A stretch of 51,672 bases of DNA, from positions 1 through 51,672 of the forward strand of contig CAYIBB010000002.1 in assembly GCA_964361585.1 (NCBI GenBank), given 5' to 3'. Shown in pieces: positions 1-51,672 of this stretch. The stretch is from Candidatus Woesearchaeota archaeon. GTDB lineage: Archaea > Nanobdellota > Nanobdellia > Pacearchaeales > UBA12030. The position numbers were made by a program, and so were the translations under genes. Each line of letters starts with the position of its first letter. Positions within the stretch are counted from its first letter, which is position 1. Below the pieces are notes generated by a model. It had not been told where the DNA came from and did not search any database. It worked only from the letters and a program-made list of their open reading frames with translations.

Positions 1-36
1 TAGTTACCATTTTTATTTTTTTCTGCTTGCCGTTAT

Positions 37-501
37 TTACTCCTCCTTAATTTCCTCTTCTCCTCCTTCTCGCCTTATGACTTTTACATCATCAATCTTT
101 AATGTGAGGGGGATGGGAACAGCAGCCTCAAGTAACTCGACAACAACTTCTTCCTTAGCCTTATTTATTCTAATGACTTTAGCCTTATCCCTCTTAAAAG
201 TTCCTCCTATAATTTCCACTATGTCACCTTTCTCTATATTCACAGTCTGAACCTTTACTTCAATCATGTGCTTTATTTCCTCGAAGGTTACTTCCTTTTT
301 GAGAATTCCTTTAACATAGGGCAAGTTCTTAAAAATTTCTTCAGCATTCTTTCTCGATGTTGCCTCTAGGATTACGTAGCCTCGTAATCCATGGGGCCTT
401 ACTACACTCAACACGCTACTCTCTAACTGCTTCGCTCTGTCAGCTATCCAATCCATTACCTGATCTTCCTTATTTGTTGTAACCTTTAAAATGAATAACA
501 T
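37..501 (-). CDS. spt5: Transcription elongation factor Spt5 (archaeal NusG)
   Basis: 154-aa ORF with a C-terminal KOW motif (GDIVEIIGGTFKRDKAKVIRI). It lies directly downstream of secE, as in the conserved archaeal secE-spt5 arrangement. Confidence 0.85.
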   Translation of the reverse strand: MLFILKVTTNKEDQVMDWIADRAKQLESSVLSVVRPHGLRGYVILEATSRKNAEEIFKNLPYVKGILKKEVTFEEIKHMIEVKVQTVNIEKGDIVEIIGGTFKRDKAKVIRINKAKEEVVVELLEAAVPIPLTLKIDDVKVIRREGGEEEIKEE

Positions 502-597
502 TTTTTAAGTGCTAATAATCAGTTTAATATTCTTGTGTTTTGGCCGTGGCCAAAATAGATCAGCTCAAAGCTATAACCAATTAATTACCTTATCACC

Positions 598-786
598 TTA
601 TTTAAATCCTATAGGATGCCAGATTAAAAATATTACGAATCCCAAAAGGCCAATAATTGCAATGCCTAGAGCAGATACTTTCGCAACTATCCTGAACTCC
701 TCGCCAGTAGGCTTCCTAGTAACTTGCCATACTCTCTTGCTTTGAAGCAGGAAGCTTCGGAAAGCCTGCCACCATCTAGATATCAT
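598..786 (-). CDS. secE: Protein translocase subunit SecE / Sec61-gamma
   Basis: 62-aa ORF with the motif SKRVWQVTRKPTGEEF followed by one C-terminal TM helix (VSALGIAIIGLLGFVIFLI). Synteny with spt5 supports the call. Confidence 0.75.
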   Translation of the reverse strand: MISRWWQAFRSFLLQSKRVWQVTRKPTGEEFRIVAKVSALGIAIIGLLGFVIFLIWHPIGFK

Positions 787-828
787 TCTTTTTGCAGGGA
801 AAATTCATTTAAAAAGTTTAGTATCAGT

Positions 829-1932
829 TCACTTAAAGAACTCAATTCCAAGCTCTTCCCTAATCTTTAACTTATCCTTCTCAAGCTTTTTCTCCTCAGG
901 ACCAAGAATTTGAGGGCTCTTTAAACCAGTCATAATCACCATTACTCGAAGCAGTTTTTCCATCTCTTCGCTTACAGAAGCTCCCCATATCAAGTTTGCA
1001 TTATCGCCCATCTTTTCATTCACTATGTCAATTACAGTTTTGGCTTCTTCAAGACTCATGTCTTTGCCGCCTACAATATTAACAAGTCCACCTGTAGCAC
1101 CCTCTATTTCCACATCTAAGAGTGGATTATTAAGTGCTTTTTCAACAGCATCTCTTGATCTGTCTTTACCATCACTTTCGCCAACTCCAATCATTGCTAC
1201 TCCTCCTTTACCCATTATTGCCTTCACATCTGCAAAGTCCAAGTTCACTAGCCCGGGTTTTGTAATAAGTTCAGTAATCCCCTTGACAGCATTAGTCAAG
1301 ATTTCATCAGCAACCTTGAATGCAGTTTGCAATGGCAAATCAGGAGCAAGTTCTAGGAGCTTATCATTTGGAATTACAATGAGTGTATCAACGTTTTTCT
1401 CAAGTCTTTCGATGCCCTGCATTGCATTTTGGTATCTCCTCTGCCCTTCAATTGTAAAAGGTAGTGTAACTATGGCTATAGTCAGAGCTCCTGATTTTTT
1501 GGCAACTTCAGCAATTACAGGTGCACTCCCTGTTCCTGTTCCGCCTCCCAGGCCGCAAGTTACAAATACAAGATTAGAACCTGCCATCTTTTTCCTAATA
1601 TCCTGTTCATTTTCTCGCGCAGCATCTTCTCCAATCTTCGGATCGCTACCAGCTCCCAGTCCGAGTGTTAGCTCCTTGCCTATGAGAATTTTAGAATCAG
1701 CATTAGTGTACAACAAATCCTGAGCATCAGTATTGACAGCAACAAGCTCACAACCCTTAATTCCTATTTCCCGCATTCTTGCTATAGTATTATTTCCCCC
1801 TCCCCCTGCTCCAAAGACTCTGACTCGAGCCTTCTGCAGGGCGATATACTTCTCAAGCTCTCGGTCAACTTCATCAAGATTATTTTTCAGTTCCTGCTCT
1901 TGTTCCTCAATAACTAGTTCGAGCTTATCCAT
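829..1932 (-). CDS. ftsZ: Cell division GTPase FtsZ
   Basis: Tubulin/FtsZ signature GGGTGTG (GLGGGTGTGSAPVIAEVAKK) and N-terminal GAGGGGNN nucleotide-binding loop; 367 aa. Confidence 0.95.
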   Translation of the reverse strand: MDKLELVIEEQEQELKNNLDEVDRELEKYIALQKARVRVFGAGGGGNNTIARMREIGIKGCELVAVNTDAQDLLYTNADSKILIGKELTLGLGAGSDPKIGEDAARENEQDIRKKMAGSNLVFVTCGLGGGTGTGSAPVIAEVAKKSGALTIAIVTLPFTIEGQRRYQNAMQGIERLEKNVDTLIVIPNDKLLELAPDLPLQTAFKVADEILTNAVKGITELITKPGLVNLDFADVKAIMGKGGVAMIGVGESDGKDRSRDAVEKALNNPLLDVEIEGATGGLVNIVGGKDMSLEEAKTVIDIVNEKMGDNANLIWGASVSEEMEKLLRVMVIMTGLKSPQILGPEEKKLEKDKLKIREELGIEFFK

Positions 1933-2025
1933 CTTTATCTTTAATTTAGTAGATTATTTTGTAGTATATCTCGCGGCAAAGGAATTACTCCCCTTTTAGC
2001 TTTGAATTTTATATATGTGGAATAT

Positions 2026-2697
2026 TTAAATTTTTTTGTTCTCCACTTCAATAGCTTTCCCTAAAATATCCTTAACTTTTTCCTTGAAACTTTTTACAGC
2101 GTTGTTATCGATACCCTCAACTTTCACAATTTCTCCTTCCATATCAAAATACTTCAGATAGTATTTCGCTAAGGAAGAAATTTTTTCCTTTTCATCCTCA
2201 ACTTTGCGTTTTAATTTTACCCTATAAATTATTTCCTTTCCTGCAAGTGGATTATTAAAATCAACAACAACACGACCGCCAGTAACGGCTTTGATTTGTG
2301 CAAGCATATTATCTATACTAACAAGTTCCCCTGCATGAGGTTCAATCTCCTTCCCTCGGAAAGCAGATGCCGGCAAAATCTTAATGAGTTTTGCATTTCT
2401 CTTTCCAAATGCATTTTCAGGAGCAAGTTTGATTTCATACTCTTTCCCCACCTCTTTCCCCACAAGGGCCTCGTCCAGCCCTTTCAGAACTTGTTCTTCT
2501 CCTATACATACTATGGTACTTTCATACTTAAAATTCTCATTATAAATCCCTGCACTCTTCGCATCTTCTTTTCTAGTTGTGTCGAAGACTCTGCCTTCAG
2601 AAGTTAAGGCAGTAAAATCCATCTCAATAAAGTCTTTTCCCTTCACTTTTTCCATTTCCATTACTCTAAGATTTTCTTTATCTTTATGTTCTGACAT
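2026..2697 (-). CDS. FKBP-type peptidyl-prolyl cis-trans isomerase (long archaeal SlyD-like type)
   Basis: FKBP core motifs (GRVFDTT..., VLKGLDEALVGKEVGKEYEIKLAPENAFGKRN) with an insert-in-flap region and a C-terminal extension typical of archaeal long FKBPs. Confidence 0.8.
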   Translation of the reverse strand: MSEHKDKENLRVMEMEKVKGKDFIEMDFTALTSEGRVFDTTRKEDAKSAGIYNENFKYESTIVCIGEEQVLKGLDEALVGKEVGKEYEIKLAPENAFGKRNAKLIKILPASAFRGKEIEPHAGELVSIDNMLAQIKAVTGGRVVVDFNNPLAGKEIIYRVKLKRKVEDEKEKISSLAKYYLKYFDMEGEIVKVEGIDNNAVKSFKEKVKDILGKAIEVENKKI

Positions 2698-2768
2698 TTT
2701 CTACATGAGAAAGAAAGTTATATAAATTTAATTAAAAAACTTTATAAAATCTATTCACGAGAAGAAAG

Positions 2769-3149
2769 ATGCCTTTAACAACAGTAACTTCTCTCAAGAA
2801 GGGGTCGTACATTATGATCGACAATGAACCTTGCGTAGTTAAAAACATTGATATTAGTAAGACCGGGAAACACGGAGCAAGTAAAGCAAGAGTTGAGGCA
2901 GTAGGAATAATAGATGGACAGAAAAGAATTATTGTAAAGCCAGGACACGAGAATATCACTGTTCCCATTATAGACAAGAGAAAAGCTCAAGTGCTTAGTG
3001 TTAATGATCTTGTTACCGTAATGGACCTTGAAACCTTCGAGACACTCAGTATCAAGGCAGATGATGAGGTCAAGGAGCAGATTACTGAAGGAAAGACAGT
3101 TGAGTATTGGAAGATTGAAGATAAGATTATTATAAAAAGGTTACTTTAA
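2769..3149 (+). CDS. eif5a: Translation initiation factor 5A (aIF5A)
   Basis: Hypusination-loop motif SKTGKHGASKA; 126 aa, typical length. A TATA-like box (ctttataaaa) lies about 25 nt upstream. Confidence 0.9.
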   Translation: MPLTTVTSLKKGSYIMIDNEPCVVKNIDISKTGKHGASKARVEAVGIIDGQKRIIVKPGHENITVPIIDKRKAQVLSVNDLVTVMDLETFETLSIKADDEVKEQITEGKTVEYWKIEDKIIIKRLL

Positions 3150-3230
3150 TTATTAAAATCAAAAAACAAAAATAAGAACATCATAAAGAAAAATTAAATA
3201 AAACAAGAAAACCAAAAGTAAGAAAAGAAA

Positions 3231-3671
3231 ATGGCAACAATGCATGGTCGAGGACGAGGGAAGAGTGGAAGTAAGAAGCCTCACTTAACAACAAAGCCAA
3301 TCTGGGTAAAATACAGTAAAGAAGAAGTAGAAGCTCTCATAGTAAAGTTAGCAAAGCAGGGAGTTCCTTCCGAGAAGATTGGACTTCAACTTAGAGACAC
3401 ATATGGAATCCCTTCAGTTAAACAGATGAATGGAAAGAGCATAGAACAGATAATGAAATCTCATAAACTTCCTCCTGAGCTGCCCTCGCATCTGTTGAAT
3501 TTGATAATAAATGCTGTAAAAATCAAAAAACATTTAGAGAAGAATAAACATGATAAGGTTGCAAAAAGAGGACTGCAACTTACAGAGGCAAAAATTAATA
3601 GACTTGCTAGATATTATAAACAAAAAGGGGTATTACGTCCGAAGTGGAAATATGAGGAAATAAAACTATGA
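3231..3671 (+). CDS. rps15: 30S ribosomal protein uS15 (S15P/S13e)
   Basis: N-terminus MATMHGRGRGKSGSKKP and C-terminal S15 helix region (RGLQLTEAKINRLARYYK). Conserved S15-RecJ-like-S3Ae neighbourhood. Confidence 0.9.
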   Translation: MATMHGRGRGKSGSKKPHLTTKPIWVKYSKEEVEALIVKLAKQGVPSEKIGLQLRDTYGIPSVKQMNGKSIEQIMKSHKLPPELPSHLLNLIINAVKIKKHLEKNKHDKVAKRGLQLTEAKINRLARYYKQKGVLRPKWKYEEIKL

Positions 3672-3680
3672 CCTTGAAGA

Positions 3681-5024
3681 ATGGATTTTATTTCTCGAGC
3701 TTCTAAAGATTTTTGCGAAATTATTAAGGAAGAGGAAAAACCAATAAGGATCATTTCTCATATTGATACAGATGGAATTACCTCTGTGGCCATTCTTGCA
3801 AAATGCCTCAAAAGGCTCAACTTGAGATATTGGATTACTAATCTTAAAAGATTCGATGCTGAAGAATTAGAAAAGATACTTGAAGAGGCAAAAGAGGATA
3901 AGTGGAACACCCTTATTATCTTAGACTTCGGCCTTGATAAGGTGAAGCTAGATTCACTTAATGAGCTTGGAAAGAATGTCTTTATACTAGACCATCACAT
4001 CATTCCTTATGAAGCTTCAAGACTCTTAAGAGAAGGAAAATACAAGCGCATAAGTTTAGTGAATCAGAGAATTTATAGTAAAGATGAAATTTCAACTGCT
4101 GGATTAGCTTACCTTTTCTGTAAAGTTATCTCGAGGGAGAATAAAGATTTAGCCTACATTGCTCTTATTGGCATTCTTGGAGACTTACAAAAAATTCCTT
4201 CTTTCTGTCGCGAAATCCTTGAGGATGCAGTAGAAACTAGAAAAATCATTGTGAGAAAAGGAATACAAATTCTGAGATCTAGGTTGCCACTCCAAAAGGC
4301 TCTTGAGTACAGTGATTTTTATATTCCTGATGTAAGTAACTCACAGAAAGGATCTAGAGAACTTCTTAGACAGGCTAATATTCCACTCAAGGAAGGAAGG
4401 ATTTATAGAACTTTTATTGATCTTACAGATGAGGAAATTCTTAGGTTAGTAACTCTTATTGCTATAAGAACTCCCGTAACCTTTGAAGAACTGATAGGAG
4501 AAATATACCTGATTAATATTAAAGGAACTCTATATAGCATGAGGGAAATTGGTGCCATAGTAAATTCCTGTGGAAGAGTCGGCAGATATGAAGAGGGTAT
4601 AGAAGCTTGTTATGGAAAAATTGATAGCGCTGAAAAGAATTACACGCGCTATAGAAAGGAACTATTGAGTTCATTAAGATGGATTGAGAAAAATATAAAA
4701 ATGAACTCTTCCTACATACATGATTATAATGGAGCATTGATAATAAATGCCAGAAATAACATTCGGGATACTCTCATCGGGGTAACTTTGTCGATGATTA
4801 ATCCTCTGTATGAGAAAAAGGTTTTAGTGGGTTTAGCTTATTCCGATGATAATAAAATTAAAGTTTCATTAAGAAGTTCAGAAATAAACTCAAGGGAGCT
4901 TTTAGAAAGAGTCTGTCATGATCTTGGATGTGAGTATGGAGGACATGAAAGGGCGGCGGGCTGCTTGCTGGAAAGGGAGCAGGAAGATATATTTATTAAT
5001 CGATTGCTTAATGAGTTAAGGTAA
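3681..5024 (+). CDS. DHH-family phosphoesterase, archaeal RecJ/Cdc45-like (GAN-like)
   Basis: DHH motifs I (SHIDTDGITS) and III (ILDHHI), with a C-terminal DHHA1-like GGHERAAG. Gene order after rps15 is typical for archaeal RecJ homologues. Confidence 0.8.
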   Translation: MDFISRASKDFCEIIKEEEKPIRIISHIDTDGITSVAILAKCLKRLNLRYWITNLKRFDAEELEKILEEAKEDKWNTLIILDFGLDKVKLDSLNELGKNVFILDHHIIPYEASRLLREGKYKRISLVNQRIYSKDEISTAGLAYLFCKVISRENKDLAYIALIGILGDLQKIPSFCREILEDAVETRKIIVRKGIQILRSRLPLQKALEYSDFYIPDVSNSQKGSRELLRQANIPLKEGRIYRTFIDLTDEEILRLVTLIAIRTPVTFEELIGEIYLINIKGTLYSMREIGAIVNSCGRVGRYEEGIEACYGKIDSAEKNYTRYRKELLSSLRWIEKNIKMNSSYIHDYNGALIINARNNIRDTLIGVTLSMINPLYEKKVLVGLAYSDDNKIKVSLRSSEINSRELLERVCHDLGCEYGGHERAAGCLLEREQEDIFINRLLNELR

Positions 5025-5083
5025 CTGCGAAAGACATTCGAATATTAATTTAGAATATAAATCAATAAAATTTAAGAAAGAAA

Positions 5084-5611
5084 ATGAAAAAAAGTCTCTA
5101 TGAGATTTACGTCCCGGAACTGAAAGCAGAAGTTGGAAATGTTCTAGTATCGGATCCTAAGGCAGTAATTGGTCGAATTACTAATATAGATATCACAAGC
5201 TTTACCAAAGGCAAAAATGGGAGTATAAAAATAAAGCTTGTTAGTTCTAATGGAAGCAGAATTGATGGCAGTATTATAGGCATTAAGTTTTTCCCTTCTC
5301 ATATAAGGCGTTTTGTGCGCAGGGGAATCTCAAAGATTGAGGACAGTTTCGTGGTCTCTGTTGGAAAAGAAAAGTTAAGGATGAAGCCTACTTTGATGAC
5401 ACGAAAGAGGGTTAAAGGCAAGGTGCAAAAAGCTTTGCGAAGAGAAACAAGAGATTTCCTTGCAAAAAGCCTTGCTGATTCTAATCCAGAACTTGTATTT
5501 AATGAAATAATCGGAGGGGATTTACAAAAGAAACTGAGCCAGAAGCTCAAGAAGGTTTACCCTCTTTCGTTTTGCGAGATTCGAGAGGCGAGGTATGAGG
5601 GGAAGAAATAA
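5084..5611 (+). CDS. rps3ae: 30S ribosomal protein eS1 (S3Ae)
   Basis: 175-aa basic protein matching the S3Ae pattern (GNVLVSDPKAVIGRI..., IRRFVRRGISKIED, KLRMKPTLMT). Synteny with rps15 and the RecJ-like gene. Confidence 0.8.
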   Translation: MKKSLYEIYVPELKAEVGNVLVSDPKAVIGRITNIDITSFTKGKNGSIKIKLVSSNGSRIDGSIIGIKFFPSHIRRFVRRGISKIEDSFVVSVGKEKLRMKPTLMTRKRVKGKVQKALRRETRDFLAKSLADSNPELVFNEIIGGDLQKKLSQKLKKVYPLSFCEIREARYEGKK

Positions 5612-5645
5612 ATACTTTTATCTCATTAATAGAAAATAAGAAAAA

Positions 5646-6134
5646 ATGGTATTGCCAAGGAGAAAGCTGCCAGACCCAAAAGGCTCATATCCCTATAGAG
5701 ATTCAGCTTTTGATACCGATAATCCTTTCTTTTTATCAAATTTAACTACTGATGCCAATGTGGCTGCACTTGGTTTAGAGATGGTGTTAAGAGGCATAGC
5801 TTCTAGAGATCCTGGTTATTCGCAGAGATTATATATGCAAGGTCTTATGGCAACTTCAATCGTGTATCATGCAACTAAAATAAACCTTAAAAAACATCAG
5901 AGGTGGAGAGCTTTAGGAAGGAGTTTATTACTTTTAGAAGTTAATAAGATATTAAGAGGAAATTTACAAGTAACTGGTTACGAGTCATTGGACCAACTTA
6001 CAAAAGATGCTGAACAAATTGCTAGCGTATTTGAACACTTAATCAAAGGAGAGATCGTACCAGAGAAAGATTTAATAAAAGGTCAAAACTTTTTGAATAA
6101 CCTCTCTGGCGTATACCTGTCAAGTATAGAATGA
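5646..6134 (+). CDS. Hypothetical protein
   Basis: 162-aa ORF in an otherwise stop-rich AT-rich background; no motif recognised. Confidence 0.5.
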   Translation: MVLPRRKLPDPKGSYPYRDSAFDTDNPFFLSNLTTDANVAALGLEMVLRGIASRDPGYSQRLYMQGLMATSIVYHATKINLKKHQRWRALGRSLLLLEVNKILRGNLQVTGYESLDQLTKDAEQIASVFEHLIKGEIVPEKDLIKGQNFLNNLSGVYLSSIE

Positions 6135-6235
6135 TGTTGCAAGGAATAAGAGATCCTTTTATACACTATGTCTAGCATCAACTATTTCTTAATTCTAAGA
6201 AAGATTTTTTAATCAAGACTTTTTCTTTTACTTGT

Positions 6236-6319
6236 GCCTCGGTAGCTCAAAGGTAGAGCATCGGTTTTGTAAACCGGAGGTTGAGGGTTCAATATAAAAT
6301 GAAAATCCCTCCCGAGGCT
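6236..6319 (+). tRNA. tRNA-Thr (anticodon UGU) with a ~12-nt insertion in the T-loop
   Basis: Hand-folded cloverleaf: acceptor GCCTCGG/CCGAGGC, D-arm GCTC-AAAGGTA-GAGC, anticodon arm TCGGT-TTTGTAA-ACCGG, T-stem GAGGG/CCCTC. The T-stem encloses 19 nt (TTCAATATAAAATGAAAAT) instead of 7. Confidence 0.85.
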
Positions 6320-6328
6320 TAATTTTAA

Positions 6329-6742
6329 CTAGTGCCCAATACTAATCTCTTTTAATTTCTCGATGACTTCCTCTTCTATAAGATACTCTTTAATATACTC
6401 ATCCCACTCTTTGGGGTTCCATACTTGAAAATGACCGAAACAACCTATAGCCTTTACTGTAGAACCATTAGAAATACCGATTTTTGATAATTCTGAAGAT
6501 GTCAATTGAATCCTACCTTCGTTATCGACAGAAATTGGATTTTTGCGGGGTTTTTCGCCTACAACTTTTTCGTAATTTGTTGTAGGAATACATCCTAAAA
6601 ATCTGAATGGCACGGTCATTCCAGGAATTAGATCGCTAGCTACAACAATCAATTCTAAACTTCTCCACTTTGTCGGCAAAAAAATTCTACCCCTATCAAC
6701 ACATAGATTGTATTCTCCTGAATATCTCCTTTCATACGTCAT
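6329..6742 (-). CDS. MraZ-like double SpoVT/AbrB-domain protein
   Basis: Two MraZ-type DxxxR repeats: YSGEYNLCVDRGRIFLPTKWR and SVDNEGRIQLTSSELSKIGISNGSTVKAIGCFGHFQVWNPKEWDEY. Start moved to Met40 of the ORF-track entry (6742) because the longer form overlaps tRNA-Val. Confidence 0.6.
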   Translation of the reverse strand: MTYERRYSGEYNLCVDRGRIFLPTKWRSLELIVVASDLIPGMTVPFRFLGCIPTTNYEKVVGEKPRKNPISVDNEGRIQLTSSELSKIGISNGSTVKAIGCFGHFQVWNPKEWDEYIKEYLIEEEVIEKLKEISIGH

Positions 6743-6778
6743 TTTTCCAATACCTAGCCTAAAAATACATCCAGAAAG

Positions 6779-6789
6779 TATTTTAAAAA
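6779..6789 (+). promoter_or_regulatory. TATA-box candidate for tRNA-Val
   Basis: tattttaaaaa centred about 27 nt upstream of the tRNA 5' end, the usual archaeal TATA spacing. Confidence 0.45.
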
Positions 6790-6811
6790 CCTTTCTCCCT
6801 GCATTAGTTAA

Positions 6812-6945
6812 GGGCCCGTGGTCTAGTGGTTTAACCTTTTTGGAAAAAAGCTTAACCAAAAAGAATAAATAGAAAAACTAAAAACTCCACAAATGACGCT
6901 TCGTTGACGTCGAAGAGATCCTCGGTTCGAGTCCGAGCGGGCCCA
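6812..6945 (+). tRNA. tRNA-Val (anticodon GAC) with a ~60-nt D-loop intron
   Basis: Acceptor GGGCCCG/CGGGCCC plus A73, anticodon arm CTTCG-TTGACGT-CGAAG, T-arm CTCGG-TTCGAGT-CCGAG. D-stem GTCT...TGAC is separated by 69 nt, which includes an internal hairpin TTTTTGG/CCAAAAA. Confidence 0.85.
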
Positions 6946-6981
6946 TACTAACTTTTTTAAATTTCAAGATATTCAACAAAG

Positions 6982-7626
6982 ATGCAAGAACAAAAAAGAG
7001 TGAATGAGATTCTTAACATATTGAAGAAGAATTATCTAGCAGCAAAAACCACCTTGAGGAATGAAAATCCACTCGAGTTACTTGTGGCAACAATACTTTC
7101 TGCGCAGTGTACGGATGAAAGGGTGAATAAAGTTACACCTGAACTTTTTAGGAAATATAAGAGTGCGAAGGACTTTGCAGAGGCTGATATAAAAGAGCTT
7201 GAGAGCTTAATAAGGTCAACAGGATTTTACAGAAATAAGGCTAAGAACATTAAGGCTGCATGTAAAATTATTCACGGGAAGTATGGAGGAAAAGTTCCTC
7301 ATACAATGGTGGAGCTTATTCAACTTCCTGGAGTTGCACGCAAGACTGCAAATATTGTGCTTAGTGCTGGCTATGGAATTATTGATGGAATTGCAGTTGA
7401 TACGCATGTAAGACGCGTGTCCTTCCGTCTTGGGCTTACGAAGAATACAGATCCTAACAAGATTGAACAAGATTTAATGAAGCAAATTCCAAGAAAAGAA
7501 TGGGCTGATACAAGCTTCCGCATAATTCTACATGGCAGAGCAATTTGCAAGGCTCCAACTCCTTTCTGCAGTAAATGTCCTTTCAATAAAGTATGCCCTA
7601 AAGTTGGGGTTACAAAGAAATATTAA
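6982..7626 (+). CDS. nth: Endonuclease III (DNA glycosylase/AP lyase)
   Basis: HhH-GPD region (LPGVARKTANIVL) and C-terminal 4Fe-4S cluster loop CKAPTPFCSKCPFNKVC. Confidence 0.9.
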   Translation: MQEQKRVNEILNILKKNYLAAKTTLRNENPLELLVATILSAQCTDERVNKVTPELFRKYKSAKDFAEADIKELESLIRSTGFYRNKAKNIKAACKIIHGKYGGKVPHTMVELIQLPGVARKTANIVLSAGYGIIDGIAVDTHVRRVSFRLGLTKNTDPNKIEQDLMKQIPRKEWADTSFRIILHGRAICKAPTPFCSKCPFNKVCPKVGVTKKY

Positions 7627-7640
7627 AAAGAAAATTAAAT

Positions 7641-8642
7641 TTATACTTGAACTCGAACTTTAGCTTCGAAAGGCTCAAAAATTTCCTGATATTGCGGAAC
7701 TTTCTCGGCATCATCGAGAAATTTCCTTACTCCTTCTATAGTTTTAGGATGCACGAGTCTTATTTCTCTATTATCATGTTTGTATCCTCTGAAGATTGTT
7801 TTTGGAAGAAGTTCATCATCATTTGCATGCTTTTTGTTCCACGCTTCCAAAACATACAAAGGAACTGTTGCAACATCTGAATATCTTTCAACTTCTTCTA
7901 ACTGCGCTAAGTTTCTAATACTTGCGGCCAGTTTCTTTGTTTTAAAAATTTTATCACCCCTGAATAAATCATCAATAGCTTTCATTCCATGAGATCCGCT
8001 AACAATTCCAAAGAGTTCTAGTCTGCCATCCACGTATTTGAGTCCTTCATAAGTCCCAGCAATTTTTTCAAGTCTTTCTTGCGCACGAGAAAATTCTCCG
8101 CTCACAGTTGGTCCAGATACAATAAAATAATCTTCTTTTTTCTTTTCTATACCTGCAAGGTCAGAAAGTAAATCATCAATTCTGCCCACAAAGAAGCTTG
8201 CATAATCAGCTCCAGCCTTTGCCGCAAGTAATGCCTGTTCTGGGTCTTGTATATTCGTTACATTTATTGGAATTCCATTTTCCTTGAGTTTCTCAATCGC
8301 ATAAAGAGAATCTTCAATATCCGGCTCAAATGGATTCAGAATTATTGGAACCTTTATTAGAGGATTTCCGAATTGGATAAAATTTTCATAAGCTGCAAGT
8401 CCTTTCCTTACTGCATCTTCTCTATCTTTTGTTGCGATTTGTAAACTTACAAGCCGAGGAGCCGCATAAGTAACAAAATCTATGACGCTCTCAATGAAGG
8501 AAATATCCTCCCCAGAAGAAATTCTTTCATTGTAGCCCTCGAGCCATAATGTAGGGTTAGTTGTAAATCCTTTAGGCTTAATAATAAGCCCTTCAGCTTT
8601 CAGTACTTCACTCTTTTTTGCAGTATCCAGCCAAATGTCCAT
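7641..8642 (-). CDS. Transaldolase-family protein
   Basis: N-terminal LDTA...GFTTNPTL motif, candidate Schiff-base lysine context (PLIKVPI), and NVTNI...AGADYASFFVGRIDD typical of the transaldolase/FSA family. Confidence 0.7.
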   Translation of the reverse strand: MDIWLDTAKKSEVLKAEGLIIKPKGFTTNPTLWLEGYNERISSGEDISFIESVIDFVTYAAPRLVSLQIATKDREDAVRKGLAAYENFIQFGNPLIKVPIILNPFEPDIEDSLYAIEKLKENGIPINVTNIQDPEQALLAAKAGADYASFFVGRIDDLLSDLAGIEKKKEDYFIVSGPTVSGEFSRAQERLEKIAGTYEGLKYVDGRLELFGIVSGSHGMKAIDDLFRGDKIFKTKKLAASIRNLAQLEEVERYSDVATVPLYVLEAWNKKHANDDELLPKTIFRGYKHDNREIRLVHPKTIEGVRKFLDDAEKVPQYQEIFEPFEAKVRVQV

Positions 8643-8729
8643 GACATTTAAATATGAGAAAATTATATAAATATTGTTGAAAATTTTAGTTGTATCCTAA
8701 GCTTATAGTTCAATAGAAAAAAGAGGAAA

Positions 8730-9059
8730 ATGCCAGATAAAATCAAAGTACAAATTAAGGAGCATTTTGTTGCATTTAAGAAGGATATTCCAAATGGAGA
8801 AGGAAGGCCCCTCGAGGTAGAAGGAGTTTCAATCGCACTATTTAATCTAGATGGAAAATTCTTTGCTTTAAGCAATACTTGCCTGCATGAAGGTGGCCCT
8901 ATTGGAGAAGGCAGTGTGGATGATAGCACAGTAACTTGTCCTTGGCATGGATGGCAGTATGATGTTAAGAGTGGAAATTGTCTTACATTTGAGGGACTTA
9001 AGCTAAAGTCTTACAAAACCAAAGTTGTAGGCGAAAAAGTTTTCGTGAGCTTGGACTGA
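8730..9059 (+). CDS. Rieske [2Fe-2S] domain protein (NirD-like small ferredoxin)
   Basis: Rieske ligands CLHEGG ... CPWHGWQYD; 109 aa. Confidence 0.85.
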   Translation: MPDKIKVQIKEHFVAFKKDIPNGEGRPLEVEGVSIALFNLDGKFFALSNTCLHEGGPIGEGSVDDSTVTCPWHGWQYDVKSGNCLTFEGLKLKSYKTKVVGEKVFVSLD

Positions 9060-9158
9060 ATTGAAAAGAGTTTACTTAACTTAATAGCCCATAAAGACAT
9101 AGATCAGCCCCTTTCAAAGCAAAATTTATAAGCTACTTTTCGTTTTTCTTTCAACCAC

Positions 9159-11087
9159 ATGAAAAGAGGACAATTAAGCCTATTTGTAATTATAGCCCTC
9201 GTAATAATTATTGTAGCATCAGCTCTATTCCTTACTTTCTATTTCGGCCCTGTAAGCATTGAACAGATTCCCACAAAGTTCCGACCCTTTGAGGAGTCAT
9301 ATCTTTCCTGTCTCGAGAACTTGATTATGGATGGAGCTAAGACTCTTGGTCAGCAGGCAGGATATGTAAATGTTCCAGCTACCGAGCCAGGAAGTGAATT
9401 TATGCCTTTTGGAAATAATCTTAACTTTCTAGGCAGAGAGATTCCGTACTGGTATTATGTAAGTGCTAATAATCTTGAAGTTTCCAAAATTCCATCGATT
9501 GGCTTTATGAATTCTGAACTTGAAAGTTATGTTGAGGAAAATATTGGCAAATGCAACTCTGTTGTGTCAAATTTTGAGGAACAGGGCTTCGAGATAATTA
9601 CAGCAAGGAACGCAGTGGCAGATGTTAATGTCAAGGATGAGGAAATTTCTGTTTCTGTGAATTATCCAATAACTCTCACTTTAGGAGATACGAAGACGAG
9701 GATTAATTCCCATAATGTTAAACTTTTAGTTAGCTTAGGAAGGCTATATGAAATAGCTAAGAAAATCATGGAGACAGAAAATTCAGACATGTTTGTGGAA
9801 CAGCGCACTATTGACTTACTATCTCTTTATAATGAGTTACCTTCAACTAAGGTCACTTTAGAGTGTAATCCTCAAAGGTGGCAGTATAGTAAAGTTCAAG
9901 GTGCACTTAAGAATGTTATAGCAAATAATATTCAGTTTTTAAAGATAAAAGGTACAAATTATGCAAAGTCTGATAACTACTTTGAAATTCCCGTTGATAG
10001 TGTATCAGCTAGAGATGTAAATGTTAACTTTTTATTTATAGAGCAGCCATTCAAGTTAGAAATAACTCCTGAAAATCTTGAGGGTGAGAGCATCACTGAA
10101 CTAGCTCCTCAATTCCTTCGCAGCTTTTTGTGCCTTTCCTCTTACGATTTTGTGTATGATGTTTCGTATCCTGTTCTAGTTGTGCTACACGATGACAATA
10201 ATTTTGTATTTCAGTTTCCTTTTACTGCTGTAGTGGATAACAATCAGCCTCGCAAGAATCTTTTGGCTGAGGATTTTGGGCAGGTAGATGTGCCTCTTTG
10301 TGGACATAAACTTGCCTTCGGAAAAATATCAACTTACGAAGCTCAAGATGAAAATTTAGTCCCCCTTGAGGGTGTTGATGTAAGCTACAAGTGTATTAAC
10401 TCTATGTGTCATATTGGTCAGACTGAATTGCAGGGCACAGATGCAGTGCTTGAAAATACGCTTCCTCAATGCGTGAATGGCTTTATCATAGCTGAAAAGG
10501 ATGGCTACGCAAGAACAAAACAACAGATTTCTACCAATGTTGATAGTTTAGAAACACAACTTGTGCTTAATAAACTCAATAAGTTGGATGTTAATCTAAG
10601 AATTATTGATCTAAATGGAAATGAAAGAAGCCTTGGCAGTAATGAATTTGCTCTAGTATCTATAGTTGAAGAAGATCGAGAGTTTCAGCAAAGTTTGGTT
10701 TATCCTGAGGATAGTGAAATTGAACTCACAGGAGGACTTTATGAGGTTAAGATTCAGCTCTTTAAGGATCAAGTAACAACCTTTGAGCCACAGAAAATCG
10801 AAAATTGTATAAAAGTTCCAGCAAGTGGAATTTTAGGGATCTTTGGAGCAAAAGAAGAGCAGTGCAATACAGTAGAAATTCCAGCTCAGGAAGTTACTCA
10901 GATGCTTTTCGGTGGAACTTCCTTTAATTGGTTTGTTCAGAAAAGTGATATTGAGAATGCAAACAGAGTCACCCTCTACGCTATTGAGTATGATGTTCCT
11001 GGATTGGTGGATGATCTAAGTAAAATTTATCTTGAACTTGAAGTTAATTCGCAATACGATGTATTTAAGCAGCCAGAATTTAGCTAG
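9159..11087 (+). CDS. Large secreted/surface protein with a type IV pilin-like (class III) signal peptide
   Basis: N-terminus MKRGQ-LSLFVIIALVIIIVASALFL fits the archaeal prepilin-peptidase pattern [KR]-G-[Q]-[L] followed by a hydrophobic helix. The remaining 610 aa have no recognised domain. Lies 25 nt upstream of the giant ORF on the same strand. Confidence 0.7.
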   Translation: MKRGQLSLFVIIALVIIIVASALFLTFYFGPVSIEQIPTKFRPFEESYLSCLENLIMDGAKTLGQQAGYVNVPATEPGSEFMPFGNNLNFLGREIPYWYYVSANNLEVSKIPSIGFMNSELESYVEENIGKCNSVVSNFEEQGFEIITARNAVADVNVKDEEISVSVNYPITLTLGDTKTRINSHNVKLLVSLGRLYEIAKKIMETENSDMFVEQRTIDLLSLYNELPSTKVTLECNPQRWQYSKVQGALKNVIANNIQFLKIKGTNYAKSDNYFEIPVDSVSARDVNVNFLFIEQPFKLEITPENLEGESITELAPQFLRSFLCLSSYDFVYDVSYPVLVVLHDDNNFVFQFPFTAVVDNNQPRKNLLAEDFGQVDVPLCGHKLAFGKISTYEAQDENLVPLEGVDVSYKCINSMCHIGQTELQGTDAVLENTLPQCVNGFIIAEKDGYARTKQQISTNVDSLETQLVLNKLNKLDVNLRIIDLNGNERSLGSNEFALVSIVEEDREFQQSLVYPEDSEIELTGGLYEVKIQLFKDQVTTFEPQKIENCIKVPASGILGIFGAKEEQCNTVEIPAQEVTQMLFGGTSFNWFVQKSDIENANRVTLYAIEYDVPGLVDDLSKIYLELEVNSQYDVFKQPEFS

Positions 11088-11112
11088 GAAATTTTAATAT
11101 CTAAACGAAAAG

Positions 11113-14100
11113 ATGAATAAAAGAGGAATTAAAATTGTAGAGAAGTTTATTGCAATCTTCTTAATTTTACTTTTAGTAACATCTTCTATAATATATATCC
11201 CTTCATCAACTGCGCAGCAGCAAACGCAGAATGTTAATAATGTCCCTACAGAATTTCCTACAACTACAGTAGTTACCGCAACTCCTTCAGGACCTGTAAT
11301 AACTACTGACTTTATTCCGGCTCAGTTCATTAATGCCTCGCAAGACTTTCTAGTCTTTGTGGACGATTACGAGCCGAAAGTTGTTCGTAGTGACCTTTTG
11401 GAGGAACAGTCAGTTCCAGTTTATGCGAAACTCAGGCTTTTGAATTCAAATCCTCTTATCGAACCAATAATAAGAGATGTGAATGTAAGGCAAACTGAAT
11501 TCAACAATTTTGTTGCTGGAGTAGGACATTTGGATCCACCCGGAAGAAAATTTACTACTGATAATGTTGGTTATGCTATCATTTTCTTGCGAGGAGGGCT
11601 TCCAGAGAAGGAAATTCCCGACAAATTAGACATAAAGGCACAGGCTGACATTATTTATGATTATCAATTCACTCCAGGAGTAAGGCGCGAAGACTTTGTG
11701 CTTGTTCCTTTAAGTGATGATGACTTCGAGGCATTGCAGTTAGAGCATTCCTTTTGGAATAGAGCAGGCTATATTCGAGTAATGGAAGTAAGGGAGAGTT
11801 CTGCTCGTGTTCAAGTTTATGATGGCCTCCGTAATGTGATTGGCAGTTTCGACTTGACCTTACAGCGACCTCAGAGTGCTCCCTTTAAAGCCACAAGGAC
11901 TGCATTCACAACACATGCTGCAACTGGATTTGCAGTAGTACAACTTAATAATATTGAGTTCCCTCAGACAAGAGCAAAGCTGCTAGTAAATGTTAATGGT
12001 CATGAACAAGTTAGAGAAGTTGCAAAAGGCGCAGCTATTTATGAAGGCTCACAATGGTTTGTTGAGGACATTTTCATTATAGATGAGATTAGAGGAACTG
12101 GCTCAGTAGTCTTGAGGAAGAAAGGTACTCCTGAAAGTGTAACTTTGGAATTGAGTAGTCTAGAGGAGGAGAAGAAAGAGGAAGCAAAGAAACTTGCAGC
12201 TCCGATTGAAATTGCGACTAATAAGATAATAGCTTTAGCAAGAGATGAAAGTAAATACATGGGTAAGCCTTACATATGGGGTGGTGAAGCTCTAGAAGAA
12301 GGAGGCTTTGACTGCAGCGGTTTAGTTTATGCTATTTATAACGAATTAGGATTAATTAAAGATAGGCTAACTGCACATGCTTATTACAATTTGTTTAAAC
12401 CTAATGGTCCTGGACTTGACTCAAGTAAATGGAAATCAGGAGATGTTTGCTTTTTTGATTGGGGAAAAGATGGCAAAATAGATCATGCTGCAATTTACAG
12501 TGGATTTCGGAATGGGAATCATTGGGTAATTGATGCCTCTTCAACCCAAAGGCCTGTTAGTGAAAGACCCGGAGTAATAGAAGGCGCAATATCCGAAAAT
12601 AAATTCAAAGGCTGCTTTCGAGTTCCTGGAGCTGAGAAGTATCAGAGTCAAAGTTCACAACCAAACACAAATTCCCCCTCCCCCTCAACCGCATTACCAT
12701 TACCACCAATAGCAACAGCTGCAATTCTTGTTGATGCTCCAGGGAGTGAAGTGCAAGATTCACTTAAGCAAAAGCCAGAATCATGGCCTCAGGGATTTTC
12801 ACTTGAAAAGACAACATTTGATGGAATAAATTATTACAGGGCTTTCATCTCTCAAGAAGAAAGTGAAATTAAAACTTACATTTACAAATCTGAGGATTTT
12901 TCTGTTGGCAAGTCCTTTAAGGTAATTTTAAGGAAGGAAGGATTTTCTGGAAGCGTAACTCTTGTTGGCAGTAAAACTGAAGGTTATACCCAACTTGTGT
13001 TGTTTGATGTAGTAGGCAGAGAGGAAGGCAGGAAGCCAATCAGCATTTCATACGACTCCGTATTCTCTAACACTTACACAATAAATGATGCAATTAATGA
13101 GGCATTGAAGATAAGAGGGGCTGAGAGAGTGGAGATTCCGGCAACTGCGCAGGAGGCTTATAATGAAGCAGTCTCAGCATATTGGGAAGTTGTGAATACT
13201 TTTCCATTCCTAGAGATAGAGGATGAGCAGGACAAGGCCACCCATCAATTTTGGGCAGTAAAAGCACTTCGAGGAATCGTAAGCTTAAGCGATCACTTTA
13301 TACAGCAAAGCTTGAATGTACAAAGGGCTAAGGATGAAAAGATAAGGGCTCTTACTTACTTGAAGGAAAATTATGCGGAACAATTTACAAGAGAAGATGA
13401 GCAGGAACTTAATAGACTCTTTAATTATGATGTGAGTAAGGCCACAGATTCTTTGCTTGAAGATTCCAATACTATAGTGGTATCATTACAGAAAATTAAT
13501 TTCCCAAAAAATAAATTTACTGAATTCTCTCTTGATGGTACTTACTCTGGGGATATATTTTCAGTAGGTAAGCTTTTTGAAGGTTCTGAGTTAGGAGCCT
13601 TGAGTAGTGTAGAAATTTCTGACATTTCAGCTAATCAAGTTACCTTCAACATAGGAAGTGCTCCTAAAACTTTAGGAATCGGCCAGCAAGAAACTTTCGG
13701 GGGAATTACATTCAAGTTAATTGATACGCCAGAGACCGAAGAAATAACAACGACAGAAGGAGAAAGAACTACCTCAAAAGTCAGAAAAGCAAAACTTGAG
13801 ATTTCAATCTCAAATTCACGCGCAAAACTAAAGGAAAATGATTACTTTCTTGGCTGGAAAGTGGATAGCATTAATCCTGACACTGTGATTTTGAAAAAGG
13901 AACAATCCACTAAGTTCTTGCGCAAGGGAATCAACAAAGTTGCATTTCCTCCATCTCTTGATATTACTGTACTTAATTTGAATATTCCCCGTGAAGTAAG
14001 CTTAAGTGTGGTTCCATACACTATTGGAGGCCGTTCTACAGTTTCATTCGATCTACATGTTGCTGTCGAGAAAAGGCTTATTAAAATAGGACCTAAGGCT

Positions 14101-17100
14101 GCGGCAGAACAGGCAAACAAAACTAGAGAAATTTCAGCGCAGATAAAGAAAATCACTGACAGTTTAGGCAATTCTATTGAGACTGGAAAACAAGCATGCT
14201 TTGCAACTTATTCTGCCCTTCTTCTAAAAAACTTTGTACAGAGCTATAAGGGAGAAGCTGTTGCAAGAAAGCGAGTTATGGATTCATTCAAAGATGAATG
14301 CAAAGACAAAGTAGGATTTAACAAACAGTATAATAATTATCATGAATGCTTCCTTGCGCAGGAAAATGAGATTGAGCGTGCAGTTGGAGATATGCAAAAG
14401 GCTATTGATAAGACTGATGCATTGTTGAAGGAAGTGACTGTAAAGAAAGAAGACATCACTGAAGTTGATCCTAATAAATTGAAAGAAGTTCTAAAGAGAG
14501 AATTCCCGAATGTTGATATTGATGAACAAATAAACACTATTTCAAGGTATGAGGAAAAAGCAGGCCATGAAATCTTGTTGCCAAGTGAAGTTAAGGAATT
14601 GGTATTTACACTTTCTGCAAATAAGGAATTTTCTGATGAGAAAGATGGAAGTGTGTTGCGAGAAGATTACAAAGTAAGGACTGATAATAAGGTTAATTTC
14701 TATAATGAAAATGCAGAGGAATTTACTAAAGTACTTGCAGAGTACGAAGAATTTAAACAGAAACTTAAAGATCAGAGCATAAGTCCAGACATGTCTGATC
14801 CAGAGCTACTCAATTATTTCCTTGAGATTAGGCAGCAGCAAGGAACACTTTATGCTCCTCAAGCTATAACATCAGGAGGAAAAACTTACGTCTACGTGTA
14901 TCAAACTAAAGAATGGAAAGAGGCAGAGCGAGAAGGTAATACATTAACTTATACGATAGAAAAAGATGAAAAGAAGGAAAAAATTACAATTCCAATTAAA
15001 ACCTCGTGTGTTGATCAAAAAGAAGGATATCAGATTCAGTATTATGGTTCAGGAAGTAATAGTGGATTGCCTGCAGTAGTTCCATTTCCCATTGAAAGTG
15101 GAGAAGGGTACATTAAAGTTAACAAGTATGATAGCAGCGGGAAGCCTCTCGAGACTTTATTGCATGTTCCTATAGCAGGAGATTGTCAGAACATTTTTTA
15201 CAGAGCAGGTCAAGATATTCCTTCTGTATGGAAGAACTCCATAGATAAAGGACTTGAGGCAGTAAGAATTGCTACTCTTGTTCAGATGAAAGAAGCAGGA
15301 AGAAAGGCTTTCATCTTTGGCAAGGCATATCCCATAGGAAGGCAGATTGTGGAAGCTCCTTCTGCTCAATGTGAGGATTTCATGTCTATAAGCGACTGCG
15401 AAATTCTTTTTCAAGTATGCGATCCTGTAATGTGTCCTAGTTCAAGATGTAACTTTGGAGGAAGATGGCAGGTTTCAGATGTTGTGCAGACAGGAGTTAT
15501 AGGCAGTATCGCATTATGTGCTCCAAACTTCCCACATCCAGTACTTCCTGTATGTTTACCAGGGGTTAGGGCAGGGCTTCTTAATTATGCGAGCATTTTA
15601 GATGCGTATGCCCAGTGCCTTGATGAATCTCGTACCTCAGGAAAAACCACAGGAATTTGTGATCAAATCCGCTCCATTTATACCTGCGAGTTTATATGGC
15701 GAGAGGGAATGGCAATTGCAAATGCAGAAGGAGGACTTTTCGATATACTTTCAAGAACCTTATTCGGAGCCCAAAAAGGAGGCGGCGAGTATCTTGCATT
15801 CAAAGAAAACTTTGACAGAGTGGGAGAAAGTGTGAAATTCTTTACTTCCCAATATGCTGCAACTGCCTTCCAAGCATTCAGAGCAAGAAGCGGGGAAGAA
15901 GTTGGAAGTTTCATTTGCAAGGCTGCATTCTTCGGCAGACTTCCAGGAATAAGTGGAGTGTTTGAAGACCTAAGTAAGCCAGAAAGCCCTCCTCAGTTTT
16001 ATGGCTTCTTCGAGGAAATTCAACATTCAAGTGTAAGCACTCTTGGAGTATCTACTTTGTCAGCACCTCAATCTCAGTATAAGGTATTCTTTCACATTTT
16101 CGCAGGGGAAAATAAAGGAGTCTTCTACCGAGTTTACTTAACAGATCCTGTGCCTGTTCCAGGATTCTTTACAGCGCCTATATTAATAATTCCTCGTCCT
16201 GAGACGCAGGGCTTTATTCCTGCAAATCAGTTTAAAGACGAAACTCTCGATTTCCTCGCAACTTCAGGATACAGACAGCTCTGTGTAGAAATTGATGGAG
16301 TTCCTTACTGTGGCTTTAAGCAAACAACTTCTGATTTCCTTGTGAACTTTCTTAATGACAAGTACTTGAATGAACAGCTTAGTAAGAAAGTGACTAGTGC
16401 GCAGGAATGCATTTCTGGATCAAGCAGCCTACTTCCTTTGATTCCAGGAACTAATTTTGGATTGAGTGCAGGAGCTACAGAGAGCATCGAAGGAGGTGTG
16501 TTGCGAAGAGGTATTACTCGTGTGTGCAGCGAGGAAAATCCCGGTAAGGGAACAAACCCTGAAAGATGGGCTCAAGCGGGGAGTTGTGGAAAGGTCCAGA
16601 ATAAAGAACTTACATGTTGGCTTGATACCTCATCTGTAAAGGGAGCCATCACAGATCTCAAGTTTGAAACTGCAGTATTGCAAGATGCACAACAATTCAA
16701 CACGAAGTTCCTAGAGGAAGAGGGATTTTTCACTCCTGAAAAAACTGAAAGCGAGATTGAGAATTTGAGAGGCTTATTGCAGAATGCTAAAAGAAATGAG
16801 AATGCAGTTCTCAAGGGAGAATTCAAGCCAAGTTCTGCACAGGAAAGTTACCGAGAAGTTTTAGGAGCTTCACAAGTTCTTTTCGAGAAGACTTTAAATC
16901 CAGAGGCAAAGGCTGAAGCTAAGCTGACAGTAGCAGATGCAAATGCAGGCATAGCAAGAATTGTGCTTCAGGAGCAGATTATTGCTTACAAACAAAAGTT
17001 AAGAGAAAGAGTAGAGCAGGAAGCTGCAAGCCAATCCACACAGACAACTCCCCCTCAACCAACAACAACTCCTTCGATCCCCGCCACACCGACTACACCA

Positions 17101-17871
17101 ACTCCAACTCAACCAACACCAAGTGAAGAAATTGTGGAAAAGCAGATAGGAAATGTGCGGGCGGGAGATACTTTTAAGGTAGGACAATTTGACTTTAAAT
17201 TAATAAGAATGGAACAAGAGGTAAAGGATAATTTAGCCACCAATGAATTTGCTGCTGTTTTAGAAGTGGAATTTAATGGAGAATTATTAAGATGTTACGA
17301 TACACCAATTCCTCAGTTTGGTGCATTAAGGCTTAAAAGTGATGGTACTATAGATTATGGGTTAAATAAAAATATAGATCCAGAATGTAAAGACATAAGT
17401 TTCAAAGATGTTAGAAATACCCAATTTGCAATTGCTACTGCAGTCGTAACAGTTAAAATTTCTAAGGAAAATGAAATATCTAGTGGTAGCAAAATTAAAT
17501 TTGATAGTGATACAGATGAAGAATTTACTGTAAGAATGGGTAGTAAATACTTTATAATCAAATTCAAAGGATTTGATAATAAGAGACATCCTGATTTAGG
17601 ACGAGATGTTGGTGTTGCTATGCTCGAATTAAGAAGAGGAACTACTGCAGGAATTCAATATCTTGATTGCTGGAAAGGCCAAGGCATTGAAAGAAATGTT
17701 GTAGTATCAGCTGTTCCAACTTCTTCAACATATTTTGGAGATACTATATGGCAAGGATCAATTCCTAATTTTGATGGGATTGATCAAGCATTTTGTAGCG
17801 AAATATCCTTTGAGGACATCAAAGTTAATCTGAATGAGAATTCTATTGAAGCCACTATAGATCTAAAGTAA
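11113..17871 (+). CDS. Giant (2,252 aa) secreted multidomain protein with an NlpC/P60 domain
   Basis: Uninterrupted 6.76-kb ORF in a stop-rich AT-rich genome. It has an N-terminal signal-anchor (FIAIFLILLLVTSSIIY), an NlpC/P60 domain (aa ~365-505), Pro/Ser/Thr linkers (aa ~511-532 and ~1975-2005), a Cys-rich block (>=20 Cys, nt ~15000-16630) and two related C-terminal modules. Confidence 0.9.
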   Translation: MNKRGIKIVEKFIAIFLILLLVTSSIIYIPSSTAQQQTQNVNNVPTEFPTTTVVTATPSGPVITTDFIPAQFINASQDFLVFVDDYEPKVVRSDLLEEQSVPVYAKLRLLNSNPLIEPIIRDVNVRQTEFNNFVAGVGHLDPPGRKFTTDNVGYAIIFLRGGLPEKEIPDKLDIKAQADIIYDYQFTPGVRREDFVLVPLSDDDFEALQLEHSFWNRAGYIRVMEVRESSARVQVYDGLRNVIGSFDLTLQRPQSAPFKATRTAFTTHAATGFAVVQLNNIEFPQTRAKLLVNVNGHEQVREVAKGAAIYEGSQWFVEDIFIIDEIRGTGSVVLRKKGTPESVTLELSSLEEEKKEEAKKLAAPIEIATNKIIALARDESKYMGKPYIWGGEALEEGGFDCSGLVYAIYNELGLIKDRLTAHAYYNLFKPNGPGLDSSKWKSGDVCFFDWGKDGKIDHAAIYSGFRNGNHWVIDASSTQRPVSERPGVIEGAISENKFKGCFRVPGAEKYQSQSSQPNTNSPSPSTALPLPPIATAAILVDAPGSEVQDSLKQKPESWPQGFSLEKTTFDGINYYRAFISQEESEIKTYIYKSEDFSVGKSFKVILRKEGFSGSVTLVGSKTEGYTQLVLFDVVGREEGRKPISISYDSVFSNTYTINDAINEALKIRGAERVEIPATAQEAYNEAVSAYWEVVNTFPFLEIEDEQDKATHQFWAVKALRGIVSLSDHFIQQSLNVQRAKDEKIRALTYLKENYAEQFTREDEQELNRLFNYDVSKATDSLLEDSNTIVVSLQKINFPKNKFTEFSLDGTYSGDIFSVGKLFEGSELGALSSVEISDISANQVTFNIGSAPKTLGIGQQETFGGITFKLIDTPETEEITTTEGERTTSKVRKAKLEISISNSRAKLKENDYFLGWKVDSINPDTVILKKEQSTKFLRKGINKVAFPPSLDITVLNLNIPREVSLSVVPYTIGGRSTVSFDLHVAVEKRLIKIGPKAAAEQANKTREISAQIKKITDSLGNSIETGKQACFATYSALLLKNFVQSYKGEAVARKRVMDSFKDECKDKVGFNKQYNNYHECFLAQENEIERAVGDMQKAIDKTDALLKEVTVKKEDITEVDPNKLKEVLKREFPNVDIDEQINTISRYEEKAGHEILLPSEVKELVFTLSANKEFSDEKDGSVLREDYKVRTDNKVNFYNENAEEFTKVLAEYEEFKQKLKDQSISPDMSDPELLNYFLEIRQQQGTLYAPQAITSGGKTYVYVYQTKEWKEAEREGNTLTYTIEKDEKKEKITIPIKTSCVDQKEGYQIQYYGSGSNSGLPAVVPFPIESGEGYIKVNKYDSSGKPLETLLHVPIAGDCQNIFYRAGQDIPSVWKNSIDKGLEAVRIATLVQMKEAGRKAFIFGKAYPIGRQIVEAPSAQCEDFMSISDCEILFQVCDPVMCPSSRCNFGGRWQVSDVVQTGVIGSIALCAPNFPHPVLPVCLPGVRAGLLNYASILDAYAQCLDESRTSGKTTGICDQIRSIYTCEFIWREGMAIANAEGGLFDILSRTLFGAQKGGGEYLAFKENFDRVGESVKFFTSQYAATAFQAFRARSGEEVGSFICKAAFFGRLPGISGVFEDLSKPESPPQFYGFFEEIQHSSVSTLGVSTLSAPQSQYKVFFHIFAGENKGVFYRVYLTDPVPVPGFFTAPILIIPRPETQGFIPANQFKDETLDFLATSGYRQLCVEIDGVPYCGFKQTTSDFLVNFLNDKYLNEQLSKKVTSAQECISGSSSLLPLIPGTNFGLSAGATESIEGGVLRRGITRVCSEENPGKGTNPERWAQAGSCGKVQNKELTCWLDTSSVKGAITDLKFETAVLQDAQQFNTKFLEEEGFFTPEKTESEIENLRGLLQNAKRNENAVLKGEFKPSSAQESYREVLGASQVLFEKTLNPEAKAEAKLTVADANAGIARIVLQEQIIAYKQKLRERVEQEAASQSTQTTPPQPTTTPSIPATPTTPTPTQPTPSEEIVEKQIGNVRAGDTFKVGQFDFKLIRMEQEVKDNLATNEFAAVLEVEFNGELLRCYDTPIPQFGALRLKSDGTIDYGLNKNIDPECKDISFKDVRNTQFAIATAVVTVKISKENEISSGSKIKFDSDTDEEFTVRMGSKYFIIKFKGFDNKRHPDLGRDVGVAMLELRRGTTAGIQYLDCWKGQGIERNVVVSAVPTSSTYFGDTIWQGSIPNFDGIDQAFCSEISFEDIKVNLNENSIEATIDLK
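12205..12627 (+). other. NlpC/P60 papain-like hydrolase domain inside the giant ORF
   Basis: GKPYIWGGEALEEGGFDCSGLVYAIY (Cys401, nt 12313-12315), ...GKIDHAAIYSG (His458, nt 12484-12486) and ...GNHWVIDAS (His470): the canonical Cys-His-His arrangement and spacing. Confidence 0.8.
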
Positions 17872-17900
17872 TAGTAAAATAATGCAGGGAGCAGAGAATC

Positions 17901-18401
17901 TTAAGCCCTTTCTAGTTCTTCAATAAGCTGTATATAAAGTTCTTGAGAAATTCTAAAGCCAAAGAGGAGTAATTTATTTATTAATTCTAATGCTTCTTTT
18001 TTATTTATTAAACTTTTTCTATATGCTATCAAAATCACATAAAGTGTACCTTTAACATTAAAACCAAAACTTTCAGCAATTGCTCTAGCAGAAGCATCAT
18101 CAACAAGAACAAGGGAGGGCTTTAGTTTTTTTGCTAAACTTATTAAAGCTACTTCTCCTAAATCTAATTCAGGAACAAATTTTTCTAATTCTTTGTCTTT
18201 TTCAACAGATTTTATTTTAATCCAACCTTTCTTTATTGCTTCTTCAATAACAAGAGCATCAGCAAATTTTTCTTCTTTCCCTTTTAAAATTTCTTTACAA
18301 ACCTCTTCTGGAATAAGAATAGAAGTGAAAAGTTTCTTTAATAGTCCTAGTCTACCGAGTTTAGATAAATAAATTAAAGGACTTGCATTTGAGATTATCA
18401 T
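17901..18401 (-). CDS. PIN-domain protein (DUF3368/COG2405-type putative toxin)
   Basis: N-terminus IISNASPLIYLSKLGRLGLLKKLF..ILIPEEV and downstream LVDDASAR match the COG2405 PIN-like pattern. Starts 1 nt after the UPF0175 gene. Confidence 0.7.
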   Translation of the reverse strand: MIISNASPLIYLSKLGRLGLLKKLFTSILIPEEVCKEILKGKEEKFADALVIEEAIKKGWIKIKSVEKDKELEKFVPELDLGEVALISLAKKLKPSLVLVDDASARAIAESFGFNVKGTLYVILIAYRKSLINKKEALELINKLLLFGFRISQELYIQLIEELERA

Positions 18402-18402
18402 A

Positions 18403-18705
18403 TCATGCTAAGGCCTTCAAATCCTCTTTTAACTCCTTTTGGCCATATTGTGCAGGCACTTTTCTCTCTCTTATAATTTCCATCATCTTCCAAAGGGATA
18501 TACCAGCAAGTCTTGCAGCCTTCCATAATGTGGTTTTTCCCTCTTTATAGAGCTTAATTGCTTCTTCAATCTTTTTTTCTTTTATACCTAAAACCAATAG
18601 TTCTCTCATAATCTTAGACTTGTCTTTACCCTCAACTTCTGAGAGTTTTTTTATTTCCATATCAACTTCTAAAGGTAACCTAAAGGTCATCAACTTCCCT
18701 TTCAT
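18403..18705 (-). CDS. UPF0175-family (COG2886) putative antitoxin
   Basis: 100 aa with the UPF0175 C-terminal HTH-like motif LYKEGKTTLWKAARLAGISLWKMMEIIRERKVP. Paired with the PIN gene. Confidence 0.7.
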   Translation of the reverse strand: MKGKLMTFRLPLEVDMEIKKLSEVEGKDKSKIMRELLVLGIKEKKIEEAIKLYKEGKTTLWKAARLAGISLWKMMEIIRERKVPAQYGQKELKEDLKALA

Positions 18706-18761
18706 TTTTCTTTTAATATTACAAAATATATAAAATGTAATATATTTAAACTTTTTGTTAA

Positions 18762-18880
18762 TGCGGGGAACAGGATTCGAACCTGCGCAGGCACTAAGCC
18801 ACTAGGTCCTAAGCCTAGCCCGTATAGTCTAATCCTTTTTTTTACGATTTTAGATTATTTGACCACTCCGGCATCCCCGC
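18762..18880 (-). tRNA. tRNA-Leu (anticodon UAG), class II, with a ~33-nt D-loop intron
   Basis: Reverse complement folds as acceptor GCGGGGA/TCCCCGC plus A73, anticodon arm CTAGG-CTTAGGA-CCTAG, long variable arm (GGC-TTAGT-GCC) and T-arm GCAGG-TTCGAAT-CCTGT. D-stem CCG...CGG encloses 46 nt, including the helix TAATC/GATTA. Confidence 0.85.
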
Positions 18881-18900
18881 ATTCGTTGAGAATTGCAACA

Positions 18901-18910
18901 TATATAAAAA
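18901..18910 (-). promoter_or_regulatory. TATA-box candidate for tRNA-Leu
   Basis: tttttatata (minus strand) centred about 25 nt upstream of the tRNA 5' end. Confidence 0.45.
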
Positions 18911-18992
18911 ACTACCTCCCCCACTAGAAAAATATAAATATAACCATCATTATAGTTATTATAACCTAAATTAAGGTTATTTTATATGTAAA

Positions 18993-19493
18993 ATGAACTT
19001 ACACAGATTTTTAAAAGAAAATGTAGGAGCCAGAAAAATATTTGGCAGAAGAGAACTAAGAATTATTGAGAAGCAGTTAATGGGAGTTAACTTAACACAA
19101 TCAGAAAAGAATAGGCTTTCAAGGGATATAAGAAAGAAGTTTGAGTTTATTAATAAAGTTTCAAGATTTGAAAATGAATTTGAATTAAAAAAGGGAGCAG
19201 AAATTAAGAGAATTATAGAAGAAACGAGGGAAATTATCTTATCCAACACTTTGTTTAAGAAAATCCAAAAAATCATTCTATACGGTTCAGTTGTTGAGAA
19301 TAAATTAACTTTCAGATCGGATATAGATATAGCAGTTCAATTTGACAATATAAATTTAAAAGAGGCTACTTTATTCAAAAAAACAATTTCTGGAAGAGTA
19401 AGTCAGAGAGTCAATGTAGAAGTTTATAATTATTTACCCCAAAAAATCAAGAAAGAAATTGACATTAAAGGGAAAATTATCTACAAAAAATGA
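18993..19493 (+). CDS. Nucleotidyltransferase-domain protein (MNT-type antitoxin-like)
   Basis: Minimal nucleotidyltransferase motif ILYGSVVENKLTFRSDIDIAV (GS-x9-SDxD). Followed by a HEPN remnant. Confidence 0.75.
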   Translation: MNLHRFLKENVGARKIFGRRELRIIEKQLMGVNLTQSEKNRLSRDIRKKFEFINKVSRFENEFELKKGAEIKRIIEETREIILSNTLFKKIQKIILYGSVVENKLTFRSDIDIAVQFDNINLKEATLFKKTISGRVSQRVNVEVYNYLPQKIKKEIDIKGKIIYKK

Positions 19494-19506
19494 GGATTAG
19501 AGATAA

Positions 19507-19707
19507 GAAGAGGCTTTTGACATTTTAGCCAACGAAGGATTAATCTCAAGTAAGCTGGCTACAAAATTAAAAGATGCCAAAGGAATGAGGAACATCATAG
19601 CCCATGAATATGGAAAGATAGATGATAGAATCGTATTTAATTCAATTACTAAAGAATTAAGGAGTGATGTTATAGAGTTCCTCACGAGTATAGAAAAAGC
19701 TAAATAG
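19507..19707 (+). pseudogene. Truncated HEPN (DUF86/HepT-like) toxin remnant
   Basis: Hand translation gives EEAFDILANEGLISSKLATKLKDAKGMRNIIAHEYGKIDDRIVFNSITKELRSDVIEFLTSIEKAK*, containing the HEPN Rx4-6H motif (RNIIAH). The frame opens right after an in-frame TAA (19504-19506), has no start codon before the motif, and lacks roughly the N-terminal half of a normal DUF86 protein. Confidence 0.65.
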
Positions 19708-19712
19708 CAATT

Positions 19713-19892
19713 TCACTTCTTATCTTTCTTCTTCCAATTCCACCTATAAGTACGAAGTCTAGAACTTTTACCAAAGCCGCATGATGAGCAAATTCGCTTC
19801 TTTTTGTGAAATGCAACTTTCCCACAGCGTCTGCACTTAAGATGCAGTTTTGCTCTTCCTCGCTTTCCTAATGTTGGTGTTCCTTTCGTCAT
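19713..19892 (-). CDS. rpl37e: 50S ribosomal protein eL37 (L37e)
   Basis: Not in the ORF track (59 aa). Hand translation: MTKGTPTLGKRGRAKLHLKCRRCGKVAFHKKKRICSSCGFGKSSRLRTYRWNWKKKDKK*, with a C4 zinc ribbon. Conserved Sm-L37e gene pair. Confidence 0.9.
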   Translation of the reverse strand: MTKGTPTLGKRGRAKLHLKCRRCGKVAFHKKKRICSSCGFGKSSRLRTYRWNWKKKDKK

Positions 19893-19982
19893 TTTTCAAA
19901 TTATCCCTCGAGAGATTTCCACAAGTTCTTTTTCATAAAACCTTTCCTAAATATCTTTTTATAAAACATATTTTTCTTTGAT

Positions 19983-20007
19983 GAAACTTTCTTTCCAAGA
20001 AAGTTTC
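19983..20007 (-). terminator. Perfect 11-bp-stem hairpin immediately after the Sm gene stop
   Basis: GAAACTTTCTT-tcc-AAGAAAGTTTC; it abuts the Sm stop codon (20007-20009) and precedes the TATA-like box of rpl37e. Function (terminator or processing/stability element) is inferred. Confidence 0.3.
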
Positions 20008-20243
20008 TAATCAACAGAAGCAGGGCTAATAAATATTATTGTATCTCCTCTAACAAATGTAAGACCTAAATTCTTGCGCAACTCTCCATTGATCATCTCC
20101 TTGGTATTATCAAGAATTATGTTTATATGGATATCAAAAGCTAGGAGTTTCCCAACTAATTGCTTTTCATTCTTAAGCTGCACAATAACTTCTTTACCCT
20201 TAGTCTTATTAAGAAGATCTAAAGGACGCTCAAAACTATTCAT
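20007..20243 (-). CDS. Sm-like archaeal protein (SmAP/LSm)
   Basis: Sm1/Sm2 motifs: KEVIVQLKNEKQLVGKLLAFDIHINIILDN ... TFVRGDTIIFISP; 78 aa. Confidence 0.9.
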   Translation of the reverse strand: MNSFERPLDLLNKTKGKEVIVQLKNEKQLVGKLLAFDIHINIILDNTKEMINGELRKNLGLTFVRGDTIIFISPASVD

Positions 20244-20406
20244 AGCTCTTCCTCAATATTTATTCTTATAAACCTTTCTGTATTCTATCATATGTGTTAG
20301 AAAGATATTTAAATTTATCACATCTATTTTTTAAAGTCTTTGGCATTCTTGCTAACTAGTGAAGCAATTTAATGAGTAATTTAAATGATTAATTGTAAAA
20401 GTTAAA

Positions 20407-20772
20407 ATGAGAAAAGGAAAAAAAACATCTGGTGGAAGATACAAAAAGTATAGAAAGAGTAGACTCTACGAGAGACAGGGAAAGCCCCGACTTGTTAGAC
20501 TTGGAAAGGAAAAGAAAAAAGCTCTCAAAACAATAGGTGGAAATCTTAAAACGGTATTGTTAGCAACCGATAAAGTAAATATCATAGATCCCAAAACGAA
20601 AAAGTCTCAGACCATTCAGATTAAGAATGTTCTCGAAACTCCTGCAAATAGATTCTGGGCAAGAAGAAACATAATCACAAGAGGCACAGTAATCAATACT
20701 GAAAAGGGCAAAGCAAAAGTCACGAACAGACCTGGACAGGAAGGAAGTGTGCAGGCTGTTTTGATGGAGTAA
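20407..20772 (+). CDS. rps8e: 30S ribosomal protein eS8 (S8e)
   Basis: N-terminus MRKGKKTSGGRYKKYRKSRLYE and C-terminal GKAKVTNRPGQEGSVQAVL are typical of archaeal S8e. Confidence 0.9.
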   Translation: MRKGKKTSGGRYKKYRKSRLYERQGKPRLVRLGKEKKKALKTIGGNLKTVLLATDKVNIIDPKTKKSQTIQIKNVLETPANRFWARRNIITRGTVINTEKGKAKVTNRPGQEGSVQAVLME

Positions 20773-20922
20773 ACCTTGGCATTCTCAAACCTTTAACAAA
20801 ACCTTTTTAAATCTTTCTACTAAAAGGAAACATTTATAAAGTTCTAGCGTGTAAATATTATAAATCTTCTCGAAAACTAACGTAACTTTCTAGTTACATG
20901 GGTTTTGGGTTGAGAGGGGAAA

Positions 20923-21840
20923 ATGGTATTTATCAAAAAGTGCCCAGAGTGCAGTAGCATAAACCTCATATACGAGGGTGAAAGAGGAGAGATTATTTGT
21001 AAAGATTGTGGTCTCGTTATAGAGGAAAAGATGCTTGATCTTGGTCGCGAGTGGCGACAGTTTGAGGAAGGAAAAATTCGAGGTAGGGGAGGAGCTCCTT
21101 TAACACTTCAGAAGTTTGATAAAGGCTTAACTACTAATATTGGCGAAGGCTCTGATATTTATCAGCTTGCAGGCGAAAAAAGCCGAAAGAAATATTTTAG
21201 ATTAAAGAAATGGCAAGAACGAGTTTCTACTTCAATTGAAAGGAATCTAAGACTTGCATTGGCAGAGCTTAGAAGAATTTCTACTTACTTACATTTGCCT
21301 AATCATGTAAAGGAAGAAGCCTCTCGAGTCTATAATCTTGTCTTGCAGAGAGGCCTCGTACGAGGAAGAGGAATGGAATCTGTGATTGCCGCCTGCATCT
21401 ACGCATCCTGCAGAACTTATGGCATTCCAAGAACTCTTGATGAGCTTGCATCTGCTTCCGACATTGAGCGAAAGGAGATAGGAAGAACATACAGATTCAT
21501 TGTAAGGCATCTTGCAGTAAAGATAAATCCTTCATCTCCCAAGGATTATATTTCTAGATTTGCAAGCATTCTGCATTTATCACCTAAGACACAGAATGAT
21601 GCTCTCAAGATTTTAAGAAGAGCTGAGAGGGGTGAACTTACAAGTGGTAGAGGCCCAGCGGGAATTGCTGCGGCTGCTCTTTATGTAGCAGCTCTTCTTA
21701 ATAATGAGAAGAAGACGCAGAGGGAAGTGGCAGATGTTGCTGGCATTACTGAAGTAACAATACGCAATCGCTACAAGGAGCTTTTAGAGAAGCTTGACTT
21801 GACTGATAAGGTCAAAGAGAAAGAAACGGAATTGAAGTGA
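20923..21840 (+). CDS. tfb: Transcription initiation factor TFB (TFIIB)
   Basis: N-terminal Zn ribbon CPECSS...ICKDCGLV, B-linker and two cyclin-fold repeats (ESVIAACIYASCR..., GPAGIAAAALYVAA). Confidence 0.95.
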   Translation: MVFIKKCPECSSINLIYEGERGEIICKDCGLVIEEKMLDLGREWRQFEEGKIRGRGGAPLTLQKFDKGLTTNIGEGSDIYQLAGEKSRKKYFRLKKWQERVSTSIERNLRLALAELRRISTYLHLPNHVKEEASRVYNLVLQRGLVRGRGMESVIAACIYASCRTYGIPRTLDELASASDIERKEIGRTYRFIVRHLAVKINPSSPKDYISRFASILHLSPKTQNDALKILRRAERGELTSGRGPAGIAAAALYVAALLNNEKKTQREVADVAGITEVTIRNRYKELLEKLDLTDKVKEKETELK

Positions 21841-21857
21841 CCTTAAGGCTAGGGAAA

Positions 21858-22769
21858 ATGAAAAGTCAAACTGTAACTCAAACACAAACAAAAGTAAAGA
21901 TTGAAGGCAAGACTGGACTTCCAGTATATGAGGCAAGACCACTAGTAGATCCAGTAGTTCCAATAGTAGGATTTTTCGGAGGCGAGCAAGGAAAAGAAGT
22001 TCTTAAAGAATTCCAAGAAAGAGCAAAAGCAGACTACAATTCAGCCAAAGCTTTAGATATCCTTTCCTACGAAGACAAACTTGCAAAAGGCTCAAACCCA
22101 TTCGCAGTAGTACTACTAAATCAAATTCTAAGGCAAGAAGGACTAAGAACAGCAGATCAAGCAGACCTTGAAGAAGCACTAAGATTAAATGCCCTTCCTC
22201 TAAAGGGACATTATGAAGATACAGCCCTAGTCCTAAGAAATGATAAAGAATCAAACAAATATCTAGCAGAATACTTAACAGCTCAAGTAAAAGAAAGAAA
22301 CCCTAAAATAAAAATGCCAGTAATGACTCCTTTATATGGACTAGAACTAGTAAATGATCAAAATTCAGATTATGCCCTTTCATTTAAGTTAAGAGATGAT
22401 GCAGAAATAATCTATGCTCCTATACTAAACAAACAAGGAAGATTCTCTTCTGAAGATATAGATCCAGGAACAGGACTACCAACAAAACTTGGCATGGGAG
22501 ATAGAACTCTACATACAATTCAACATGGCCTTTCCGGGTTGGGTCTCAACAGGTACTTGGATGTGGACTCCGATTGGGGCAACTTGGCGAACTCGAGTTC
22601 GGATGGTCGGGTAGTTGTGGTGCAAGAGGGCGGCGAAGCCACCGCGCAAAATTTGGTTGGATTTAATAATATTCTTAACGCAATTCAGCAAGGGAAAATC
22701 TTTAAATCTCCCAGTGGAAAAGTTTACGTGCCTCTTGATCCAGAAGTTGCCAGTGAAATTCAAGGCTAA
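21858..22769 (+). CDS. Hypothetical protein with atypical codon usage and a GC-rich 3' segment
   Basis: Long ORF abutting the tfb stop. I prefer the ATG at 21858 over the GTG at 21837. No recognised motif; A-ending codons dominate the 5' part and G/C-ending codons dominate 22521-22650. Confidence 0.55.
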   Translation: MKSQTVTQTQTKVKIEGKTGLPVYEARPLVDPVVPIVGFFGGEQGKEVLKEFQERAKADYNSAKALDILSYEDKLAKGSNPFAVVLLNQILRQEGLRTADQADLEEALRLNALPLKGHYEDTALVLRNDKESNKYLAEYLTAQVKERNPKIKMPVMTPLYGLELVNDQNSDYALSFKLRDDAEIIYAPILNKQGRFSSEDIDPGTGLPTKLGMGDRTLHTIQHGLSGLGLNRYLDVDSDWGNLANSSSDGRVVVVQEGGEATAQNLVGFNNILNAIQQGKIFKSPSGKVYVPLDPEVASEIQG

Positions 22770-22777
22770 TTGAGCTT

Positions 22778-23671
22778 TCACTTAACATCCAAACTCAAAA
22801 AATCCTTTGCCATCAGCGTGTTAGGGAATAGCTTCTTTACCTCTTTCAGAAGTAAAGGTTTTTCACTTTCCTTATAGCGGTCACTCATATGCGTAATTAC
22901 GAGTTTCTTCGCTCTTGCCTTCTTCGCAATTTCTCCTGCTTGCCTTGCAGTCATGTGACTATATTTCTTGGCTTTATCCTCCAATTCATGTGAAAATGTG
23001 GCCTCACTTACAACTAAATCAGCATTCTTTGCAAGCTTTACTGCCTCGCTGCAGTAAGCAGAATCAAAAATGAATGCCGCACTCTTTCCTTTCCTTACAA
23101 AAGTCACATCCCTCGATTTGATTTTCTTTCCATTATCCACAACATCTTGCCCTCTTTGGAGCTTCCCTATTAAAGGCCCGGGAAGATTAAATTTTTTTAT
23201 TTTCTCGAAATTTACTTTTCTAAAATCCTTTTCTTCAAACCTATAGCCGAGGCAGTTGTAATGCTTTAGTTTTAATGCACTTATAGTAAAATCTTTCTCA
23301 TCCACGAATTTGCCTTGCCTTACCTCATGAACCTTGAAGTTAATTTTTCCTGATAACATAAAAGCTTTTATCATATTGTTCATGAATTTTTTACTTCCAT
23401 TTGGGCCATAAATCTGCAACTCTCTGCCGTAGTTACCAAAAGCCAAAGTCTGCAGAAGTCCTGGGATTCCTAAAACATGATCGCCATGCCAATGTGTAAT
23501 CAGAATTCTTGTTAACTTAAAAGGATTCAGCCTTGCTACCTTGAACTGCCTCTGTGTTCCTTCTCCACAGTCTATAAGGATGTTCTCATTCTTATAACTA
23601 AGCAAAATCGAAGTATGGCTTCTCTCTAAAGTTGGAACTGCACTCCCTGTTCCTAGAAATGTAATTCTCAT
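22778..23671 (-). CDS. rnz: Ribonuclease Z (tRNA 3' endonuclease)
   Basis: Metallo-beta-lactamase motif ITHWHGDHVLGIPGLL, N-terminus MRITFLGTGSAVP; 297 aa, typical of short-form RNase Z. Confidence 0.85.
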   Translation of the reverse strand: MRITFLGTGSAVPTLERSHTSILLSYKNENILIDCGEGTQRQFKVARLNPFKLTRILITHWHGDHVLGIPGLLQTLAFGNYGRELQIYGPNGSKKFMNNMIKAFMLSGKINFKVHEVRQGKFVDEKDFTISALKLKHYNCLGYRFEEKDFRKVNFEKIKKFNLPGPLIGKLQRGQDVVDNGKKIKSRDVTFVRKGKSAAFIFDSAYCSEAVKLAKNADLVVSEATFSHELEDKAKKYSHMTARQAGEIAKKARAKKLVITHMSDRYKESEKPLLLKEVKKLFPNTLMAKDFLSLDVK

Positions 23672-23759
23672 ACATTTAAGAAGAAATTTACCTTTTAAAT
23701 TTTTTTAATAGTGAAATTTAAATAATGCTTTTTGGTAATTAAGTAATACTCCAAATAAA

Positions 23760-24356
23760 ATGAAAGGAAAGATCAAGCAAGTAGAGATTAAACAGAAACC
23801 TGAAAAGGAAAGACAAGAGCATCATGTAAAGGAAAAGATAAAGCCTTTCAAGGCAACAATTGTAGGGGAACGCATTGTGAGTGTGGATAAGGAAGCCAAG
23901 AGACTTTATGATATGAGTAATTTTGGCGAAATTGCTGAGGATAAGGTGTACTATTCGCTTGTTGAATCTCTCTACCTTTTAGAGAAGAAGAAAATTAAAA
24001 TCTATGATTGTAGAAAGGCACTGAATTTTGATGTTTTACTCAAGAAAGCCAGCACATTAGAACCTAACTTTTATACCCGCTTTAGAGTATTTAGAGATAT
24101 GAGAAATAAAGGATACATAATTAAGACTGCACTCAAATTCGGAGCTGACTTTCGTGTCTATGACCGTGGAATAAAGCCGGGTCAGGAACATGCGCGATGG
24201 ATTCTCTATCCAGTCTATGAGGGCTCACATTTGACATGGCATGAATTTGCCGCTAAGAATAGAGTTGCACATTCAACAAGAAAGAGACTCCTTATGGGTG
24301 TTGTAGATGATGAGGGAGATGTTACTTACTGGGAAATTAGATGGATGAGGCCTTGA
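23760..24356 (+). CDS. endA: tRNA-splicing endonuclease, catalytic alpha-type subunit
   Basis: C-terminal catalytic domain KFGADFRVYDRG...EHARWILYPV...HSTRKRLLMGVV carries the Tyr/His/Lys catalytic residues. A ~30-aa Lys-rich N-terminal extension is present; 198 aa. Confidence 0.85.
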   Translation: MKGKIKQVEIKQKPEKERQEHHVKEKIKPFKATIVGERIVSVDKEAKRLYDMSNFGEIAEDKVYYSLVESLYLLEKKKIKIYDCRKALNFDVLLKKASTLEPNFYTRFRVFRDMRNKGYIIKTALKFGADFRVYDRGIKPGQEHARWILYPVYEGSHLTWHEFAAKNRVAHSTRKRLLMGVVDDEGDVTYWEIRWMRP

Positions 24357-24400
24357 AACTCTAAGAAATCCCTCCTTGAGAGTTTCATTAAAAAGATAAG

Positions 24401-24919
24401 ATGCAGAAGACAGATTTTGTTGCAATTAAAAATAAAATTTACGAGGAAATCACAATAAATGGTCCGAATTTTTCCTCTGCCCTAGCTATAAAGCTCGGCA
24501 TTCCCTCATTGTTTGCTTCTGCTCTATTTTCTGAATTAGTAAATGAGAAAAAGCTTAAAGTAAGTTGCATCAAGGCTGGCGAGAGCCCTTTATATTATGT
24601 TGAGGGGCAAGAAACTAAATTAGAAAACTTTGTGGGTTATCTTACAGAAGAGCAGCAAAAGGCTTATAAGCTCTTGAGCGTTAAGAAACTCATACTTGAT
24701 GACTCTGAGAGGGTGGAAATTAGATATGCTCTTAGGAATCTAAAGGATTTTGTTGTTCCATTAAAGGTTAGATCTTCTGACTCTGAGAGATTATTTTGGA
24801 AATGGTACAAGGTTTCCAATGACGAGGTAATGAGTACAATAAGGAAAATAATGATTAAACAAGTGAGCATTAATGAGGGAAGAAAAACTAATTTCAGAAG
24901 GAAAAATTTAAAAAGTTAA
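24401..24919 (+). CDS. Hypothetical protein (possible winged-helix domain)
   Basis: 172-aa ORF; the N-terminal ~70 aa resemble a winged-helix fold by eye ([28 protein letters not shown]). No firm family assignment. Confidence 0.45.
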
Positions 24920-24920
24920 G

Positions 24921-25112
24921 ATGGGTAGAGTAAAATCATTGCAGATTAAGCGTGAAGCTCGTAAGTTGCTTGATGAGTACCCTAAAGTATTTACAAGCGA
25001 TTTTGAAAAAAATAAAGTCCTTGTCACGAAGTTACTTTATACGTCTAAGAAAATAAGAAACTCAGTTGCAGGCTATATTACAAGACTTGTAAGAAAACAT
25101 GCTAATGCCTAG
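24921..25112 (+). CDS. rps17e: 30S ribosomal protein eS17 (S17e)
   Basis: [35 protein letters not shown] matches the S17e N-terminal pattern; 63 aa. Confidence 0.85.
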
Positions 25113-25145
25113 TGCATTAATTACTAAAAATTTCAGGAGGTGAAA

Positions 25146-25454
25146 ATGGCAGAAAGAACAAGTAGCGCAGAAAAAGGAAATGACCACACAATTTTTATTG
25201 GCAGTAAGCCCTTTATGAACTACGTGACTGGGGTGGTAATGCAATTTACCACGCAGAGTGCCAAAGAAGTCGTTGTCAAGGCAAGGGGCAAGTTCATTGC
25301 GAGAGCAGTAGATGTGGCAGAAGTTGCACGCAAGCGCTTCCTTAAGGACAGTATAGATATAAAGAACATAGCTATAGACAGCGAAGAATTTGAAGACAAA
25401 GATGGAAAGCGAGTTAAAGTGAGTACAATCGAAATTACATTAGAGAAAAAATAA
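25146..25454 (+). CDS. albA: DNA/RNA-binding protein Alba
   Basis: IFIGSKPFMNYVTGVVMQF...VVVKARGKFIARAVDVAEVARKRF...VSTIEITLEK. I prefer the ATG at 25146, preceded by GGAGGTGA, over the GTG at 25140. Confidence 0.9.
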   Translation: MAERTSSAEKGNDHTIFIGSKPFMNYVTGVVMQFTTQSAKEVVVKARGKFIARAVDVAEVARKRFLKDSIDIKNIAIDSEEFEDKDGKRVKVSTIEITLEKK

Positions 25455-25480
25455 GCAAAGTTTTATTTTTGTTTTTTATT

Positions 25481-25975
25481 TTAATTTCTTGCTTCTTTAA
25501 TTAGTGCTTCAAGTCCTTTATCTAAATATTCTTGGCTGTTATATGCTTTAGCTCTAGCCTCGACCTCTTTCAATGGCAAAATCAATCTACAGTAATCTTC
25601 AAGATCACCCCACCCATAAATTCTCTTTCGTAATAGTCTAACTATTTGGACCTCATCCCCCAAAGTCCGAGTTTCAGTAATAACCTCTACACCACATCTT
25701 TCAGCAAGAACTTGAAGTTGTGTAGGATCTTCCTTTATTGGGGCATTTAATGGATAAACAGGAGTTGTCACAACATGAGGAAAAGTATCACTAACATTTA
25801 TATATCCCATCTTTTCACCTCTAATTAAAACCATTATATCTCCATATCCATTTTTCCCCTCCACATTTATATTTTTCTTTCTTGCTAAGTAACTTATTAT
25901 ACCATCTTTAGAGATATCTCTATACTCTTCTTTCCTTCTTGCTAACAATGTTATTATATTCAACACCCTTTCCAT
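25481..25975 (-). CDS. Hypothetical protein
   Basis: 164-aa ORF; no motif recognised. Confidence 0.45.
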   Translation of the reverse strand: MERVLNIITLLARRKEEYRDISKDGIISYLARKKNINVEGKNGYGDIMVLIRGEKMGYINVSDTFPHVVTTPVYPLNAPIKEDPTQLQVLAERCGVEVITETRTLGDEVQIVRLLRKRIYGWGDLEDYCRLILPLKEVEARAKAYNSQEYLDKGLEALIKEARN

Positions 25976-26033
25976 TTTAAATTATAAAAGAAGTATGTAA
26001 ATACATAGCCAAGAGATATATAAATTTTCCGCA

Positions 26034-26119
26034 TGCCTCGGGGGGGATTCGAACCCCCGACTTCTGCCTTACTCAAAAAATTCATGAGAGCAGCGCTCTA
26101 CCAACTGAGCTACCGAGGC
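26034..26119 (-). tRNA. tRNA with CAU anticodon (elongator Met or Ile2) carrying a 13-nt intron at or near the canonical 37/38 site
   Basis: Acceptor GCCTCGG/CCGAGGC plus A73, D-arm GCTC-AGTTGGTA-GAGC, anticodon stem CTGCT/GGCAG enclosing 20 nt (CTCATGAATTTTTTGAGTAA), T-arm GGGGG-TTCGAAT-CCCCC. The acceptor stem is not initiator-like. Confidence 0.8.
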
Positions 26120-26143
26120 GTAAGTAGAAAGAAAAATAGAACC

Positions 26144-26151
26144 TTATAAAA
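26144..26151 (-). promoter_or_regulatory. TATA-box candidate for tRNA-CAU
   Basis: ttttataa (minus strand) centred about 29 nt upstream of the tRNA 5' end. Confidence 0.45.
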
Positions 26152-26153
26152 TT

Positions 26154-26573
26154 TTACTGCATTGACTGCCTTATCGCTTTTATTAGTTCCTTTGCCTCAC
26201 GTTCTCCATAAACATAATCTTCTCTTGTGCGCCTGCTAAGTGTTAGTTCGTCTCCCCTATACCTTGGAATTATATAAAGGAGTATGCATAACAACTTGTC
26301 CAGCATTGATTCCATTGTTCTGCACTATATTAAATTCCTTAAATCCTGTGGCTTTCAAAACTGCAGTGCTTACTTTCTTAATTACCTTTGTAATCTCCTC
26401 GAGAGTTGAGTCAGGAATTTCTTGTAAGGTTACATAATGAGTCTTTGGAGTAACTAAAACATGACCTTTATTCACTGGAGCTATATCTAAAAGGCGATTA
26501 CTTTATTATCTTCATAAACAATATTTGAAGGGATCCCTTTATCTACAATCTTACAGAATCTGCAGTCTGACAT
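26154..26573 (-). pseudogene. Decayed HIT-family hydrolase gene (two frameshifts, histidine triad lost)
   Basis: Three frame segments read MSDCRFCKIVDKGIPSNIVYEDNKVIAF | (L)LDIAPVNKGHVLVTPKTHY...NNGINAGQVVMHTPLY | IIPRYRGDELTLSRRTREDYVYGEREAKELIKAIRQSMQ*. One shift sits in a T-run (gccTTTTag), the other in a TA repeat. The expected HxHxH reads HTPLY. Confidence 0.7.
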
Positions 26574-26633
26574 TTTTCTTTTGACGAAACTTCCACCAAA
26601 TTATTTTGATTGAACTTTTTCTAAAAGTTCATA

Positions 26634-26739
26634 TGGACTCGCCGGGATTCGAACCCGGAATCTCTCCCCAGCCAAGGGAGCATTCTTTAACAAACTTTTC
26701 ACGCTTTTTTCAAAAAGTTTACCGTTGAACTACGAGCCC
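26634..26739 (-). tRNA. tRNA-Ala (anticodon GGC, G3:U70) with a ~32-nt D-loop intron
   Basis: Acceptor GGGCTCG/CGAGTCC (G3:U70 Ala identity pair) plus A73, anticodon arm CTCCC-TTGGCTG-GGGAG, T-arm CCGGG-TTCGAAT-CCCGG. D-stem GTTC...GAAT encloses 41 nt, including the hairpin AACTTTT/AAAAGTT. Confidence 0.85.
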
Positions 26740-26799
26740 TATACTTAGATAATCAGATGTTAATTAAAATCTTACGGATGTTAAGAATGCACAGGAATT

Positions 26800-27960
26800 T
26801 CAGGCACCGAGACCAATAAGCCAATTAAAAAATCTTATTATATAAGGTGACAAGTTCAGGATAATAAAAAATAAGCTTATTAGTGTCACAGATTTGAAGA
26901 TGAAATTCTTTTTCTTTTCATCCTCCGTAATATAACCGAGAACAACATGGAACATTCTTCCACCATCTATGGGGCCTAAAGGTAGTAAATTGACTAGAGC
27001 AATTCCTAGACTTAGAACGAAGAGCCACAAGAAAAGTCTCTGAACCCATATAAGTATTGCAAAAGATGTCTTGGAGTTTTCTGACTTTGGCTTAGCCTCA
27101 ACTTCTATACTTATTCCAATATAACCCTTAGTCTTATTTTCAGGATTTTCCGCCGTTACGAGATTGAAATTACCTTTGTCGGTAATAATATTGAGTTTTT
27201 GATTAGGCTTTAGTGTTTCGAAAATTCGCGAGATATTCTCAGCTGGCATTCCACCAATTTCCTTAATGAGCATGCCTTTTCCAAGCCCTGCAAAATCTGC
27301 TGGCGTATTATTCACAACTTCCGTAATTCTTATATCAAATGTGGAAACTGAAAGTACCGCTGGCGTTAAAATGAAAAGTAAAACTATAAGGAATACTAAA
27401 CCTGTTACAATATTTGATGTACTACCAGCCGCGAGCACTGCCAATTGCTCAGGTTTTTTCTTTTTCGCAAGTTGTTTTTCATCAGGCTCTACGAATGCTG
27501 CAGGTATAGGTCCAAGGAAGGCGAAGCCGCTGCTCTTAACTTTTACTCCATAAAGTGAGGAAAGGAAAGCATGCGATAACTCATGAATTACAGCCACAAC
27601 AAAAATACCTATAATCCAATAAGTGAACAGCAAAGTGGGCAATCCTGGAATATGTACAAAGGGTAAAACAGGAGCCACTACTGGTTGTGCATTTGGCTTA
27701 GTCAAAAGATTGATACCGCCAGTAACTAGGACATAAGAGATTATGATCATTCCGACAAAACCTAAAATTATGCTAAGATAACCGAAATAGCGAAAAAATC
27801 TCGGAAATCTTCCAGCCGCTTTTTTCGAGAAATTTATGCCAAGCTTAGTTCTGTAAAGTGCCATTAATCCTTGAAATTGAATATTCTTGCGATTCCTCAC
27901 ATAAAGAACTAGTAAGAGCGCAATAAATACAAACATAAACACAAGATCATAATTTACCAT
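26800..27960 (-). CDS. Site-2 protease family (M50) intramembrane metalloprotease with PDZ domain
   Basis: HELSHAF zinc motif in a TM helix, central PDZ-like segment and NLLPLGPIDGG (LDG) motif. Start moved to Met23 (27960) because the longer ORF overlaps the rpl40e coding sequence. Confidence 0.85.
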   Translation of the reverse strand: MVNYDLVFMFVFIALLLVLYVRNRKNIQFQGLMALYRTKLGINFSKKAAGRFPRFFRYFGYLSIILGFVGMIIISYVLVTGGINLLTKPNAQPVVAPVLPFVHIPGLPTLLFTYWIIGIFVVAVIHELSHAFLSSLYGVKVKSSGFAFLGPIPAAFVEPDEKQLAKKKKPEQLAVLAAGSTSNIVTGLVFLIVLLFILTPAVLSVSTFDIRITEVVNNTPADFAGLGKGMLIKEIGGMPAENISRIFETLKPNQKLNIITDKGNFNLVTAENPENKTKGYIGISIEVEAKPKSENSKTSFAILIWVQRLFLWLFVLSLGIALVNLLPLGPIDGGRMFHVVLGYITEDEKKKNFIFKSVTLISLFFIILNLSPYIIRFFNWLIGLGA

Positions 27961-27985
27961 ATTTGTCTTTCTCTTCCTTACCTCT

Positions 27986-28150
27986 TTATTTTCTTCTACT
28001 AATAGGCCTGAAAGCTTTGCCTCCACATTTCCTGCATTTCACTTTGCCTTCTAAAATCTGCCTTGGTGCAGATCTTTTCTTTAGCGAGCAGCGCTTACAT
28101 ACAAACACATTCTGGAAAAGCCTTTGTTGCGCAACTGGAATCTTTGCCAT
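27986..28150 (-). CDS. rpl40e: 50S ribosomal protein eL40 (L40e)
   Basis: Not in the ORF track (54 aa). Hand translation: MAKIPVAQQRLFQNVFVCKRCSLKKRSAPRQILEGKVKCRKCGGKAFRPISRRK*, with the C4 zinc-ribbon pattern of archaeal L40e. Confidence 0.8.
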   Translation of the reverse strand: MAKIPVAQQRLFQNVFVCKRCSLKKRSAPRQILEGKVKCRKCGGKAFRPISRRK

Positions 28151-28237
28151 CTTAATTATTTCTTATTTTTCTTTCTAATACTCATATTATATTTAGTATC
28201 TCTTAATCCTTCCTCTTAATTTAAATATTTACTGAGA

Positions 28238-28353
28238 TAGCCCCGCCAGGATTTGAACCTGGGTTCCAGGCTCCAAAGGCCTGTGTGCTTAGTCTGCCTT
28301 TTTTCCAATTAAATCTTAGGAAAAAGATTAATTGACCGCTACACCACGGGGCT
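28238..28353 (-). tRNA. tRNA-Gln (anticodon UUG) with a ~43-nt D-loop intron
   Basis: Acceptor AGCCCCG/CGGGGCT (A1:U72, typical archaeal Gln) plus A73, anticodon arm CAGGC-CTTTGGA-GCCTG, T-arm CCAGG-TTCAAAT-CCTGG. D-stem GTGT...GCAC encloses 52 nt, including the helix TTTTTCC/GGAAAAA. Confidence 0.85.
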
Positions 28354-28395
28354 TTATAAAACTTCGCAGAATTAATTTATAACTCTTTCTTTTGA

Positions 28396-29697
28396 TTAGT
28401 TAATGAGCCGCGTTAGTTCTTTATTTCCGATATCCTTTCTATAATGAAATCCGCCTGAGACTTTTATTTTCGAAGCTGCTTCATAAGCTAATTTTTGTGC
28501 TGTGTTAATTCCCTCTTTCGAGTATGCTGTTACTTCAAGTACCCTCCCACCATCAGTTACTATTGATCTCCCTTCAATTTTTGTTCCGGCGTGAAATACT
28601 TTTACATTTTCAATTTTTTCAGCTTCTTTTATTCCCTCTATTTGCAAACCTCTTTTGTACTCGTACTCATTTGGGTATCCCCTCGAAGCTAAAACAACAC
28701 AACATGCTGCACCTTGATTGTATTCTAATTTAACCTGTTCTAACTTCCTTTCTAAAGCAAGATAAATTACCTCACAGAGATCACCTTTTATTAAGGGCGC
28801 TGTAGGTGGCCATTCAGGGTCTCCCAATCTGCAATTAAATTCAAGAACTTTAGGACCTTCCCGTGTCATTATCATACCAGCATAGAGAAATCCTATAAAC
28901 TCAGCTCCCGTCTCCTTCATCCTTTGAACTGTTGGTGTCATTACCTTTTCAGTAACTTCCCTTATTCTCCAATTCGGCATTATTGAAGTTGGACCATATG
29001 CCCCCATACCTCCCGTGTTTGGACCTTTATCTCCATCGAGTAACCTTTTATGATCTTGTAATGAAATCTCAAGTGGAAGAACTTTATCGCCATCAGATAT
29101 TCCAAAAATTGAAAATTCTTCTCCAAACAATCTTTCCGAAATTAATACCTCTCGCCCATATTTCTCTACGTGAGAAGTAATTTCCTCTAAAGCCTGTTTT
29201 TTTGAATCACACACTAAAACTCCTTTTCCTCTTGTAAGTCCTCTAGATTTAATCACAATTCCATCAGAAGTTGCTCTCTCCTTTATCGCCATAACTGCTT
29301 CTTCTATTGTATAACATTTTATAGAATCAGCCTGCAGAATATTTAATGCATTCATTAAATCATATGAAAAGAACTTATCCGATTCCAATTTAGCTGCTGC
29401 TTTTTTTGGACTGAAAATTCTATCTAATCCTTGTGAATTGAAATAATCAACTATTCCATCGACTAAAGGGGCTTCTGGACCAACAACACACAAATCGATC
29501 TTTTCTGATCTAATTAACTCTACTAAATCTTGGAAATTTTCTCTTCGTATGTCAATATGGATATTTCTTCCTTTCCCCTCTTCAGTTCCTCCGTTTCCTG
29601 GAGCATACAAAACATTAGACACTTCTTTGCTTTGGCCTAATTTCCAACCCAAAGCATGCTCCCTTCCACCAGATCCTACGATAAGTACCTTTGCCAT
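28396..29697 (-). CDS. purD: Phosphoribosylamine--glycine ligase
   Basis: N-terminus MAKVLIVGSGGREHALGWKL plus ATP-grasp core; 433 aa. Confidence 0.9.
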   Translation of the reverse strand: MAKVLIVGSGGREHALGWKLGQSKEVSNVLYAPGNGGTEEGKGRNIHIDIRRENFQDLVELIRSEKIDLCVVGPEAPLVDGIVDYFNSQGLDRIFSPKKAAAKLESDKFFSYDLMNALNILQADSIKCYTIEEAVMAIKERATSDGIVIKSRGLTRGKGVLVCDSKKQALEEITSHVEKYGREVLISERLFGEEFSIFGISDGDKVLPLEISLQDHKRLLDGDKGPNTGGMGAYGPTSIMPNWRIREVTEKVMTPTVQRMKETGAEFIGFLYAGMIMTREGPKVLEFNCRLGDPEWPPTAPLIKGDLCEVIYLALERKLEQVKLEYNQGAACCVVLASRGYPNEYEYKRGLQIEGIKEAEKIENVKVFHAGTKIEGRSIVTDGGRVLEVTAYSKEGINTAQKLAYEAASKIKVSGGFHYRKDIGNKELTRLIN

Positions 29698-29708
29698 TTA
29701 CCTTAGAT

Positions 29709-30326
29709 TCATTTTTTCTTTCCCTTGTATCTCCCTCTAGATTCAACTTTCTCTAGTCTGTTAACAATATCCTTACCATTAATTTTAACATACTCCTTTA
29801 TTACATGATTAAAAACTCCTTCCGCTACTTTGTAATGTTTGCTATTGAGAGCCTCTTTCAACAAGTGAAGATCGACTGCCTTATCCTCAATCTTCGAAGA
29901 AATAAACGCTAGTCCGAAGTCAATGAAATACACATTCTTATCTTTTAGAATCATATTTGAGGTAGTTAAATCACCATGAATCACATTGTGCTTGTGTAAT
30001 ATCGCAATACTCTTCCCAATCTCCTGTGCCTTGGTTTTTCTTCCGTCCTCGTTTAGCTTCTCAAGAGTTTCGCTAAGTAAATCTCCATCAATAAATTCCA
30101 TAACTATCTCGTAGTCACCTAATTTCACGAGACGGGGAATATTGATTAATTGAAAGACTTTTCCCATAATCTTATACTCACTTTTAGTTCTCTGTTTCCT
30201 TAATATAACATCCAAATCTTTGTACCTGTAACTTTTTTGAAGTCTTCTCTTAATTAATAAATTTTCATCCCGAAAAAGAACAGCTTCAGCACCTCTTGCA
30301 ATCTCTTTCACCATTTCAAAAACCAA
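29709..30326 (-). CDS. bud32: KEOPS complex kinase/ATPase Bud32
   Basis: Small RIO-like kinase: RGAEAVLF, LIKRR..KSYR, catalytic HGDLTTSNMIL, FIDFGLA, EDKAVDLHLL; 205 aa. Confidence 0.85.
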   Translation of the reverse strand: MVFEMVKEIARGAEAVLFRDENLLIKRRLQKSYRYKDLDVILRKQRTKSEYKIMGKVFQLINIPRLVKLGDYEIVMEFIDGDLLSETLEKLNEDGRKTKAQEIGKSIAILHKHNVIHGDLTTSNMILKDKNVYFIDFGLAFISSKIEDKAVDLHLLKEALNSKHYKVAEGVFNHVIKEYVKINGKDIVNRLEKVESRGRYKGKKK

Positions 30327-30594
30327 GCAAAATTTTTGTATATAACATATAAACGAAAGATATTTAAATAAATTTGCAATTTAATTTATAACAAAATAAT
30401 ACATTTCTAACTGAAATGGCAAAGAAAAGAAGGAAGAAATAAAAGAGAGGTAACTAATCTTCTTTGAAGGTTAGATATAAAAGGTATACCTTATACCAAA
30501 TTTTCTTTTTATTTTTTTAATTAGTAATGGGTTAATACTAAATTCTATCTAGTTAGGTTTTTTGGTTAATACTCAAAAAAGTTTAAGCCAAGGA

Positions 30595-31932
30595 CTAGAT
30601 CGCAATTCTGAACTTCTTAGCCATCTTTTCCAGTTCTCTCTTGCCAAGCTTTTTGCCCTTTGTAATGCCAAAGAATTTCTTAACTAGCCTGTATTGCTTA
30701 ATCATCTCTCTAATCTCGGAGATAGGCACGAAACTGCCTCTAGAAATGCGGGACATTCTACTAGAATCCAGAATCTCTGGATTCTCCAGCTCTTTCTTGG
30801 TCATGCTTTCAAGTGCATATTTCCACTTTTCCAGCTTTTCTTCCTGTACTTGTAAAAGATTTTCTGGAATTCTGATTTGTGAAAATCCCGGGATCATTTC
30901 TGTGAGCTTGCTAAGAGGCCCCATCTTACGCATGGCTTTAAGTTGCTCATACAAGTCTGTAAGTGTAAATTTCCCCTCCTCAAGCCTTTTCTCTATACTT
31001 TCGACTTCCTCTTTATCCAGAGAAAGCTTAGTTTTTTCTAGAAGTGTCTGTAAATCACCCATTCCAAGTAATCGTGAAATGAATGAAGTAGGGTCGAATG
31101 TTTCTATATCTTGGAGCTTTTCTCCAGTTCCAATAAATAGGACAGGAGCTTTTGTAACTGCGGCTGCTGCAAGAGCGCCTCCACCTTTCGCAGTTCCATC
31201 CATTTTTGTTATAAAAATTCCTGTAATGCTACAATTTTTGTGAAACTCTTCCACAAGTCTGCGAGCAGCCTGTCCAATTTCTGCTTGCAAGCTAAGAATT
31301 ATTTCATCAGGCTTAATTTCTTGCCTCAAGTCTTTTATTTCCTTCACAAGTTCTGCATCTAGTGTATGTCTTCCTGCTGTATCCACAATAACTATGTCAA
31401 ACTTGCTTGCTTTCTCTTTATACCTACTCCATATTCTGCTAGGGTTTTTTTCTTCTCTATCTGTGAAAGCAGTAATCTTGGCTTTTTCAGCAAGTTGCTC
31501 AAGCTGTTGCATTGCGGCCGCTCTATGCGTGTCTAAGCCAATAACACAAACCTTGTAGCCTCTTTTAGAAAAATAGAGCGCGGCCTTCGAGATGCTTGTT
31601 GTCTTGCCAGAGCCATAAAGTCCTATAAACATAATTTTGTATGGCTTCCTTGAGATCTTAATTTCCCCTTTTTCGCCTAGTAAATTTGAAAGTTCTTCAT
31701 GGACAATGGTAATTACCTGTTCTCTTTTGCTAATTCCTGGCTTAGGATCTTGTCTCGCTCTTTCTCTAATTTTCTCGCTCAGTTCATACACAAGCTCGAG
31801 GTCAACATCCGCTTCAATCAATGCACGCTGTAAATCCTTGACTAGCTCATCAATTACTTTAGTATCAACAAAGATGCTGGAAGCTACCTTTTTGAGTGCA
31901 TTTTTTATAGAGCTTCCAAATTTGTCTAGCAT
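30595..31932 (-). CDS. srp54: Signal recognition particle protein SRP54
   Basis: NG domain with GLYGSGKTTS, DTAGR and TKMDG motifs, and an M-domain-like C-terminus (though not conspicuously Met-rich). Confidence 0.95.
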   Translation of the reverse strand: MLDKFGSSIKNALKKVASSIFVDTKVIDELVKDLQRALIEADVDLELVYELSEKIRERARQDPKPGISKREQVITIVHEELSNLLGEKGEIKISRKPYKIMFIGLYGSGKTTSISKAALYFSKRGYKVCVIGLDTHRAAAMQQLEQLAEKAKITAFTDREEKNPSRIWSRYKEKASKFDIVIVDTAGRHTLDAELVKEIKDLRQEIKPDEIILSLQAEIGQAARRLVEEFHKNCSITGIFITKMDGTAKGGGALAAAAVTKAPVLFIGTGEKLQDIETFDPTSFISRLLGMGDLQTLLEKTKLSLDKEEVESIEKRLEEGKFTLTDLYEQLKAMRKMGPLSKLTEMIPGFSQIRIPENLLQVQEEKLEKWKYALESMTKKELENPEILDSSRMSRISRGSFVPISEIREMIKQYRLVKKFFGITKGKKLGKRELEKMAKKFRIAI

Positions 31933-31962
31933 ATTTTCTGAAAGAATTAGAAGTTTTTAAAT

Positions 31963-32688
31963 TTAAGGAAGGTATTTCAGGATTTCTCTGAAGTCTTCTT
32001 CCCCCTTGGGTTGATTTATCACATACGTGCATACTTTCTGCAATTCTAGATCAGCATTAAAGGCAATACTTAATCCTACTGCTTTGGCAAGATGAATATC
32101 ATTCTTTCCATCTCCAACGAATGCGCATTGCTCTTTCTTTAGCCCATGCTCTTTCATAATAAGCTGCATGAAATCTAGTTTACCTTCATAATCACAAGGA
32201 AGAAGATTCCAATGCAGAAGCTTGCCGTTTTTATCCCAGAAGTACTCACAGGCAGCAAAAGCATGATCGATTCTCAAGTCTACTTGTGCTCTATCAGCCT
32301 GTGCTTTGAAGCCACCTGAAATTAAAGCAGTTCTATAACTTCTTTTCTTGAGCTCTTGAAATGTTTCTTTAGTCCCTCCATGATACATTATAGAATTCAT
32401 AACCCTTTCAAAGAAATCTCTTGTAAGTCCATATTTTTGATGAACTCTTATAGTATCCTCCATCCATTCTACATATCCTGCGTATTCCCCAGAATTCCAT
32501 TTTCTCTTAGTTTCGCTTTCCTCCCTCGCAGCTTCTGGCCCAAGATGTTCAGCTAATAATGTCCATGCACTTGGAGCTGTACGTCCGTGAGTAGCCTTAA
32601 CTGTTTTCTTAAATATAGTCCCTTCCATGTCGAAGAATGCGAGCCTTAATTTATTCTCTAACATTTTTCTCTTAGCCATTACTCTCAC
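31963..32688 (-). CDS. HAD-IB family hydrolase (phosphoserine phosphatase-like)
   Basis: Motif I FFDMEGTIF (DxExT variant) and motif IV GDGKNDIHLAKAVGLSIAFNA. A 4-nt overlap with the ftsY stop suggests co-transcription. Confidence 0.6.
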   Translation of the reverse strand: MRVMAKRKMLENKLRLAFFDMEGTIFKKTVKATHGRTAPSAWTLLAEHLGPEAAREESETKRKWNSGEYAGYVEWMEDTIRVHQKYGLTRDFFERVMNSIMYHGGTKETFQELKKRSYRTALISGGFKAQADRAQVDLRIDHAFAACEYFWDKNGKLLHWNLLPCDYEGKLDFMQLIMKEHGLKKEQCAFVGDGKNDIHLAKAVGLSIAFNADLELQKVCTYVINQPKGEEDFREILKYLP

Positions 32689-33788
32689 AACCCAAGCCCC
32701 TTTAAAATTTTTCTCTTATCAAAGTACTCAAGATCATGATACTTTTGTCCTACTCCTAAAAAGAGTATAGGCCTCTTCGTGACATGGCTAACACTCAGTG
32801 CAGCTCCTCCCCTCTCATCTATGTCCGCCTTTGTCAGGACTATTGCATCTGTTCCTACCTTTTCATTAAATAATCTTGCCTGCTCAACAGCATCATTTCC
32901 TGTAATACTCTCAGCAACAAAAATTCTTAAGTCGGGCTTTGTGACACGGCAGATTTTTTCCATTTCCTTCATAAGGTCTGTGTTGGAATGCATTCTTCCT
33001 GCTGTGTCTACTAGAACAGCCTTTATTCCTTTAGCTTTGGCATGCTTAATAGCATCGAAGGCGACAGCCGCTGAGTCTGATCCATAGTTGTGCTTTATTA
33101 CTGGAATTTTCAATTTCTCGGCATGATGCTGTAATTGTTCTATACTTGCGGCTCTAAAAGTATCAGAGGCTGCTAAAACAGAGGAAACTTCATTATCTTT
33201 CAACATACTTGCTATCTTTGCTATTGTAGTTGTCTTCCCACTTCCATTAATACCAAAGAAAACAATGATATAAGGCTCTTTTTTCTTCTTTATTTCTGCA
33301 ACTAAGTCAAAGGGCTCCATAAGCACATCAGCTATTGAGTTCTTTAAGGCTTCCCTAACTTCTTCATTAATTCCCTTTCTCTTAAGAGGTTTTCCAACAA
33401 GTTCTTTTTTCAAGTCTTCTCGAACTTTTTCGATAACACTAAGAGCAACGTTGTTCTCGAGCATCACTTGTTCAAGTTCCCAGAAAATCTGTTCGAATTG
33501 GCCTTCACTTATTTCAACTTTCGTAAATCTTTCCTTCAATCTTTCAAAAAGACCCTTTTTCTTTACCTCAATCCTTTCTTCTAACTCCTCCAGCTTTTCC
33601 TTCTTTCCCTCTTTTACTTCTGGAATTCCTTCCTCTCTTAAAGTTTCTCTTATCTCTTCAGAAATACTCTCTTCCTTTTCGAGCTTGCTTTCAACTTCTG
33701 CCTCTATTTCCTGTTCCTTTATTTCAGTAATCTTCTTTCCTATTGAAGATATTGCACTTTTTAGCTTTTCTTTAAGAAATTTAAACAT
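32685..33788 (-). CDS. ftsY: SRP receptor FtsY
   Basis: Acidic Glu/Lys-rich N-terminal region followed by an NG domain with GINGSGKTTTIAK, DTAGR and TKAD motifs. Confidence 0.95.
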   Translation of the reverse strand: MFKFLKEKLKSAISSIGKKITEIKEQEIEAEVESKLEKEESISEEIRETLREEGIPEVKEGKKEKLEELEERIEVKKKGLFERLKERFTKVEISEGQFEQIFWELEQVMLENNVALSVIEKVREDLKKELVGKPLKRKGINEEVREALKNSIADVLMEPFDLVAEIKKKKEPYIIVFFGINGSGKTTTIAKIASMLKDNEVSSVLAASDTFRAASIEQLQHHAEKLKIPVIKHNYGSDSAAVAFDAIKHAKAKGIKAVLVDTAGRMHSNTDLMKEMEKICRVTKPDLRIFVAESITGNDAVEQARLFNEKVGTDAIVLTKADIDERGGAALSVSHVTKRPILFLGVGQKYHDLEYFDKRKILKGLGL

Positions 33789-33887
33789 TTTTCTCTAGAC
33801 ACAGAATCTTGGATTTATATTTAAATTTTTATAAGAAGAAGTTTAGGAAACTATATAAATTTCTATCCCACACTATTTAGGGGTAAA

Positions 33888-34457
33888 ATGGTTAATTATC
33901 CGGAGATTTATGAACTTCTTCGTAGAGAGAAGTATTCTGAAAAGTTGCAGTTCCTTGAGAAAAACTTCCTTACCGAAGTTATTTCATATTTAATAGATAA
34001 GCAAACGTTACTTGAACGTGAGAGGGAAGAAAGGCCAGGAATTTTTAATGAGACTATTGAAAAGACCAAAAAACAGCTTGATAATGCTCGTTCAATGATA
34101 AGAGAACTTTTTATGCTCCGAGAAAGAAAAGTAGTGGAACTTGCACTACTGGCTTCAAAAACAGGAGTCAGTAAGAATGATCTAGTTAATATGTTGAATA
34201 ATGAGAAGGAATTATTTAACTCTATTTTGAGTAAGCTCGAGGAGAATCAAAGAAGCCTTTCCCTCGCTCTGGATAATATTAAGGCGCAACTTAAAGACGA
34301 CAATTTATTAGTACGGTTTAATGAGCCAATTCCTAAATTCGTGGATCTTAATGGTAATGAATTAGGGCCTTTCAATGAAAAGGACGTTGCAAATTTACCT
34401 AAGAAAATAGCAGAAACTTTACTTAAGGGCAAAAAAGTTGAATTAGTTAAAATTTAA
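33888..34457 (+). CDS. GINS complex subunit (Gins51/Gins15-like)
   Basis: N-terminal A-domain pattern YPEIYELLRREKYSEKLQFLEKNFLTEVISYL and C-terminal B-domain pattern GNELGPFNEKDVANLPKKIAETLLKGKKVEL. Confidence 0.6.
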   Translation: MVNYPEIYELLRREKYSEKLQFLEKNFLTEVISYLIDKQTLLEREREERPGIFNETIEKTKKQLDNARSMIRELFMLRERKVVELALLASKTGVSKNDLVNMLNNEKELFNSILSKLEENQRSLSLALDNIKAQLKDDNLLVRFNEPIPKFVDLNGNELGPFNEKDVANLPKKIAETLLKGKKVELVKI

Positions 34458-34507
34458 AAATCTTCTCTACTTAAGATTTTTCTATAATTTCCGACAATAT
34501 ATTAAAA

Positions 34508-34819
34508 ATGAAAATAAAATCAACTGTGAGGAAGTATTGTCCCTTCTGTAATAAGCATACCGAACACAAGGTATCACAGGTAAAAAGTGGAGGGAAGAGA
34601 GGAAGTTTGCGAAAAGGTTCTCTCATAAGAGCAAAGAAACGCGGATTAGGAAGGGGCTTCGGAAATTTAGGTAAGTATGGAAGCAAGCCAGCCGTGAGCT
34701 CTTTCAAGAGGACTACAAAGTCAAGTAAGAAAATTGCACTACAATTAACATGTCAAACATGTAAGAAAAGTCACATAGCTAACATTCCCCATCGTGTTAA
34801 AAGAATTGAGATAAAATAA
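34508..34819 (+). CDS. rpl44e: 50S ribosomal protein eL42 (L44e)
   Basis: YCPFCNKHTEHKVSQVKSGGKRGSL...LTCQTCKK zinc-ribbon pattern. First gene of the conserved L44e-S27e-aIF2alpha-Nop10 cluster. Confidence 0.9.
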   Translation: MKIKSTVRKYCPFCNKHTEHKVSQVKSGGKRGSLRKGSLIRAKKRGLGRGFGNLGKYGSKPAVSSFKRTTKSSKKIALQLTCQTCKKSHIANIPHRVKRIEIK

Positions 34820-34856
34820 AACTTTTCTCTCGGGAGATTTCATAAAATAATTAAAA

Positions 34857-35039
34857 ATGATAGAAAAAAGAAAAACAAAAAGCAAATTCTTGCGTGTAAG
34901 ATGCAAATGCAATAATGAACAAATTATCTTTGGCAAGGCCTCTTCCATAACTAAATGCTTGATCTGCGGTAAAGTACTTTCGGAGCCAGGAGGAGGAAAA
35001 ATAAATATCAAAGCAAAAATTCTTGAGGTGTTAGGGTAA
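34857..35039 (+). CDS. rps27e: 30S ribosomal protein eS27 (S27e)
   Basis: [38 protein letters not shown]: C4 zinc ribbon of S27e. Confidence 0.9.
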
Positions 35040-35040
35040 A

Positions 35041-35781
35041 ATGAATAAAGAATTCCCAGAAGAAGATGAAATAGTCCTTTGTACTGTAGAGCAAATATTG
35101 CGTGATTCTATTTTTGTCAACCTTGAGGGATATAATCTTCGAGGAGTAATTCCAATTAGTGAAATAGCTCCCGGTAGGATTAGAAATATTCGCGACTTTG
35201 TAAAAGAAAAGAAGAGAATTGTCTGTAAGATACTTAAAATTGAAAGCGATAAGAGGCACATTACACTTTCTCTTAGAAGAGTTACTGTTAGAGCGAGAAA
35301 GGAAAAATTAGATGCATTTGAGAAAGAAAAAAACGCAGAAACTATCATAAAGATTTTTTCTGAGAAATCAGCTGTTGAAATAAGTGATAATACTCTTGAA
35401 GCATTAAGAGCTAAGTATGGATCCTTGTTTAATTATCTACAGAAGTTACAGGAAGATGAATCTAAAATTGAGGAATTGAATGTAAGTAAAAGTAAATCAA
35501 AGGCTCTATTGACTTTAATTAAAGAACGTGTAAAGGAGAAGAGATTCACTGTAAGAATTGAACTCGAGCTTAAAAGCAATTTGCCGGATGCAATAGATAA
35601 AATAAAAGAAGTGCTTAAAACTGACGGCATAATAGTGAAGTATATCAGTGCCCCTTTTTATATGTTAGAACTGGAAGGAGCCGATTATAAGGAAGTTAAT
35701 GCTACATTACAGTCAGCGGCTGAAAAGATAGTTAAGAAATTTAGCAAGTACGGAGAAGCTAAAATAATTGAAAAGAAGTAA
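35041..35781 (+). CDS. eif2a: Translation initiation factor 2 subunit alpha (aIF2alpha)
   Basis: N-terminal S1 domain (FPEEDEIVLCTVEQI...GVIPISEIAPGRIRNIRDFVKEKKRIVCKILKI) and conserved operon position. Confidence 0.9.
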   Translation: MNKEFPEEDEIVLCTVEQILRDSIFVNLEGYNLRGVIPISEIAPGRIRNIRDFVKEKKRIVCKILKIESDKRHITLSLRRVTVRARKEKLDAFEKEKNAETIIKIFSEKSAVEISDNTLEALRAKYGSLFNYLQKLQEDESKIEELNVSKSKSKALLTLIKERVKEKRFTVRIELELKSNLPDAIDKIKEVLKTDGIIVKYISAPFYMLELEGADYKEVNATLQSAAEKIVKKFSKYGEAKIIEKK

Positions 35782-35794
35782 AAAGTTCTAGAAG

Positions 35795-35917
35795 ATGTTG
35801 TATAAATGCCAAAAATGCACAAATTATACTTTAAAGAGTCAATGTAAGAAGTGCAAAATAAAAACTTTAAGGCCTATTTACAAATTCAAATTTTTCTTCT
35901 TGAAGGAAAAAATTTAA
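35795..35917 (+). CDS. nop10: H/ACA RNP protein Nop10 (short form)
   Basis: Not in the ORF track (40 aa). Hand translation: MLYKCQKCTNYTLKSQCKKCKIKTLRPIYKFKFFLLKEKI*, with a CxxC...CxxC ribbon plus YTLK motif. Conserved position after aIF2alpha; the C-terminus is shorter and more diverged than usual. Confidence 0.6.
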   Translation: MLYKCQKCTNYTLKSQCKKCKIKTLRPIYKFKFFFLKEKI

Positions 35918-35946
35918 ATATATCAAAGAATAATAATTGTTTGAAG

Positions 35947-36729
35947 ATGGAAGAAGTTGCGTTCAAAAGAGGGAAAAACTTTCCAAAAAGTATTCGTAAC
36001 CCTCTATTTGTTGTTGGCTTACCTGGAATAGGAAATGTTGGTAAAATAGTTGTAGATTATGCGGTAGAGCAGCTGAATGCCGAGGAGATAGGAAGGTTTT
36101 ATATTGACACTCCTCCCATGGTCTTTCCAACTGAGGAAGCTGTTGAATTTCCCTCATTGAAGGTTTACTATAAAGCCTCTGGTGGTAACTCCGTTATCTT
36201 TTTGGCTGGAGATTATCAGCCTAGAGATAAAAAGTGTTTTCACTTCTGTAAAAACTTTCTAAATTTATTTAAGAAATTAAAAGGAAAGGAGATATTAGTC
36301 TTTGGCGGAGCATCATTGTCAGAGCCTGAAGCATCACCTTTAGTTTACTACATTACGAGCAATGTAAAACTACGCAAGAAGTATTCCTCAATCAATGGAG
36401 TTAGATACGCTTTCAGTAATCTTGGCCCAATTGTTGGTGTTGCTGGCGTTCTAGTTGGAATGGCCAAGGAATACGGAGTTGATGCTTCTGCTTTCCTCAC
36501 AGAAACCTCTGATAAAGAGTATTTCAATACAAATAGTGTAAAGACAGCTCTCACTTTATTAAATAAGGTTACAAAAATAAATGTAGATGCAAAGAAATTT
36601 AATGCCCGTGTTAATGACATTAAAAAGGAGTTGGGAGAGATAATAAAGTTTGCAAAGGAAGATGAACTTATTAAAAAGTCTGTTACAGAAAAGAAGCTTG
36701 GTGAAGACAGAGTAAATTATATTGGTTGA
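35947..36729 (+). CDS. PAC2-family (COG1938) proteasome-assembly-chaperone-like protein
   Basis: FVVGLPGIGNVGKIVVDYAVEQL motif. Start moved to Met33 (35947) because the longer ORF overlaps nop10. Confidence 0.65.
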   Translation: MEEVAFKRGKNFPKSIRNPLFVVGLPGIGNVGKIVVDYAVEQLNAEEIGRFYIDTPPMVFPTEEAVEFPSLKVYYKASGGNSVIFLAGDYQPRDKKCFHFCKNFLNLFKKLKGKEILVFGGASLSEPEASPLVYYITSNVKLRKKYSSINGVRYAFSNLGPIVGVAGVLVGMAKEYGVDASAFLTETSDKEYFNTNSVKTALTLLNKVTKINVDAKKFNARVNDIKKELGEIIKFAKEDELIKKSVTEKKLGEDRVNYIG

Positions 36730-36735
36730 TTTAAA

Positions 36736-37230
36736 GTGTCTGAAAGGAAAAAGTTTATTATTAATCCAAAGACAAAAATAGGGCATATTCATTTAACTGT
36801 TTCTGATTTGCAACGTTCGCTAGCTTTTTATAGAGGTATACTTGGATTTGAAGTTATGTATTGGTGGGAAGATAAGACAGCAGTTTTTTTATCAGCTGGA
36901 GGATATCATCACCATATTGCACTTAATATTTGGTATGGGAAAAAAGGTCCACCCCCACCTGGGTACACTGGACTATTCCATTTTGCAATTTTGTTGCCAA
37001 ACAAGAAAGAACTTGCGAAAGTAGTTAAAAGAGTTATTGATGCAGGCCGTAGTGTAACAGTACAAGATCATGGTGCTAACATAGCTGTATATCTAAGTGA
37101 TCCAGATGGAAATGGAATTGAACTGAGTATTGATAGACCAGAAAAAGAGTGGCCAAAGGACAAAAAAGGAAATCTTATTCTTTATTCAAAGCCTCTTAAT
37201 ATTAAAGAGATTCTTAAATATTTAAAATAA
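36736..37230 (+). CDS. VOC-family (glyoxalase/bleomycin-resistance/dioxygenase) protein
   Basis: IGHIHLTVSDLQRSLAFYRGILGFEV ... HHIALN ... GNGIELS metal-ligand pattern. Apparent GTG start. Confidence 0.75.
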   Translation: MSERKKFIINPKTKIGHIHLTVSDLQRSLAFYRGILGFEVMYWWEDKTAVFLSAGGYHHHIALNIWYGKKGPPPPGYTGLFHFAILLPNKKELAKVVKRVIDAGRSVTVQDHGANIAVYLSDPDGNGIELSIDRPEKEWPKDKKGNLILYSKPLNIKEILKYLK

Positions 37231-38457
37231 TTTCTTCTGAATTTCCCTCTCTAGAACTACCTCGCCATACTTGCCATCGTAGCCTGGCTTTATCTTAATC
37301 TTCCCTTCCCTATTCTGTATTATTGCGTCTGCAAGTTTTTCATTTACAATCTTGATAATCTTTTCCCTATCAGCTTTAAGCAGGATGTTATATTCATTTC
37401 CAAATTCTTGAATTAACTTATTATACTCATTCCAGACCGCTTTTGTGTAAATTGCTTTTCCTAAACTTGCAGAAATTAACTCGCTGAGCGGGATTAAAGT
37501 TATGAATAGGGGTGCATCTTTCTGGATGTAAGTAGAGGGCCTATCCGCAAGTTCTTCAACTCTGTGTAGAACTCCCACTGTAACTTTATCTCCACATTTA
37601 GGGCATATTTTATTAATCTTCCTTGTTTCCTCTGGAAGAAGGCAGACATTACAATCTCTATGGCCATCTAAGTGGTATTTACCATAATCTGGTTTAACCT
37701 CTATAGTTCCTTTTATCTCTTTGTTTCTGATTGCCTTTATTATACCCCTATAATCTAATTCCTTCATATGAAAGAGTGTAGCTTCTCTTCCTAATCTCCA
37801 AGGCCACAAAGAATGAGCATCTGAATTACTTACTAGTGTGTATTTATCAAGCTGTGATAATCTCCAATTCATTGCTGGATCAGAACTTAGTCCAGTTTCT
37901 ATAGCATATACATGCTTAGTCTGCTCTTGAAAGCATTCCTTAACAGAATCAAAGCCACTTTCTGATCCAAATATTGAAAAGTATGGCGTCCATGCATGTG
38001 CTGGAATTATTTCTATCTCATTACTAATACTCTTAAGATCCTCAACAAGTTCAGGGCAAGTGTAATTGCTGAAGATTGGCCTGCCATCTGATTCTAAATT
38101 TCCTCTTTTGCTTAGATGTTCATTAATCTGTTCAACTATCTCAACAGAAGGAGCAAATAAAAGATTATGCACTTTCCTAACTCTTCGATCTTGCTCATAA
38201 ATATTGGAAACTTCCCCGGTAAAAAGGAACTTAATTTCGCTTTCACTAGAATTTAATATTCCATCTCCTTCCTCAAAGTGCTGTTTTATCTCTTTAAGCC
38301 ATTCTGGATGTGTAAAATCCCCCGTTCCTATAAGATTTATACCTTTAATTTTTGCATACTTTATAATATTCTGTATTGTAATGTTTTGAGAAGTAGCTCT
38401 GCTGAATCTAGAATGTATTTGCAAATCTGCAATAATATCCATTTTATGTATTGACAC
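37222..38457 (-). CDS. PHP-domain nuclease with Zn ribbon (COG1379, Endonuclease Q-like)
   Basis: N-terminal PHP motif DLQIHSRFSRATS...INLIGTGDFTHPEW and a C-terminal Zn-ribbon region CPKCGDKVTVGVLHRVEELADR, as in archaeal EndoQ. Confidence 0.7.
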   Translation of the reverse strand: MSIHKMDIIADLQIHSRFSRATSQNITIQNIIKYAKIKGINLIGTGDFTHPEWLKEIKQHFEEGDGILNSSESEIKFLFTGEVSNIYEQDRRVRKVHNLLFAPSVEIVEQINEHLSKRGNLESDGRPIFSNYTCPELVEDLKSISNEIEIIPAHAWTPYFSIFGSESGFDSVKECFQEQTKHVYAIETGLSSDPAMNWRLSQLDKYTLVSNSDAHSLWPWRLGREATLFHMKELDYRGIIKAIRNKEIKGTIEVKPDYGKYHLDGHRDCNVCLLPEETRKINKICPKCGDKVTVGVLHRVEELADRPSTYIQKDAPLFITLIPLSELISASLGKAIYTKAVWNEYNKLIQEFGNEYNILLKADREKIIKIVNEKLADAIIQNREGKIKIKPGYDGKYGEVVLEREIQKKLF

Positions 38458-38548
38458 TTAAATTTATTTATTTTACTGTTAAATAAAATTCTCCTGGAAT
38501 TAATATGAAAATTAGAAAAAAGATAAGAACATAAGAAGTGATTTTATA

Positions 38549-39817
38549 TTATTGAGAGGCAATTGTAAATGGTGCGTCGTTAAAGTCGGTGGCGACGATG
38601 AATTCTCCTGTAGGAGAGAACGAGGCCCCTGAACTCCCTTCAAGAACTTCTTGAACCGCAATATAATACTTATCAGCTGTTTGAAATTCTATCCAATCAG
38701 TAATTTTCCATGTATAGGTAAAATCTCCAGCTTCAGAACTCAATGGCACATTGGTAGCAATCCAAGCCAACATTCCTTTATCTTTATTCAATAATGCGAT
38801 GCTTACTTTGCGGTTATCAATGCCCTTTGCTTTCCAGCTAATGGCCACCTCTGTGCCTGGCACAAATGTTTCTCCACCATTTGGTGAGAGAACTTGGATT
38901 TCAGAATGAGGAACTATGCTAAATGTTTCATCACTTATATCCCAATTTCCAGGCTTGTTTGCAGCATAATCCCAGAAGAGAAGCTGGTCCTTTTCATTTT
39001 CTGATAGTATGAGGATCTTGTATCTGCCTGGAGTTAGATAATAGCACGTTGATCCCCAAACCTCTTTGCACACAACGAATGGATTCCAAGAATCTAGTAT
39101 AATATTTTCTCCAGTACTCGGGTCAAAGAAGGAATTACCACCATAGCCAAGATACGGACCGGTATAGCCTGTACCTGCTGGAAATGGAAGGGTCCCGCCC
39201 AGTATATAACCTACGATAAGATCAGTTGGGTCGGCGTTATTGGTTGCACTCTCTTTTACTAGCATGACCTGGAACTTTCCCTTCCCTCCAGAAAACTTAA
39301 GATCATAATATTCACCCCTCCAGTGCACCCGATCATCGAGGATGTAATAGTACCCTTGGAGTAATTCTTCGCCACCATTAGGATAAACTACAGTCACTGG
39401 TGGTGCTGTTTTACAATTTCCATTGAATCTCTTAATTACAGCCTTGCTTTTTCCTTCATTGCAGTAATCGTATATCTCATCACCGCAAATAGAAGTTGCC
39501 TGCACAGATTCACCGCGTTGGCTTTGTGATGCACTATTCAGACATGCTGCAAATGCTCTTGTGCCACTTTCCTGACTAAGTCCAATAATCTTTTTGGCAG
39601 TATGCTGTTCATAGCATGGTCGAACTTCAGTAGAAGTACAATTTAAAGAAGCTATAGAAAATGCTGAAGTAGCTTTTTGATTATTCATCAAAGAAAAAGC
39701 GACAACCCCGAAAAATACAATTAAGACTAATACGACAATTCCAAAGTTACTCTTCTCATTTGGCTTTGAACTTACCTTTGCGATTTCACCCTCTTTTTTA
39801 TCCTTCAAATAAGCCAT
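38549..39817 (-). CDS. Secreted/membrane-anchored hypothetical protein
   Basis: N-terminal signal-anchor (FGIVVLVLIVFFGVVAFSL), a Cys-containing extracellular region, and two beta-rich modules beginning PNGGE (VVYPNGGEELL, VLSPNGGETFVPGTEVAISWKAKG). Confidence 0.6.
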   Translation of the reverse strand: MAYLKDKKEGEIAKVSSKPNEKSNFGIVVLVLIVFFGVVAFSLMNNQKATSAFSIASLNCTSTEVRPCYEQHTAKKIIGLSQESGTRAFAACLNSASQSQRGESVQATSICGDEIYDYCNEGKSKAVIKRFNGNCKTAPPVTVVYPNGGEELLQGYYYILDDRVHWRGEYYDLKFSGGKGKFQVMLVKESATNNADPTDLIVGYILGGTLPFPAGTGYTGPYLGYGGNSFFDPSTGENIILDSWNPFVVCKEVWGSTCYYLTPGRYKILILSENEKDQLLFWDYAANKPGNWDISDETFSIVPHSEIQVLSPNGGETFVPGTEVAISWKAKGIDNRKVSIALLNKDKGMLAWIATNVPLSSEAGDFTYTWKITDWIEFQTADKYYIAVQEVLEGSSGASFSPTGEFIVATDFNDAPFTIASQ

Positions 39818-39850
39818 CTTCCCTTAAAAACCTTATCTCGTTCCATTTTC

Positions 39851-39900
39851 GTTTATGTGCAACTCCTATCTATTTATGTGCAGGAAAGCATTCATGTGCA
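39851..39900. repeat. Three direct copies of TTYATGTGCA in a divergent intergenic region
   Basis: ATGTGCA at 39855-39861, 39876-39882 and 39894-39900 (spacing 21 and 18 nt), each preceded by TT(T/C). Lies between the divergent genes ending at 39817 and starting at 40021. Confidence 0.5.
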
Positions 39901-40020
39901 AAGCCCACCAAAAACAAAAACTTTTTAAATAAAAGAATGCATAAATATGAAAAAGGAGGAAGACGAAATGGCAAAAAAGAGAAAGAAAAAGAAATAAATA
40001 ATTCATCTATTTTTATTTAA

Positions 40021-40419
40021 ATGGGCGTAATACTTGGGCTTGATCCTGGGATGACTGTTGGATTAGCGTTGATTGATGATAGGGGTAATATTATCATCAT
40101 TGATTCTAGGAAGCACTTTAATGTTTCCAAGATCATTTCCCTAGTTAATTCTTATAATTCTTATGGTAGTGTAGAGGTAATTGCAGCTGATACTGTAAGA
40201 ATTCCCAAATTACTTTTAAGAATTTCAGCAAAGCTTGGAACTGGAATAATCAATCCTAAAAAGGATTTGACGATCAAAAGAAAAAAGGATATAGTCATCA
40301 AATATGATAAAGACTTGCTGAAGGGTATCAAGAATAAGCACGAATTAGCAGCTCTTGCATCCTCCATTTATGCATACAAGAAACTAAAATTTCTTGAGCG
40401 GAAGTTATCTTTCCATTAA
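40021..40419 (+). CDS. RNase H-fold protein resembling the N-terminal domain of DUF460/COG2433
   Basis: VILGLDPGMTVGLALIDDRGNII..., VIAADTVRIPKLLLRISAKL, NKHELAALASSIYAYKK resemble the DUF460 N-terminal nuclease-like module. Only 132 aa, so the long coiled-coil part is absent. Confidence 0.5.
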   Translation: MGVILGLDPGMTVGLALIDDRGNIIIIDSRKHFNVSKIISLVNSYNSYGSVEVIAADTVRIPKLLLRISAKLGTGIINPKKDLTIKRKKDIVIKYDKDLLKGIKNKHELAALASSIYAYKKLKFLERKLSFH

Positions 40420-40458
40420 TACCAAAAATTATTTATACTAACTATACCTACGTGAAAA

Positions 40459-41097
40459 ATGGCAAAAGATAAAAAAAGAGTCACTTCTAAAAGGCCCAAA
40501 GTTAAATCTAAAGCTAAAAGTAGGACTGTAATGAAAAAGGCCCATACAAAGATATCTATAAAAATGCCGGTGATGAAAGGCAATGTTACAAGTTCAAATT
40601 TATTAGTCACTTTTGATCCAGCTCATAGTGGGAGGGCAGTGCTTGAAATTCAATCTTTACTGAAAGAAGTCAAGATGAATGCAGAATTTGTCGCTCAAGA
40701 AGAAGGCCTCTTCTTACTAAAAGCTTCAAACCCTAAGGAGATCGTTAAGAAACTTAAAGTGTTGTGCGAGAAGAGTCCTAAAAAGTTCAACTCTACATTC
40801 CATTACATACCTATAGATACATGGGCCTCAAGTAACATAAAAACCATGCAGACTATCACTAAGAAGCTTGGAGAAAAAATAGGAAAAACAGAGAAATGGA
40901 AAATGAATCTCAATAAGAGGCACTATGAAGTAGATAGCAGAGAACTAATAGTAAAATTGACAGATCCGATTGATAGACAGTTTGTTGATTTAAAAAATCC
41001 AGATAAGATTGTACAGGTGGAGATTATTGGAAAGAATGCCGGAATTTCCCTTCTCAGTAAGAATGAACTTCTTGAGGTTTCTAAGATTAAAGGCTAA
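40459..41097 (+). CDS. THUMP-domain RNA-binding protein (COG1818-like)
   Basis: LLVTFDPAHSGRAVLEIQSLLKEV ... WKMNLNKRHYEVDSRELIVKLTDPIDRQFVDLKNPDKIVQVEIIGKNAGISLL fits the small archaeal THUMP-protein pattern. A ~40-aa Lys-rich N-terminal extension is present. Confidence 0.5.
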   Translation: MAKDKKRVTSKRPKVKSKAKSRTVMKKAHTKISIKMPVMKGNVTSSNLLVTFDPAHSGRAVLEIQSLLKEVKMNAEFVAQEEGLFLLKASNPKEIVKKLKVLCEKSPKKFNSTFHYIPIDTWASSNIKTMQTITKKLGEKIGKTEKWKMNLNKRHYEVDSRELIVKLTDPIDRQFVDLKNPDKIVQVEIIGKNAGISLLSKNELLEVSKIKG

Positions 41098-41218
41098 TTC
41101 GTGAGTTTAGAGTTTAGAAAGATTTATAAAATATAATATAACTACTTTTTGATATATTCTTTTATAGACCTTTTTAGTTAGAAATTTTCCTGGTAATATA
41201 GAAAATTAACAAGATAAA

Positions 41219-41974
41219 ATGAACCATCTTAAACATGCAGTAGGTAGTCTGGAAAGTATTTTGGAAAGTGAGAGAATCTATTTAGCTAGTGCTATAGAAG
41301 AACATTCTGCAAACATGAAAGAAGCACTCGCTACTTTATCGCCTGACAAAGCAGAAAAAGCAGTAGAATCAATCTCTAAAGAAAGTTTCTATTACTTGAG
41401 AACATGGAGTCCATCAATTGTAGGAAGAGGCGAAAGTCAAGTAGTTTTGAGTTTGGGAAAGTATTTAGTTGCAAAAACACTAGTATATAATAAACTTCAA
41501 AATTATTATGTTCTTTCAAGTTCTAGAGTATACCCTGAACACCTAGAGGAAACAACCAAAAATTTACAGGCTCTAGGGTTGCAAGTTCCTCCTTATGTTT
41601 TGCTTGGAGTTGAAATTACCCCAAAAGATTGGAAAGTGACAGAACAAGGAAGAAATTTTAAAATTACTCCTGATTTGAGGGGCGATGGTCACTCAATTAA
41701 AGAAGCAACAGCTGCAGTTTTTGATTCTCTTATTAATGGAAATAGCTTGAGAGACGAATTGGAGCATTACGAAAGTAAACTTTTGTCTATGTATAGGGAA
41801 AATGGCCATGTTAGAAAAGTTGGTCAAGAATATTCATTCTCAGTAAATGGTCATTTAACTCAATATGGACCGGAGGAAGCAATAAGAAGAATGTTCTTAG
41901 TTCAGATTATCGATGGATATGAACGTGGAAGACTTGTACCTGGAGATGTGGAGCATGTTAAATTAATTAAATAA
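41219..41974 (+). CDS. Hypothetical protein (weak kinase-like Gly-loop/VAK motif)
   Basis: 251-aa ORF. IVGRGESQVVLSLGKYLVAKT resembles a protein-kinase Gly-rich loop plus VAxK lysine, but no clear catalytic loop was seen. Confidence 0.4.
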   Translation: MNHLKHAVGSLESILESERIYLASAIEEHSANMKEALATLSPDKAEKAVESISKESFYYLRTWSPSIVGRGESQVVLSLGKYLVAKTLVYNKLQNYYVLSSSRVYPEHLEETTKNLQALGLQVPPYVLLGVEITPKDWKVTEQGRNFKITPDLRGDGHSIKEATAAVFDSLINGNSLRDELEHYESKLLSMYRENGHVRKVGQEYSFSVNGHLTQYGPEEAIRRMFLVQIIDGYERGRLVPGDVEHVKLIK

Positions 41975-42031
41975 AATTAACTAAATAAGCTCACAAGATA
42001 AGATTTATTAATTCTCTTCATTTTTTCTTTT

Positions 42032-42484
42032 ATGAAAGATTTACCAATAGCAGAAATAACCTTGCGAAAGTATGAACAGCCTTCAACTTTAGAGGGCCGT
42101 GATTTAGTTAAGAAACTTTGCCTTAGCCTTGGATTGCTTCAACCCGGCGACGGCCGCGATGTTGTAGTAGATATTGTAACTATTTTACTTAGGTCAAAGA
42201 GGGAAAATAAGACTATTTCTTTGGGAGAAATTAAAACGCAAGTGGAAAAGTTTAGGCTTGAAAATGGACTAGACATTAGAGGACTTGCAGAATCTAATAT
42301 AAGAAGGCAACTTCGTAAACTTAAAGACTTGCTTATTATAGAAAGAATTAATAATCAATACAGGATTTCCGAATTTGAGGACCTTGACAAGATTTTTGAG
42401 GATAAGATAGAAAGATTTTTACTTAGGGGAATTATGGAAAGAGTTAAAGATTATCTTAGTGAGATAAAAACAAAAGATTTTTAA
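42032..42484 (+). CDS. Putative winged-helix DNA-binding protein
   Basis: 150-aa ORF; the central region (ISLGEIKTQV...IRRQLRKLKDLLIIERINNQYRI) resembles a wHTH recognition helix plus wing. Family not identified. Confidence 0.4.
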   Translation: MKDLPIAEITLRKYEQPSTLEGRDLVKKLCLSLGLLQPGDGRDVVVDIVTILLRSKRENKTISLGEIKTQVEKFRLENGLDIRGLAESNIRRQLRKLKDLLIIERINNQYRISEFEDLDKIFEDKIERFLLRGIMERVKDYLSEIKTKDF

Positions 42485-42542
42485 TAACACTTCTCTTTAA
42501 TTCATAGTTCAATTCTTTACTCTTTAAAGTAAACAAGGTAAA

Positions 42543-43217
42543 ATGAATGAGAAAAATATTCTAAGCACCATAGAAAAGCTCGAGAGTAAGCGGAAGTTTG
42601 ATGAAGGCATAGACTTAATTATAAATCTTAAAAATTTTGATGTCAAAAAGGAAACCCTTGACGTTTTTGTTGAGATTCCAGTTCCTCCCAGTCAGAGAAA
42701 AATCTGTCTTTTTGCTGAAAAGCAAGCTGCTGAAGCAGAAGGAGTTGTTGATAGAATAATAACTAAAGACCAATTTACAGTATTTGATAAGCGTAAAGCT
42801 AAAACTTTAGCAAAGACTTATGATGTGTTTATTGCTGTAGCTCCTGTAATGCCTTCTGTTGCATCTTCATTCGGAAAAATCTTAGGCCCGAGGGGAAAGA
42901 TGCCTTCTCCCCAAGTAGGAGCAGTAATAGTGAAGCTTGATGAAAAGTCTCTAAAAGATCTTGTTGCAAGACTTAGAAAGACTTTAAGATTAAGAGCAAA
43001 GAGCGAGCTTTCTATTAAGGTCTCTATAGGCAAGAGTTCCATGAAGCTTGAAGAAGTTTTAGCTAATCTCAAAGCAGTCTACGATGCCATTGTGCGAGGA
43101 TTGCCTAAAGGTGAAGAAAGTATTAAGTCAATTTTGATCAAAAGGACTATGAGCAAGCCTGTTAAGATTAGCAATGAAATTTTAGAAAAACAAGTAAAAC
43201 AAAGAAAAATAAGATGA
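42543..43217 (+). CDS. rpl1: 50S ribosomal protein uL1
   Basis: FGKILGPRGKMPSPQ motif and the conserved L1-P0-P1 operon. Confidence 0.9.
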   Translation: MNEKNILSTIEKLESKRKFDEGIDLIINLKNFDVKKETLDVFVEIPVPPSQRKICLFAEKQAAEAEGVVDRIITKDQFTVFDKRKAKTLAKTYDVFIAVAPVMPSVASSFGKILGPRGKMPSPQVGAVIVKLDEKSLKDLVARLRKTLRLRAKSELSIKVSIGKSSMKLEEVLANLKAVYDAIVRGLPKGEESIKSILIKRTMSKPVKISNEILEKQVKQRKIR

Positions 43218-44077
43218 GAATGCAGACTATGATCATGAAACCCAGAGAGGAAAGGAAAATATCACAGAAAAAAATTACTGAGGTAGCTAGTCTTTCAAAG
43301 CTTTATAATTCATATAATTTAGTGCTTGTCTCCTCAATTTCAGGAATCTCTTCAGTACAGGTTCAAAAACTCAGAGAGAGGTTACGAGGTAGGGCAATTG
43401 TTAGAATAGTGAAAAAGAGAGTGCTTCAGAGATTCTTTAATGAAGTTGGAATTCCTGTTTATGACTCATTGACAAAGATTAAAGATAGTTCTGCAGTAAT
43501 ATTCACAGATGAAGATGTTTTTACTATAGTAAAATTGTTTGTTGAAGGTAAGGATAAGAAAAGAGCCAAAGCTGGACAGATAGCTCCTTCTGACATCATT
43601 ATTGAGGCAGGTCCAACATTTTTAATGGCTGGCCCAGCAATTACTGAACTTAGCGAGGCAGGACTAAAGACTGGAATTGAAAAAGGAAAAATCATTATTC
43701 GCGAGAAATTTGTTGTGAATCGAGGAAACCCTATTACGCAGGCAATTGTGAATTCCCTTTCTAGATTGAATATTTTTCCATTTGAATCTGGAGTTATACC
43801 TATAGTAGCATATCAGAGAGACAATAGTGTTCTATACGGAGAAGATTCTTTAGTCCTTGATATTGAGGGAACTTTGAGGTTATTAAGAGAAAACTCAATA
43901 CAGGCTTATTCATTAACTTTAGAAATAGGTTATTTTACGAGGGAAAATATTTTAGAAATTTTGCGTAGAAACTGGGCAGAAGCTGATGCTTTAGTAAAGG
44001 AAGCTGGAATTATTACTAAGGATAGTGTAGTAGATATGTTGGTTAAGGCACATAACGAGGCAAAATTGTTAGGATAA
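43214..44077 (+). CDS. rplP0: 50S ribosomal stalk protein uL10 (P0)
   Basis: 287-aa ORF overlapping the rpl1 stop by 4 nt. N-terminal uL10 region (VASLSKLYNSYNLVLVSSISGISSVQVQKLRERLRG); position between L1 and P1. Confidence 0.85.
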   Translation: MRMQTMIMKPREERKISQKKITEVASLSKLYNSYNLVLVSSISGISSVQVQKLRERLRGRAIVRIVKKRVLQRFFNEVGIPVYDSLTKIKDSSAVIFTDEDVFTIVKLFVEGKDKKRAKAGQIAPSDIIIEAGPTFLMAGPAITELSEAGLKTGIEKGKIIIREKFVVNRGNPITQAIVNSLSRLNIFPFESGVIPIVAYQRDNSVLYGEDSLVLDIEGTLRLLRENSIQAYSLTLEIGYFTRENILEILRRNWAEADALVKEAGIITKDSVVDMLVKAHNEAKLLG

Positions 44078-44140
44078 GAAAGGTTTAAAAATATTTTCCA
44101 CATGGGAATAAAGGGAATAATAAAATAATAAAATAATAAG

Positions 44141-44437
44141 ATGGAATATGTACACGCTGCCCTACTTCTTCATGAAGCAGGCAAGGATGTTAATGAAGAG
44201 AATATAAAAAAAGTAGTGAGAGCTGCTGGCATTGAAGTTAATGAGTCTAAAGTTAAAGCTCTTATCGCTTCACTTGATGGAGTTGATATTGGAAAAGTTC
44301 TTGAGGATGCGAAATCGAGGCCAGTTGCTGTAGCTCCTGTGGCCCATCATGCGGAAGCTAAAGTTGAATCAAAGAAAGAAAAAGAAGAGGAAAAGAAGGA
44401 AGAAGCAGCTGAGGGACTTTCAGCCTTGTTTGCTTAA
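44141..44437 (+). CDS. rpl12: 50S ribosomal stalk protein P1 (aL12)
   Basis: [26 protein letters not shown]... with a C-terminal acidic tail [17 protein letters not shown]. Confidence 0.95.
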
Positions 44438-44478
44438 TTCTTTCAATAATTTTTTATATGCTAAAATTTAGTTTTTAG

Positions 44479-44946
44479 ATGGTTAATCCAATTATTATAG
44501 TAATACTCCTAAGCATTTCGCCCATTTCAGAGCTTAGAGGTGCTATTCCAACTGGAATTGCCCTTGGACTTGATCTATGGACAGTATTCTTAATTGCAGT
44601 AATCGCAAACATACTAATTTCTGCCGTAATCTTCCTTTTCTTAGATTTTATACATAAAAGACTTATTACCAATTCTAATTACAGAAAGTTCTTTAACAGG
44701 TACGTTGAACATATAAGAACAAGAAAAAATAGTGTTCAGAAAAAAATCAATCTTTATGGTTTGCCGGCATTGGCAATTTTCGTGGCAATTCCTTTACCCT
44801 TGACTGGCGCTTACACTGGCACTTTAATTGCATGGCTTCTTAATCTTAATCGGTGGAAGGCATTCGCTGCTATTGCTCTTGGAGTAGTTGTGGCTGGACT
44901 ACTTGTGACTTTTGTTACTCTTGGTATTGTTAGCCTTATTTTTTAA
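44479..44946 (+). CDS. Small multidrug-export-family (COG2426-like) membrane protein
   Basis: ISPISELRGAIPTGIALGL motif and four predicted TM helices; 155 aa. Confidence 0.6.
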   Translation: MVNPIIIVILLSISPISELRGAIPTGIALGLDLWTVFLIAVIANILISAVIFLFLDFIHKRLITNSNYRKFFNRYVEHIRTRKNSVQKKINLYGLPALAIFVAIPLPLTGAYTGTLIAWLLNLNRWKAFAAIALGVVVAGLLVTFVTLGIVSLIF

Positions 44947-45538
44947 TAATCCTAAAAACTTCTTTCAAGTCAGAGTAAATAGGTACTCCTTTAACTCTAA
45001 AAATCTTTACAGTAAGAATCCAGATTCCAACTACTATGATTGTGGAGCCTAGTATCCAAAATGTAATATGGACCTTATTAAAAAGATCGAGACCATACTG
45101 CACTAGAATTACAATTAGTATCATAATTCTTAATACATTGACTAGCAAGAACGCGAGGGAAGTGAAAAGAAAGATTTTGATTCTATCGCTAATGCTTATG
45201 CCTTTAGTAAGTAAATTCAGGATTAAGAGCAGATAGTAGGCAGAGCCGGCAATGCAGGCATTGATTAACTCTATTACATAACTGTTAATGTAAAAGACGT
45301 TTCCTTCCACAAGCATTGGGTAGAATAAACTTATAAGGAATGAGCTTAATAGCACCGTTAGAGGTGTGAAGACAGCATAAAATAATGCTAAAGAGTTTAC
45401 TGAAAATAGCAGCAGAATTGCCAGCCTTGCACCAAAATCTATTAAATAGTTCCTAGCTTTTAATGCAATTACTGGCTTATCCTTACTATGTCTGCCTCTT
45501 TTTGCTCTTTGCACTTTATTTTTCATCCTATCTTTCAT
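44936..45538 (-). CDS. Small exosortase/archaeosortase-family protein
   Basis: Polytopic 200-aa membrane protein with the three family signature positions in order: Cys (ELINACIAGSAYYL), Arg (LVNVLRIMILI) and His (NKVHITFWILGS). Confidence 0.6.
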   Translation of the reverse strand: MKDRMKNKVQRAKRGRHSKDKPVIALKARNYLIDFGARLAILLLFSVNSLALFYAVFTPLTVLLSSFLISLFYPMLVEGNVFYINSYVIELINACIAGSAYYLLLILNLLTKGISISDRIKIFLFTSLAFLLVNVLRIMILIVILVQYGLDLFNKVHITFWILGSTIIVVGIWILTVKIFRVKGVPIYSDLKEVFRIIKK

Positions 45539-45594
45539 CCTATAATAGGATAAGGTAAGAAAAACTATTTAAATAAATTTTCCCCTCTCGCAGA

Positions 45595-46209
45595 ATGAAA
45601 CCAGAAAAGAAGATTCTTTTAACCTATATAACCTTCTTTATACTATTTCTTATACTTATAATATTTCCATCTGCAGACCTATATTTAGTTTCTAAAATTC
45701 AAGAGATTAGAAATCCAACCTTGGACACTGTAATGTTGTGGATTACTAACATAGGTTCAGGACTTATTATCTTTTTTATAATTTCGACCCTATTCTTGTA
45801 CGAGGAAAGGAAGAGGCGCTGGATTCTCCCTCTTTGGCTAGGCTTTTTACTTTCTTCTTTAATTGTGTATCTTCTGAAGTCTTCAATATCAAGGCCTCGA
45901 CCATTCTTGGAATTAGGAATTCCTGCCGAGAGCGATTCACCAAACTCGAGTTTTCCAAGTGGACATACAACTATGGCCTTTGCCGCCTTACCTGTAATTG
46001 ATAAAGAGTTCCGAAAGATAAAGCTGTTTTGGATTATTTTTGCAGTTCTAGTGGGGTTTTCAAGGTTTTATCTTGCAGTTCATCATATAAGTGATGTTAT
46101 CTTTGGAGCAATGTTAGGCTATACCCTCTCGTTAATTTTTGTTAAGTTGGAAGAGAAAAAAGTGTTCTCAAATTTCTTAAGTAAATTCAAGAAACAAGTA
46201 AGGAAATGA
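45595..46209 (+). CDS. PAP2-superfamily lipid phosphatase (polyprenyl-diphosphate phosphatase-like)
   Basis: Acid-phosphatase motifs KSSISRPRP, PSGHT and SRFYLAVHHISD. A leaderless-type TATA (tatttaaata) lies about 25 nt upstream. Confidence 0.85.
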   Translation: MKPEKKILLTYITFFILFLILIIFPSADLYLVSKIQEIRNPTLDTVMLWITNIGSGLIIFFIISTLFLYEERKRRWILPLWLGFLLSSLIVYLLKSSISRPRPFLELGIPAESDSPNSSFPSGHTTMAFAALPVIDKEFRKIKLFWIIFAVLVGFSRFYLAVHHISDVIFGAMLGYTLSLIFVKLEEKKVFSNFLSKFKKQVRK

Positions 46210-46808
46210 ATCTAAATTCAAAGTTTGAAATTAAAAGGCAAATTGTGCATATTTTGCTAGGACTTGTAATTATACTCCTTGCACTTTATGATCGAACTTT
46301 TGCACTATGGTTGATCTTTAGTTTTTTAATGTTAGGAATCATTCTTGCTTTGATCTCTCTCAAATTAGATGTTCCAATAATCTCCTGGTTCCTGAAAAAT
46401 TTCGAACGTGATGAGTACAGGGAAAAATTTCCTTTTAAAGGAGCAATTTTCTTTTTTGCAGGGAGTTTGCTTACTCTGAAATTGTTTTCATTTGATATTG
46501 CCCTCGCGTCTATCTCTATTTTAACTTTTGGCGATTCCTTTTCACATCTTGTAGGAATATATGGGAAGTATAAAAGCAAACTTGATCTAAAGAGGAGAAA
46601 AAATCTAGAGGGAATGGTTGTTGGCATTGTTGTTGGCGCAATTGTAGCAAGTTTCTTCGTAAATATAATTTCTGCGTTAGCTGCTTCTGCTTTAGCAATG
46701 ATAGCTGAAAATATTTCGGTAAAGTTGCAGGGAGAAGAAGTTGATGATAATATCATAATTCCTGTCGTGGCAGGGACTGTTCTCCATATCTTGAAGAATT
46801 ATATCTGA
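46206..46808 (+). CDS. Dolichol/polyprenol kinase-like protein (COG0170, CTP-dependent)
   Basis: FGDSFSHLVGIYGKYK...KNLEGMVVG...VDDNIIIP motifs of the Sec59/dolichol-kinase family. A 4-nt overlap with the PAP2 gene. Confidence 0.7.
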   Translation: MNLNSKFEIKRQIVHILLGLVIILLALYDRTFALWLIFSFLMLGIILALISLKLDVPIISWFLKNFERDEYREKFPFKGAIFFFAGSLLTLKLFSFDIALASISILTFGDSFSHLVGIYGKYKSKLDLKRRKNLEGMVVGIVVGAIVASFFVNIISALAASALAMIAENISVKLQGEEVDDNIIIPVVAGTVLHILKNYI

Positions 46809-46869
46809 GTATTAAATTTTCCTTAAATCGAAAGATTTAAATAGTTTTAATTTTATAATGGTAACAGTT

Positions 46870-46913
46870 CTAGTGTAATGTTAGAGGTACACTAAAGTAC
46901 ATTAGTACACTAG
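46870..46913. repeat. GTACAYTA direct repeats flanked by an inverted copy in the leader of the surface-protein gene
   Basis: CTAGTGTA (46870-46877) is the reverse complement of TACACTAG (46906-46913). GTACACTA at 46887-46894, GTACATTA at 46897-46904, GTACACTA at 46905-46912. Confidence 0.5.
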
Positions 46914-46927
46914 ATAGGCTAAGGACA

Positions 46928-48889
46928 ATGAAAAAGATATTTTTTGCGACACTCGCATTTGTTTTTGTAGTTTTTACGGCATTCAATGTTTTGGCTGCAG
47001 TTCAAATTAATTCAGTAAGCACTGCAGCAGGAATTCCAGGAGATACTCTGACTTTGAATGCGAATGTTACTAATACAGACTTAACTAGTTCAGTAAATGT
47101 TGTCTTTAATAGCACAATCCTTACAGGCCCTTCTGGATTTACAATCAATGCTCCTTCAATAAATCCTGCAACTATTCCTGCTAATACCACACAATTAGTA
47201 TTCTTTACAATAAACATTCCTTCCGTACTAACGGGAGATTATTCTGGGACTTTAACCGCAATAGGACCAAATACAGTCACAAAGCAGTATATTATTACTG
47301 TAAACTCCAAGGATGCTCTTGATGTGTTGGAAACCTCACTTTCATTGAAGGAGCAACCAGGGGAGCAAGCTTCTGGGACAATCACTATAAAGAACGCAGG
47401 AAGTAGCAATCTTAACTTTGTGTCCTCAAGTTTCTCGTTTAATGGAGCAGACTTTTCTGATGGTACTGAAAATATTACCTTGGGTTTTAGCCCTAATACT
47501 TTTACAATAAAGCCAGCTGAAACTAAATCAGTAGTGGTTAGTGCATTAATTGGTGATGATATAACTATTGATGACTATTCTGGCTCAATTTCAGTAAATT
47601 CTGGAAGTGCCATAGATACATTTACTTTGGAGGTAGAAGCACGCCCTGATCTATGTGATGAGGGTCCTAAAGGTGGAAATCTTGAAATTACAAGAATAGT
47701 TGACCCTTCTTCTGGCGAGGATTTCAAGCCACTCGAAACAGTGGAAGTTACAGTAAGAGTACAGAATAATGATGATGACGAGCTTGATATTATTATTGAG
47801 GCATTCCTTGTAGACAAAGAAGATAATGACGAACTTGACAGTGTAGAGTTTGAAACTACAATAGACGAGGATGATACAGAAGATTATGATCTTGAGTTAA
47901 AAATTCCTGCCGACGTAAAGGAAAGTTCAAACAGATATGCAATTTATGTAAAGGTTTTCGAGGATGGAGAGGAAGATAACCAATGTCAGGAAAAAAGTAC
48001 AGATATAGAAATAAAGAAAGATAATCATAATGTTGCAGTTGATGAAGACGAGGTCAATATTCCTGACACTCTTGTATGTGGCATAACAAATTCAGTTGAC
48101 GTTACTGTGGTCAATACTGGTTCTGACAATGAAGATGATGTTACTGTAACCGTAAAGATTCCAGAATTAGGAATTTCTGACACTAGTAGTAAGTTCGACA
48201 TCGATGAGGAAGAGGATGAGAAGGTGCAATTATCACTTTTAGTTCCAAGGGATGTTACAGATGGAGAGTACACCCTGCGATTTGAGGTTAGAGATGAAGA
48301 TGATGATATTTTTGATGATGGAATCTTCGAGCAGAGTGTAAGTATCTCCTGTGTCTCAGGGCCGCCAACACAGCCACCTACTCCTCCAAGTACTTCACAA
48401 GTAACATTAACCTTAACAAAGAAATCCTTCGAGGTAGAGTCAGGACAGAGGCTTGATGTTACCCTCGTATTGCGAAATAATGCTAATACAGATACTGTAT
48501 TAACTGTAAATCTTGAGCCTAGTGGAAATTGGGCATCTCTCACTTCTCAGATTGTGGCACTGAAAGCAGGAGAGAGTAAAACCTTAACACTGAACTTAGC
48601 ATCAAAATCAGGAACTGATGATGGAACTTACACAGCTAGGGTTTCAGTAAGATCTAATGGAAATGAAGTAGCATCTGATAGTATTACTACCAGAGTTGCT
48701 TCTGCTGGAGGAGTTTCAGGAACAGGCGGAGTAATAGGAAGAACAATTCTTGAGGAAAACTTGCCTTTCGTAGTAATTAACATTATCCTTGTTATCATTA
48801 TAATAGTACTTATAGTGTGGATTTCTATGAGAAGGTCAAGGAAAGAAGTAAGTTCTGAAAGAACTTCCTCAAGTCCGAGAAAAAGATAA
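46928..48889 (+). CDS. S-layer-like/CARDB-repeat surface protein with a C-terminal TM plus basic anchor
   Basis: Signal peptide (MKKIFFATLAFVFVVFTAFNVLA), repeated beta-sandwich-like modules (e.g. VVNTGSDNEDDVTVTVKIPELG, GESKTLTLNLASKSGTDDGTYTARVSV), acidic D/E-rich stretches and N-x-S/T sequons. The C-terminus reads EENLPFVVINIILVIIIIVLIVWISMRRSRK followed by an 18-aa tail. Confidence 0.75.
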   Translation: MKKIFFATLAFVFVVFTAFNVLAAVQINSVSTAAGIPGDTLTLNANVTNTDLTSSVNVVFNSTILTGPSGFTINAPSINPATIPANTTQLVFFTINIPSVLTGDYSGTLTAIGPNTVTKQYIITVNSKDALDVLETSLSLKEQPGEQASGTITIKNAGSSNLNFVSSSFSFNGADFSDGTENITLGFSPNTFTIKPAETKSVVVSALIGDDITIDDYSGSISVNSGSAIDTFTLEVEARPDLCDEGPKGGNLEITRIVDPSSGEDFKPLETVEVTVRVQNNDDDELDIIIEAFLVDKEDNDELDSVEFETTIDEDDTEDYDLELKIPADVKESSNRYAIYVKVFEDGEEDNQCQEKSTDIEIKKDNHNVAVDEDEVNIPDTLVCGITNSVDVTVVNTGSDNEDDVTVTVKIPELGISDTSSKFDIDEEEDEKVQLSLLVPRDVTDGEYTLRFEVRDEDDDIFDDGIFEQSVSISCVSGPPTQPPTPPSTSQVTLTLTKKSFEVESGQRLDVTLVLRNNANTDTVLTVNLEPSGNWASLTSQIVALKAGESKTLTLNLASKSGTDDGTYTARVSVRSNGNEVASDSITTRVASAGGVSGTGGVIGRTILEENLPFVVINIILVIIIIVLIVWISMRRSRKEVSSERTSSSPRKR

Positions 48890-48933
48890 ATCTCATTCTA
48901 GATACAAAGATAAATTAAAAACAAAAACAAAAT

Positions 48934-49284
48934 TTATTTTGTTCCGCTTAATGCTACTAGGGATCCTATAAATGCCATAAGCCATGAAAGTATTAAGCCG
49001 ACTTGAACAAGCCATCCGCTCCATTCTCGCACGTCAATAAATGTTCCCTGCAAGAGTACGAATGATGCCGCAAAAAGTGCAAAAGCAGCAGCTCGCACAA
49101 ACCATGGATTAGCTTCTTTTGTAACGCCGGCGCTACTCATGACTGGAATAAGCAGAAACCATGCAACTGCCGTAATAACTGATCCTACAAATCCGCCTGT
49201 CACGGAGAGGCCAGAAAAACTTACAGCTGCAACTGCAAACAATAGCATAATCAAAGGAAAACTCCCTTTCCATTCTACAGCCAT
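48934..49284 (-). CDS. Hypothetical membrane protein
   Basis: About four TM helices. Start moved to Met23 (49284, preceded by GAGGT) because the longer ORF would contain its own BRE/TATA element. Confidence 0.5.
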   Translation of the reverse strand: MAVEWKGSFPLIMLLFAVAAVSFSGLSVTGGFVGSVITAVAWFLLIPVMSSAGVTKEANPWFVRAAAFALFAASFVLLQGTFIDVREWSGWLVQVGLILSWLMAFIGSLVALSGTK

Positions 49285-49328
49285 TTTTACCTCTTTTAAT
49301 TTTATTTTAAATGTAATTTTTTTACGCT

Positions 49329-49343
49329 TTATAAACCTTTCGA
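49329..49343 (-). promoter_or_regulatory. BRE/TATA promoter (TCGAAAGGTTTATAA), copy 1
   Basis: Minus-strand cgaaaggtTTTATAAa about 48 nt upstream of the ATG at 49284; identical 15-mer at 49785-49799. Confidence 0.5.
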
Positions 49344-49422
49344 CATACACTCTATAGAATGAAAAGAAAAAATAAAAAAGAAATAAGAATTCAAAAAGGT
49401 TTCTTTAGCTCTGCTCGAGTTT

Positions 49423-49758
49423 TTAACCTCTTGCCAAGCTAAATACGTGTTTTAATGCAACTATCACGGTTGCTGGGACAAACATTACGTTTATTGCGTT
49501 AAGAATGTTCTTTGTAACGTCAAAGATGCTTAGTGCTTGTGCTCCAAGCGAACTTGCTATTACCAATGCTAGGGAACCTAGCAAGAAAGGCATTACTTCC
49601 TTTTCTGTAATGTTAAGCAATCCTACAATTATTCCTAGTATTATAAGAATGGCTCCCACCACCTTGTTTACTGGTCCTAATGCCCCAAGTATCACTGCCA
49701 AGATCACTCCAATTAGGAATGCCCAACTTCCGATCAAGCTACCAGCTTGTTTTGCCAT
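49423..49758 (-). CDS. Hypothetical membrane protein
   Basis: 111 aa, three to four TM helices rich in Gly/Ala/Ile; no recognised family. Confidence 0.5.
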   Translation of the reverse strand: MAKQAGSLIGSWAFLIGVILAVILGALGPVNKVVGAILIILGIIVGLLNITEKEVMPFLLGSLALVIASSLGAQALSIFDVTKNILNAINVMFVPATVIVALKHVFSLARG

Positions 49759-49784
49759 TTTATTCCTAAAGAGCAGGGCCCCAC

Positions 49785-49799
49785 TTATAAACCTTTCGA
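49785..49799 (-). promoter_or_regulatory. BRE/TATA promoter (TCGAAAGGTTTATAA), copy 2
   Basis: Identical 15-mer centred about 30 nt upstream of the ATG at 49758 (leaderless-type spacing). Confidence 0.5.
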
Positions 49800-49865
49800 A
49801 CTCAATTTTACCAAGAAATAGGGTAAAGAAAAGGTTCTAGGTAATTGGTTAAGCTAGTGTTTAAG

Positions 49866-49939
49866 TGGGGCTGCCCGGATTTGAACCGGGGTCTCATGCT
49901 CCCTAAGCATGGATGATAACCAAGCTACACCACAACCCC
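49866..49939 (-). tRNA. tRNA-Pro with anticodon AGG (A34), no intron
   Basis: Acceptor GGGGTTG/CAGCCCC plus A73, anticodon arm CATGC-TTAGGGA-GCATG (positions 34-36 = AGG; A34 is the complement of t49904), T-arm CCCGG-TTCAAAT-CCGGG. The overall sequence resembles archaeal tRNA-Pro. Confidence 0.8.
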
Positions 49940-50002
49940 TTAGGAGCTAAAGAGCCAGGAGTGTTAGAGAAAGGTATTTTAAATCTCTTTTTCTTACATT
50001 AA

Positions 50003-50422
50003 ATGCTTGAGGCTATATTTAAATGGGAGGGGGATATGGAGAATGATTTATTCGAAGAAGGGGATTTCATTATGTTCAAAGTGGATTTTAAATCAAACAA
50101 GGGAGATTATGGTTTTGACATTCCTTCAGAATTTGGTGTAGGAACTGGTTATGCAAAAACTCGCTTCTTTCCAGGACTTGATGAAGTGAAAATTGGTAGG
50201 GTGTATAGAGGAGTCATAACTTTTATTAGTGAAAGGGCAACAAATAGTAATATTATCCATGTAATTGCACAAAAAGAACTTAATCTTGTAGAAAGGAAAC
50301 GACTTTTGTTTGTTTATGAATATATGCAAAGTTTGAGAAGAGATGAGGAAGGCGAAATTTGCCCTACTCATCCATTTGAAATAGGGCATTACACAGACCT
50401 AAGATATCGGCATCGTAATTAG
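50003..50422 (+). CDS. Hypothetical protein
   Basis: 139-aa ORF; no motif recognised. Confidence 0.45.
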   Translation: MLEAIFKWEGDMENDLFEEGDFIMFKVDFKSNKGDYGFDIPSEFGVGTGYAKTRFFPGLDEVKIGRVYRGVITFISERATNSNIIHVIAQKELNLVERKRLLFVYEYMQSLRRDEEGEICPTHPFEIGHYTDLRYRHRN

Positions 50423-50435
50423 AATAAAGCTCAGC

Positions 50436-51002
50436 TCATAACCTTACACTCACTTCCATACCATCATGCTCAAAGTCATGAAATTCACTTTTGTATTTTC
50501 CTGATTTTCTTACATACTCAAGGTAGTCGTGCATTGCATCTGCAATGATCTTCGCATTATCTGCCACAATAATACTACCTTTTTTGAGGTTTTTCTTCTC
50601 TAAAAGTTTGAGATAGGCAAAATATTCTTCCTTTGCAGCATCCACAAAAACCAGGTCGAATTTCCCCTCAAGCTTTGGAATTAACTTAAGGGCACTTCCC
50701 ACGATGATCTTAATTTTCTTCTCAAATCCCACTAACTTAATGTTCCTTTCTGCGACTGCCGCAATTCTTTTGGAGATTTCTAGTGTAATAATATTTCCTT
50801 CCTTACCCCTCAAATTTTGAGCCATTAATATTGCAGAGTAGCCAACTAAAGTGCCTATCTCAAGTATGAGCTTTGGGTTACACTCTCTTACAAGAGATGC
50901 AAGAAGTTTGCCTTTCTTCGGCCCAACTATTGGCAGGAACCGTGTTACAGAGGCCTTCTCAATACTTCTCAATACTTCTTCGGCTTTATTATCTTTCATC
51001 AT
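50436..51002 (-). CDS. Class I SAM-dependent O-methyltransferase (family 3, CCoAOMT-like)
   Basis: SAM motif I ILEIGTLVGYSAILMA and LVFVDAAKEEY. The first ATG is at 51002; the TTG at 51011 in the ORF track overlaps tRNA-Cys. Confidence 0.8.
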   Translation of the reverse strand: MMKDNKAEEVLRSIEKASVTRFLPIVGPKKGKLLASLVRECNPKLILEIGTLVGYSAILMAQNLRGKEGNIITLEISKRIAAVAERNIKLVGFEKKIKIIVGSALKLIPKLEGKFDLVFVDAAKEEYFAYLKLLEKKNLKKGSIIVADNAKIIADAMHDYLEYVRKSGKYKSEFHDFEHDGMEVSVRL

Positions 51003-51006
51003 AAAG

Positions 51007-51145
51007 AGCAAGGGGTGGGATTCGAACCCACGAAATACGCGGTAGCCGCTTTTCTTTGTGGAGCTTTCCTATTTTCTTGATTAAACTTCTTTTCTAAAGA
51101 AGTTTATCTGCAGCCGCGCGCCTTAGACCACTTGGCTACCCTTGC
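51007..51145 (-). tRNA. tRNA-Cys (anticodon GCA, U73) with a 64-nt intron in or next to the anticodon loop
   Basis: Acceptor GCAAGGG/CCCTTGC plus U73 (Cys identity), D-arm GCC(A)-...-GGC, anticodon stem CGCGG/CCGCG enclosing 71 nt that begin CTGCAGA, T-arm GTGGG-TTCGAAT-CCCAC. Confidence 0.8.
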
Positions 51146-51168
51146 TTGTTCTTTCGAGGAGAATTTTG

Positions 51169-51180
51169 TTTTTAAATTTT
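51169..51180 (-). promoter_or_regulatory. TATA-box candidate for tRNA-Cys
   Basis: aaaatttaaaaa (minus strand) centred about 30 nt upstream of the tRNA 5' end. Confidence 0.45.
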
Positions 51181-51337
51181 CACTTATTAATCATAGAATT
51201 AACTTTAGATAAAACATTCAAAATAATAATTACTATTAAATGGTAACTATAGAAACCTTTTTAAACTTGGAATTACCTTGCATATCTAAGCCTAGAATAA
51301 CTAGTATGTTAAAGCCAGAACAATTAGGCTAAGGGAA

Positions 51338-51672
51338 ATGAATGTTATAGAGTTAGAAAGTATCCGGAAAGTTTATGGAATTGGAGAAAGCGAGTTCGAG
51401 GCATTAAAAGATCTTAATTTAAATGTTAAGGAGGGGGAGTTTATTGCAATCTTAGGTCCTAGTGGATCAGGAAAAAGTACTGTAATGAATATAATAGGAA
51501 CTTTAGATGTACCCACAAAAGGAAAAGTTCTTCTCGAAAACTCGGACATTTCGAAAGCAAATGAGAATAAGCTGGCAGAAATTCGTGGCAAAAAGATTGG
51601 ATTTGTATTCCAACAATTCAATCTCATCCCGACTTTGAGTGCGGTGGAAAATGTCGCCTTACCATTACTTTT
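51338..51672 (+). CDS. ABC transporter ATP-binding protein (MacB/LolD-like), 5' partial at window end
   Basis: Hand translation: MNVIELESIRKVYGIGESEFEALKDLNLNVKEGEFIAILGPSGSGKSTVMNIIGTLD...GFVFQQFNLIPTLSAVENVALPLL, with a Walker A motif GPSGSGKST. The ORF runs off the window. Confidence 0.9.
   Translation, partial: MNVIELESIRKVYGIGESEFEALKDLNLNVKEGEFIAILGPSGSGKSTVMNIIGTLDVPTKGKVLLENSDISKANENKLAEIRGKKIGFVFQQFNLIPTLSAVENVALPLL

Follow-up and report, generated by a model that had tools for sequence, protein, structure and literature searches.

Predicted introns in most tRNA genes of a small Woesearchaeota genome, about half of them opening with a shared hairpin-plus-tail module

Most tRNA genes of the Thermoproteales are interrupted, by up to three introns per gene, with positions 20/21, 29/30, 30/31 and 59/60 in use, and families of similar introns occur there in unrelated tRNAs at different positions, a pattern called intron 'transposition' (Sugahara 2008; Fujishima 2010; reviewed in PMC4090602). 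The Asgard archaea carry D-arm introns that are missed by standard annotation, repeatedly and recently gained at sites capable of forming a bulge-helix-bulge (BHB); families spanning tRNA types amount to 1.5% there, and no arrival route was found. Within the DPANN superphylum, heavy disruption of tRNA genes has already been published for ARMAN (Fujishima 2011, PMC3239211) and for Pace-, Woese- and Nanohaloarchaea, one Woesearchaeota MAG included (Kaneta et al. 2018, PMC5829648). The available text of these two reports links an alpha4-type EndA, the tRNA-splicing endonuclease, to a much increased disruption of DPANN tRNA genes, ascribes broad EndA specificity to insertions in loop L2 or L3 and records the failure of standard tools to recover full DPANN tRNA sets; that text mentions neither an intron sequence family nor an extragenic counterpart. 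Nanoarchaeum equitans, of a related phylum, has split tRNAs.

The genome considered here is a 0.7-Mb Woesearchaeota (DPANN) MAG, 83% complete with 0.34% contamination, and thus of the same superphylum as the published DPANN cases. It shares with the Thermoproteales the interruption of most tRNA genes, the range of up to three introns per gene, the four positions named above and the similar introns in unrelated tRNAs, and with the Asgard archaea the overlooked D-arm introns, apparently repeated recent gains and BHB-capable sites. Like N. equitans, it has tRNA-Ile(UAU) and an EndA nearest to the N. equitans catalytic subunit. In contrast to the split tRNAs of that organism, all eight tRNA genes of the window (the whole 51,672-nucleotide stretch of DNA that was analysed) are contiguous. 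The kind of intron is already known from DPANN and Thermoproteales, and this genome is an extreme instance of it. The tRNA genes of the window, with their predicted introns, are:

6236-6319, plus strand: tRNA-Thr(UGU); 12-nt intron (ATAAAATGAAAA) at 6294-6305, T-loop position 59/60
6812-6945, plus strand: tRNA-Val(GAC); 61-nt intron at 6832-6892, D-loop position 20a/21
18762-18880, minus strand: tRNA-Leu(UAG); 35-nt intron at 18824-18858, D-loop position 21/22
26034-26119, minus strand: tRNA-Met(CAU), assigned as elongator; 13-nt intron (AATTTTTTGAGTA) at 26070-26082, canonical position 37/38
26634-26739, minus strand: tRNA-Ala(GGC), with G3:U70; 34-nt intron at 26687-26720, D-loop position 20/21
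28238-28353, minus strand: tRNA-Gln(UUG); 43-nt intron at 28289-28331, D-loop position 21/22
49866-49939, minus strand: tRNA-Pro, anticodon AGG, uninterrupted (ARAGORN score 118.1, Rfam 55.6 bits)
51007-51145, minus strand: tRNA-Cys(GCA); 64-nt intron at 51044-51107, position 37/38

Seven of the eight genes thus carry one insertion each and only tRNA-Pro is uninterrupted, as the sequence-only reading had claimed; all eight genes lie where it placed them, its insertion lengths are within 2 nt of the refined values, and its insertion positions are all correct. It had left the CAU gene as Met or Ile2, of which elongator Met stands and Ile2 falls, judging from G1:C72, an anticodon stem without three G:C pairs and a separate tRNA-Ile(UAU) in the genome. 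T-arm, D-arm and module scans found no ninth tRNA in the window. An A at position 34, as in tRNA-Pro(AGG), is unusual in an archaeon. Pro(AGG) genes are present in five further genomes of the order; an A-to-I deaminase was considered as an explanation and rejected, as no PF00383 match was found.

Because of the insertions, these genes are called incompletely by standard tools. ARAGORN in default mode found only two of the eight; with the Rfam tRNA model, five pass the gathering score and the remaining three show up as fragments. In default or intron modes, ARAGORN took Ala for Thr and Gln for Arg. A deletion scan, in which every possible single deletion was made in each gene without an assumed splicing motif, gave a full-length tRNA for seven of seven genes, with ARAGORN scores of 120-124 against 118-122 for the genome's uninterrupted genes. 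The spliced forms have canonical folds with identity elements preserved, e.g. the G3:U70 pair in tRNA-Ala.

The seven insertions are very probably archaeal BHB introns, whose excision and exact junctions we infer from the sequence. In the precursor, a 4-bp helix would form between exon bases immediately 5' of the first cut and intron bases immediately 5' of the second, so that both cut sites would lie in 3-nt bulges flanking that helix; EndA would cleave both bulges, and the exons would be joined by the RtcB ligase, for which a gene is present (C7:11387-12697, 1.8e-174). Examination of the junctions, also proposed beforehand, found the central helix complete (4/4) in all seven window introns, and it is complete in 23 of 30 introns genome-wide. 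The unconstrained MFE fold contains the helix in five of seven precursors, while the BHB-constrained folds of the other two lie 1.4-3.8 kcal/mol off the MFE. Most window junctions are relaxed BHB forms, as known from other archaea. In Thr, Met and Cys the flanking helix h is 5-6 bp long, but h' is a single base pair, next to which comes a loop or a neighbouring hairpin; for Thr and Met, the 5' cut falls within a hairpin loop.

The junctions were picked partly by the BHB rule, a bias that is countered, though not in all genes, by a shuffle test and by orthologues. A BHB-like junction compatible with the cloverleaf was observed in six of seven window genes, where intron shuffling predicts 0.9; for the genome's single-intron genes the figures are 18 of 22 observed and 2.1 expected. 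Pairing holds in 113 of 120 helix cells over 30 introns; exchanging the intron strands among introns lowers this to 56.3 +/- 5.1, with a maximum of 80 over 5000 permutations. The sequence of the intron strand thus follows that of the host exon (e.g. GTGG/CCAC, ATGG/CCAT, GGTC/GACT, AACG/TGTT, TTCA/TGAA). Uninterrupted same-family genes match the predicted junction of Cys, Leu, Val, Ala and Thr, and that of Gln is matched via an isoacceptor (six of seven).

The individual genes differ in their folds and in the state of the same site in the genomes compared. In Thr(UGU) the central helix is TTCA/TGAA (4/4), h is the 5-bp T-stem and the unconstrained MFE fold is the BHB; the spliced-form T-arm GAGGGTTCAATTCCCTC is present uninterrupted in the Thr genes of G001 and G003. 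The helix of Val(GAC) (GTGG/CCAC, 4/4) is likewise seen in the MFE fold, and G002, G003 and G004 have the D-arm GGTCTAG(T/C)GGTTATGACG without a break, so that of the genomes compared only this one has the Val intron. Leu(UAG) combines a 4/4 helix (GGTC/GACT) with an h' of 6 bp inside the intron and no h; its G004 orthologue is uninterrupted and 95% identical, with the junction GGTCAA|ACGGGC exactly as predicted, and a G003 Leu gene carries a 50-nt intron at the same site, 21/22. The h of Met(CAU) is the 5-bp anticodon stem, its helix is CTCA/TGAG (4/4) and its MFE fold is the BHB; module-bearing introns of 36-38 nt occupy the site in G002 and G003. Ala(GGC) is the only strict hBHBh' of the window (AACG/TGTT, 4/4; h the 4-bp D-stem; h' 9 bp), with a BHB-constrained fold 1.4 kcal/mol above the MFE; the gene is uninterrupted in G004 (GTTCAGTGGTAGAAT) and has a 105-nt intron at the matching site in G003. 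Gln(UUG) is the weakest BHB of the set, as its helix (GGTC/GACT, 4/4) is present in the MFE fold with internal loops rather than clean bulges (h of 0, h' of 1); the D-arm GTGTAGCGGTCAAGCAC of Gln(CUG) in G002 is contiguous, and in Gln(UUG) of G001 the site is taken by an intron of 30 nt. In Cys(GCA) the helix is CTGC/GCGG (4/4) and h has 6 bp; the G004 orthologue is uninterrupted and 97% identical, with the exact junction CTGCAG|ACCGCG, and in G001 and G003 the site is occupied by module-bearing introns. Intron presence thus differs between close relatives, and the family has seen recent gain, shortening and loss of introns.

Genome-wide, 26 of 30 curated tRNA genes are interrupted and carry 30 introns, one to three per interrupted gene, which puts the interrupted share at about nine in ten, and at least seven further interrupted tRNA genes exist beyond the curated 30. 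In same-family genomes the interrupted share is 36-68%, against at least 26 of 30 here, with 9-16 of 25-28 detected tRNA genes uninterrupted by Rfam match length. Introns cluster at 37/38, on the 3' side of the D-loop and at T-loop position 59/60. The predominance of non-canonical positions noticed in the sequence-only reading is true of the window (five of seven introns) and fails for the genome, in which the canonical 37/38 accounts for 16 of 30 introns; the window therefore overstates the non-canonical share. Of the 30 introns, 8 contain T5-T7 runs, including four from the window, and such runs are awkward for read-through transcription; 15 of 30 tRNA genes end in T-runs. The introns were also considered as sources of C/D-box or H/ACA guide RNA, which was rejected, with no box motifs seen by eye and no Rfam match. 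Three putative orphan tRNA 3' halves are located elsewhere in the genome.

About half of the introns open, 1-4 nt past the 5' cut, with a conserved module of approximately 33 nt that consists of a hairpin and a tail (consensus TAAACTTYTT-loop-AARAAGYTTMAYCAARAAA). Its hairpin would supply the 5' bulge with a helix alongside. In the window such modules open the Val(GAC) intron (6836-6867, E=3.6e-7) and the Cys(GCA) intron (51070-51102). The tail is strand-specific, G[CT]TT[AC]A[CT]CAA[AG]A, with seven invariant positions in 25 copies, and per-genome E-values reach 1e-6 to 4e-7 (nhmmer, CM). The genome has 27 copies: 18 in tRNA introns, three in tRNA trailers and about five that follow coding genes or precede the 16S gene. 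Extragenic copies stand directly 3' of stop codons and tRNA 3' ends, here and in related families, and two of them are in the window:

19970-20003, minus strand: module copy, 3 nt past the LSm stop codon (sequence model R1, E=1.0e-6)
20007-20243, minus strand: LSm (Sm-like) gene, an ORF with a Pfam LSm match (2.1e-20)
26599-26629, minus strand: module copy, 4 nt past the tRNA-Ala(GGC) 3' end (AACTTTTAGAAAAAGTTCAATCAAAA; sequence model R1, E=2.9e-5)

Each same-family genome holds 10-29 copies and one other family 15, and most families have none or very few. Thirteen of 37 introns can be linked to one in a different tRNA gene through a stretch of 25 nt or longer with 80% identity or higher, against 0.1 in shuffles; this share of linked introns, 35%, compares with 28% in Thermoproteales as given in the Asgard preprint, where the metric differs. 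The Cys intron and an intergenic copy on contig C11 are about 92% identical over 37 columns, and the module of the Cys intron in G001 is identical over 33 nt to that of the Val intron here. The module-bearing introns very probably form one family, spread across different tRNAs and positions. In contrast to the Thermoproteales, the shared part is a defined module of about 33 nt, of which further copies stand outside tRNA genes, immediately 3' of genes; the Asgard introns differ in the same respect, as a recurrent module with an extragenic counterpart is found here. Mobilisation of the REP/RAYT or IS200/IS605 type was rejected: the Y1 (HUH) transposase PF01797 is absent here and in G002-G005, and its distribution among relatives does not track the module.

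The putative splicing endonuclease is encoded in the window itself:

23760-24356, plus strand: EndA, tRNA-splicing endonuclease, 198 aa (PF01974 1.1e-26, PF02778 5.9e-12)

The sequence-only reading had named some DPANN among the intron-dense lineages, which is borne out in that the relatives of this EndA come from Woesearchaeota and Nanoarchaeota MAGs and place the lineage in DPANN. The closest solved relatives of EndA are the catalytic subunit of N. equitans (3IEY_A, 8e-37) and the M. jannaschii enzyme (1A79, 3.5e-30). It is a single alpha-type subunit with N- and C-terminal domains and a Lys-rich N-terminal tail of 30 aa, and its Tyr-His-Lys triad aligns with those of M. jannaschii and N. 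equitans. The alignment shows neither an insertion in the N-domain by comparison with the strict M. jannaschii enzyme nor the Lys-rich 6-aa C-domain insertion at the L3 site of N. equitans (GIKPGQ------EH), and the loop is as long as that of M. jannaschii; the L3-site insertion is also absent from ten Woesearchaeal relatives. The enzyme differs in this from those in the available text of the other DPANN reports, and the system differs from the Thermoproteales in belonging to DPANN, in its 0.7-Mb genome and in its EndA, one alpha-type protein that lacks the crenarchaeal loop, instead of an (alpha-beta)2 enzyme. EndA is the only PF01974/PF02778 match in the genome (E<=1-10), of which the assembly covers 83%, so that a second subunit could be missed, and divergent beta subunits may escape detection. 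The dependence on a relaxed-specificity endonuclease that had been read from the intron density is left unsupported: EndA lacks a Lys-bearing insertion close to the catalytic site of the kind by which broad-specificity enzymes are defined (L1/CSL, L2/ASL, L3), and its specificity is not readable from sequence. The shared module, the variation of intron presence between close relatives and an EndA without relaxed-specificity loop insertions all go beyond that earlier reading.

Standard finders miss or miscall most of the interrupted genes, as might be expected if the insertions were retained, whether in pseudogenes, in tRNAs with enlarged D- or T-loops or as assembly artefacts. This is almost certainly wrong: the interrupted genes are the sole ones found for their anticodons in the 0.7-Mb genome, their exons are 85-97% identical to orthologues from independent MAGs in which the insertions at the site are absent or differ in length or in sequence, the intron side of the 4-bp helix changes in step with the exon of its host, and contamination is 0.34%. 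The module-bearing genes might instead be adjacent split genes, in which hairpin and T-run terminate the 5' half and a separately transcribed 3' half is joined in trans at the BHB, in the manner of N. equitans. Like a 3'-end signal, the module does come directly after stop codons and the 3' ends of tRNA genes, T5-T7 runs occur in introns just as T-runs end 15 of 30 tRNA genes, and the closest solved relative of EndA is the N. equitans catalytic subunit. Such splitting is nonetheless very improbable, given that the TATA-like part of the module is 18-42 nt from the 3' exon, so that several putative starts would fall inside the exon, and that the intronic TATA-like parts are degenerate (TTCACC, TTAACC) compared with the true tRNA promoters TTTTAAA/TTTATAA at about -30; it is also unworkable for module-less introns and those of 12-13 nt, and the Val intron entered a previously intact gene recently.

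That the shared hairpin is a convergent A/T-rich, low-complexity structure, with neither common descent nor a tie to the extragenic copies, seems very unlikely. The G+C content is low (36% in the genome, 31% in introns) and BHB introns require an h' helix anyway; against this stand the tail with seven invariant positions in 25 copies and E-values of 1e-6 to 4e-7, the 13 linked introns compared with 0.1 in shuffles, the likeness of about 92% between the Cys intron and the C11 copy, the identity over 33 nt of the G001 Cys module and the Val module of this genome, and the lack of copies in most same-order families of similar composition. For the origin of the BHB introns, a tentative proposal, possible and still doubtful, is that the module is the order's extragenic 3'-flank element, which would have entered tRNA genes repeatedly and survived where a BHB could be completed, the direction of spread running from extragenic element to introns. 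The module hairpin may then serve as a flanking helix that is portable from site to site, and would let a plain alpha-type, loop-less EndA cut at D-loop, anticodon-stem and T-loop sites.

As finders recover two to five of the eight genes, genomes of DPANN lineages like this one will be annotated as lacking tRNAs and as less complete than they are. The lineage is a compact natural system, in which a single small, loop-less EndA faces more than 35 introns at many positions, and it is suited to the study of archaeal tRNA intron origin because of intron presence and absence among close relatives together with a module that has extragenic copies. The route of intron gain has been described as unknown for Thermoproteales and as untraceable in Asgard archaea; module entry, if true, would be a concrete source and vehicle of archaeal tRNA intron gain.

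ARAGORN in its default mode detected only two tRNA genes in the window, and the Rfam tRNA model found five at gathering score. All eight genes listed in the sequence-only reading were recovered from weaker partial Rfam matches and a T-arm/acceptor-stem search, and T-arm, D-arm and motif scans of the window revealed no ninth. Every possible single segment was then removed from the seven long genes, with no splicing motif assumed, and the products were scored by ARAGORN. This deletion scan yielded a full-length tRNA for each of the seven, with scores of 120-124 (118-122 for uninterrupted tRNA genes of the same genome) and spliced forms that draw as normal cloverleafs. The anticodons and insertion positions proposed from the sequence alone were all correct and the lengths were off by no more than 2 nt; the CAU tRNA, which had been left as Met or Ile2, is an elongator Met, with a G1:C72 pair and an anticodon stem that has no G:C triplet.

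Five related genomes (G001-G005) were searched with the concatenated predicted mature tRNA sequences, and the matches were read for the state of each predicted junction. Several of the introns listed below carry a conserved hairpin-plus-tail sequence of about 33 nt, termed here the module.

Introns of the window tRNA genes (length, site) and the corresponding genes in related genomes
Thr(UGU): 12 nt, T-loop, 59/60; uninterrupted in G001 and G003, where the T-arm GAGGGTTCAATTCCCTC equals the predicted junction
Val(GAC): 61 nt, D-loop, 20a/21; predicted junction in uninterrupted G002, D-arm contiguous also in G003 and G004; no same-site introns seen
Ala(GGC): 34 nt, D-loop, 20/21; uninterrupted in G004, with the predicted junction; same-site intron in G003
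Leu(UAG): 35 nt, D-loop, 21/22; uninterrupted in G004 (95% identical), predicted junction GGTCAA/ACGGGC; same-site intron in G003
Gln(UUG): 43 nt, D-loop, 21/22; predicted junction in the uninterrupted CUG isoacceptor of G002; same-site intron in G001
Met(CAU): 13 nt, 37/38; module-bearing introns of 36-38 nt at 37/38 in G002 and G003
Cys(GCA): 64 nt, 37/38; uninterrupted in G004 (97% identical), predicted junction CTGCAG/ACCGCG; same-site, module-bearing introns in G001 and G003
Pro: no intron, uninterrupted

The exons are therefore conserved, and the insertions are variable, specific to lineages and dispensable, as is expected of introns; this rules out pseudogenes, enlarged loops and assembly artefacts. 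The Val D-loop intron is found in the source genome alone among the genomes compared, and the 13-nt Met intron looks like a shortened derivative of the longer module-bearing introns. Runs of T5-T6 occur in four of the seven window introns (6832-6892, 26070-26082, 26687-26720 and 28289-28331) and runs of this kind in 8 of 30 genome-wide, the longest being T7 in Asp; 15 of 30 tRNA genes have at least four consecutive T within 12 nt past the 3' end, resembling ordinary archaeal terminators.

The bulge-helix-bulge (BHB) was defined by a central 4-bp helix (H), in which exon bases ending 2 nt before the 5' cut pair with intron bases ending 2 nt before the 3' cut, and by a 3-nt bulge at either cut, which is reportedly the standard geometry of Marck and Grosjean (2003). 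H was complete in all seven window introns and in 23 of 30 curated introns genome-wide, with three of four pairs in the remainder. The intron strand varies with the exon it pairs with, giving GTGG/CCAC in Val, ATGG/CCAT in Arg(GCG), GGTC/GACT in Leu and Gln, AACG/TGTT in Ala and TTCA/TGAA in the T-loop introns. Altogether 113 of 120 helix cells were paired, against 56.3 +/- 5.1 (maximum 80, 5000 permutations) when intron strands were permuted among introns. Since the BHB rule had helped to choose the junctions, the whole procedure was rerun on genes with shuffled introns. A cloverleaf-compatible BHB-like junction was obtained in 18 of 22 single-intron genes as observed and in 2.1 of 22 after shuffling; for the window genes the values were 6/7 and an expected 0.9/7.

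BHB junctions are present in the window, mostly in relaxed form. Only Ala(GGC) has a strict hBHBh', with flanking helices h of 4 bp and h' of 9 bp. Thr and Met have the 5' cut inside a short hairpin loop, Cys and Val have an independent hairpin directly next to the 5' bulge, and the exon-side helix of Leu and Gln is broken. H appears in the unconstrained MFE fold of five of the seven whole precursors; the BHB-constrained fold lies 1.4 kcal/mol above the MFE for Ala and 3.8 kcal/mol for Cys.

The window is contig 2 of an assembly of 698,727 bases in 59 contigs (83% complete, 0.34% contaminated, G+C about 36%), in which 26 of 30 curated tRNA genes are interrupted and carry 30 introns. Non-canonical positions had been proposed to dominate, and this holds in the window (five of seven) but not genome-wide, where 16 of the curated 30 lie at the canonical 37/38. 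A further 11 are in the D-loop or D-arm and two at 59/60, with single introns at 29/30, 30/31 and 36/37. Searching from the intron module and from orphan T-arms added at least seven more tRNA genes (His, three Ser, Leu(CAA), Val(UAC) and a second Pro), and every one is interrupted; Val(UAC) has three introns, and two introns, 50 and 41 nt long, were resolved in one of the seven, the 172-nt Ser(CGA) gene. The Ile(GAU) gene on contig C16 (15371-15483, minus strand) was counted as uninterrupted. It has two acceptor-stem mismatches when contiguous and a perfect acceptor stem after the removal of 38 nt between 2/3 and 7/8, with the repeat TCCCG at both ends, and no clear BHB was seen at this candidate insertion. 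A separate tRNA-Ile(UAU) with introns at 37/38 and 59/60 (C27:8248-8413, plus strand) suggests that AUA decoding may not require a CAU tRNA carrying agmatidine, as in N. equitans. Three orphan T-arms with 3' acceptor strands (C18:3939-3955, C16:15648-15664 and C24:72-88, all minus strand), for which no matching 5' acceptor strand was found up to 420 nt upstream, may represent class II genes with heavy interruption, genes whose introns lie in the acceptor stem, or split/permuted tRNA halves.

By Rfam match length, 9-16 of the 25-28 tRNA genes detected in same-family genomes are uninterrupted, as counted with a covariance model under which genes with heavy interruption escape detection, and most tRNA matches listed for the order's other families have uninterrupted length. 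Within its family, the source genome shows the most extreme tRNA interruption.

The sole uninterrupted tRNA of the window (49866-49939, minus strand) is tRNA-Pro with anticodon AGG; to our knowledge, A at the first anticodon position (A34) is normally avoided in archaeal tRNA sets. Pro(AGG) accompanies Pro(UGG) in five more members of the order, which belong to three further families, and a second A34 tRNA in the family is Leu(AAG) of G003 (L039, G003:C31:860-1035, minus strand), a gene that has its D-loop intron at the site used in the window Leu(UAG) gene and whose anticodon loop reads CTAAGGA. No PF00383 gene (cytidine/adenosine-deaminase fold) was found in the 83%-complete genome. An open frame (C52:459-776, plus strand) has reverse-transcriptase-like motifs (…RDRIVHHALCNIIEPIFD…) and may belong to a diversity-generating retroelement.

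The only splicing endonuclease (EndA) family gene found in the 83%-complete genome lies in the window (23760-24356), and its closest relatives are in MAGs labelled Woesearchaeota or Nanoarchaeota. Its product is one protein of 198 aa in which both domains are present and the Tyr-His-Lys triad is aligned; the best relatives of solved structure are the catalytic subunit of N. equitans and the homotetramer of M. jannaschii. RtcB is also encoded in the genome, and we infer that the introns would be cleaved by this EndA. In published work, cleavage of relaxed or non-canonical motifs is tied to EndA loop insertions L1, L2 or L3, and L3-bearing alpha4 EndA of DPANN is reported together with raised tRNA disruption (PMC5829648; PMC3239211). 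Unlike that enzyme, the window EndA has no insertion at the L3 site, nor was one found in ten Woesearchaeal relatives, and neither it nor they showed an N-domain insertion relative to M. jannaschii. The first 30 residues (23760-23850, plus strand) form a Lys/Glu-rich extension, MKGKIKQVEIKQKPEKERQEHHVKEKIKPFK, which may be an additional RNA-binding segment; a Lys-rich tail is present in variable form in some Woesearchaeal relatives and not in the M. jannaschii enzyme. An EndA that lacks the known specificity loops is not described in the literature consulted.

Positions 20/21, 29/30, 30/31 and 59/60 and multiple introns per gene are established in Crenarchaeota and Nanoarchaeota; the source genome likewise has introns at 29/30, 30/31 and 59/60 and up to three per gene, and its interrupted tRNA set is an extreme case of an already known phenomenon. 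In Thermoproteales, similar introns are reported to form families that span tRNA types, with a spread mechanism called unknown (PMC4090602), and a 2026 preprint finds that Asgard archaea have gained introns repeatedly where a BHB can form, with no route of arrival identified. A module common to introns and gene 3' flanks is likewise not described in the literature consulted.

The module consists of a hairpin and a strand-specific tail and starts, in many introns, 1-4 nt past the 5' cut (for example TAAACTTCTTTAGAAAAGAAGTTTAATCAAGAAAA in the Cys intron, with variants AACC...GCTTAACCAAAAAG and GACC...GCTCAACCAAAAG). Within introns it places a stable helix next to the 5' bulge, and in Ala(GGC) it forms the h' helix itself. 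A profile search (E <= 0.01) found 27 copies in the genome, 18 of them within tRNA introns at D-loop, 29/30, 30/31, 37/38 and 59/60 sites, with two copies apiece in both Glu introns and the Ser(GCU) intron. Three lie 3-4 nt past tRNA 3' ends (one at window 26599-26629, after Ala(GGC)), about four lie directly past stop codons of protein genes (one at window 19970-20003, after an LSm gene), and one precedes the 5' end of the 16S rRNA gene by about 80 nt (C27:84-117, minus strand), where a role in rRNA precursor processing is possible. Of 37 introns, 13 match an intron of another tRNA gene over 25 nt or longer with an identity of at least 80%, against 0.1 with shuffled sequences.

Same-family genomes have 10-29 copies each, only 3-5 of them in detected tRNAs, as counted with a model missing heavily interrupted genes, and most of the remainder elsewhere. 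Another family of the order has 15, and in most further families copies are absent or very rare. Among the genomes read from outside the family, most copies stand right past stop codons, often with the TAA of the module's TAAAC as the stop codon, or in intergenic spacers; some follow tRNA 3' ends and about three are in introns. Mobilisation by a Y1 transposase was rejected, no dedicated Y1 transposase being present, and the spacings argue against an intronic promoter or terminator role. The distribution suggests spread from an extragenic element into introns, and we read the module as an extragenic element of 3' flanks, restricted to the lineage and strongly enriched in the tRNA introns of the source genome, in parallel with the extreme intron load of that genome.

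Follow-up and report, generated by a model that had tools for sequence, protein, structure and literature searches.

Two adjacent genes in a Candidatus Woesearchaeota archaeon appear, from comparison with their relatives, to be a core operon of Woese-/Pacearchaeota-type DPANN Nanoarchaeota. They encode a putative anchored protein, geneA, and a giant predicted to be secreted, geneB. Most likely, with about an even chance of being right, the two form a surface complex that contacts bacterial walls and cuts them locally. The pair lies within a window of 51,672 nucleotides (the whole stretch of DNA analysed); the analysis shows directly how the two genes are built and conserved, how they co-occur and where they sit in related genomes, and which signals, domains and swapped modules they carry.

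Layout and integrity of the gene pair

The initial annotation had described two co-directional genes 25 nt apart and filling about 17% of the window; both ORFs are present at these positions and together make up 16.9% (Table 1). The ORFs are reproduced, in pieces, by an independent assembly: a second, fragmented MAG contains sequence 99.8–100% identical to geneA aa 1–130 and 441–642 and to geneB aa 1–148, 308–888 and 898–1541. A TATA-like box upstream of geneA is a candidate promoter for a leaderless A–B transcript, and the gap between the genes is too short to accommodate another promoter at the usual distance.

Table 1. Features of the geneA–geneB module and its flank (↓, putative cleavage position)
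Feature	Position (nt)	Strand	Residues (aa)	Basis or remark
TATA-like box TTTATAA	9125..9131	+		~28–34 nt 5′ of geneA ATG; read from sequence
geneA ORF	9159..11087	+	642	membrane-anchored partner protein (predicted)
geneA class III (prepilin-type) signal and hydrophobic N-terminal helix	9159..9245	+		MKRG↓QLSLFVIIALVIIIVASALFLTFYF
geneA α/β ectodomain	9273..10238	+	39–360	AF2; no clear structural match
geneA stalk, β-sandwich (CnaB / transthyretin-like Ig) domains	10308..10988	+	384–610	Foldseek and AF2 secondary structure
geneB ORF	11113..17871	+	2,252	secreted giant (predicted)
geneB Sec-type signal peptide	11113..11217	+	1–35	probable cleavage STA↓QQQ, by eye
Conserved N-domain	11290..12162	+	~60–350	motif VVRSDLLEEQ; BLASTP
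Glu/Lys-rich spacer	12163..12228	+	351–372	50% K+E
NlpC/P60 cysteine-peptidase cargo module	12229..12627	+	373–505	Pfam PF00877
Pro/Ser/Thr linker 1	12643..12708	+	511–532	composition
Poorly conserved region	12748..13932	+	546–940	TPR-like helical stretch inside
Conserved mid module	13933..14442	+	941–1110	mostly long helices; 3 Cys
Lys/Glu-rich helical spacer	14443..14997	+	1111–1295	27% K+E
Conserved Cys-rich core	14998..16797	+	1296–1895	helical subdomain and β-sandwiches
Pro/Thr linker 2	17035..17127	+	1975–2005	80% P+S+T
Orphan C-terminal tail	17128..17868	+	2006–2252	two ~115–135-aa segments
Pol-beta/MNT nucleotidyltransferase	18993–19493			part of toxin–antitoxin islet

The pair is conserved at a fixed genomic position

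At least 557 species-representative genomes of Nanoarchaeota contain a relative of geneA, and the giants, proteins of 1,400–3,100 aa, form at least 1,007 clusters at 50% identity. Conservation of the two genes together, set beforehand as a refutation test, holds throughout: a giant with the same N-domain lies downstream of the geneA relative, on the same strand, at 78 of 78 evaluable loci, and the Cys-rich core is present at every locus whose available sequence extends 4.5 kb or more downstream. All five annotated contexts place an A-like gene directly 5′ of the giant on the same strand, with gaps of −8 to +37 nt. S3Ae lies upstream of the operon in 35 of 40 loci and S8e/TFIIB downstream in 26–27 of 40, a conserved core-genome position that replaces the variable-region context proposed at first. 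The toxin–antitoxin islet noted beside the pair is indeed there (a DUF3368 PIN-like protein and UPF0175, 17901–18705, minus strand). The TA/MNT genes and the EndoIII, transaldolase and Rieske genes around the operon are lineage-specific insertions, found at none of the 40 related loci. The neighbouring tRNA proved to be a sub-threshold tRNA-like element (18763–18880, minus strand; 26.9 bits, where the gathering score is 47), where ARAGORN, intron mode included, called no tRNA.

This setting bears on a further reading, in which the module would be left over from a virus or mobile element and its hydrolase modularity would recall a phage tape-measure or tail protein, or else a VirB1/PrgK-like hydrolase of conjugative systems. 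In its favour, a PHROG 'minor tail protein' (4.9e-14) and, in the PDB, Tn916-type wall hydrolases match the NlpC/P60 region, toxin–antitoxin genes adjoin the module in the window, and one relative carries a DUF87 ATPase gene upstream. However, phage and conjugative matches are limited to the enzyme module, the geneA family occurs in 0 of 2.9 million viral contigs, and structural comparison with viral proteins gave nothing meaningful for the Cys-rich core. Together with a position among ribosomal-protein genes that is fixed across the lineage, the lack of TA genes at related loci, and a module GC content that matches the surrounding window, these points make such an origin very improbable.

The scaffold is about as conserved as ribosomal protein S3Ae (mean pairwise identity 0.46), with values of 0.50 for the core, 0.42 for the N-domain and 0.42 for geneA. 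GeneA and the core co-vary (r=0.93; partial r=0.62 given S3Ae, permutation p=0.001), a signal that may be inflated, the mirror-tree control being a single protein, short and noisy. Gene linkage and this mirror-tree signal suggest that the two proteins interact.

GeneA carries a prepilin-type signal and an Ig-like stalk

GeneA belongs to a family of ~610–670-aa proteins of Woese-/Pacearchaeota-type Nanoarchaeota (643 full-length homologues at 33–49% identity) in which all 10 of its 10 Cys are invariant, and it matched nothing in Pfam, NCBIfam or PDB sequences. The pilin-type signal attributed to it earlier is well borne out by the family consensus, (K/R)(G/A/S)↓Q(V/L)T(I/V)F(I/V)IIA: Q5 (Q+1) is invariant across 66 sequences, and F9 and I11 are at least 90% conserved. 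AF2 predicts an N-terminal helix at aa 2–29, with a hydrophobic stretch of ~20 residues. Prepilin peptidase probably cleaves this signal; the Pfam class III signal model was silent on geneA. In the AF2 model (mean pLDDT 89.9), Foldseek matches to the PDB were confined to the C-terminal β-sandwiches (SdrD B domains, GBS52, SpaC, BcpA and CnaB2; E 9e-8 to 4e-3), which liken the stalk to domains of Gram-positive pilins and adhesins. The α/β ectodomain had no clear match, and Foldseek against the PDB did not establish a pilin fold in this head domain.

GeneA could be pictured as sitting, as a minor or 'modular' pilin, in the tip of a type IV pilus whose machinery is encoded elsewhere, with geneB as a tip-bound adhesin or enzyme in the manner of PilY1-type tip complexes; such an arrangement would be a narrower version of the surface complex that we favour. 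The class III signal, the invariant Q(+1) and the hydrophobic helix fit it; class III-signal proteins (bindosome proteins) are known to be encoded apart from pilus machinery (bioRxiv 10.64898/2026.04.22.720090), and one study reports pili that link ultra-small cells with hosts (PMC9938205). Yet neither the window nor any of 80 loci holds a pilus ATPase, platform or prepilin-peptidase gene near the pair, and the 80 loci have no linked pilin gene either. The silent Pfam model and the lack of an established pilin fold also count against a pilus tip, as does an ectodomain of 600 aa, outsized for an archaeal pilin; to our knowledge, the ectodomains of known archaeal pilins are all far smaller. We regard a pilus-tip role as improbable.

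GeneB is a linker-jointed scaffold with a Cys-rich core

The N-termini of 35 homologous giants are mostly classical n-h-c signals with AxA-like ends; a class III regular expression fits only 6 of them, and no further hydrophobic segment was found in geneB beyond its signal. Three regions recur across the family. The N-domain is matched by BLASTP in 34 of 35 homologues and in 200 of 212 giants, the mid module in 32–33 of 35 (AF2 helices with pLDDT 70–86) and the Cys-rich core in 34 of 35, the last reaching 878 representative clusters at E≤1e-30. The core contains 19 Cys, most of them invariant, where more than 20 had been claimed; the motif quoted as its example, CEDFMSISDCEILFQVCDPVMCPSSRC, corresponds to aa 1420–1446. 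Its AF2 model is of medium confidence (pLDDT 65). The core matches no known fold: PDB sequences gave no match, Foldseek returned nothing at E≤1e-3 against the PDB, and BFVD yielded nothing meaningful.

The intervening parts are more variable. Residues 546–940 find a match in 6 of 212 giants, with only the closest relatives sharing part of the region; the family profile has a weak BamD/YfiO match here (E=1.1e-3). Residues 1111–1295 are little conserved, and helical in AF2 at low pLDDT. The Glu/Lys spacer and both Pro-rich linkers lie where the initial annotation had put them. The tail has no homologue at E≤0.01 in any search and matched 0 of 212 giants. Each of its segments has two Cys and the motif C-x-(D/E)-ISF-(K/E)-D; the two share only a 10-residue motif, C(K/S)(D/E)ISF(K/E)D(V/I)(R/K) (pairwise E=0.021), which does not prove the relatedness proposed earlier.

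Interchangeable hydrolase cargo

Pfam recognises only NlpC/P60 in geneB (aa 384–483, E=2.9e-12) and nothing in geneA. The earlier verdict of no known family is not supported: publications already mention the giant's family, described as large, extracellular lytic-transglycosylase proteins from Pace-/Woesearchaeota (PMC8204110). It had been flagged as 'fam00969' (Castelle 2021) and in the large transglycosylase of AR20, a member that we confirmed. We found no description of the geneA partner or of a scaffold-plus-cargo design, and no report of expression, localisation or host for these lineages.

The NlpC/P60 triad residues C401, H458 and H470 are all present, and alignment with PDB 3h41 places DCSG, H and H+12 in register. 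A linker-jointed, disulfide-rich secreted giant with a catalytically intact NlpC/P60 domain is seen in the sequence, as first described. 'Enzyme-tipped' it is not: the domain is an internal insertion behind the N-domain, and in about two-thirds of giants no hydrolase was recognised. Among 213 giants sampled, NlpC/P60 occurs only in the geneB of the window, and 69 (about one third) carry some hydrolase-like module. The types are SLT, M23, Amidase_3 (E=7.8e-49), glucosaminidase, VanY and NlpC/P60. Insertion site and hydrolase type both differ among giants. The slot holding NlpC/P60 in the window is occupied by M23 in relative P0001 (aa 379–471) and by SLT in the AR20 giant; SLT lies at aa 1878–1947 in relative P0015, and C-terminal cargo is a glucosaminidase in relative P0006 and VanY in relative P0014.

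NlpC/P60-type enzymes usually act on the stem peptides of bacterial murein. The presence on one scaffold of unrelated murein-specific enzymes for different parts of murein argues that the target is bacterial peptidoglycan, and the interchange of wall-cutting enzymes on a conserved scaffold points to contact with bacteria. Since about two-thirds of giants have no recognisable hydrolase, wall cutting cannot be the universal function of the scaffold.

GeneB might instead act as a secreted or loosely attached enzyme that scavenges the peptidoglycan of dead bacteria or kills competitors, with geneA an unrelated neighbour or a chaperone. Its murein hydrolase modules keep their catalytic residues and geneB itself lacks an anchor; killing of bacteria by archaeal peptidoglycan hydrolases is documented (PMC12352652), and Pacearchaeota have been proposed to scavenge peptides from bacterial walls (PMC11537232). 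However, the enzyme makes up ~6% of the protein and about two-thirds of homologues lack it, the conserved part is ~1,100 residues of non-enzymatic scaffold, and geneA is strictly linked and co-varying. For a free enzyme, which we think quite unlikely, a 2,000-aa disulfide-rich scaffold would be superfluous.

Proposed function and comparison with S-layers

For the surface complex that we favour, we propose that geneA would be exported via its class III signal, cleaved, and retained by its hydrophobic helix, either in the membrane itself or within a short pilus-like base, projecting its α/β domain on the Ig-like stalk. GeneB would be secreted by Sec and, having no anchor, most likely retained by binding geneA. 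Its N-domain, helical spacers and Cys-rich core would form a long disulfide-stabilised scaffold, with lineage-specific cargo grafted at two slots, behind the N-domain and behind the core. In about one third of lineages this cargo is a peptidoglycan hydrolase, in the window an NlpC/P60 endopeptidase. On meeting bacterial cells, whether host or prey, or wall debris, the complex could open or trim the wall locally, and the pair would thus serve in host or prey contact, a bacterial-contact role with precedent (PMC8204110, PMC9723730). We infer that the two genes are transcribed as an operon, that the signals are processed, that A and B interact, that the complex stays at the surface, and that it has this bacterial target and purpose.

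A housekeeping function in the envelope would explain S3Ae-level conservation and universal presence no less well than a host-specific function. The pair could accordingly be the main cell-envelope lattice, S-layer-like, with geneA as stalk, geneB as canopy and the inserts as optional decorations. Every genome that could be evaluated has the pair, at a housekeeping locus that is conserved; its scaffold is under strong purifying selection, most giants have no enzyme, and dedicated assembly genes are neither needed nor found. Solved S-layer proteins, however, show no sequence or fold similarity to the pair, and neither protein matches S-layer or adhesin structures of free-living archaea. Archaeal S-layer glycoproteins are usually rich in sequons, whereas N-glycosylation sequons are strongly depleted here (0 and 2 observed against 5.4 and 13.5 expected; ratios of 0.37–0.45 in the families against 0.56 in cytoplasmic controls). 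S-layer proteins also usually evolve fast, unlike a scaffold as conserved as S3Ae, and a lattice protein would not be expected to have long, flexible linkers (P/S/T and E/K) or to capture murein hydrolases repeatedly. We consider a lattice unlikely, although two adjacent genes, one for a large secreted protein and the other for a smaller, anchored one with an Ig-like stalk, recall SlaA/SlaB of Sulfolobales, in which a membrane-anchored stalk carries an outer canopy.

Results

The initial annotation of this region had called two co-directional reading frames 25 nt apart, geneA with a pilin-type signal and geneB encoding a secreted giant, and both lie exactly where it placed them (table). Their GC content equals that of the rest of the window, which stems from a small-genome archaeon (Nanoarchaeota). 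A second, fragmented MAG assembly carries pieces that are 99.8-100% identical to them, covering ~60% of geneB and about half of geneA, so the reading frames are reproducible. A TATA-like box lies ~30 nt ahead of the geneA ATG and the 25-nt gap is too small for a second promoter, from which we infer transcription as an operon. Upstream of geneA, in order, are S15, a DHH/Cdc45-like protein, S3Ae, endonuclease III, transaldolase and a Rieske protein; geneB is followed by a DUF3368/UPF0175 toxin-antitoxin pair, an MNT-type nucleotidyltransferase, L37e, S8e, TFIIB, RNase Z and a tRNA-intron endonuclease.

Positions of the gene pair, its modules and other features in the window and in relatives (nt, or aa where marked)
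Feature	Located in	Position	Strand	Remarks
162-aa ORF	window	5646-6134
MraZ-like ORF	window	6329-6859	-	176 aa; weak MraZ-domain match (E=4.4e-7)
tRNA-Val-gac	window	6812-6945	+	61-nt intron
geneA	window	9159-11087	+	642 aa
N-terminal helices	geneA model	aa 2-29, 39-65
alpha/beta domain	geneA model	aa 39-360
beta-sandwich domains	geneA model	aa 384-610
geneB	window	11113-17871	+	2,252 aa; 25 nt after geneA
N-domain	geneB	aa ~60-350		conserved
NlpC/P60 (PF00877)	geneB	aa 384-483		variable
Segment after NlpC/P60	geneB	aa 546-940		variable
Helical mid module	geneB	aa ~941-1110		conserved
Cys-rich core	geneB	aa ~1296-1895		conserved
C-terminal tail	geneB	last 247 residues		variable
DUF3368 (PIN-like)/UPF0175 toxin-antitoxin pair	window	17901-18705	-	between giant gene and L37e
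tRNA-like element	window	18763-18880	-	between toxin-antitoxin pair and MNT gene
Pol-beta/MNT nucleotidyltransferase	window	18993-19493	+	between giant gene and L37e
tRNA-intron endonuclease	window	23760-24356
tRNA-Met	window	26034-26119	-	intron-containing
tRNA-Thr	window	26634-26739	-	intron-containing
tRNA-Arg-cct	window	28238-28353	-	intron-containing
Putative surface protein	window	38549-39817	-	422 aa; N-terminal hydrophobic segment, Kre9/KNH-like Ig domain
Putative surface protein	window	46928-48889	+	653 aa; Sec-type signal, NPCBM_assoc/FixG_C-type Ig-like domains
tRNA-Cys	window	51006-51145	-	64-nt intron
M23	giant P0001	aa 379-471
SLT	AR20 giant (L074)	aa 394-477		slot of geneB NlpC/P60
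SLT	giant P0015	aa 1878-1947		after core
Glucosaminidase	giant P0006	C-terminus
VanY	giant P0014	C-terminus
Amidase_3	2 of 21 further giants			E=7.8e-49
DUF87 (HerA/VirB4-like) ATPase	locus L006	5799-7568		589 aa
~68-aa two-TM ORF	locus L081	9444-9650
NlpC/P60-bearing protein	locus L087	8001-12527		1,508 aa

We detected 643 homologues of geneA, alike in length and 33-49% identical, with relatives in at least 557 species-representative genomes. We fetched the 80 best loci: in 78 of them the giant's N-domain comes after geneA, on the strand of geneA, and the two exceptions have less than 400 nt of sequence downstream of geneA; the Cys-rich core is present wherever at least 4.5 kb is available there. 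Five annotated contexts have the A-like gene directly before a gene for 1,986-3,064 aa, with gaps of -8 to +37 nt. The proposed pairing of the two genes is thus confirmed. The labels of these 80 loci read Nano-, Woese- or Pacearchaeota or else unclassified archaeon, with the exception of one "Candidatus Dojkabacteria bacterium" (L053, JAFCCB010000019.1). This contig, on which an archaeal geneA homologue precedes the giant's N-domain, is probably a misbinned DPANN contig within a CPR bacterial MAG.

Forty of the loci span at least 19 kb; of these, 35 have S3Ae upstream of the pair and 26-27 have S8e/TFIIB downstream, and none has the toxin-antitoxin, MNT, EndoIII, transaldolase or Rieske genes of the window. 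The module therefore belongs to the core genome, in a conserved S3Ae...L37e/S8e/TFIIB neighbourhood, and the window neighbours are lineage-specific insertions; the variable region to which the pair had been assigned shrinks to those immediate neighbours. In one relative (L006, GCA_028714375.1), a DUF87 gene seen in no other locus lies with 157-aa and 63-aa ORFs between S3Ae and the pair, and the 162-aa ORF of the window is positioned like the 157-aa one. A ~68-aa ORF with two predicted TM segments, ~350 nt upstream of geneA and on the same strand in 15 fetched loci, is absent from the window.

The tRNA reported downstream of the pair is a tRNA-like element of 26.9 bits, under the Rfam threshold, which ARAGORN misses, intron mode included. 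Its acceptor stem is GCGGGGA/UUCCCCGC and its T-arm CAGGUUCGAAUCCUG; the variable arm is long and the D-arm contains a 38-nt insertion. The anticodon in its loop CUUAGGA would be UAG, for Leu, and the element is possibly a tRNA-Leu interrupted by a non-canonical intron. In intron mode ARAGORN called five intron-containing tRNAs in the window, which also encodes a tRNA-intron endonuclease; those for Val and Arg were missed by the default run and by Rfam. The MraZ-like ORF overlaps the 5′ end of the predicted tRNA-Val, and one of the two may be spurious. Two putative surface proteins are encoded elsewhere in the window (table).

The two proteins may also have diverged together. Across 37 loci, mean pairwise identity was 0.42 for geneA, 0.42 for the N-domain, 0.50 for the core and 0.46 for S3Ae. 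In this mirror-tree comparison geneA and the core co-vary with r=0.93, and with a partial r of 0.62 when S3Ae is controlled for (permutation p=0.001). The shortness of the S3Ae control may have inflated this result, which is suggestive of a functional or physical link.

As features of a class III signal we took a short basic N-terminus, a [KR][GAS] cleavage motif and ~20 hydrophobic residues, and geneA has all three (MKRG↓QLSLFVIIALVIIIVASALFL). A FlaFind-like pattern occurs in the first 25 residues of 93 of 120 homologues, the remainder having longer N-extensions. The family consensus, (K/R)(G/A/S)↓Q(V/L)T(I/V)F(I/V)IIA, runs into a hydrophobic helix, and the Q at +1 (Q5) is invariant among 66 sequences. 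This N-terminus matches the pattern of archaeal class III (prepilin-type) signals, so that the pilin-type signal first predicted for geneA stands. All 10 cysteines of geneA are invariant across the family. The protein matched no Pfam family at E<=1, no NCBIfam entry and, as a family profile, no PDB sequence. When the 66 homologues were searched against Pfam at E<=0.1, 30 families matched, and the 25 of them that were listed included neither a pilin nor a class III-signal family; the matches were scattered and we discount them as chance.

An AlphaFold2 model of geneA built from the 66 sequences (mean pLDDT 89.9) comprises an N-terminal helix, an alpha/beta domain and beta-sandwich domains, with two helices at its start followed by strands. 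By Foldseek, the beta-sandwiches resemble the CnaB/transthyretin-like domains found in pilins and adhesins of Gram-positive bacteria (lowest E 9e-8); no pilin was among the matches to the helix/strand region at the start of the model, and the head domain matched no solved structure. Genes for a prepilin peptidase or a TFF ATPase/platform were absent from the 51.7-kb window and from the 6 kb upstream of geneA across 80 loci, and no pilin, secretion, ATPase or peptidase gene recurs beside the pair in the loci examined. Proteins with class III signals can be encoded distant from pilus machinery (bioRxiv 10.64898/2026.04.22.720090). A complex with such a signal might sit at the tip of a pilus, but no such machinery is linked to the pair in these loci, and we regard this version as quite unlikely.

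Most geneB homologues start with classical Sec signals, and geneB has no hydrophobic segment besides its signal. Thirty-four giants, as we call its homologues, can be aligned with it over the N-domain, the mid module and the core alike. An exhaustive HMMER search with the core returned 1,007 representative clusters (878 at E<=1e-30), nearly all of them proteins of 1,400-3,100 aa with the core near residues 1,000-1,800. The Glu/Lys spacer, the two Pro/Ser/Thr linkers and the Cys motif of the initial annotation are all in place in geneB; the Cys block, credited with more than 20 cysteines, holds 19, and the two C-terminal modules thought to be related have only a 10-residue motif in common (pairwise E=0.021). 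Self-BLAST gave no internal repeats, and a homologue search with the C-terminal tail found none anywhere. Pfam and NCBIfam recognised no domain except NlpC/P60, and the family profile searched against PDB sequences added only a weak TPR-like BamD match. A model of aa 940-1900 was of medium confidence (pLDDT 65; core blocks 70-88), and Foldseek against PDB and BFVD returned only coiled-coil noise (TM ~0.06). As modelled, the Cys-rich core is predicted to be a fold without a match among solved structures.

The NlpC/P60 module scores 46.9 bits (cut-off 23, E=2.9e-12), with PDB relatives 3h41, 7cfl and 6b8c (E 1e-6 to 2e-5). We required a catalytic Cys in D-C-S-G, a His and a third polar residue (His); geneB has C401 (GFDCSG), H458 (IDHAAIY) and, twelve residues on, H470, all in register with the solved enzyme 3h41 in a HMMER alignment, with the triad numbering that we take 3h41 to have. 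With its catalytic residues kept, the module supports the surface enzyme predicted earlier. It matches PHROG minor tail proteins and Tn916-type hydrolases. Its closest relative (49% identity) lies in an unrelated protein of locus L087 (GCA_053537055.1), which combines SdrD_B/SpaA Ig-like, SLT and NlpC/P60 domains on a contig with archaeal markers (Pelota, THUMP) and looks like another archaeal surface protein with two murein hydrolases.

Locally built HMMs found a hydrolase-like module in 69 of 213 sampled giants: SLT in 58, M23 in 10 (two giants have both), and glucosaminidase, VanY and NlpC/P60 in one each, geneB being the only NlpC/P60 carrier. About two thirds have no recognisable hydrolase; some of these carry ankyrin repeats and some nothing recognisable. 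Together with Amidase_3, the hydrolases form six unrelated murein-specific families that act at different parts of murein, going by Pfam descriptions and general knowledge. Their convergence on one scaffold argues for bacterial peptidoglycan as a recurrent target, being otherwise hard to explain. A reading of geneB as a free scavenging or killing enzyme leaves the conserved scaffold and the obligate partner unexplained, and we find it quite improbable.

A giant protein of GW2011_AR20 was reportedly described by Castelle and colleagues in 2015. This 2,165-aa protein has the N-domain, mid module and Cys-rich core in common with geneB (40% identity between cores, E=8e-109). Pfam finds no SLT domain in geneB, where NlpC/P60 takes the place of SLT in the AR20 slot. 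By scaffold homology, geneB is assigned to the family of AR20 and SLT-bearing giants, and the idea that it has no known family falls: Castelle et al. 2021 noted "fam00969", whose members reach 3,000 aa, contain a lytic-transglycosylase domain, are specific to Pace-/Woesearchaeota and may serve in attachment to bacterial walls (PMC8204110), and Vigneron et al. 2022 (PMC9723730) and later surveys repeated the point. The two families are probably one, by scaffold homology to AR20/SLT-bearing giants. Ours is apparently confined to Pacearchaeota/Woesearchaeota (GTDB Nanoarchaeota), judging from the best 80 loci and homologue source names, and agrees with fam00969 and AR20 in taxa, in sizes of up to ~3,000 aa and in the proposed binding or degrading of bacterial walls. 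The definitions differ: the published one is the transglycosylase domain, and ours is the conserved non-enzymatic scaffold, since SLT, found in just 58 of 213 giants, is not a defining feature of the homologous family. In the published accounts of the family we found no description of an obligate class III-signal partner, of the scaffold rather than the transglycosylase as the conserved element, of the range of cargo families and their two insertion slots, or of an NlpC/P60 variant; nor did the literature yield expression, imaging or partner-gene descriptions.

Discussion

We favour, with moderate confidence, a two-protein surface complex acting on bacterial walls, a function that we infer for the module as a whole. 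GeneA would be its class III-signal anchor and stalk, and geneB a Sec-secreted, disulfide-stabilised scaffold retained via geneA. The scaffold would carry lineage-specific cargo, in the window an NlpC/P60 endopeptidase that would act on bacterial walls upon contact. The surface-contact interpretation that prompted the analysis is partly supported: it holds for the pairing, the pilin-type signal and the surface enzyme, and is given up for the variable-island context and the lack of a known family.

The main rival is an S-layer-like envelope role, with which the universality of the pair, the conservation of the scaffold and the enzyme-free majority of giants would agree. In the SlaA/SlaB S-layer of Sulfolobales, which is likewise universal within its lineage, the gene of a large secreted protein also sits beside that of a smaller stalk protein, membrane-anchored and with beta-sandwich domains. 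However, its anchor is a C-terminal TM helix and that of geneA is N-terminal and of class III type. The pair has flexible linkers, has repeatedly captured hydrolases as inserts and shows no similarity to solved S-layer proteins by PDB sequence profiles or Foldseek. It also lacks the dense N-glycosylation sequons expected of the SlaA/SlaB type: geneA has 0 N-x-S/T sequons against 5.4 expected and geneB 2 against 13.5, values reached in 0 of 2,000 shuffles. The two families have ratios of 0.37 and 0.45, but cytoplasmic proteins of the window are themselves depleted, at 0.56, so the depletion is real but weaker than at first sight; it is unexpected for archaeal surface proteins. On balance we consider an S-layer-like role unlikely.

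The two-protein surface complex can be taken further, and more tentatively. It is possible that the pair forms the conserved core of a cross-domain contact or penetration organelle of Woese-/Pacearchaeota, used on bacteria, an anchored geneA stalk holding a geneB scaffold of a new disulfide-rich fold, with the cargo of each lineage (SLT, M23, amidase, NlpC/P60 and others) matched to bacterial host wall chemistry. If so, the operon would be the first molecular handle on DPANN-bacterium symbiosis and would allow sequence-based prediction of host type across hundreds of uncultured species.

To our knowledge, the Woesearchaeota and Pacearchaeota rank with the most abundant archaea still uncultured and have no known hosts. 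Few genomic findings speak as directly for physical interaction of many of them with bacteria as an operon that is universal among them, is conserved like a ribosomal protein and has repeatedly captured enzymes specific to bacterial murein. With this operon, the published "large transglycosylase" becomes a two-protein system with defined parts (anchor, scaffold and cargo slots) that can be expressed, imaged and used as markers. Cargo type could predict host wall chemistry, and the module offers a testable handle on how, and with whom, these archaea interact.

Several other known systems resemble the pair in part. Sulfolobus bindosome sugar-binding proteins, bacterial modular pilins and PilY1-type tip adhesins also join a prepilin-type N-terminus to a large functional ectodomain, and geneA, as in the bindosome type, has no pilus machinery beside it in the loci examined. 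Unlike them, geneA has an unrelated ectodomain and a giant Sec-secreted partner, and neither ABC transporter nor TFF genes are adjacent. Phage tape-measure proteins and tail lysins, and Gram-positive conjugation hydrolases such as Tn916 Orf14, PrgK and TcpG, share the principle of a large non-enzymatic structural protein with swapped hydrolase modules, there SLT, M23, NlpC/P60, amidase and glucosaminidase for local wall breaching. The giant differs in its unrelated scaffold and its Sec signal, and its gene is a chromosomal one that keeps its synteny and is universal within one archaeal lineage. A viral or mobile-element origin of the pair is effectively excluded by this housekeeping synteny and by the absence of the geneA family from viral contigs, of a meaningful viral fold match for the core (BFVD) and of PHROG matches outside the NlpC/P60 module; no phage or T4SS genes lie near the pair.

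Within DPANN, the SPEARE proteins of Nanohaloarchaeota are giant proteins proposed as host-contact devices. Cultivated Nanobdellota (YN1, Nanobdella) bear an attachment organelle of unknown protein composition (PMC11420986). Like the pair, both are DPANN-specific surface devices or giant proteins proposed for host contact. The hosts of those symbionts, however, are archaeal and without murein.

Follow-up and report, generated by a model that had tools for sequence, protein, structure and literature searches.

A giant secreted scaffold protein of a DPANN archaeon carries an NlpC/P60 domain that probably targets bacterial cell walls

Introduction

We know of no member of the Pacearchaeota or Woesearchaeota for which a host has been identified and, to our knowledge, the hosts of cultivated DPANN archaea are themselves archaea. 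Against this background, the locus described here raises a simple question: what would a bacterial-type wall hydrolase domain, carried on a 2252-aa protein of such an archaeon, be used to cut? An earlier note on this DNA had placed an NlpC/P60 domain at positions 12205-12627, had assigned to it a Cys-His-His triad with normal spacing, and had named as candidate substrates the wall of a bacterial neighbour, pseudomurein, and a non-wall isopeptide or acyl bond. Giant "murein-like lytic transglycosylase" proteins specific to Pacearchaeota and Woesearchaeota have been suggested to attach to bacterial walls or to degrade them (PMC8204110; PMC9723730). Here, we analyse the domain, its carrier protein and the genomic setting of both within the window, i.e., the whole stretch of 51,672 nucleotides.

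Results

The NlpC/P60 domain and its fold

Positions 12205-12627 correspond to aa 365-505 of the 2252-aa open reading frame (Table 1), and the presence of an NlpC/P60 domain in this interval is confirmed by both profile and fold. The Pfam profile PF00877 (NLPC_P60; gathering cut-off, 23 bits) matches aa 384-483 with 46.9 bits when the whole protein is searched and with 51.5 bits (E = 1e-13) when the domain segment is excised, and NCBIfam adds partial, sub-threshold matches to NlpC/P60 peptidoglycan endopeptidases (RipA/B/C, p60 and EntFM). The PDB entries matched by sequence are likewise NlpC/P60 wall hydrolases (3h41, 7cfl, 6b8c and LytE). The AlphaFold2 model of aa 351-518 (pLDDT 85, pTM 0.81) displays a papain-like alpha+beta fold, and all 16 of its Foldseek matches in the PDB at E<=1e-3 are NlpC/P60 proteins. 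Among these, 4hpe, 7cfl, 9ubf, 3h41 and MepS are matched with E-values of 1e-7 to 2e-6 and target-normalised TM-scores of up to 0.85, the scores for catalytic domains of Clostridioides difficile autolysins being 0.82-0.85. The agreement of fold and profile with NlpC/P60 is far beyond chance.

Judging from its sequence features, the segment is assigned to the canonical, non-permuted P60-type NlpC/P60 peptidases (MEROPS C40). Two related types were considered and rejected, namely CHAP (PF05257; 18.4 bits against a cut-off of 26) and the permuted YaeF/LRAT type (PF05708, Peptidase_C92; 15.1 bits against a cut-off of 27), the order of the catalytic residues being Cys and then His. The non-permuted arrangement and the low Peptidase_C92 score argue against the non-wall isopeptide or acyl bond suggested previously. 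Pseudomurein endoisopeptidase (Pei, MEROPS C71) is found neither among the Pfam matches at E<=0.1 nor among the PDB fold matches. At the same Pfam threshold, LysM, SH3, SPOR, PG_binding and SLT domains are all absent from the 2252-aa protein, and NlpC/P60 is its only recognised enzyme domain.

Table 1. Features of the giant gene and its upstream partner (nucleotide positions in the window).
Feature	Position	Strand	Evidence
Partner gene, conserved, 642 aa, 25 nt upstream of the giant gene	9159..11087	+	Class III (type IV pilin-like) signal motif MKRG/QLSLFVIIALVIII
Gene for 2252-aa giant secreted protein (predicted), Pacearchaeota/Woesearchaeota wall-hydrolase scaffold family	11113..17871	+	ORF and homologues
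Sec-type signal peptide, aa 1-34, predicted cleavage STA/QQQ	11113..11214	+	Sole hydrophobic segment
Conserved N-terminal scaffold domain, aa ~70-350	11320..12162	+	Aligned in up to 34/35 homologues, 25-39% identity; no Pfam or PDB match
NlpC/P60 (C40) catalytic domain, aa 365-510, variable slot 1	12205..12642	+	Pfam core 12262-12561
Tyr387, oxyanion-side signature Tyr of NlpC/P60, in PYIWGG	12271..12273	+	Invariant alignment column Y37
Cys401, predicted nucleophile of DCSG motif	12313..12315	+	Invariant, 55/55
His458, predicted catalytic base	12484..12486	+	Invariant, 55/55
His470, third residue of the earlier note; adjoins hairpin turn after 4-aa insertion	12520..12522	+	Aligns with turn G/N/D
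Asp474, polar third triad residue at canonical-His position (predicted)	12532..12534	+	Column His in 46/55
Ser/Pro/Gln-rich linker behind catalytic domain	12640..12693	+	Low-complexity runs, aa 511-526
Conserved middle scaffold block, aa ~950-1110	13960..14442	+	Aligned in 31-33/35 homologues
Cys-rich conserved C-terminal scaffold domain, aa ~1300-1900	15010..16812	+	32-39% identity, nearly all homologues; many invariant Cys
Pro/Thr-rich linker	17029..17124	+	
Lineage-specific C-terminal tail, aa 2005-2252	17125..17868	+	No homologue aligned, no Pfam match

Active-site residues

Residue conservation was scored on an alignment of 55 sequences, in which Cys401, His458 and Tyr387 are all invariant, with the Cys located N-terminal to the His; near-invariant Arg418 and Asp444 are retained as well. 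The role of the signature Tyr, the equivalent of papain Gln19, has been described (PMC3142127). Although the residues Cys401, His458 and His470 had been numbered correctly in the earlier note, only the first two members of its triad stand: the column of the canonical third His (motif h-h-H-A/S) aligns with Asp474 (VIDAS), not with His470. The hairpin that carries His470 contains a 4-residue insertion (FRNG), so the His-His distance of 12, which had been read as normal spacing, is a coincidence. A second insertion, of 5 aa, is found at KPNGPGLDS in comparison with bacterial C40 enzymes. In the structural model, the strands read from the DSSP string (aa 458-466 and 469-474) would place Asp474, rather than His470, near His458, and His470 is probably not catalytic. 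The only close relative of the domain (P0041, see below) has Pro at position 470 and keeps the equivalent of Asp474, and the best bacterial relative has Asn at the latter position (FINAS); within the 55 sampled sequences, Asp occurs in this column once, in the query itself. Because the third residue of the superfamily need only be polar (PMC3142127), the site formed by Tyr387, Cys401, His458 and Asp474 still looks complete, and the Asp in place of the usual His could conceivably alter activity or specificity.

The same residues bear on the reading that the domain binds but is catalytically inactive or, alternatively, acts as an autolysin or as a sortase-like processing enzyme in the remodelling of the archaeal cell's own envelope. 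We find this reading scarcely credible: the atypical Asp and the occurrence, in the window, of further genes for surface proteins and of an ORF weakly resembling exosortases are in its favour, but Tyr, Cys, His, Arg418 and Asp444 are all in place, inactive NlpC/P60 domains usually lose the Cys, and there are no murein synthesis genes in the 52-kb window.

A scaffold family with interchangeable modules

Since the 2252-aa protein begins with a Sec-type signal and contains no other hydrophobic segment, it is predicted to be exported. The N-termini of its orthologues are typical signal peptides ending in VSA/Q or ASA/Q; a pilin-type signal in the giant protein (G/IKIVE, with Glu at +5) was considered and discarded because the orthologues carry ordinary Sec signal peptides. 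The giant scaffold has 34 homologues with E-values of 1e-65 to 1e-264, which share three collinear conserved blocks, and 164 cluster representatives at E<1e-30; at E<1e-10, the family comprises ~850 members. Named family matches all belong to Pacearchaeota, Nanoarchaeota or Nanoarchaeia, and most matches are unnamed metagenome proteins. No significant sequence match in the PDB was obtained for the N-domain, the middle region, the C-domain/tail, the partner or the family profile; all that emerged was weak, TPR-like similarity to BamD (E 0.005-0.025). Similarly, the AlphaFold2 model of the Cys-rich C-domain (pLDDT 73, pTM 0.42) had no PDB or BFVD match at E<=1e-3, the best being weak matches to ApaG-type beta-sandwiches.

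What varies on this scaffold is the enzyme. NlpC/P60 was found in none of the 34 scaffold homologues, nor in ~180 other long sequences screened, and the Pfam domains of the homologues are instead M23, SLT, glucosaminidase and VanY. A comparison of the triad across orthologues, as suggested in the earlier note, therefore has no counterpart residues to work on in the scaffold family. An HMM census of 181 long sequences counted SLT in ~25, M23 in 14, glucosaminidase in 2, VanY in 1 and NlpC/P60 only in the 2252-aa protein (a census seed labelled SLT, from P0021 aa 2183-2224, is a Cys-rich C-terminal motif rather than SLT and was disregarded); Amidase_3 and one more glucosaminidase were identified among the 22 members left unassigned in the census. 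M23 and SLT are combined in three proteins (P0019, P0104 and P0128). In the relatives, modules occupy one of two places, slot 1 or the C-terminal tail, and in most relatives it is the tail; no domain was recognised in the tail of the 2252-aa protein. The two proteins most closely related to it, P0007 and P0043 (archaeon GW2011_AR6, Pacearchaeota), align collinearly with it at 37-38% identity and carry M23 in slot 1, exactly where the 2252-aa protein has NlpC/P60, an in-place replacement of one module by the other between collinear orthologues. Because ~70% of family members carry no recognisable hydrolase module, the scaffold must also have a function independent of wall cleavage.

The modules identify the most likely common substrate. 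SLT, VanY (D-Ala-D-Ala) and Amidase_3 (MurNAc-L-Ala) act on features of murein, MurNAc and D-amino acids, that are lacking in pseudomurein. Because these modules need such features, the substrate shared by the family is most likely bacterial murein and not pseudomurein or acyl bonds. It is true that pseudomurein contains gamma-Glu and epsilon-Lys isopeptide bonds, in principle cleavable by a papain-fold peptidase, and that known DPANN hosts are archaea, such that pseudomurein or another envelope polymer of an archaeal host, e.g., a methanogen, might be considered as the target. Nevertheless, we regard such a target, also proposed in the earlier note, as very improbable given that no pseudomurein endoisopeptidase is matched in Pfam at E<=0.1, that SLT, VanY, Amidase_3, glucosaminidase and M23 modules on the same scaffold act on murein containing MurNAc or D-amino acids, and that the nearest relatives of the domain itself are bacterial murein hydrolases.

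Relatives and origin of the domain

The only close relative of the NlpC/P60 domain (46-49% identity) resides in P0041, a 1508-aa archaeal protein in which SdrD_B-like and SLT domains are followed by a C-terminal NlpC/P60 (GCA_053537055.1) and which is encoded on an archaeal contig (Pelota, aRF1 domain). The two domains have their insertions, the Asp and a C-terminal GCFRV motif in common, whereas their carriers are unrelated: P0041 lacks the scaffold blocks, and its NlpC/P60 is C-terminal and paired with SLT. The nearest bacterial relatives, at no more than 46% identity, are wall hydrolases fused to SPOR, SH3 or PG_binding_1. When the domain was searched on its own against a collection of 5.8 billion proteins, 6 weak matches and no close relative were obtained, and a domain profile search retrieved thousands of ordinary bacterial C40 proteins. 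Scanning GTDB genomes and JGI/ENA metagenomes with patterns of the archaeal subtype (EGGFDCS, GD[VL]CFFDW and KPYIWGGE) revealed no further archaeal copies, only bacterial relatives of <=46% identity. Recent horizontal transfer or contamination was rejected, given the similar GC contents of the domain (0.378), the gene (0.39) and the window (0.363) and the synteny of the flanks with other DPANN genomes.

The two-gene locus and its setting

The organism is archaeal and DPANN-like, as evidenced by genes for TFIIB, S3Ae, S8e, aIF5A, tRNA-intron endonuclease and SRP54, along with intron-containing tRNAs, on the contig. The contig is identical to GCA_038044485.1 except for a gap of 10 N, and related cluster members bear the name "Nanoarchaeota archaeon". 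A scan for bacterial promoters and terminators was uninformative, with counts that did not exceed those in shuffled sequence. The giant gene occupies a conserved chromosomal site, with the partner gene always ahead of it: in three syntenic loci (L003, L004 and L005), partner homologues of 609-654 aa (27-45% identity) lie 12-38 nt upstream of the giant gene. All partner homologues start with K/R-G/A-Q followed by a hydrophobic helix, and neither Pfam nor the PDB yields a match for the partner. The operon is located in the conserved core genome and has no mobile-element genes on its flanks.

This setting is relevant to two further explanations, both of which accept murein as the substrate. According to one, the released protein digests free bacterial wall debris (necromass) for amino acids and amino sugars, with no specific host. 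The Sec signal, the lack of a membrane anchor past the N-terminus and the proposal that dead-cell peptidoglycan serves as an amino-acid source for Pacearchaeota (PMC11537232) are compatible with such scavenging. However, a Cys-rich scaffold of 2000-3000 aa at a syntenic core site, with a pilin-signal partner, would be a costly means of delivering a 15-kDa enzyme, and no uptake or recycling genes are adjacent to the giant gene; we therefore consider scavenging unlikely. According to the other, the protein is an antibacterial weapon, a bacteriolysin that kills competitors in the manner of the Halogranum M23 hydrolases. Archaeal peptidoglycan hydrolases do kill bacteria (PMC12352652), and the swapping of catalytic modules resembles arms-race shuffling, but the weaponised hydrolases of that study are small proteins of patchy distribution, with an enrichment on plasmids and small contigs, whereas the giant gene is chromosomal and syntenic across distant genomes, and most family members carry no enzyme module at all. 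We regard a weapon as improbable.

Discussion

We consider it likely that the target is the bacterial cell wall, the DPANN archaeon exporting a scaffold with swappable modules, of which NlpC/P60 would cut murein stem peptides. Of the substrates proposed earlier, the wall of a bacterial neighbour is the one that gains support, from the six swapped classes of murein cutters, from the bacterial wall hydrolases that are the relatives of the domain, and from the export signal. In the mechanism that we envisage, a Pacearchaeota/Nanoarchaeota-type archaeon would export the 2252-aa protein via Sec. The carrier, a lineage-specific scaffold composed of the N-domain, a helical middle part and the Cys-rich C-domain, would display one of several interchangeable peptidoglycan cutters (SLT, M23, glucosaminidase, VanY, Amidase_3 or NlpC/P60), and the NlpC/P60 module would perform D,L-endopeptidase-type cleavage of bacterial stem peptides, perhaps at the gamma-D-Glu-diamino acid bond. 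The site of cleavage would be the surface of a bacterium that serves as host or prey or is a neighbour, presumably a living cell rather than wall debris, with the scaffold and the partner, the latter possibly as a tether, keeping the enzyme on its target or at the surface of the archaeon. Against this reading stand the lack of a recognised wall-binding domain in the protein, the ~70% of family members without a recognisable hydrolase module, and the atypical Asp.

More tentatively, the two-gene cassette may represent a dedicated device with which Pacearchaeota and Woesearchaeota attach to bacterial hosts and breach the host wall, the warheads being exchanged at two defined sites in accordance with the chemistry of that wall. 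This is a possibility that we put forward with reservation; if true, archaeon-on-bacterium episymbiosis would gain its first molecular handle, and the type of module would predict the type of host wall. We accordingly offer the hypothesis that module type tracks host wall chemotype. Independently of this proposal, six mechanistically different murein hydrolases on one scaffold, each for a bond present in bacterial but not in archaeal walls, constitute much stronger genomic evidence of archaeon-bacterium interaction than the single transglycosylase domain noted before. The NlpC/P60 member brings the stem-peptide endopeptidase class into this repertoire and, as a 17-kDa domain with four defined predicted catalytic residues, offers a testable reagent; enzymes of the family may also be of interest as antibacterials.

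Comparison with known systems places the domain close to bacterial C40 D,L-endopeptidases, such as E. coli MepS/Spr, B. cereus YkfC (3h41), B. subtilis LytE and C. difficile Acd24020 (7cfl), with which it shares the fold, the order of catalytic residues, the PYxWGG and DCSG motifs, and the Cys/His dyad plus Tyr. It differs from them in the Asp that replaces His, in the 4-aa and 5-aa insertions and in its giant carrier without a known wall-binding domain; identity is 22-28% in structural alignments and does not exceed 46% for any of the bacterial sequences retrieved. The top structural matches are wall-breaching hydrolases of Gram-positive conjugative elements, of the Tn916 Orf14 type (C. difficile CTn1-Orf17, 4hpe, and CTn7-Orf16, 9ubf). 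Lysins of conjugative elements and phage tails (tape-measure and tail proteins) resemble the giant family in that NlpC/P60, SLT and M23 are mounted on a large non-enzymatic carrier, which would serve to open a local hole in a foreign wall. Nevertheless, the giant carrier has no homology to phage or conjugation proteins, and its operon has no mobile-element neighbours.

Among archaeal systems, the peptidoglycan hydrolases described by Strock et al. 2025 (PMC12352652), which have been shown to kill bacteria and are reportedly prominent in Nanoarchaeota, are likewise secreted, and their bacterial-type catalytic domains were acquired from bacteria and shuffled. By the definition of that study, such a hydrolase combines a catalytic Pfam domain with one or more wall-binding domains known to Pfam (PMC12352652). 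The 2252-aa protein falls outside this definition, as it has the catalytic domain but no wall-binding domain found in Pfam at E<=0.1. In addition, the proteins of Strock et al. 2025 are small, patchy in distribution and enriched on plasmids, whereas the 2252-aa protein is giant, syntenic and chromosomal.

The closest counterparts are fam00969 of Castelle et al. 2021 (PMC8204110) and the "large lytic murein transglycosylase" of Vigneron et al. 2022 (PMC9723730), which have the same size (2000-3000 aa), lineage, extracellular prediction and proposed role; from this match in description, we infer that the scaffold family corresponds to fam00969. The two studies describe the transglycosylase domain only, and do not mention the pilin-signal partner, the repertoire of six classes of module or the two sites of insertion (PMC8204110; PMC9723730). 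The 2252-aa protein shares three scaffold blocks with 34 giants, several of them SLT-bearing, and differs from the fam00969 type in having, instead of SLT, an NlpC/P60 domain in the N-proximal slot. Thus, giant lytic-transglycosylase proteins of Pacearchaeota and Woesearchaeota were already known, and it is the NlpC/P60 variant on their scaffold that is added here.

The NlpC/P60 domain and its predicted active site

The 2252-aa giant protein, the product of a single ORF, contains a genuine NlpC/P60 domain. The assignment made in the earlier note holds, with PF00877 above the Pfam threshold and PDB matches by sequence and fold in agreement: against a gathering score of 23, the whole protein reached 46.9 bits and the excised segment 51.5 bits (E 1e-13). 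In the same protein, CHAP (18.4 vs 26) and the permuted Peptidase_C92 (15.1 vs 27) stayed under threshold, and NCBIfam models of the named peptidoglycan endopeptidases RipA/B/C, p60/Iap and EntFM gave partial, sub-threshold matches only. PDB matches by sequence were the NlpC/P60 wall hydrolases 3h41, 7cfl, 6b8c, 4xcm and LytE. An AlphaFold2 model of aa 351-518, for which a 55-sequence alignment served as input (mean pLDDT 85, pTM 0.81), retrieved 16 PDB entries at E<=1e-3 with Foldseek, every one NlpC/P60, with a target-normalised TM of up to 0.85; the best were C. difficile CTn1-Orf17 (4hpe), the autolysins Acd24020 (7cfl) and Acd33800 (9ubf), the B. cereus YkfC-like 3h41 and E. coli MepS.

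The alignment bears out the Cys-His-His triad read earlier only in part. The numbering Cys401, His458 and His470 is correct, and Cys401 and His458 are invariant in 55 of 55 sequences, as is the signature Tyr387 (PYIWGG); near-invariant columns hold Arg418 and Asp444. His470, however, is not the third residue. The canonical third-His column (His in 46 of 55, motif h-h-H-A/S) is occupied in the giant protein by Asp474 (VIDAS), and His470 falls in a column of G, N or D in a beta-hairpin turn because the hairpin has four extra residues (FRNG). The His-His distance of 12, taken previously for normal spacing, is therefore coincidental. In the AlphaFold2 model, strands 458-466 and 469-474 pair as a hairpin, two residues longer per strand, and the DSSP string would place Asp474, rather than His470, beside His458. 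At position 470, Pro is found in P0041, a 1508-aa archaeal protein outside the scaffold family whose domain is 46-49% identical; P0041 retains the Asp of the third-residue position, which is Asn (FINAS) in the bacterial relative that ranks best. Since the superfamily needs just a polar third residue, plus Tyr (PMC3142127), the predicted Tyr387/Cys401/His458/Asp474 site appears complete. With such a site an inactive module is unlikely; an autolysin role is unlikely too.

A giant scaffold with exchangeable murein hydrolases

A whole-protein search found 35 proteins, of which 34 are giant (1457-3064 aa; E 1e-65 to 1e-264) and originate in MAGs of Pacearchaeota/Nanoarchaeota and in metagenomes. 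When aa 1-1200 served as query in an exhaustive search, the cluster representatives numbered 164 at a threshold of E<1e-30, and 852 at one of E<1e-10. BLAST mapping delineates three conserved, collinear blocks (Table), and none of the 34 giant homologues aligns over aa 351-650, the NlpC/P60 region, or over the tail, aa 1950-2252. The sole hydrophobic segment of the giant protein is N-terminal, and typical Sec signal peptides open its orthologues. For the scaffold itself, neither Pfam nor PDB sequence searches nor fold comparison yielded a match.

Precomputed Pfam labels among the homologues comprise Peptidase_M23, SLT, Glucosaminidase and VanY, and these modules were positioned by scanning the non-scaffold segments. 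In the closest relative (P0007, 37% identity), M23 at aa ~379-471 occupies slot 1, the variable site that holds NlpC/P60 in the giant protein. Slot 1 is likewise M23 in P0043, from archaeon GW2011_AR6 (AR6), which is collinear over aa 67-349 and 683-1956 of the giant protein at 38% identity. Other members carry their modules in the tail that follows the Cys-rich domain: M23 in P0011, glucosaminidase in P0012, SLT in P0018 and P0021, two M23 plus SLT in P0019, and VanY in P0020. Two or three wall-hydrolase modules per tail occur in P0019, P0104 and P0128; P0019 has three M23 segments with SLT in their midst, and SLT may split an M23 domain there.

A census of 181 long sequences (screened set: the top 150 representatives and 35 homologues) with locally built HMMs recognised M23 in 14, SLT in ~25, glucosaminidase in 2 and VanY in 1, counts that are lower bounds; slot 1 accounted for 9 domain matches and the tail for 38. 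NlpC/P60 was confined to the 2252-aa protein, the one other match being the non-member P0041, so that ours is the first scaffold member found to bear this domain, 1 of ~180 screened. Among 22 randomly picked census-negative members, Pfam revealed one Amidase_3 (E 8e-49) and one additional glucosaminidase, and no enzyme domain in the other 20. Taken together, the census and this sample indicate that a murein hydrolase is recognisable in roughly 30% of the family, in six mechanistic classes.

Substrate and relatives of the domain

SLT and glucosaminidase cleave glycan strands, Amidase_3 the MurNAc-L-Ala bond, NlpC/P60 the stem-peptide interior and M23 the cross-links, and VanY removes terminal D-Ala. 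To our knowledge, bacterial murein is the only polymer holding all of these bonds. Of the three substrates considered in the earlier note, the six classes and the bacterial relatives thus favour the bacterial wall; pseudomurein, which lacks MurNAc and D-amino acids, is an improbable target, and acyl substrates are also unlikely. The top match of the domain is P0041 (127 bits), followed by a protein from Peptococcaceae in which NlpC/P60 is joined to two PG_binding_1 domains (90 bits, 39-41% identity) and, at lower rank, by proteins of Clostridia, Actinomycetota and Herpetosiphon and by short C40 proteins that also have SPOR or SH3 domains. Judged by sequence, these nearest relatives also point to bacterial murein. 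The base composition of the domain is that of the remaining gene, so its acquisition from bacteria was not recent. No additional archaeal copy came up in pattern scans of GTDB genomes or of contigs from metagenomes.

P0041 (GCA_053537055.1) combines SdrD_B-like, SLT and C-terminal NlpC/P60 regions on a carrier unrelated to the scaffold, and is the sole close relative of the domain; among the ORFs after it, four in a row (322-591 aa) are unannotated.

A conserved partner gene

The giant gene is preceded, 25 nt upstream, by a 642-aa ORF with zero Pfam or PDB matches. Homologues of this partner (27-45% identity; 609-654 aa, without Pfam domain) lie 12-38 nt before the corresponding giant gene at three further DPANN loci (L003, which encodes P0043, L004 and L005). 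All four partner N-termini show K/R-G/A-Q followed by a hydrophobic stretch of ~20 residues (MKRGQLSLFVIIALVII, MKKAQVTVFVVLAIVIV, PRKAQVALFAIIAIIVV, NKKGQIALYVIIAILLV), that of the window partner reading MKRG and then QLSLFVIIALVIII; we take this pattern to match archaeal class III (type IV pilin-like) signal peptides. The window encodes no prepilin peptidase. As same-motif homologues precede the giant gene in all three loci, the two genes form a conserved cassette.

The window and L003-L005 have in common DHH phosphoesterase and S3Ae upstream, and S8e, TFIIB, a metallo-beta-lactamase-fold gene and tRNA-intron endonuclease downstream; LSM also lies downstream in L003-L005, the loci compared for this gene. 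Given this common neighbourhood, the cassette is a vertically inherited core-genome feature and not a mobile element.

In the window, a toxin-antitoxin-type pair, DUF3368 (PIN-like) and UPF0175, and a Pol-beta-type nucleotidyltransferase separate the giant gene from S8e. No such pair lies in the giant gene to LSM/S8e interval of L003-L005, suggesting that the pair in the window is a local insertion. Elsewhere, close to a weak exosortase/archaeosortase-like match, a gene encodes a candidate S-layer or surface protein that carries a Sec signal as well as Ig-like (NPCBM_assoc) repeats and whose C-terminal membrane anchor is accompanied by a basic tail.

Organism and assembly

The window (GC content 36%) is archaeal, encoding TFIIB, FtsZ, the ribosomal proteins S3Ae, S8e, S15, L1, L10 and L44e, aIF5A, aIF2-alpha, tRNA-intron endonuclease, Alba, SRP54/FtsY and Spt5. 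Two tRNAs detected by covariance model alone probably contain introns; a third, shorter match may be half of a tRNA or due to chance. Cluster mates of the upstream gene bear the name 'Nanoarchaeota archaeon', and the closest named scaffold relative is from AR6, whose clade belongs to Pacearchaeota (order Pacearchaeales in GTDB). One ORF matches MraZ, which leads the bacterial division/cell-wall (dcw) gene cluster. A 3.7-kb contig of GCA_038044485.1 (JBBSZY010000022.1), a public NCBI assembly from the same population, is identical to part of the window save around a 10-N scaffold gap, at which its giant gene is broken into two incomplete ORFs (587 and 644 aa); in the window the frame runs on intact through that position.

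Table. Locations of the features discussed (window coordinates unless stated otherwise)
Feature	Location	Strand	Size	Remarks
tRNA-like match	6236..6288		53 nt	Rfam; 29.1 vs gathering score 29
MraZ-matching ORF	6329..6859	-	176 aa	30 bits
Partner ORF	9159..11087	+	642 aa	
Giant gene	11113..17871	+	2252 aa	
Region of the earlier note	12205-12627			aa 365-505
NLPC_P60 (PF00877)	aa 384-483			Pfam
N-domain	aa ~70-350			
Middle block	aa ~950-1110			
Cys-rich C-domain	aa ~1300-1900			
Counterpart of JBBSZY010000022.1	12033-15736			
Position of its 10-N gap	~13770..13800			
Toxin-antitoxin-type pair and nucleotidyltransferase	17901..18705; 18993..19493	-; +		
tRNA	26634..26739		106 nt	Rfam; missed by ARAGORN
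Exosortase/archaeosortase-like match	44936..45538	-		21.6 bits, cut-off 25.7
Putative S-layer or surface protein	46928..48889	+	653 aa	
tRNA	51007..51145		139 nt	Rfam; missed by ARAGORN
P0041	8001..12527 of locus L002		1508 aa	

Discussion

The giant protein is exported, possesses an intact C40 active site, belongs to a family associated throughout with murein hydrolases and is accompanied by a conserved partner. We propose that the scaffold, possibly tethered via the pilin-like partner, would present the enzyme to a bacterial cell wall, where His458, oriented by Asp474, would activate Cys401 with the assistance of Tyr387. Cys401 would then cleave a stem-peptide bond, opening the wall locally, and the opening may serve attachment, uptake of cell contents or muropeptide feeding. 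Two other uses involve the same substrate. Feeding on wall debris has, in our estimation, a small chance of being the actual role, and a bacteriolytic weapon is somewhat more doubtful still. Archaeal peptidoglycan hydrolases do kill bacteria and are prominent in Nanoarchaeota (Strock et al. 2025, PMC12352652); that survey demanded a known wall-binding domain, which the giant protein lacks.

The closest known proteins are the giant 'murein-like lytic transglycosylase' proteins of fam00969, which Castelle et al. 2021 (PMC8204110) proposed to bind or degrade bacterial walls, a view repeated by Vigneron et al. 2022 (PMC9723730) and later surveys. Judging from its description, fam00969 is presumably identical to the scaffold family, to which the present analysis adds, relative to the literature found, the exchange of six hydrolase classes, the two insertion sites and the partner gene.

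Follow-up and report, generated by a model that had tools for sequence, protein, structure and literature searches.

A probable pacearchaeosortase/PACE-CTERM protein-sorting locus in a DPANN archaeon

Does a small sortase-like gene that lies close to a putative surface protein gene and two genes for candidate lipid enzymes point to an undescribed way of processing archaeal surface proteins? A preliminary description of the window (the whole stretch of 51,672 nucleotides that was analysed) had recognized an exosortase/archaeosortase-family enzyme beside a surface protein whose C-terminus is laid out like a sortase-type signal, reminiscent of ArtA/PGF-CTERM. The four open reading frames on which it was based were all recovered at the same coordinates (Table 1), and its core reading is borne out by curated HMMs, by the invariance of the catalytic residues and by a nearly universal synteny. 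We regard it as likely that the locus is a dedicated pacearchaeosortase/PACE-CTERM protein-sorting system of a DPANN archaeon from the Pacearchaeota-Woesearchaeota group. The cluster is real, yet mostly ordinary, because NCBI curated protein models already catalogue the sortase and S-layer pair.

Table 1. Positions of the genes and sequence elements of the locus within the window
Feature	Coordinates	Strand	Remarks
'Small multidrug export'-family membrane protein	44479..44946	+	PF06695, 123.5 bits
Pacearchaeosortase	44936..45538	-	200 aa; NF033505
Perfect palindrome TATTTAAATA	45566..45575	.	centre of sortase-PAP2 spacer
PAP2-family integral-membrane lipid phosphate phosphatase	45595..46209	+	204 aa; PF01569
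Gene 3, polytopic membrane protein	46206..46808	+	200 aa; remote CdsA/dolichol-kinase likeness
TATA-like element ATTTAAATAG	46835..46844	+	read from sequence; ~88 bp upstream of S-layer ATG
PACE-CTERM-type putative S-layer protein	46928..48889	+	653 aa; NF033506
C-terminal sorting-signal region (residues 610-653 of S-layer protein)	48755..48886	+	
tm138, small membrane protein	48934..49350	-	orthologue in L081
tm111, small membrane protein	49423..49758	-	family in 48/81 loci

The sortase and its putative S-layer partner

Searching the 200-aa protein with profile HMMs, as had been proposed, placed it in the NCBIfam family NF033505 'pacearchaeosortase' (173.2 bits; cut-off 80) and in TIGR04178 (26.2 bits; cut-off 23), while its score for Pfam PF09721 remained under the cut-off (21.6 against 25.7 bits). 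The signature noted earlier, NACIAGS (Cys95), NVLRI (Arg137) and KVHITF (His157), is present, and these three putative catalytic residues are invariant among 120 homologues, as is Arg119; the Cys, the two Arg and the His are also invariant in a 26-sequence alignment (A1). The protein has 5-6 hydrophobic segments, and a start at Met5 in the public gene call (P0001) shortens it to 196 aa. Its AF2 model has a pLDDT of 85, and no solved structure resembling this model was matched in a structure search. The identity is at most 58% to any homologue found and ~45% to most family members. A gene of the PF06695 family points towards the sortase gene, the 3' ends of the two overlapping by 11 nt; this family is present in 32/81 loci and is then nearly always found directly downstream of the sortase gene in convergent orientation.

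The 653-aa protein scored 250.3 bits (cut-off 110) against NF033506 'PACE-CTERM-PROT, putative S-layer protein', with its residues 10-633 aligned to positions 11-625 of the 627 in the profile. Both proteins thus fall within existing models, and the system is therefore already modelled rather than undescribed. Likewise, NCBI names the homologues 'pacearchaeosortase' and 'putative S-layer protein', so the suggestion of an 'undescribed sorting signal' has to be withdrawn, and the names pacearchaeosortase and PACE-CTERM-PROT were not found in the papers of our literature search. The putative S-layer protein is acidic, Ser/Thr-rich and carries several Ig-like domains. As expected from the preliminary description, it begins with a signal-peptide-like segment, MKKIFFATLAFVFVVFTAFNVLA before A (about residues 1-23). 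Ig-like beta-sandwich domains were detected above cut-off by PF10633 (45.9 bits) and PF11614 (30.4 bits), whereas the CARDB domain assigned earlier was not (15.9 bits; cut-off 22.7).

Among the 55 species-level loci whose upstream flank reaches at least 4 kb, 54 have an S-layer-family gene no more than 3 kb upstream of the sortase gene. Other neighbours in the window (L1, L10 and P1) are kept in only 5/81 loci, and the linkage of sortase and S-layer gene is therefore not simple inherited gene order. Compared with the usual arrangement, the S-layer gene of the window is on the other strand, and some close S-layer homologues (P0122 in L086) have no adjoining sortase gene. The TATA-like element upstream of the S-layer gene suggests a separate promoter for this gene, with a leader about 60 nt long. 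A further recurrent neighbour is the tm111 family, which 32 of the 42 loci with enough flank carry at most 6 kb upstream of the sortase gene; tm111 may be an accessory component. It has no family match in Pfam or NCBIfam and is not detectable as a paralogue of tm138. The latter has four hydrophobic segments, likely starts at the internal Met23, and is a conserved neighbour in the subclade of the window, with an orthologue at the same position in L081 (phmmer E = 5.7e-38). No family was found for tm138 in Pfam or NCBIfam either.

PAP2, gene 3 and the divergent spacer

The phosphatase was correctly identified as PAP2 (PF01569, 80.8 bits; cut-off 27.2). Its best resemblance, below threshold, is to undecaprenyl-diphosphatases, and its score against NF047884 SepP (60.3 bits) is well under the cut-off of 250. 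In 38/75 loci with enough flank the sortase gene has a divergent PAP2 gene at a distance of at most 300 bp, and PAP2 is a real partner of the sortase. The intervening spacer (45539-45594 in the window) is centred on the palindrome TATTTAAATA, of which the window holds 2 copies where 0.34 are expected, and the distance from the palindrome centre to the PAP2 ATG is 24.5 bp. Nearly all sortase-PAP2 spacers listed contain the centred element AAAT-TATTTAAATA-sATTT, and 18 of them are exactly 48 bp long. The palindrome is probably a symmetric BRE-TATA-BRE promoter element common to both genes. Since it is shared and precisely spaced, co-regulation of sortase and PAP2 is implied.

The overlap of 4 nt between PAP2 and gene 3 was confirmed. 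However, the four genes do not form a conserved unit, since PAP2 accompanies the sortase gene in about half of the loci and gene 3 adjoins it only in the subclade of the window, namely in 3/81 loci and, among metagenomic relatives, in the nearest ones, L081/L082 and L083. In the last of these, the sortase gene has no adjoining S-layer gene, yet PAP2 and gene 3 are kept beside it. The earlier label 'dolichol-kinase-like' for gene 3 holds as a remote similarity at the family level, but not as a direct match, as the protein encoded in the window has none in Pfam or NCBIfam. Within its family, PF01148 weakly matches 6 of the 19 members (best 18.6 bits; cut-off 24), hhalign gave 69.6% probability against E. 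coli CdsA over a GDSxSHLxGxxGKxK...K..EG block, and two homologues are named 'dolichol kinase' by JGI. The structural model of gene 3 resembled no solved structure, and Foldseek gave no CdsA-like fold. On these profile comparisons, gene 3 is a distant relative, below threshold, of the cytidylyltransferase/dolichol-kinase superfamily. Archaeal dolichol kinase (COG0170/arCOG01881) has been placed in the cytidylyltransferase superfamily (PMC5898192). All 10 long matches to gene 3 that were scanned (~30 are long among the top 150) proved to be PAP2::gene-3 fusions, from many other organisms. Such a natural fusion was not found as a described architecture in the literature searched.

PAP2 and gene 3 had been proposed to recycle dolichyl phosphate; in such a reading, a Dol-PP phosphatase would act after AglB transfer alongside a CTP-dependent dolichol kinase, and the link to the sortase would run via S-layer N-glycosylation. 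This is possible but rather doubtful. The best PAP2 matches are indeed polyprenyl-diphosphatases, albeit all far under cut-offs, the likeness of gene 3 and the JGI names point the same way, and a phosphatase::kinase-like fusion is sensible if both activities give polyprenyl-P. However, the surface protein, which had been called rich in sequons, contains 4 N-x-S/T sites compared to 8.4 +/- 2.5 in composition-matched shuffles, and in its family, too, sequons are on average depleted (mean z = -0.76; two members have none); this undercuts the N-glycosylation rationale. In addition, AglB/STT3 was not found among the ten largest ORFs of the window, the kinase assignment is sub-threshold and without a CdsA-like fold, and in L083 the pair stays with the sortase gene and not with an S-layer gene.

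The latter observation also counts against a second, unlikely explanation, in which the sortase only cleaves, the surface protein is held by protein contacts (for instance with tm111 or tm138) instead of a lipid, and PAP2 and gene 3 serve unrelated polyprenyl-phosphate housekeeping and only share a promoter region with the sortase gene. In its favour, PssA/PssD-type ethanolamine-lipid genes were not found at the locus, PAP2 does not adjoin the sortase gene in half of the loci, and the conservation of tm111 near the S-layer gene would fit such contacts. Even for ArtA, lipidation by the enzyme itself remains unsettled (PMC6098224). Against this, cleavage and lipidation are coupled in Haloferax (PMC7157517), and the spacing of the shared palindrome speaks for co-regulation of PAP2 with the sortase.

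The C-terminal tail of the S-layer protein

In the tail of the S-layer protein, ENLPF and the helix FVVINIILVIIIIVLIVWIS, which contains Asn618, are followed by the basic cluster RRSRK (635-639) and by an extension of 14 residues rich in Ser and Arg (640-653). The helix (residues 614-632) is single and very hydrophobic, with a mean hydropathy of 3.55. Of the tripartite signal described previously, the helix and the basic cluster stand, while ENLPF is conserved in no orthologue and cannot serve as the motif. The conserved signature is W-x-x-G-x-x-N-[VIL]-[IVL]-L within the helix, plus a basic end, and the core INIILVIIIIV of the window aligns with the family consensus LNVILVIIIIIVA. Tails were anchored on the Asn of a match to N-[IVLF]-[IVLA]-L-[IVLA], which is present in 69 of the 79 family ORFs and by itself fixes the Asn and Leu+3. 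Among the independent columns of the 69 anchored tails, position -6 is Trp in 62, position -3 is Gly in 55 and position +7 is Ile in 68, and 59 of the proteins end 18-20 residues past the anchor Asn. This conservation far exceeds the need of a plain anchor. Covariation links position 174 of the sortase to tail position -3 (Fisher p = 2.5e-5, without correction for phylogeny).

A scan for the motif in other proteins had been proposed; in the window and in ~1 Mb of related loci no ORF outside the S-layer family has such a tail (best E = 0.34). This restriction to one protein family indicates a one-enzyme, one-substrate system. The tail encoded in the window is a divergent variant: against a leave-out profile of 63 mainstream tails it scored E = 0.72, which is not significant, but it was still the top match among the 169 ORFs of the window. 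The closest tail types are those of L030 and L045, and in the closest syntenic relative the helix Asn is replaced by Ser. The extra residues past the basic cluster had been raised as a caveat, which loses its force because the closest syntenic relative has such an extension too and Haloferax ArtA also processes a PGF signal trailed by a whole extra domain (PMC6098224).

It is quite improbable that the helix is a permanent type-I membrane anchor (compare Sulfolobus SlaB) and that the sortase acts elsewhere or non-proteolytically, for example as an S-layer assembly scaffold or chaperone: the non-significant tail score, the potentially functional Ser/Arg/Lys-rich cytoplasmic tails of the window and L081 (the latter likewise long), the position of P0122 away from a sortase gene and the minor TM-anchored S-layer fraction discussed even for Haloferax (PMC6098224) would fit, but the invariant Cys/Arg/His triad, the conservation of Trp, Gly, Ile and C-terminal distance beyond what hydrophobic anchoring needs, the near-universal sortase/S-layer adjacency and a candidate signal confined to one protein family argue against it.

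Relation to known systems and proposed mechanism

The locus most closely resembles the NF033505/NF033506 pair. Both proteins score roughly double the curated cut-offs, and the catalytic residues do not vary; the genes adjoin each other, as they do in nearly every relative, and the taxonomic setting (Pacearchaeota, Woesearchaeota and Nanoarchaeota MAGs) is the same. Unlike the bulk of this family, the window belongs to a divergent subclade; in the window, three otherwise conserved aromatic residues are replaced by aliphatic ones, the tail lacks the WYLWGIG block and bears the Ser/Arg extension, the S-layer gene is inverted, and gene 3 is inserted after PAP2. With ArtA/PGF-CTERM of Haloferax volcanii and methanogens it shares the superfamily, the conserved Cys/Arg/His set, a surface-layer substrate with a C-terminal signal of motif, helix and basic cluster, and an adjoining lipid-metabolism gene, artA lying by pssA/pssD in Methanosarcina (PMC6098224; PMC7157517). 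In contrast to ArtA, the sortase matches no ArtA-family model, is much shorter at 200 aa (artA of H. volcanii has 912 bp, about 300 aa), and apparently serves one dedicated substrate where ArtA genomes have 1 to 52. The PGF motif is absent, the lipid neighbours are PAP2 with or without the CdsA/DolK-like protein and not PssA/PssD, and the lineage is DPANN and not Euryarchaeota.

The TIGR04178 superfamily signature and the tripartite signal logic are also found in bacterial exosortases (XrtA and others)/PEP-CTERM, but the PEP motif is absent here, and the host is an archaeon without outer membrane or EPS locus. Similarity to the small dedicated exosortase R (XrtR, NF012138) is weak (19.6 against a cut-off of 150). 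As in Und-PP phosphatases of the BcrC/PgpB/SepP type, the PAP2 domain is clearly present, and CdsA-family enzymes have the GDSxxxxxGxxxGKxK...K..EG block in common with gene 3. In contrast to known polyprenyl-phosphate recycling enzymes, neither protein passed an equivalog model, no fold match was found in the PDB, and their fusion was not seen as a described architecture in the literature searched.

For ArtA, C-terminal cleavage, ArtA-dependent lipidation and a need for the conserved catalytic residues have been reported, and a thioester model has been proposed (PMC6098224; PMC7157517). By analogy, we infer C-terminal cleavage and lipid anchoring by the sortase of the window. The 653-aa protein would be exported via its N-terminal signal peptide, and its C-terminal helix and basic cluster would at first keep it in the membrane. 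The polytopic sortase would recognize the conserved part of this helix, and Cys95, together with Arg137 and His157, would cut off the C-terminal segment via a thioester intermediate. The enzyme would then probably hand the new C-terminus to a membrane lipid, leaving the surface-layer protein lipid-anchored. PAP2, presumably transcribed divergently from the shared palindromic TATA-like element and, in the subclade of the window, translationally coupled to gene 3, would most likely act with gene 3 to maintain a pool of phosphorylated isoprenoid lipid for envelope building. This lipid may be polyprenyl or dolichyl phosphate or an archaeol-based lipid, and may serve as the anchor or as a glycan carrier.

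The sortase and its genomic neighbourhood

On profile evidence, the 200-aa polytopic protein encoded in the cluster is a member of the exosortase/archaeosortase superfamily and belongs to the pacearchaeosortase family. The NCBIfam model NF033505 ('pacearchaeosortase') matched it with 173.2 bits (cut-off 80), aligning residues 37-198 with profile positions 6-166 of 167, and the superfamily signature TIGR04178 was passed as well (26.2 bits, cut-off 23; residues 92-179). PF09721 (Exosortase_EpsH) aligned to the right region but remained under its gathering score (21.6 versus 25.7 bits, E = 1.6e-4); a precomputed PF09721 match is carried by one homologue, P0073. The motifs quoted in the preliminary description were all present, with Cys95 in NACIAGS, Arg137 in NVLRI and His157 in KVHITF, and these three residues, together with Arg119, were invariant across 120 homologues and throughout alignment A1. 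The block A-C-I-A-G-S-A-Y-Y-L-L and a number of Trp, Pro and Asp positions were invariant too. Sortases of the window's subclade have aliphatic instead of the otherwise conserved aromatic residues at positions 39, 162 and 174. The protein has 5-6 hydrophobic segments and its AF2 model (pLDDT 85) consists mainly of long helices, for which Foldseek found no PDB match at E <= 0.001; a PDB sequence search with the sortase profile returned nothing usable. A search of 5.8 billion proteins yielded 270 homologues, many of them named 'pacearchaeosortase' by NCBI and found in Pacearchaeota or Nanoarchaeota MAGs. Bacterial bins hold two pacearchaeosortase loci, L009 (LCJG01000042.1) under 'Candidatus Collierbacteria bacterium' and L061 (CAYRAD010000265.1) under 'uncultured Vicingus sp.'. 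Both contigs are probably archaeal and mis-binned, rather than evidence of bacterial copies.

The four ORFs of the preliminary description, including the overlap between the PAP2 gene and the ORF at its 3' end (gene 3), were recovered with identical coordinates, and the sortase/substrate system it recognised proved real and essentially correctly read.

Coordinates of the sortase cluster and of other features in the window
Feature	Position	Strand	Description
Sortase	44936-45538	-	200 aa ORF
PAP2	45595-46209	+	204 aa ORF
Gene 3	46206-46808	+	200 aa ORF, 4-nt overlap with PAP2
S-layer protein	46928-48889	+	653 aa ORF
tm111	49423-49758	-	Small polytopic membrane protein, no family assignment
tm138	48934-49350	-	Small polytopic membrane protein, no family assignment
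PF06695 'small multidrug export' gene	44479-44946	+	Converges on the sortase gene, 11-nt 3' overlap
Palindrome TATTTAAATA	45566-45575		In spacer 45539-45594, 24.5 bp from PAP2 ATG
TATA-like element ATTTAAATAG	46835-46844		About 88 bp upstream of the S-layer gene ATG
642-aa ORF	9159-11087	+	Precedes the 2252-aa ORF
2252-aa giant ORF	11113-17871	+	NlpC/P60 peptidase domain, residues 384-483
Rfam tRNA match	26634-26739	-	106 nt
Rfam tRNA match	51007-51145	-	139 nt
ARAGORN tRNA call	26034-26119		86 nt, undetermined anticodon

To assess co-occurrence, 80 loci from different species-level genomes were fetched and their six-frame ORFs searched with profiles. In 54 of the 55 loci that have 4 kb or more of upstream flank, an S-layer-family gene was found no more than 3 kb upstream of the sortase gene. 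The two genes usually share a strand; in the window (where they are 1.39 kb apart), L011 and L067 they are on opposite strands. As a control we used the ribosomal genes L1/L10/P1 beside the window's cluster, which are retained in just 5 of 81 loci. The linkage between sortase and S-layer genes is therefore selective, and shared descent as the sole cause of the gene order was rejected on this comparison. The other two members of the proposed four-gene cluster fared less well in the co-occurrence analysis: a divergent PAP2 gene lies no more than 300 bp from the sortase gene in about half of the loci (38/75), and gene 3 adjoins the sortase gene in only three of 81 (the window, L030 and L045), so that a conserved four-gene unit was not upheld.

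The arrangement in the window does recur among its close relatives. L081 and L082, the contigs of the closest long-contig sortase homologue (P0004, 53% identity), match its gene order (L1-L10-P1-PF06695 / sortase / PAP2 - gene 3 - S-layer / tm138-like, tm111-like), with one additional membrane protein between gene 3 and the S-layer gene. Locus L083 groups PAP2 and gene 3 with the sortase gene and has no S-layer gene adjacent to them; PAP2 there keeps with the sortase gene. The small membrane protein tm111 is encoded on the far side of the S-layer gene in 32 of 42 loci, and tm138, a second such protein with no detectable paralogy to tm111, is kept within the window's subclade (L081); both may be accessory parts of the sorting or S-layer machinery. 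A convergent PF06695-family gene lies next to the sortase gene on its downstream side in 32 of 81 loci, and this recurrence suggests a functional or regulatory link. Variants were also seen: L036 has two tandem S-layer-family genes upstream of its sortase gene, whose products continue past the helix in long Lys-rich tails, and at least one of the close S-layer homologues P0121-P0130, namely P0122 (in L086), has no sortase gene nearby.

Elsewhere in the window, the NlpC/P60 peptidase domain is the single recognisable domain of the 2252-aa giant ORF, and the 642-aa ORF before it had no Pfam match at E <= 1e-5; this region may code for a surface protein, or one that interacts with the host, of a kind typical of DPANN archaea. 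Given the lengths of their Rfam matches, both tRNA genes in the table probably contain introns. ARAGORN misses both and calls an odd tRNA of 86 nt.

The putative S-layer protein and its C-terminal tail

The putative substrate belongs, by profile match, to the PACE-CTERM-PROT family, whose role in the S-layer is itself putative. NF033506 ('PACE-CTERM-PROT, putative S-layer protein') scored 250.3 bits against the 653-aa protein (cut-off 110), and the alignment of residues 10-633 with profile positions 11-625 of 627 reaches into the C-terminal helix. NCBI names its homologues 'putative S-layer protein', and the N-terminus carries a signal-peptide-like segment. Its Ig-like domains PF10633 and PF11614 were over their cut-offs, but CARDB, named in the original 'CARDB/S-layer-like' label, was under threshold. 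A PDB sequence search with the protein found no solved homologue.

The protein had also been described as rich in sequons. We counted 4 N-x-S/T sequons, compared with 8.4 +/- 2.5 expected from composition, and the family as a whole is depleted on average (mean z = -0.76); z is below -2 in 11 of 62 members, and two are devoid of sequons. The reading as a sequon-rich glycoprotein was accordingly rejected, and the family-wide depletion weakens the idea that the neighbouring lipid genes serve N-glycosylation of the S-layer substrate. The TATA-like element ATTTAAATAG is positioned such that it would constitute a separate S-layer promoter followed by a leader of roughly 60 nt. This implies that the S-layer gene may have its own promoter, unlike the apparently leaderless sortase/PAP2 pair.

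The C-terminus of the 653-aa protein consists of a very hydrophobic helix (residues 614-632), the basic cluster RRSRK and 14 Ser/Arg-rich residues. To define the family tail, a logo was anchored on Asn-[IVLF]-[IVLA]-Leu-[IVLA] near the C-terminus, which was matched by 69 of 79 family ORFs and in which Asn and the Leu at +3 are fixed by construction. The consensus is roughly N-W-Y-L-W-G-I-G-A-L-N-V-I-L-V-I-I-I-I-I-V-A-V-R-V-A-R-K. Counted from the helix Asn, Trp is found at -6 in 62 of the 69 tails, Gly at -3 in 55 and Ile at +7 in 68, while the protein ends 18-20 residues past the Asn in 59. Judged from these frequencies, the constraint far exceeds the need of a plain membrane anchor. In the S-layer homologues P0121-P0130, the helix Asn is replaced by Asp (FW..DIVLV).

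Neither the window nor roughly 1 Mb of related loci contained an ORF outside the S-layer family with this tail, and no other window ORF of at least 100 aa combined a signal peptide, a C-terminal helix and a basic end. Confinement of the tail to one family and the lack of another candidate in the window point to a one-enzyme, one-substrate system. ENLPF, the short motif proposed originally, was considered as the recognition signal and rejected, being absent from every orthologue.

The tail in the window is itself divergent. It retains the core I-N-I-I-L-V-I-I-I-I-V and the basic cluster, lacks the WYLWGIG block and runs for 36 residues past the Asn to the protein end. A leave-out profile of 63 mainstream tails, from which the window, L030 and L045 were excluded, gave it a non-significant E of 0.72, which was still the best value among the window's 169 ORFs. 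Its closest counterparts are the tails of L030 and L045 (…TVNIILVVAIILVLMWIMRVRR…), the loci that also bear gene 3. In L081/L082, Ser replaces the helix Asn and a 29-residue Ser/Arg/Lys extension follows, so the extra tail is a subclade trait. Moreover, ArtA, the archaeosortase A of Haloferax, cleaves a PGF signal that precedes an entire further domain (PMC6098224). With this precedent the Ser/Arg-rich extension, raised earlier as a caveat, is no argument against processing.

A hint of enzyme-substrate co-variation came from sortase position 174. Where this residue is Ile or Leu, in six sortases, the paired tail always lacks Gly at -3; where it is Phe, in 63, the paired tail has that Gly in 55 cases (Fisher p = 2.5e-5, uncorrected for phylogeny).

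PAP2, gene 3 and the divergent spacer

The PAP2 phosphatase assignment was borne out by PF01569 (80.8 bits, gathering score 27.2). The best substrate-specific equivalog, NF047884 (SepP), gave 60.3 bits and did not reach its cut-off of 250, and none of the NCBIfam equivalogs for Und-PP/dolichyl-PP phosphatases was passed. The spacer that separates PAP2 from the divergent sortase gene is exactly 48 bp long in 18 loci. Among L002-L080 its centre holds a near-invariant 10-bp sequence, the perfect palindrome TATTTAAATA, in longer form AAAT-TATTTAAATA-sATTT. The 51.7-kb window contains only one copy besides that in the spacer, compared with 0.34 expected. Archaeal TATA boxes usually sit at -26/-27. 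Because of this spacing, we infer that TATTTAAATA is probably a single symmetric BRE-TATA-BRE element that drives sortase and PAP2 as leaderless or near-leaderless transcripts.

Gene 3 had been called dolichol-kinase-like, which remains plausible from remote similarity. The window protein had no Pfam or NCBIfam match (PF01148: none at E <= 1), and scanning the whole gene-3 family against NCBIfam gave no hits. The resemblance emerged at family level: six of 19 members matched PF01148 (cytidylyltransferase family) sub-threshold, the best with 18.6 bits (cut-off 24), and hhalign aligned the family profile with E. coli CdsA at 69.6% probability (E = 4.2e-5) over 49 columns of the signature block. 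Archaeal dolichol kinase was assigned to the cytidylyltransferase superfamily by Makarova et al. (PMC5898192). Foldseek of the gene 3 AF2 model (pLDDT 91) against the PDB gave no match at E <= 0.001, and thus no CdsA- or CarS-like fold, and a PDB sequence search with the gene-3 profile returned nothing usable.

Among 1.84 billion representatives, a profile search detected 5,991 relatives of gene 3; of the top 150, about 30 have lengths of 290-433 aa. Neither Pfam nor NCBIfam has a model for the gene-3 domain, despite this abundance. All ten long relatives that were scanned (P0170, P0180, P0197, P0198, P0200, P0202, P0211, P0215, P0235 and P0285) are PAP2::gene-3 fusions, with PAP2 as the N-terminal and the gene-3 domain as the C-terminal half; one is annotated from a MAG of Candidatus Gracilibacteria, a CPR bacterium. 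Cluster-name look-ups for the relatives and fusions returned 'phosphatase PAP2 family protein' for one fusion, the only other name being 'dolichol kinase', given by JGI to two gene-3 homologues. The fusions independently tie the overlapping PAP2 and gene 3 to one function. Most likely, PAP2, with or without gene 3, serves the upkeep of a phosphorylated isoprenoid lipid pool for envelope assembly, and the lipid could be either the S-layer anchor or a glycan carrier.

Proposed mechanism and relation to known systems

By analogy with ArtA (PMC6098224, PMC7157517), the 653-aa S-layer protein would be exported via the Sec pathway and transiently anchored by its C-terminal helix. Cys95 would then attack, forming a thioester with release of the C-terminal segment, and a lipid nucleophile would resolve this intermediate to give a lipid-anchored S-layer protein. 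A more specific proposal, which we regard as improbable, is that in these lipid-scavenging DPANN archaea PAP2, which would share a promoter with the sortase and is coupled to the CdsA/dolichol-kinase-like gene 3 in one subclade and fused to it elsewhere, makes or regenerates the isoprenoid lipid that the sortase attaches to the S-layer C-terminus. If true, this anchoring route would be distinct from the archaetidylethanolamine route via PssA/PssD that has been proposed for ArtA, and PAP2::gene-3 would be a previously unrecognised two-activity lipid-phosphate module.

The window differs from the ArtA/PGF-CTERM system in that no ArtA-type NCBIfam model was matched and the tail of the 653-aa protein contains no Pro-Gly-Phe. 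A 2018 review of archaeal surface biogenesis named no archaeosortases other than ArtA-ArtE and placed these in part of the Euryarchaeota (PMC6098224), and our literature search found no papers naming pacearchaeosortase or PACE-CTERM. The pair is nevertheless not undescribed, as had been supposed: the matches to NF033505 and NF033506, which already model it, and the NCBI names of the homologues show that the pacearchaeosortase/PACE-CTERM system is routinely annotated. Pacearchaeosortase is a catalogued family, to which the present analysis adds testable points, namely the tail consensus, the evidence for one enzyme and one substrate, the co-variation hint, the co-regulated PAP2 and the PAP2::gene-3 fusions. 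What is new is modest and comprises the divergent tail subclade, the PAP2 partner with its probable symmetric promoter, and the fusions; these are useful leads that leave the picture of the locus unchanged. For DPANN archaea, whose genomes are tiny and which live on other cells, the single major surface protein and its mode of anchoring are biologically central.
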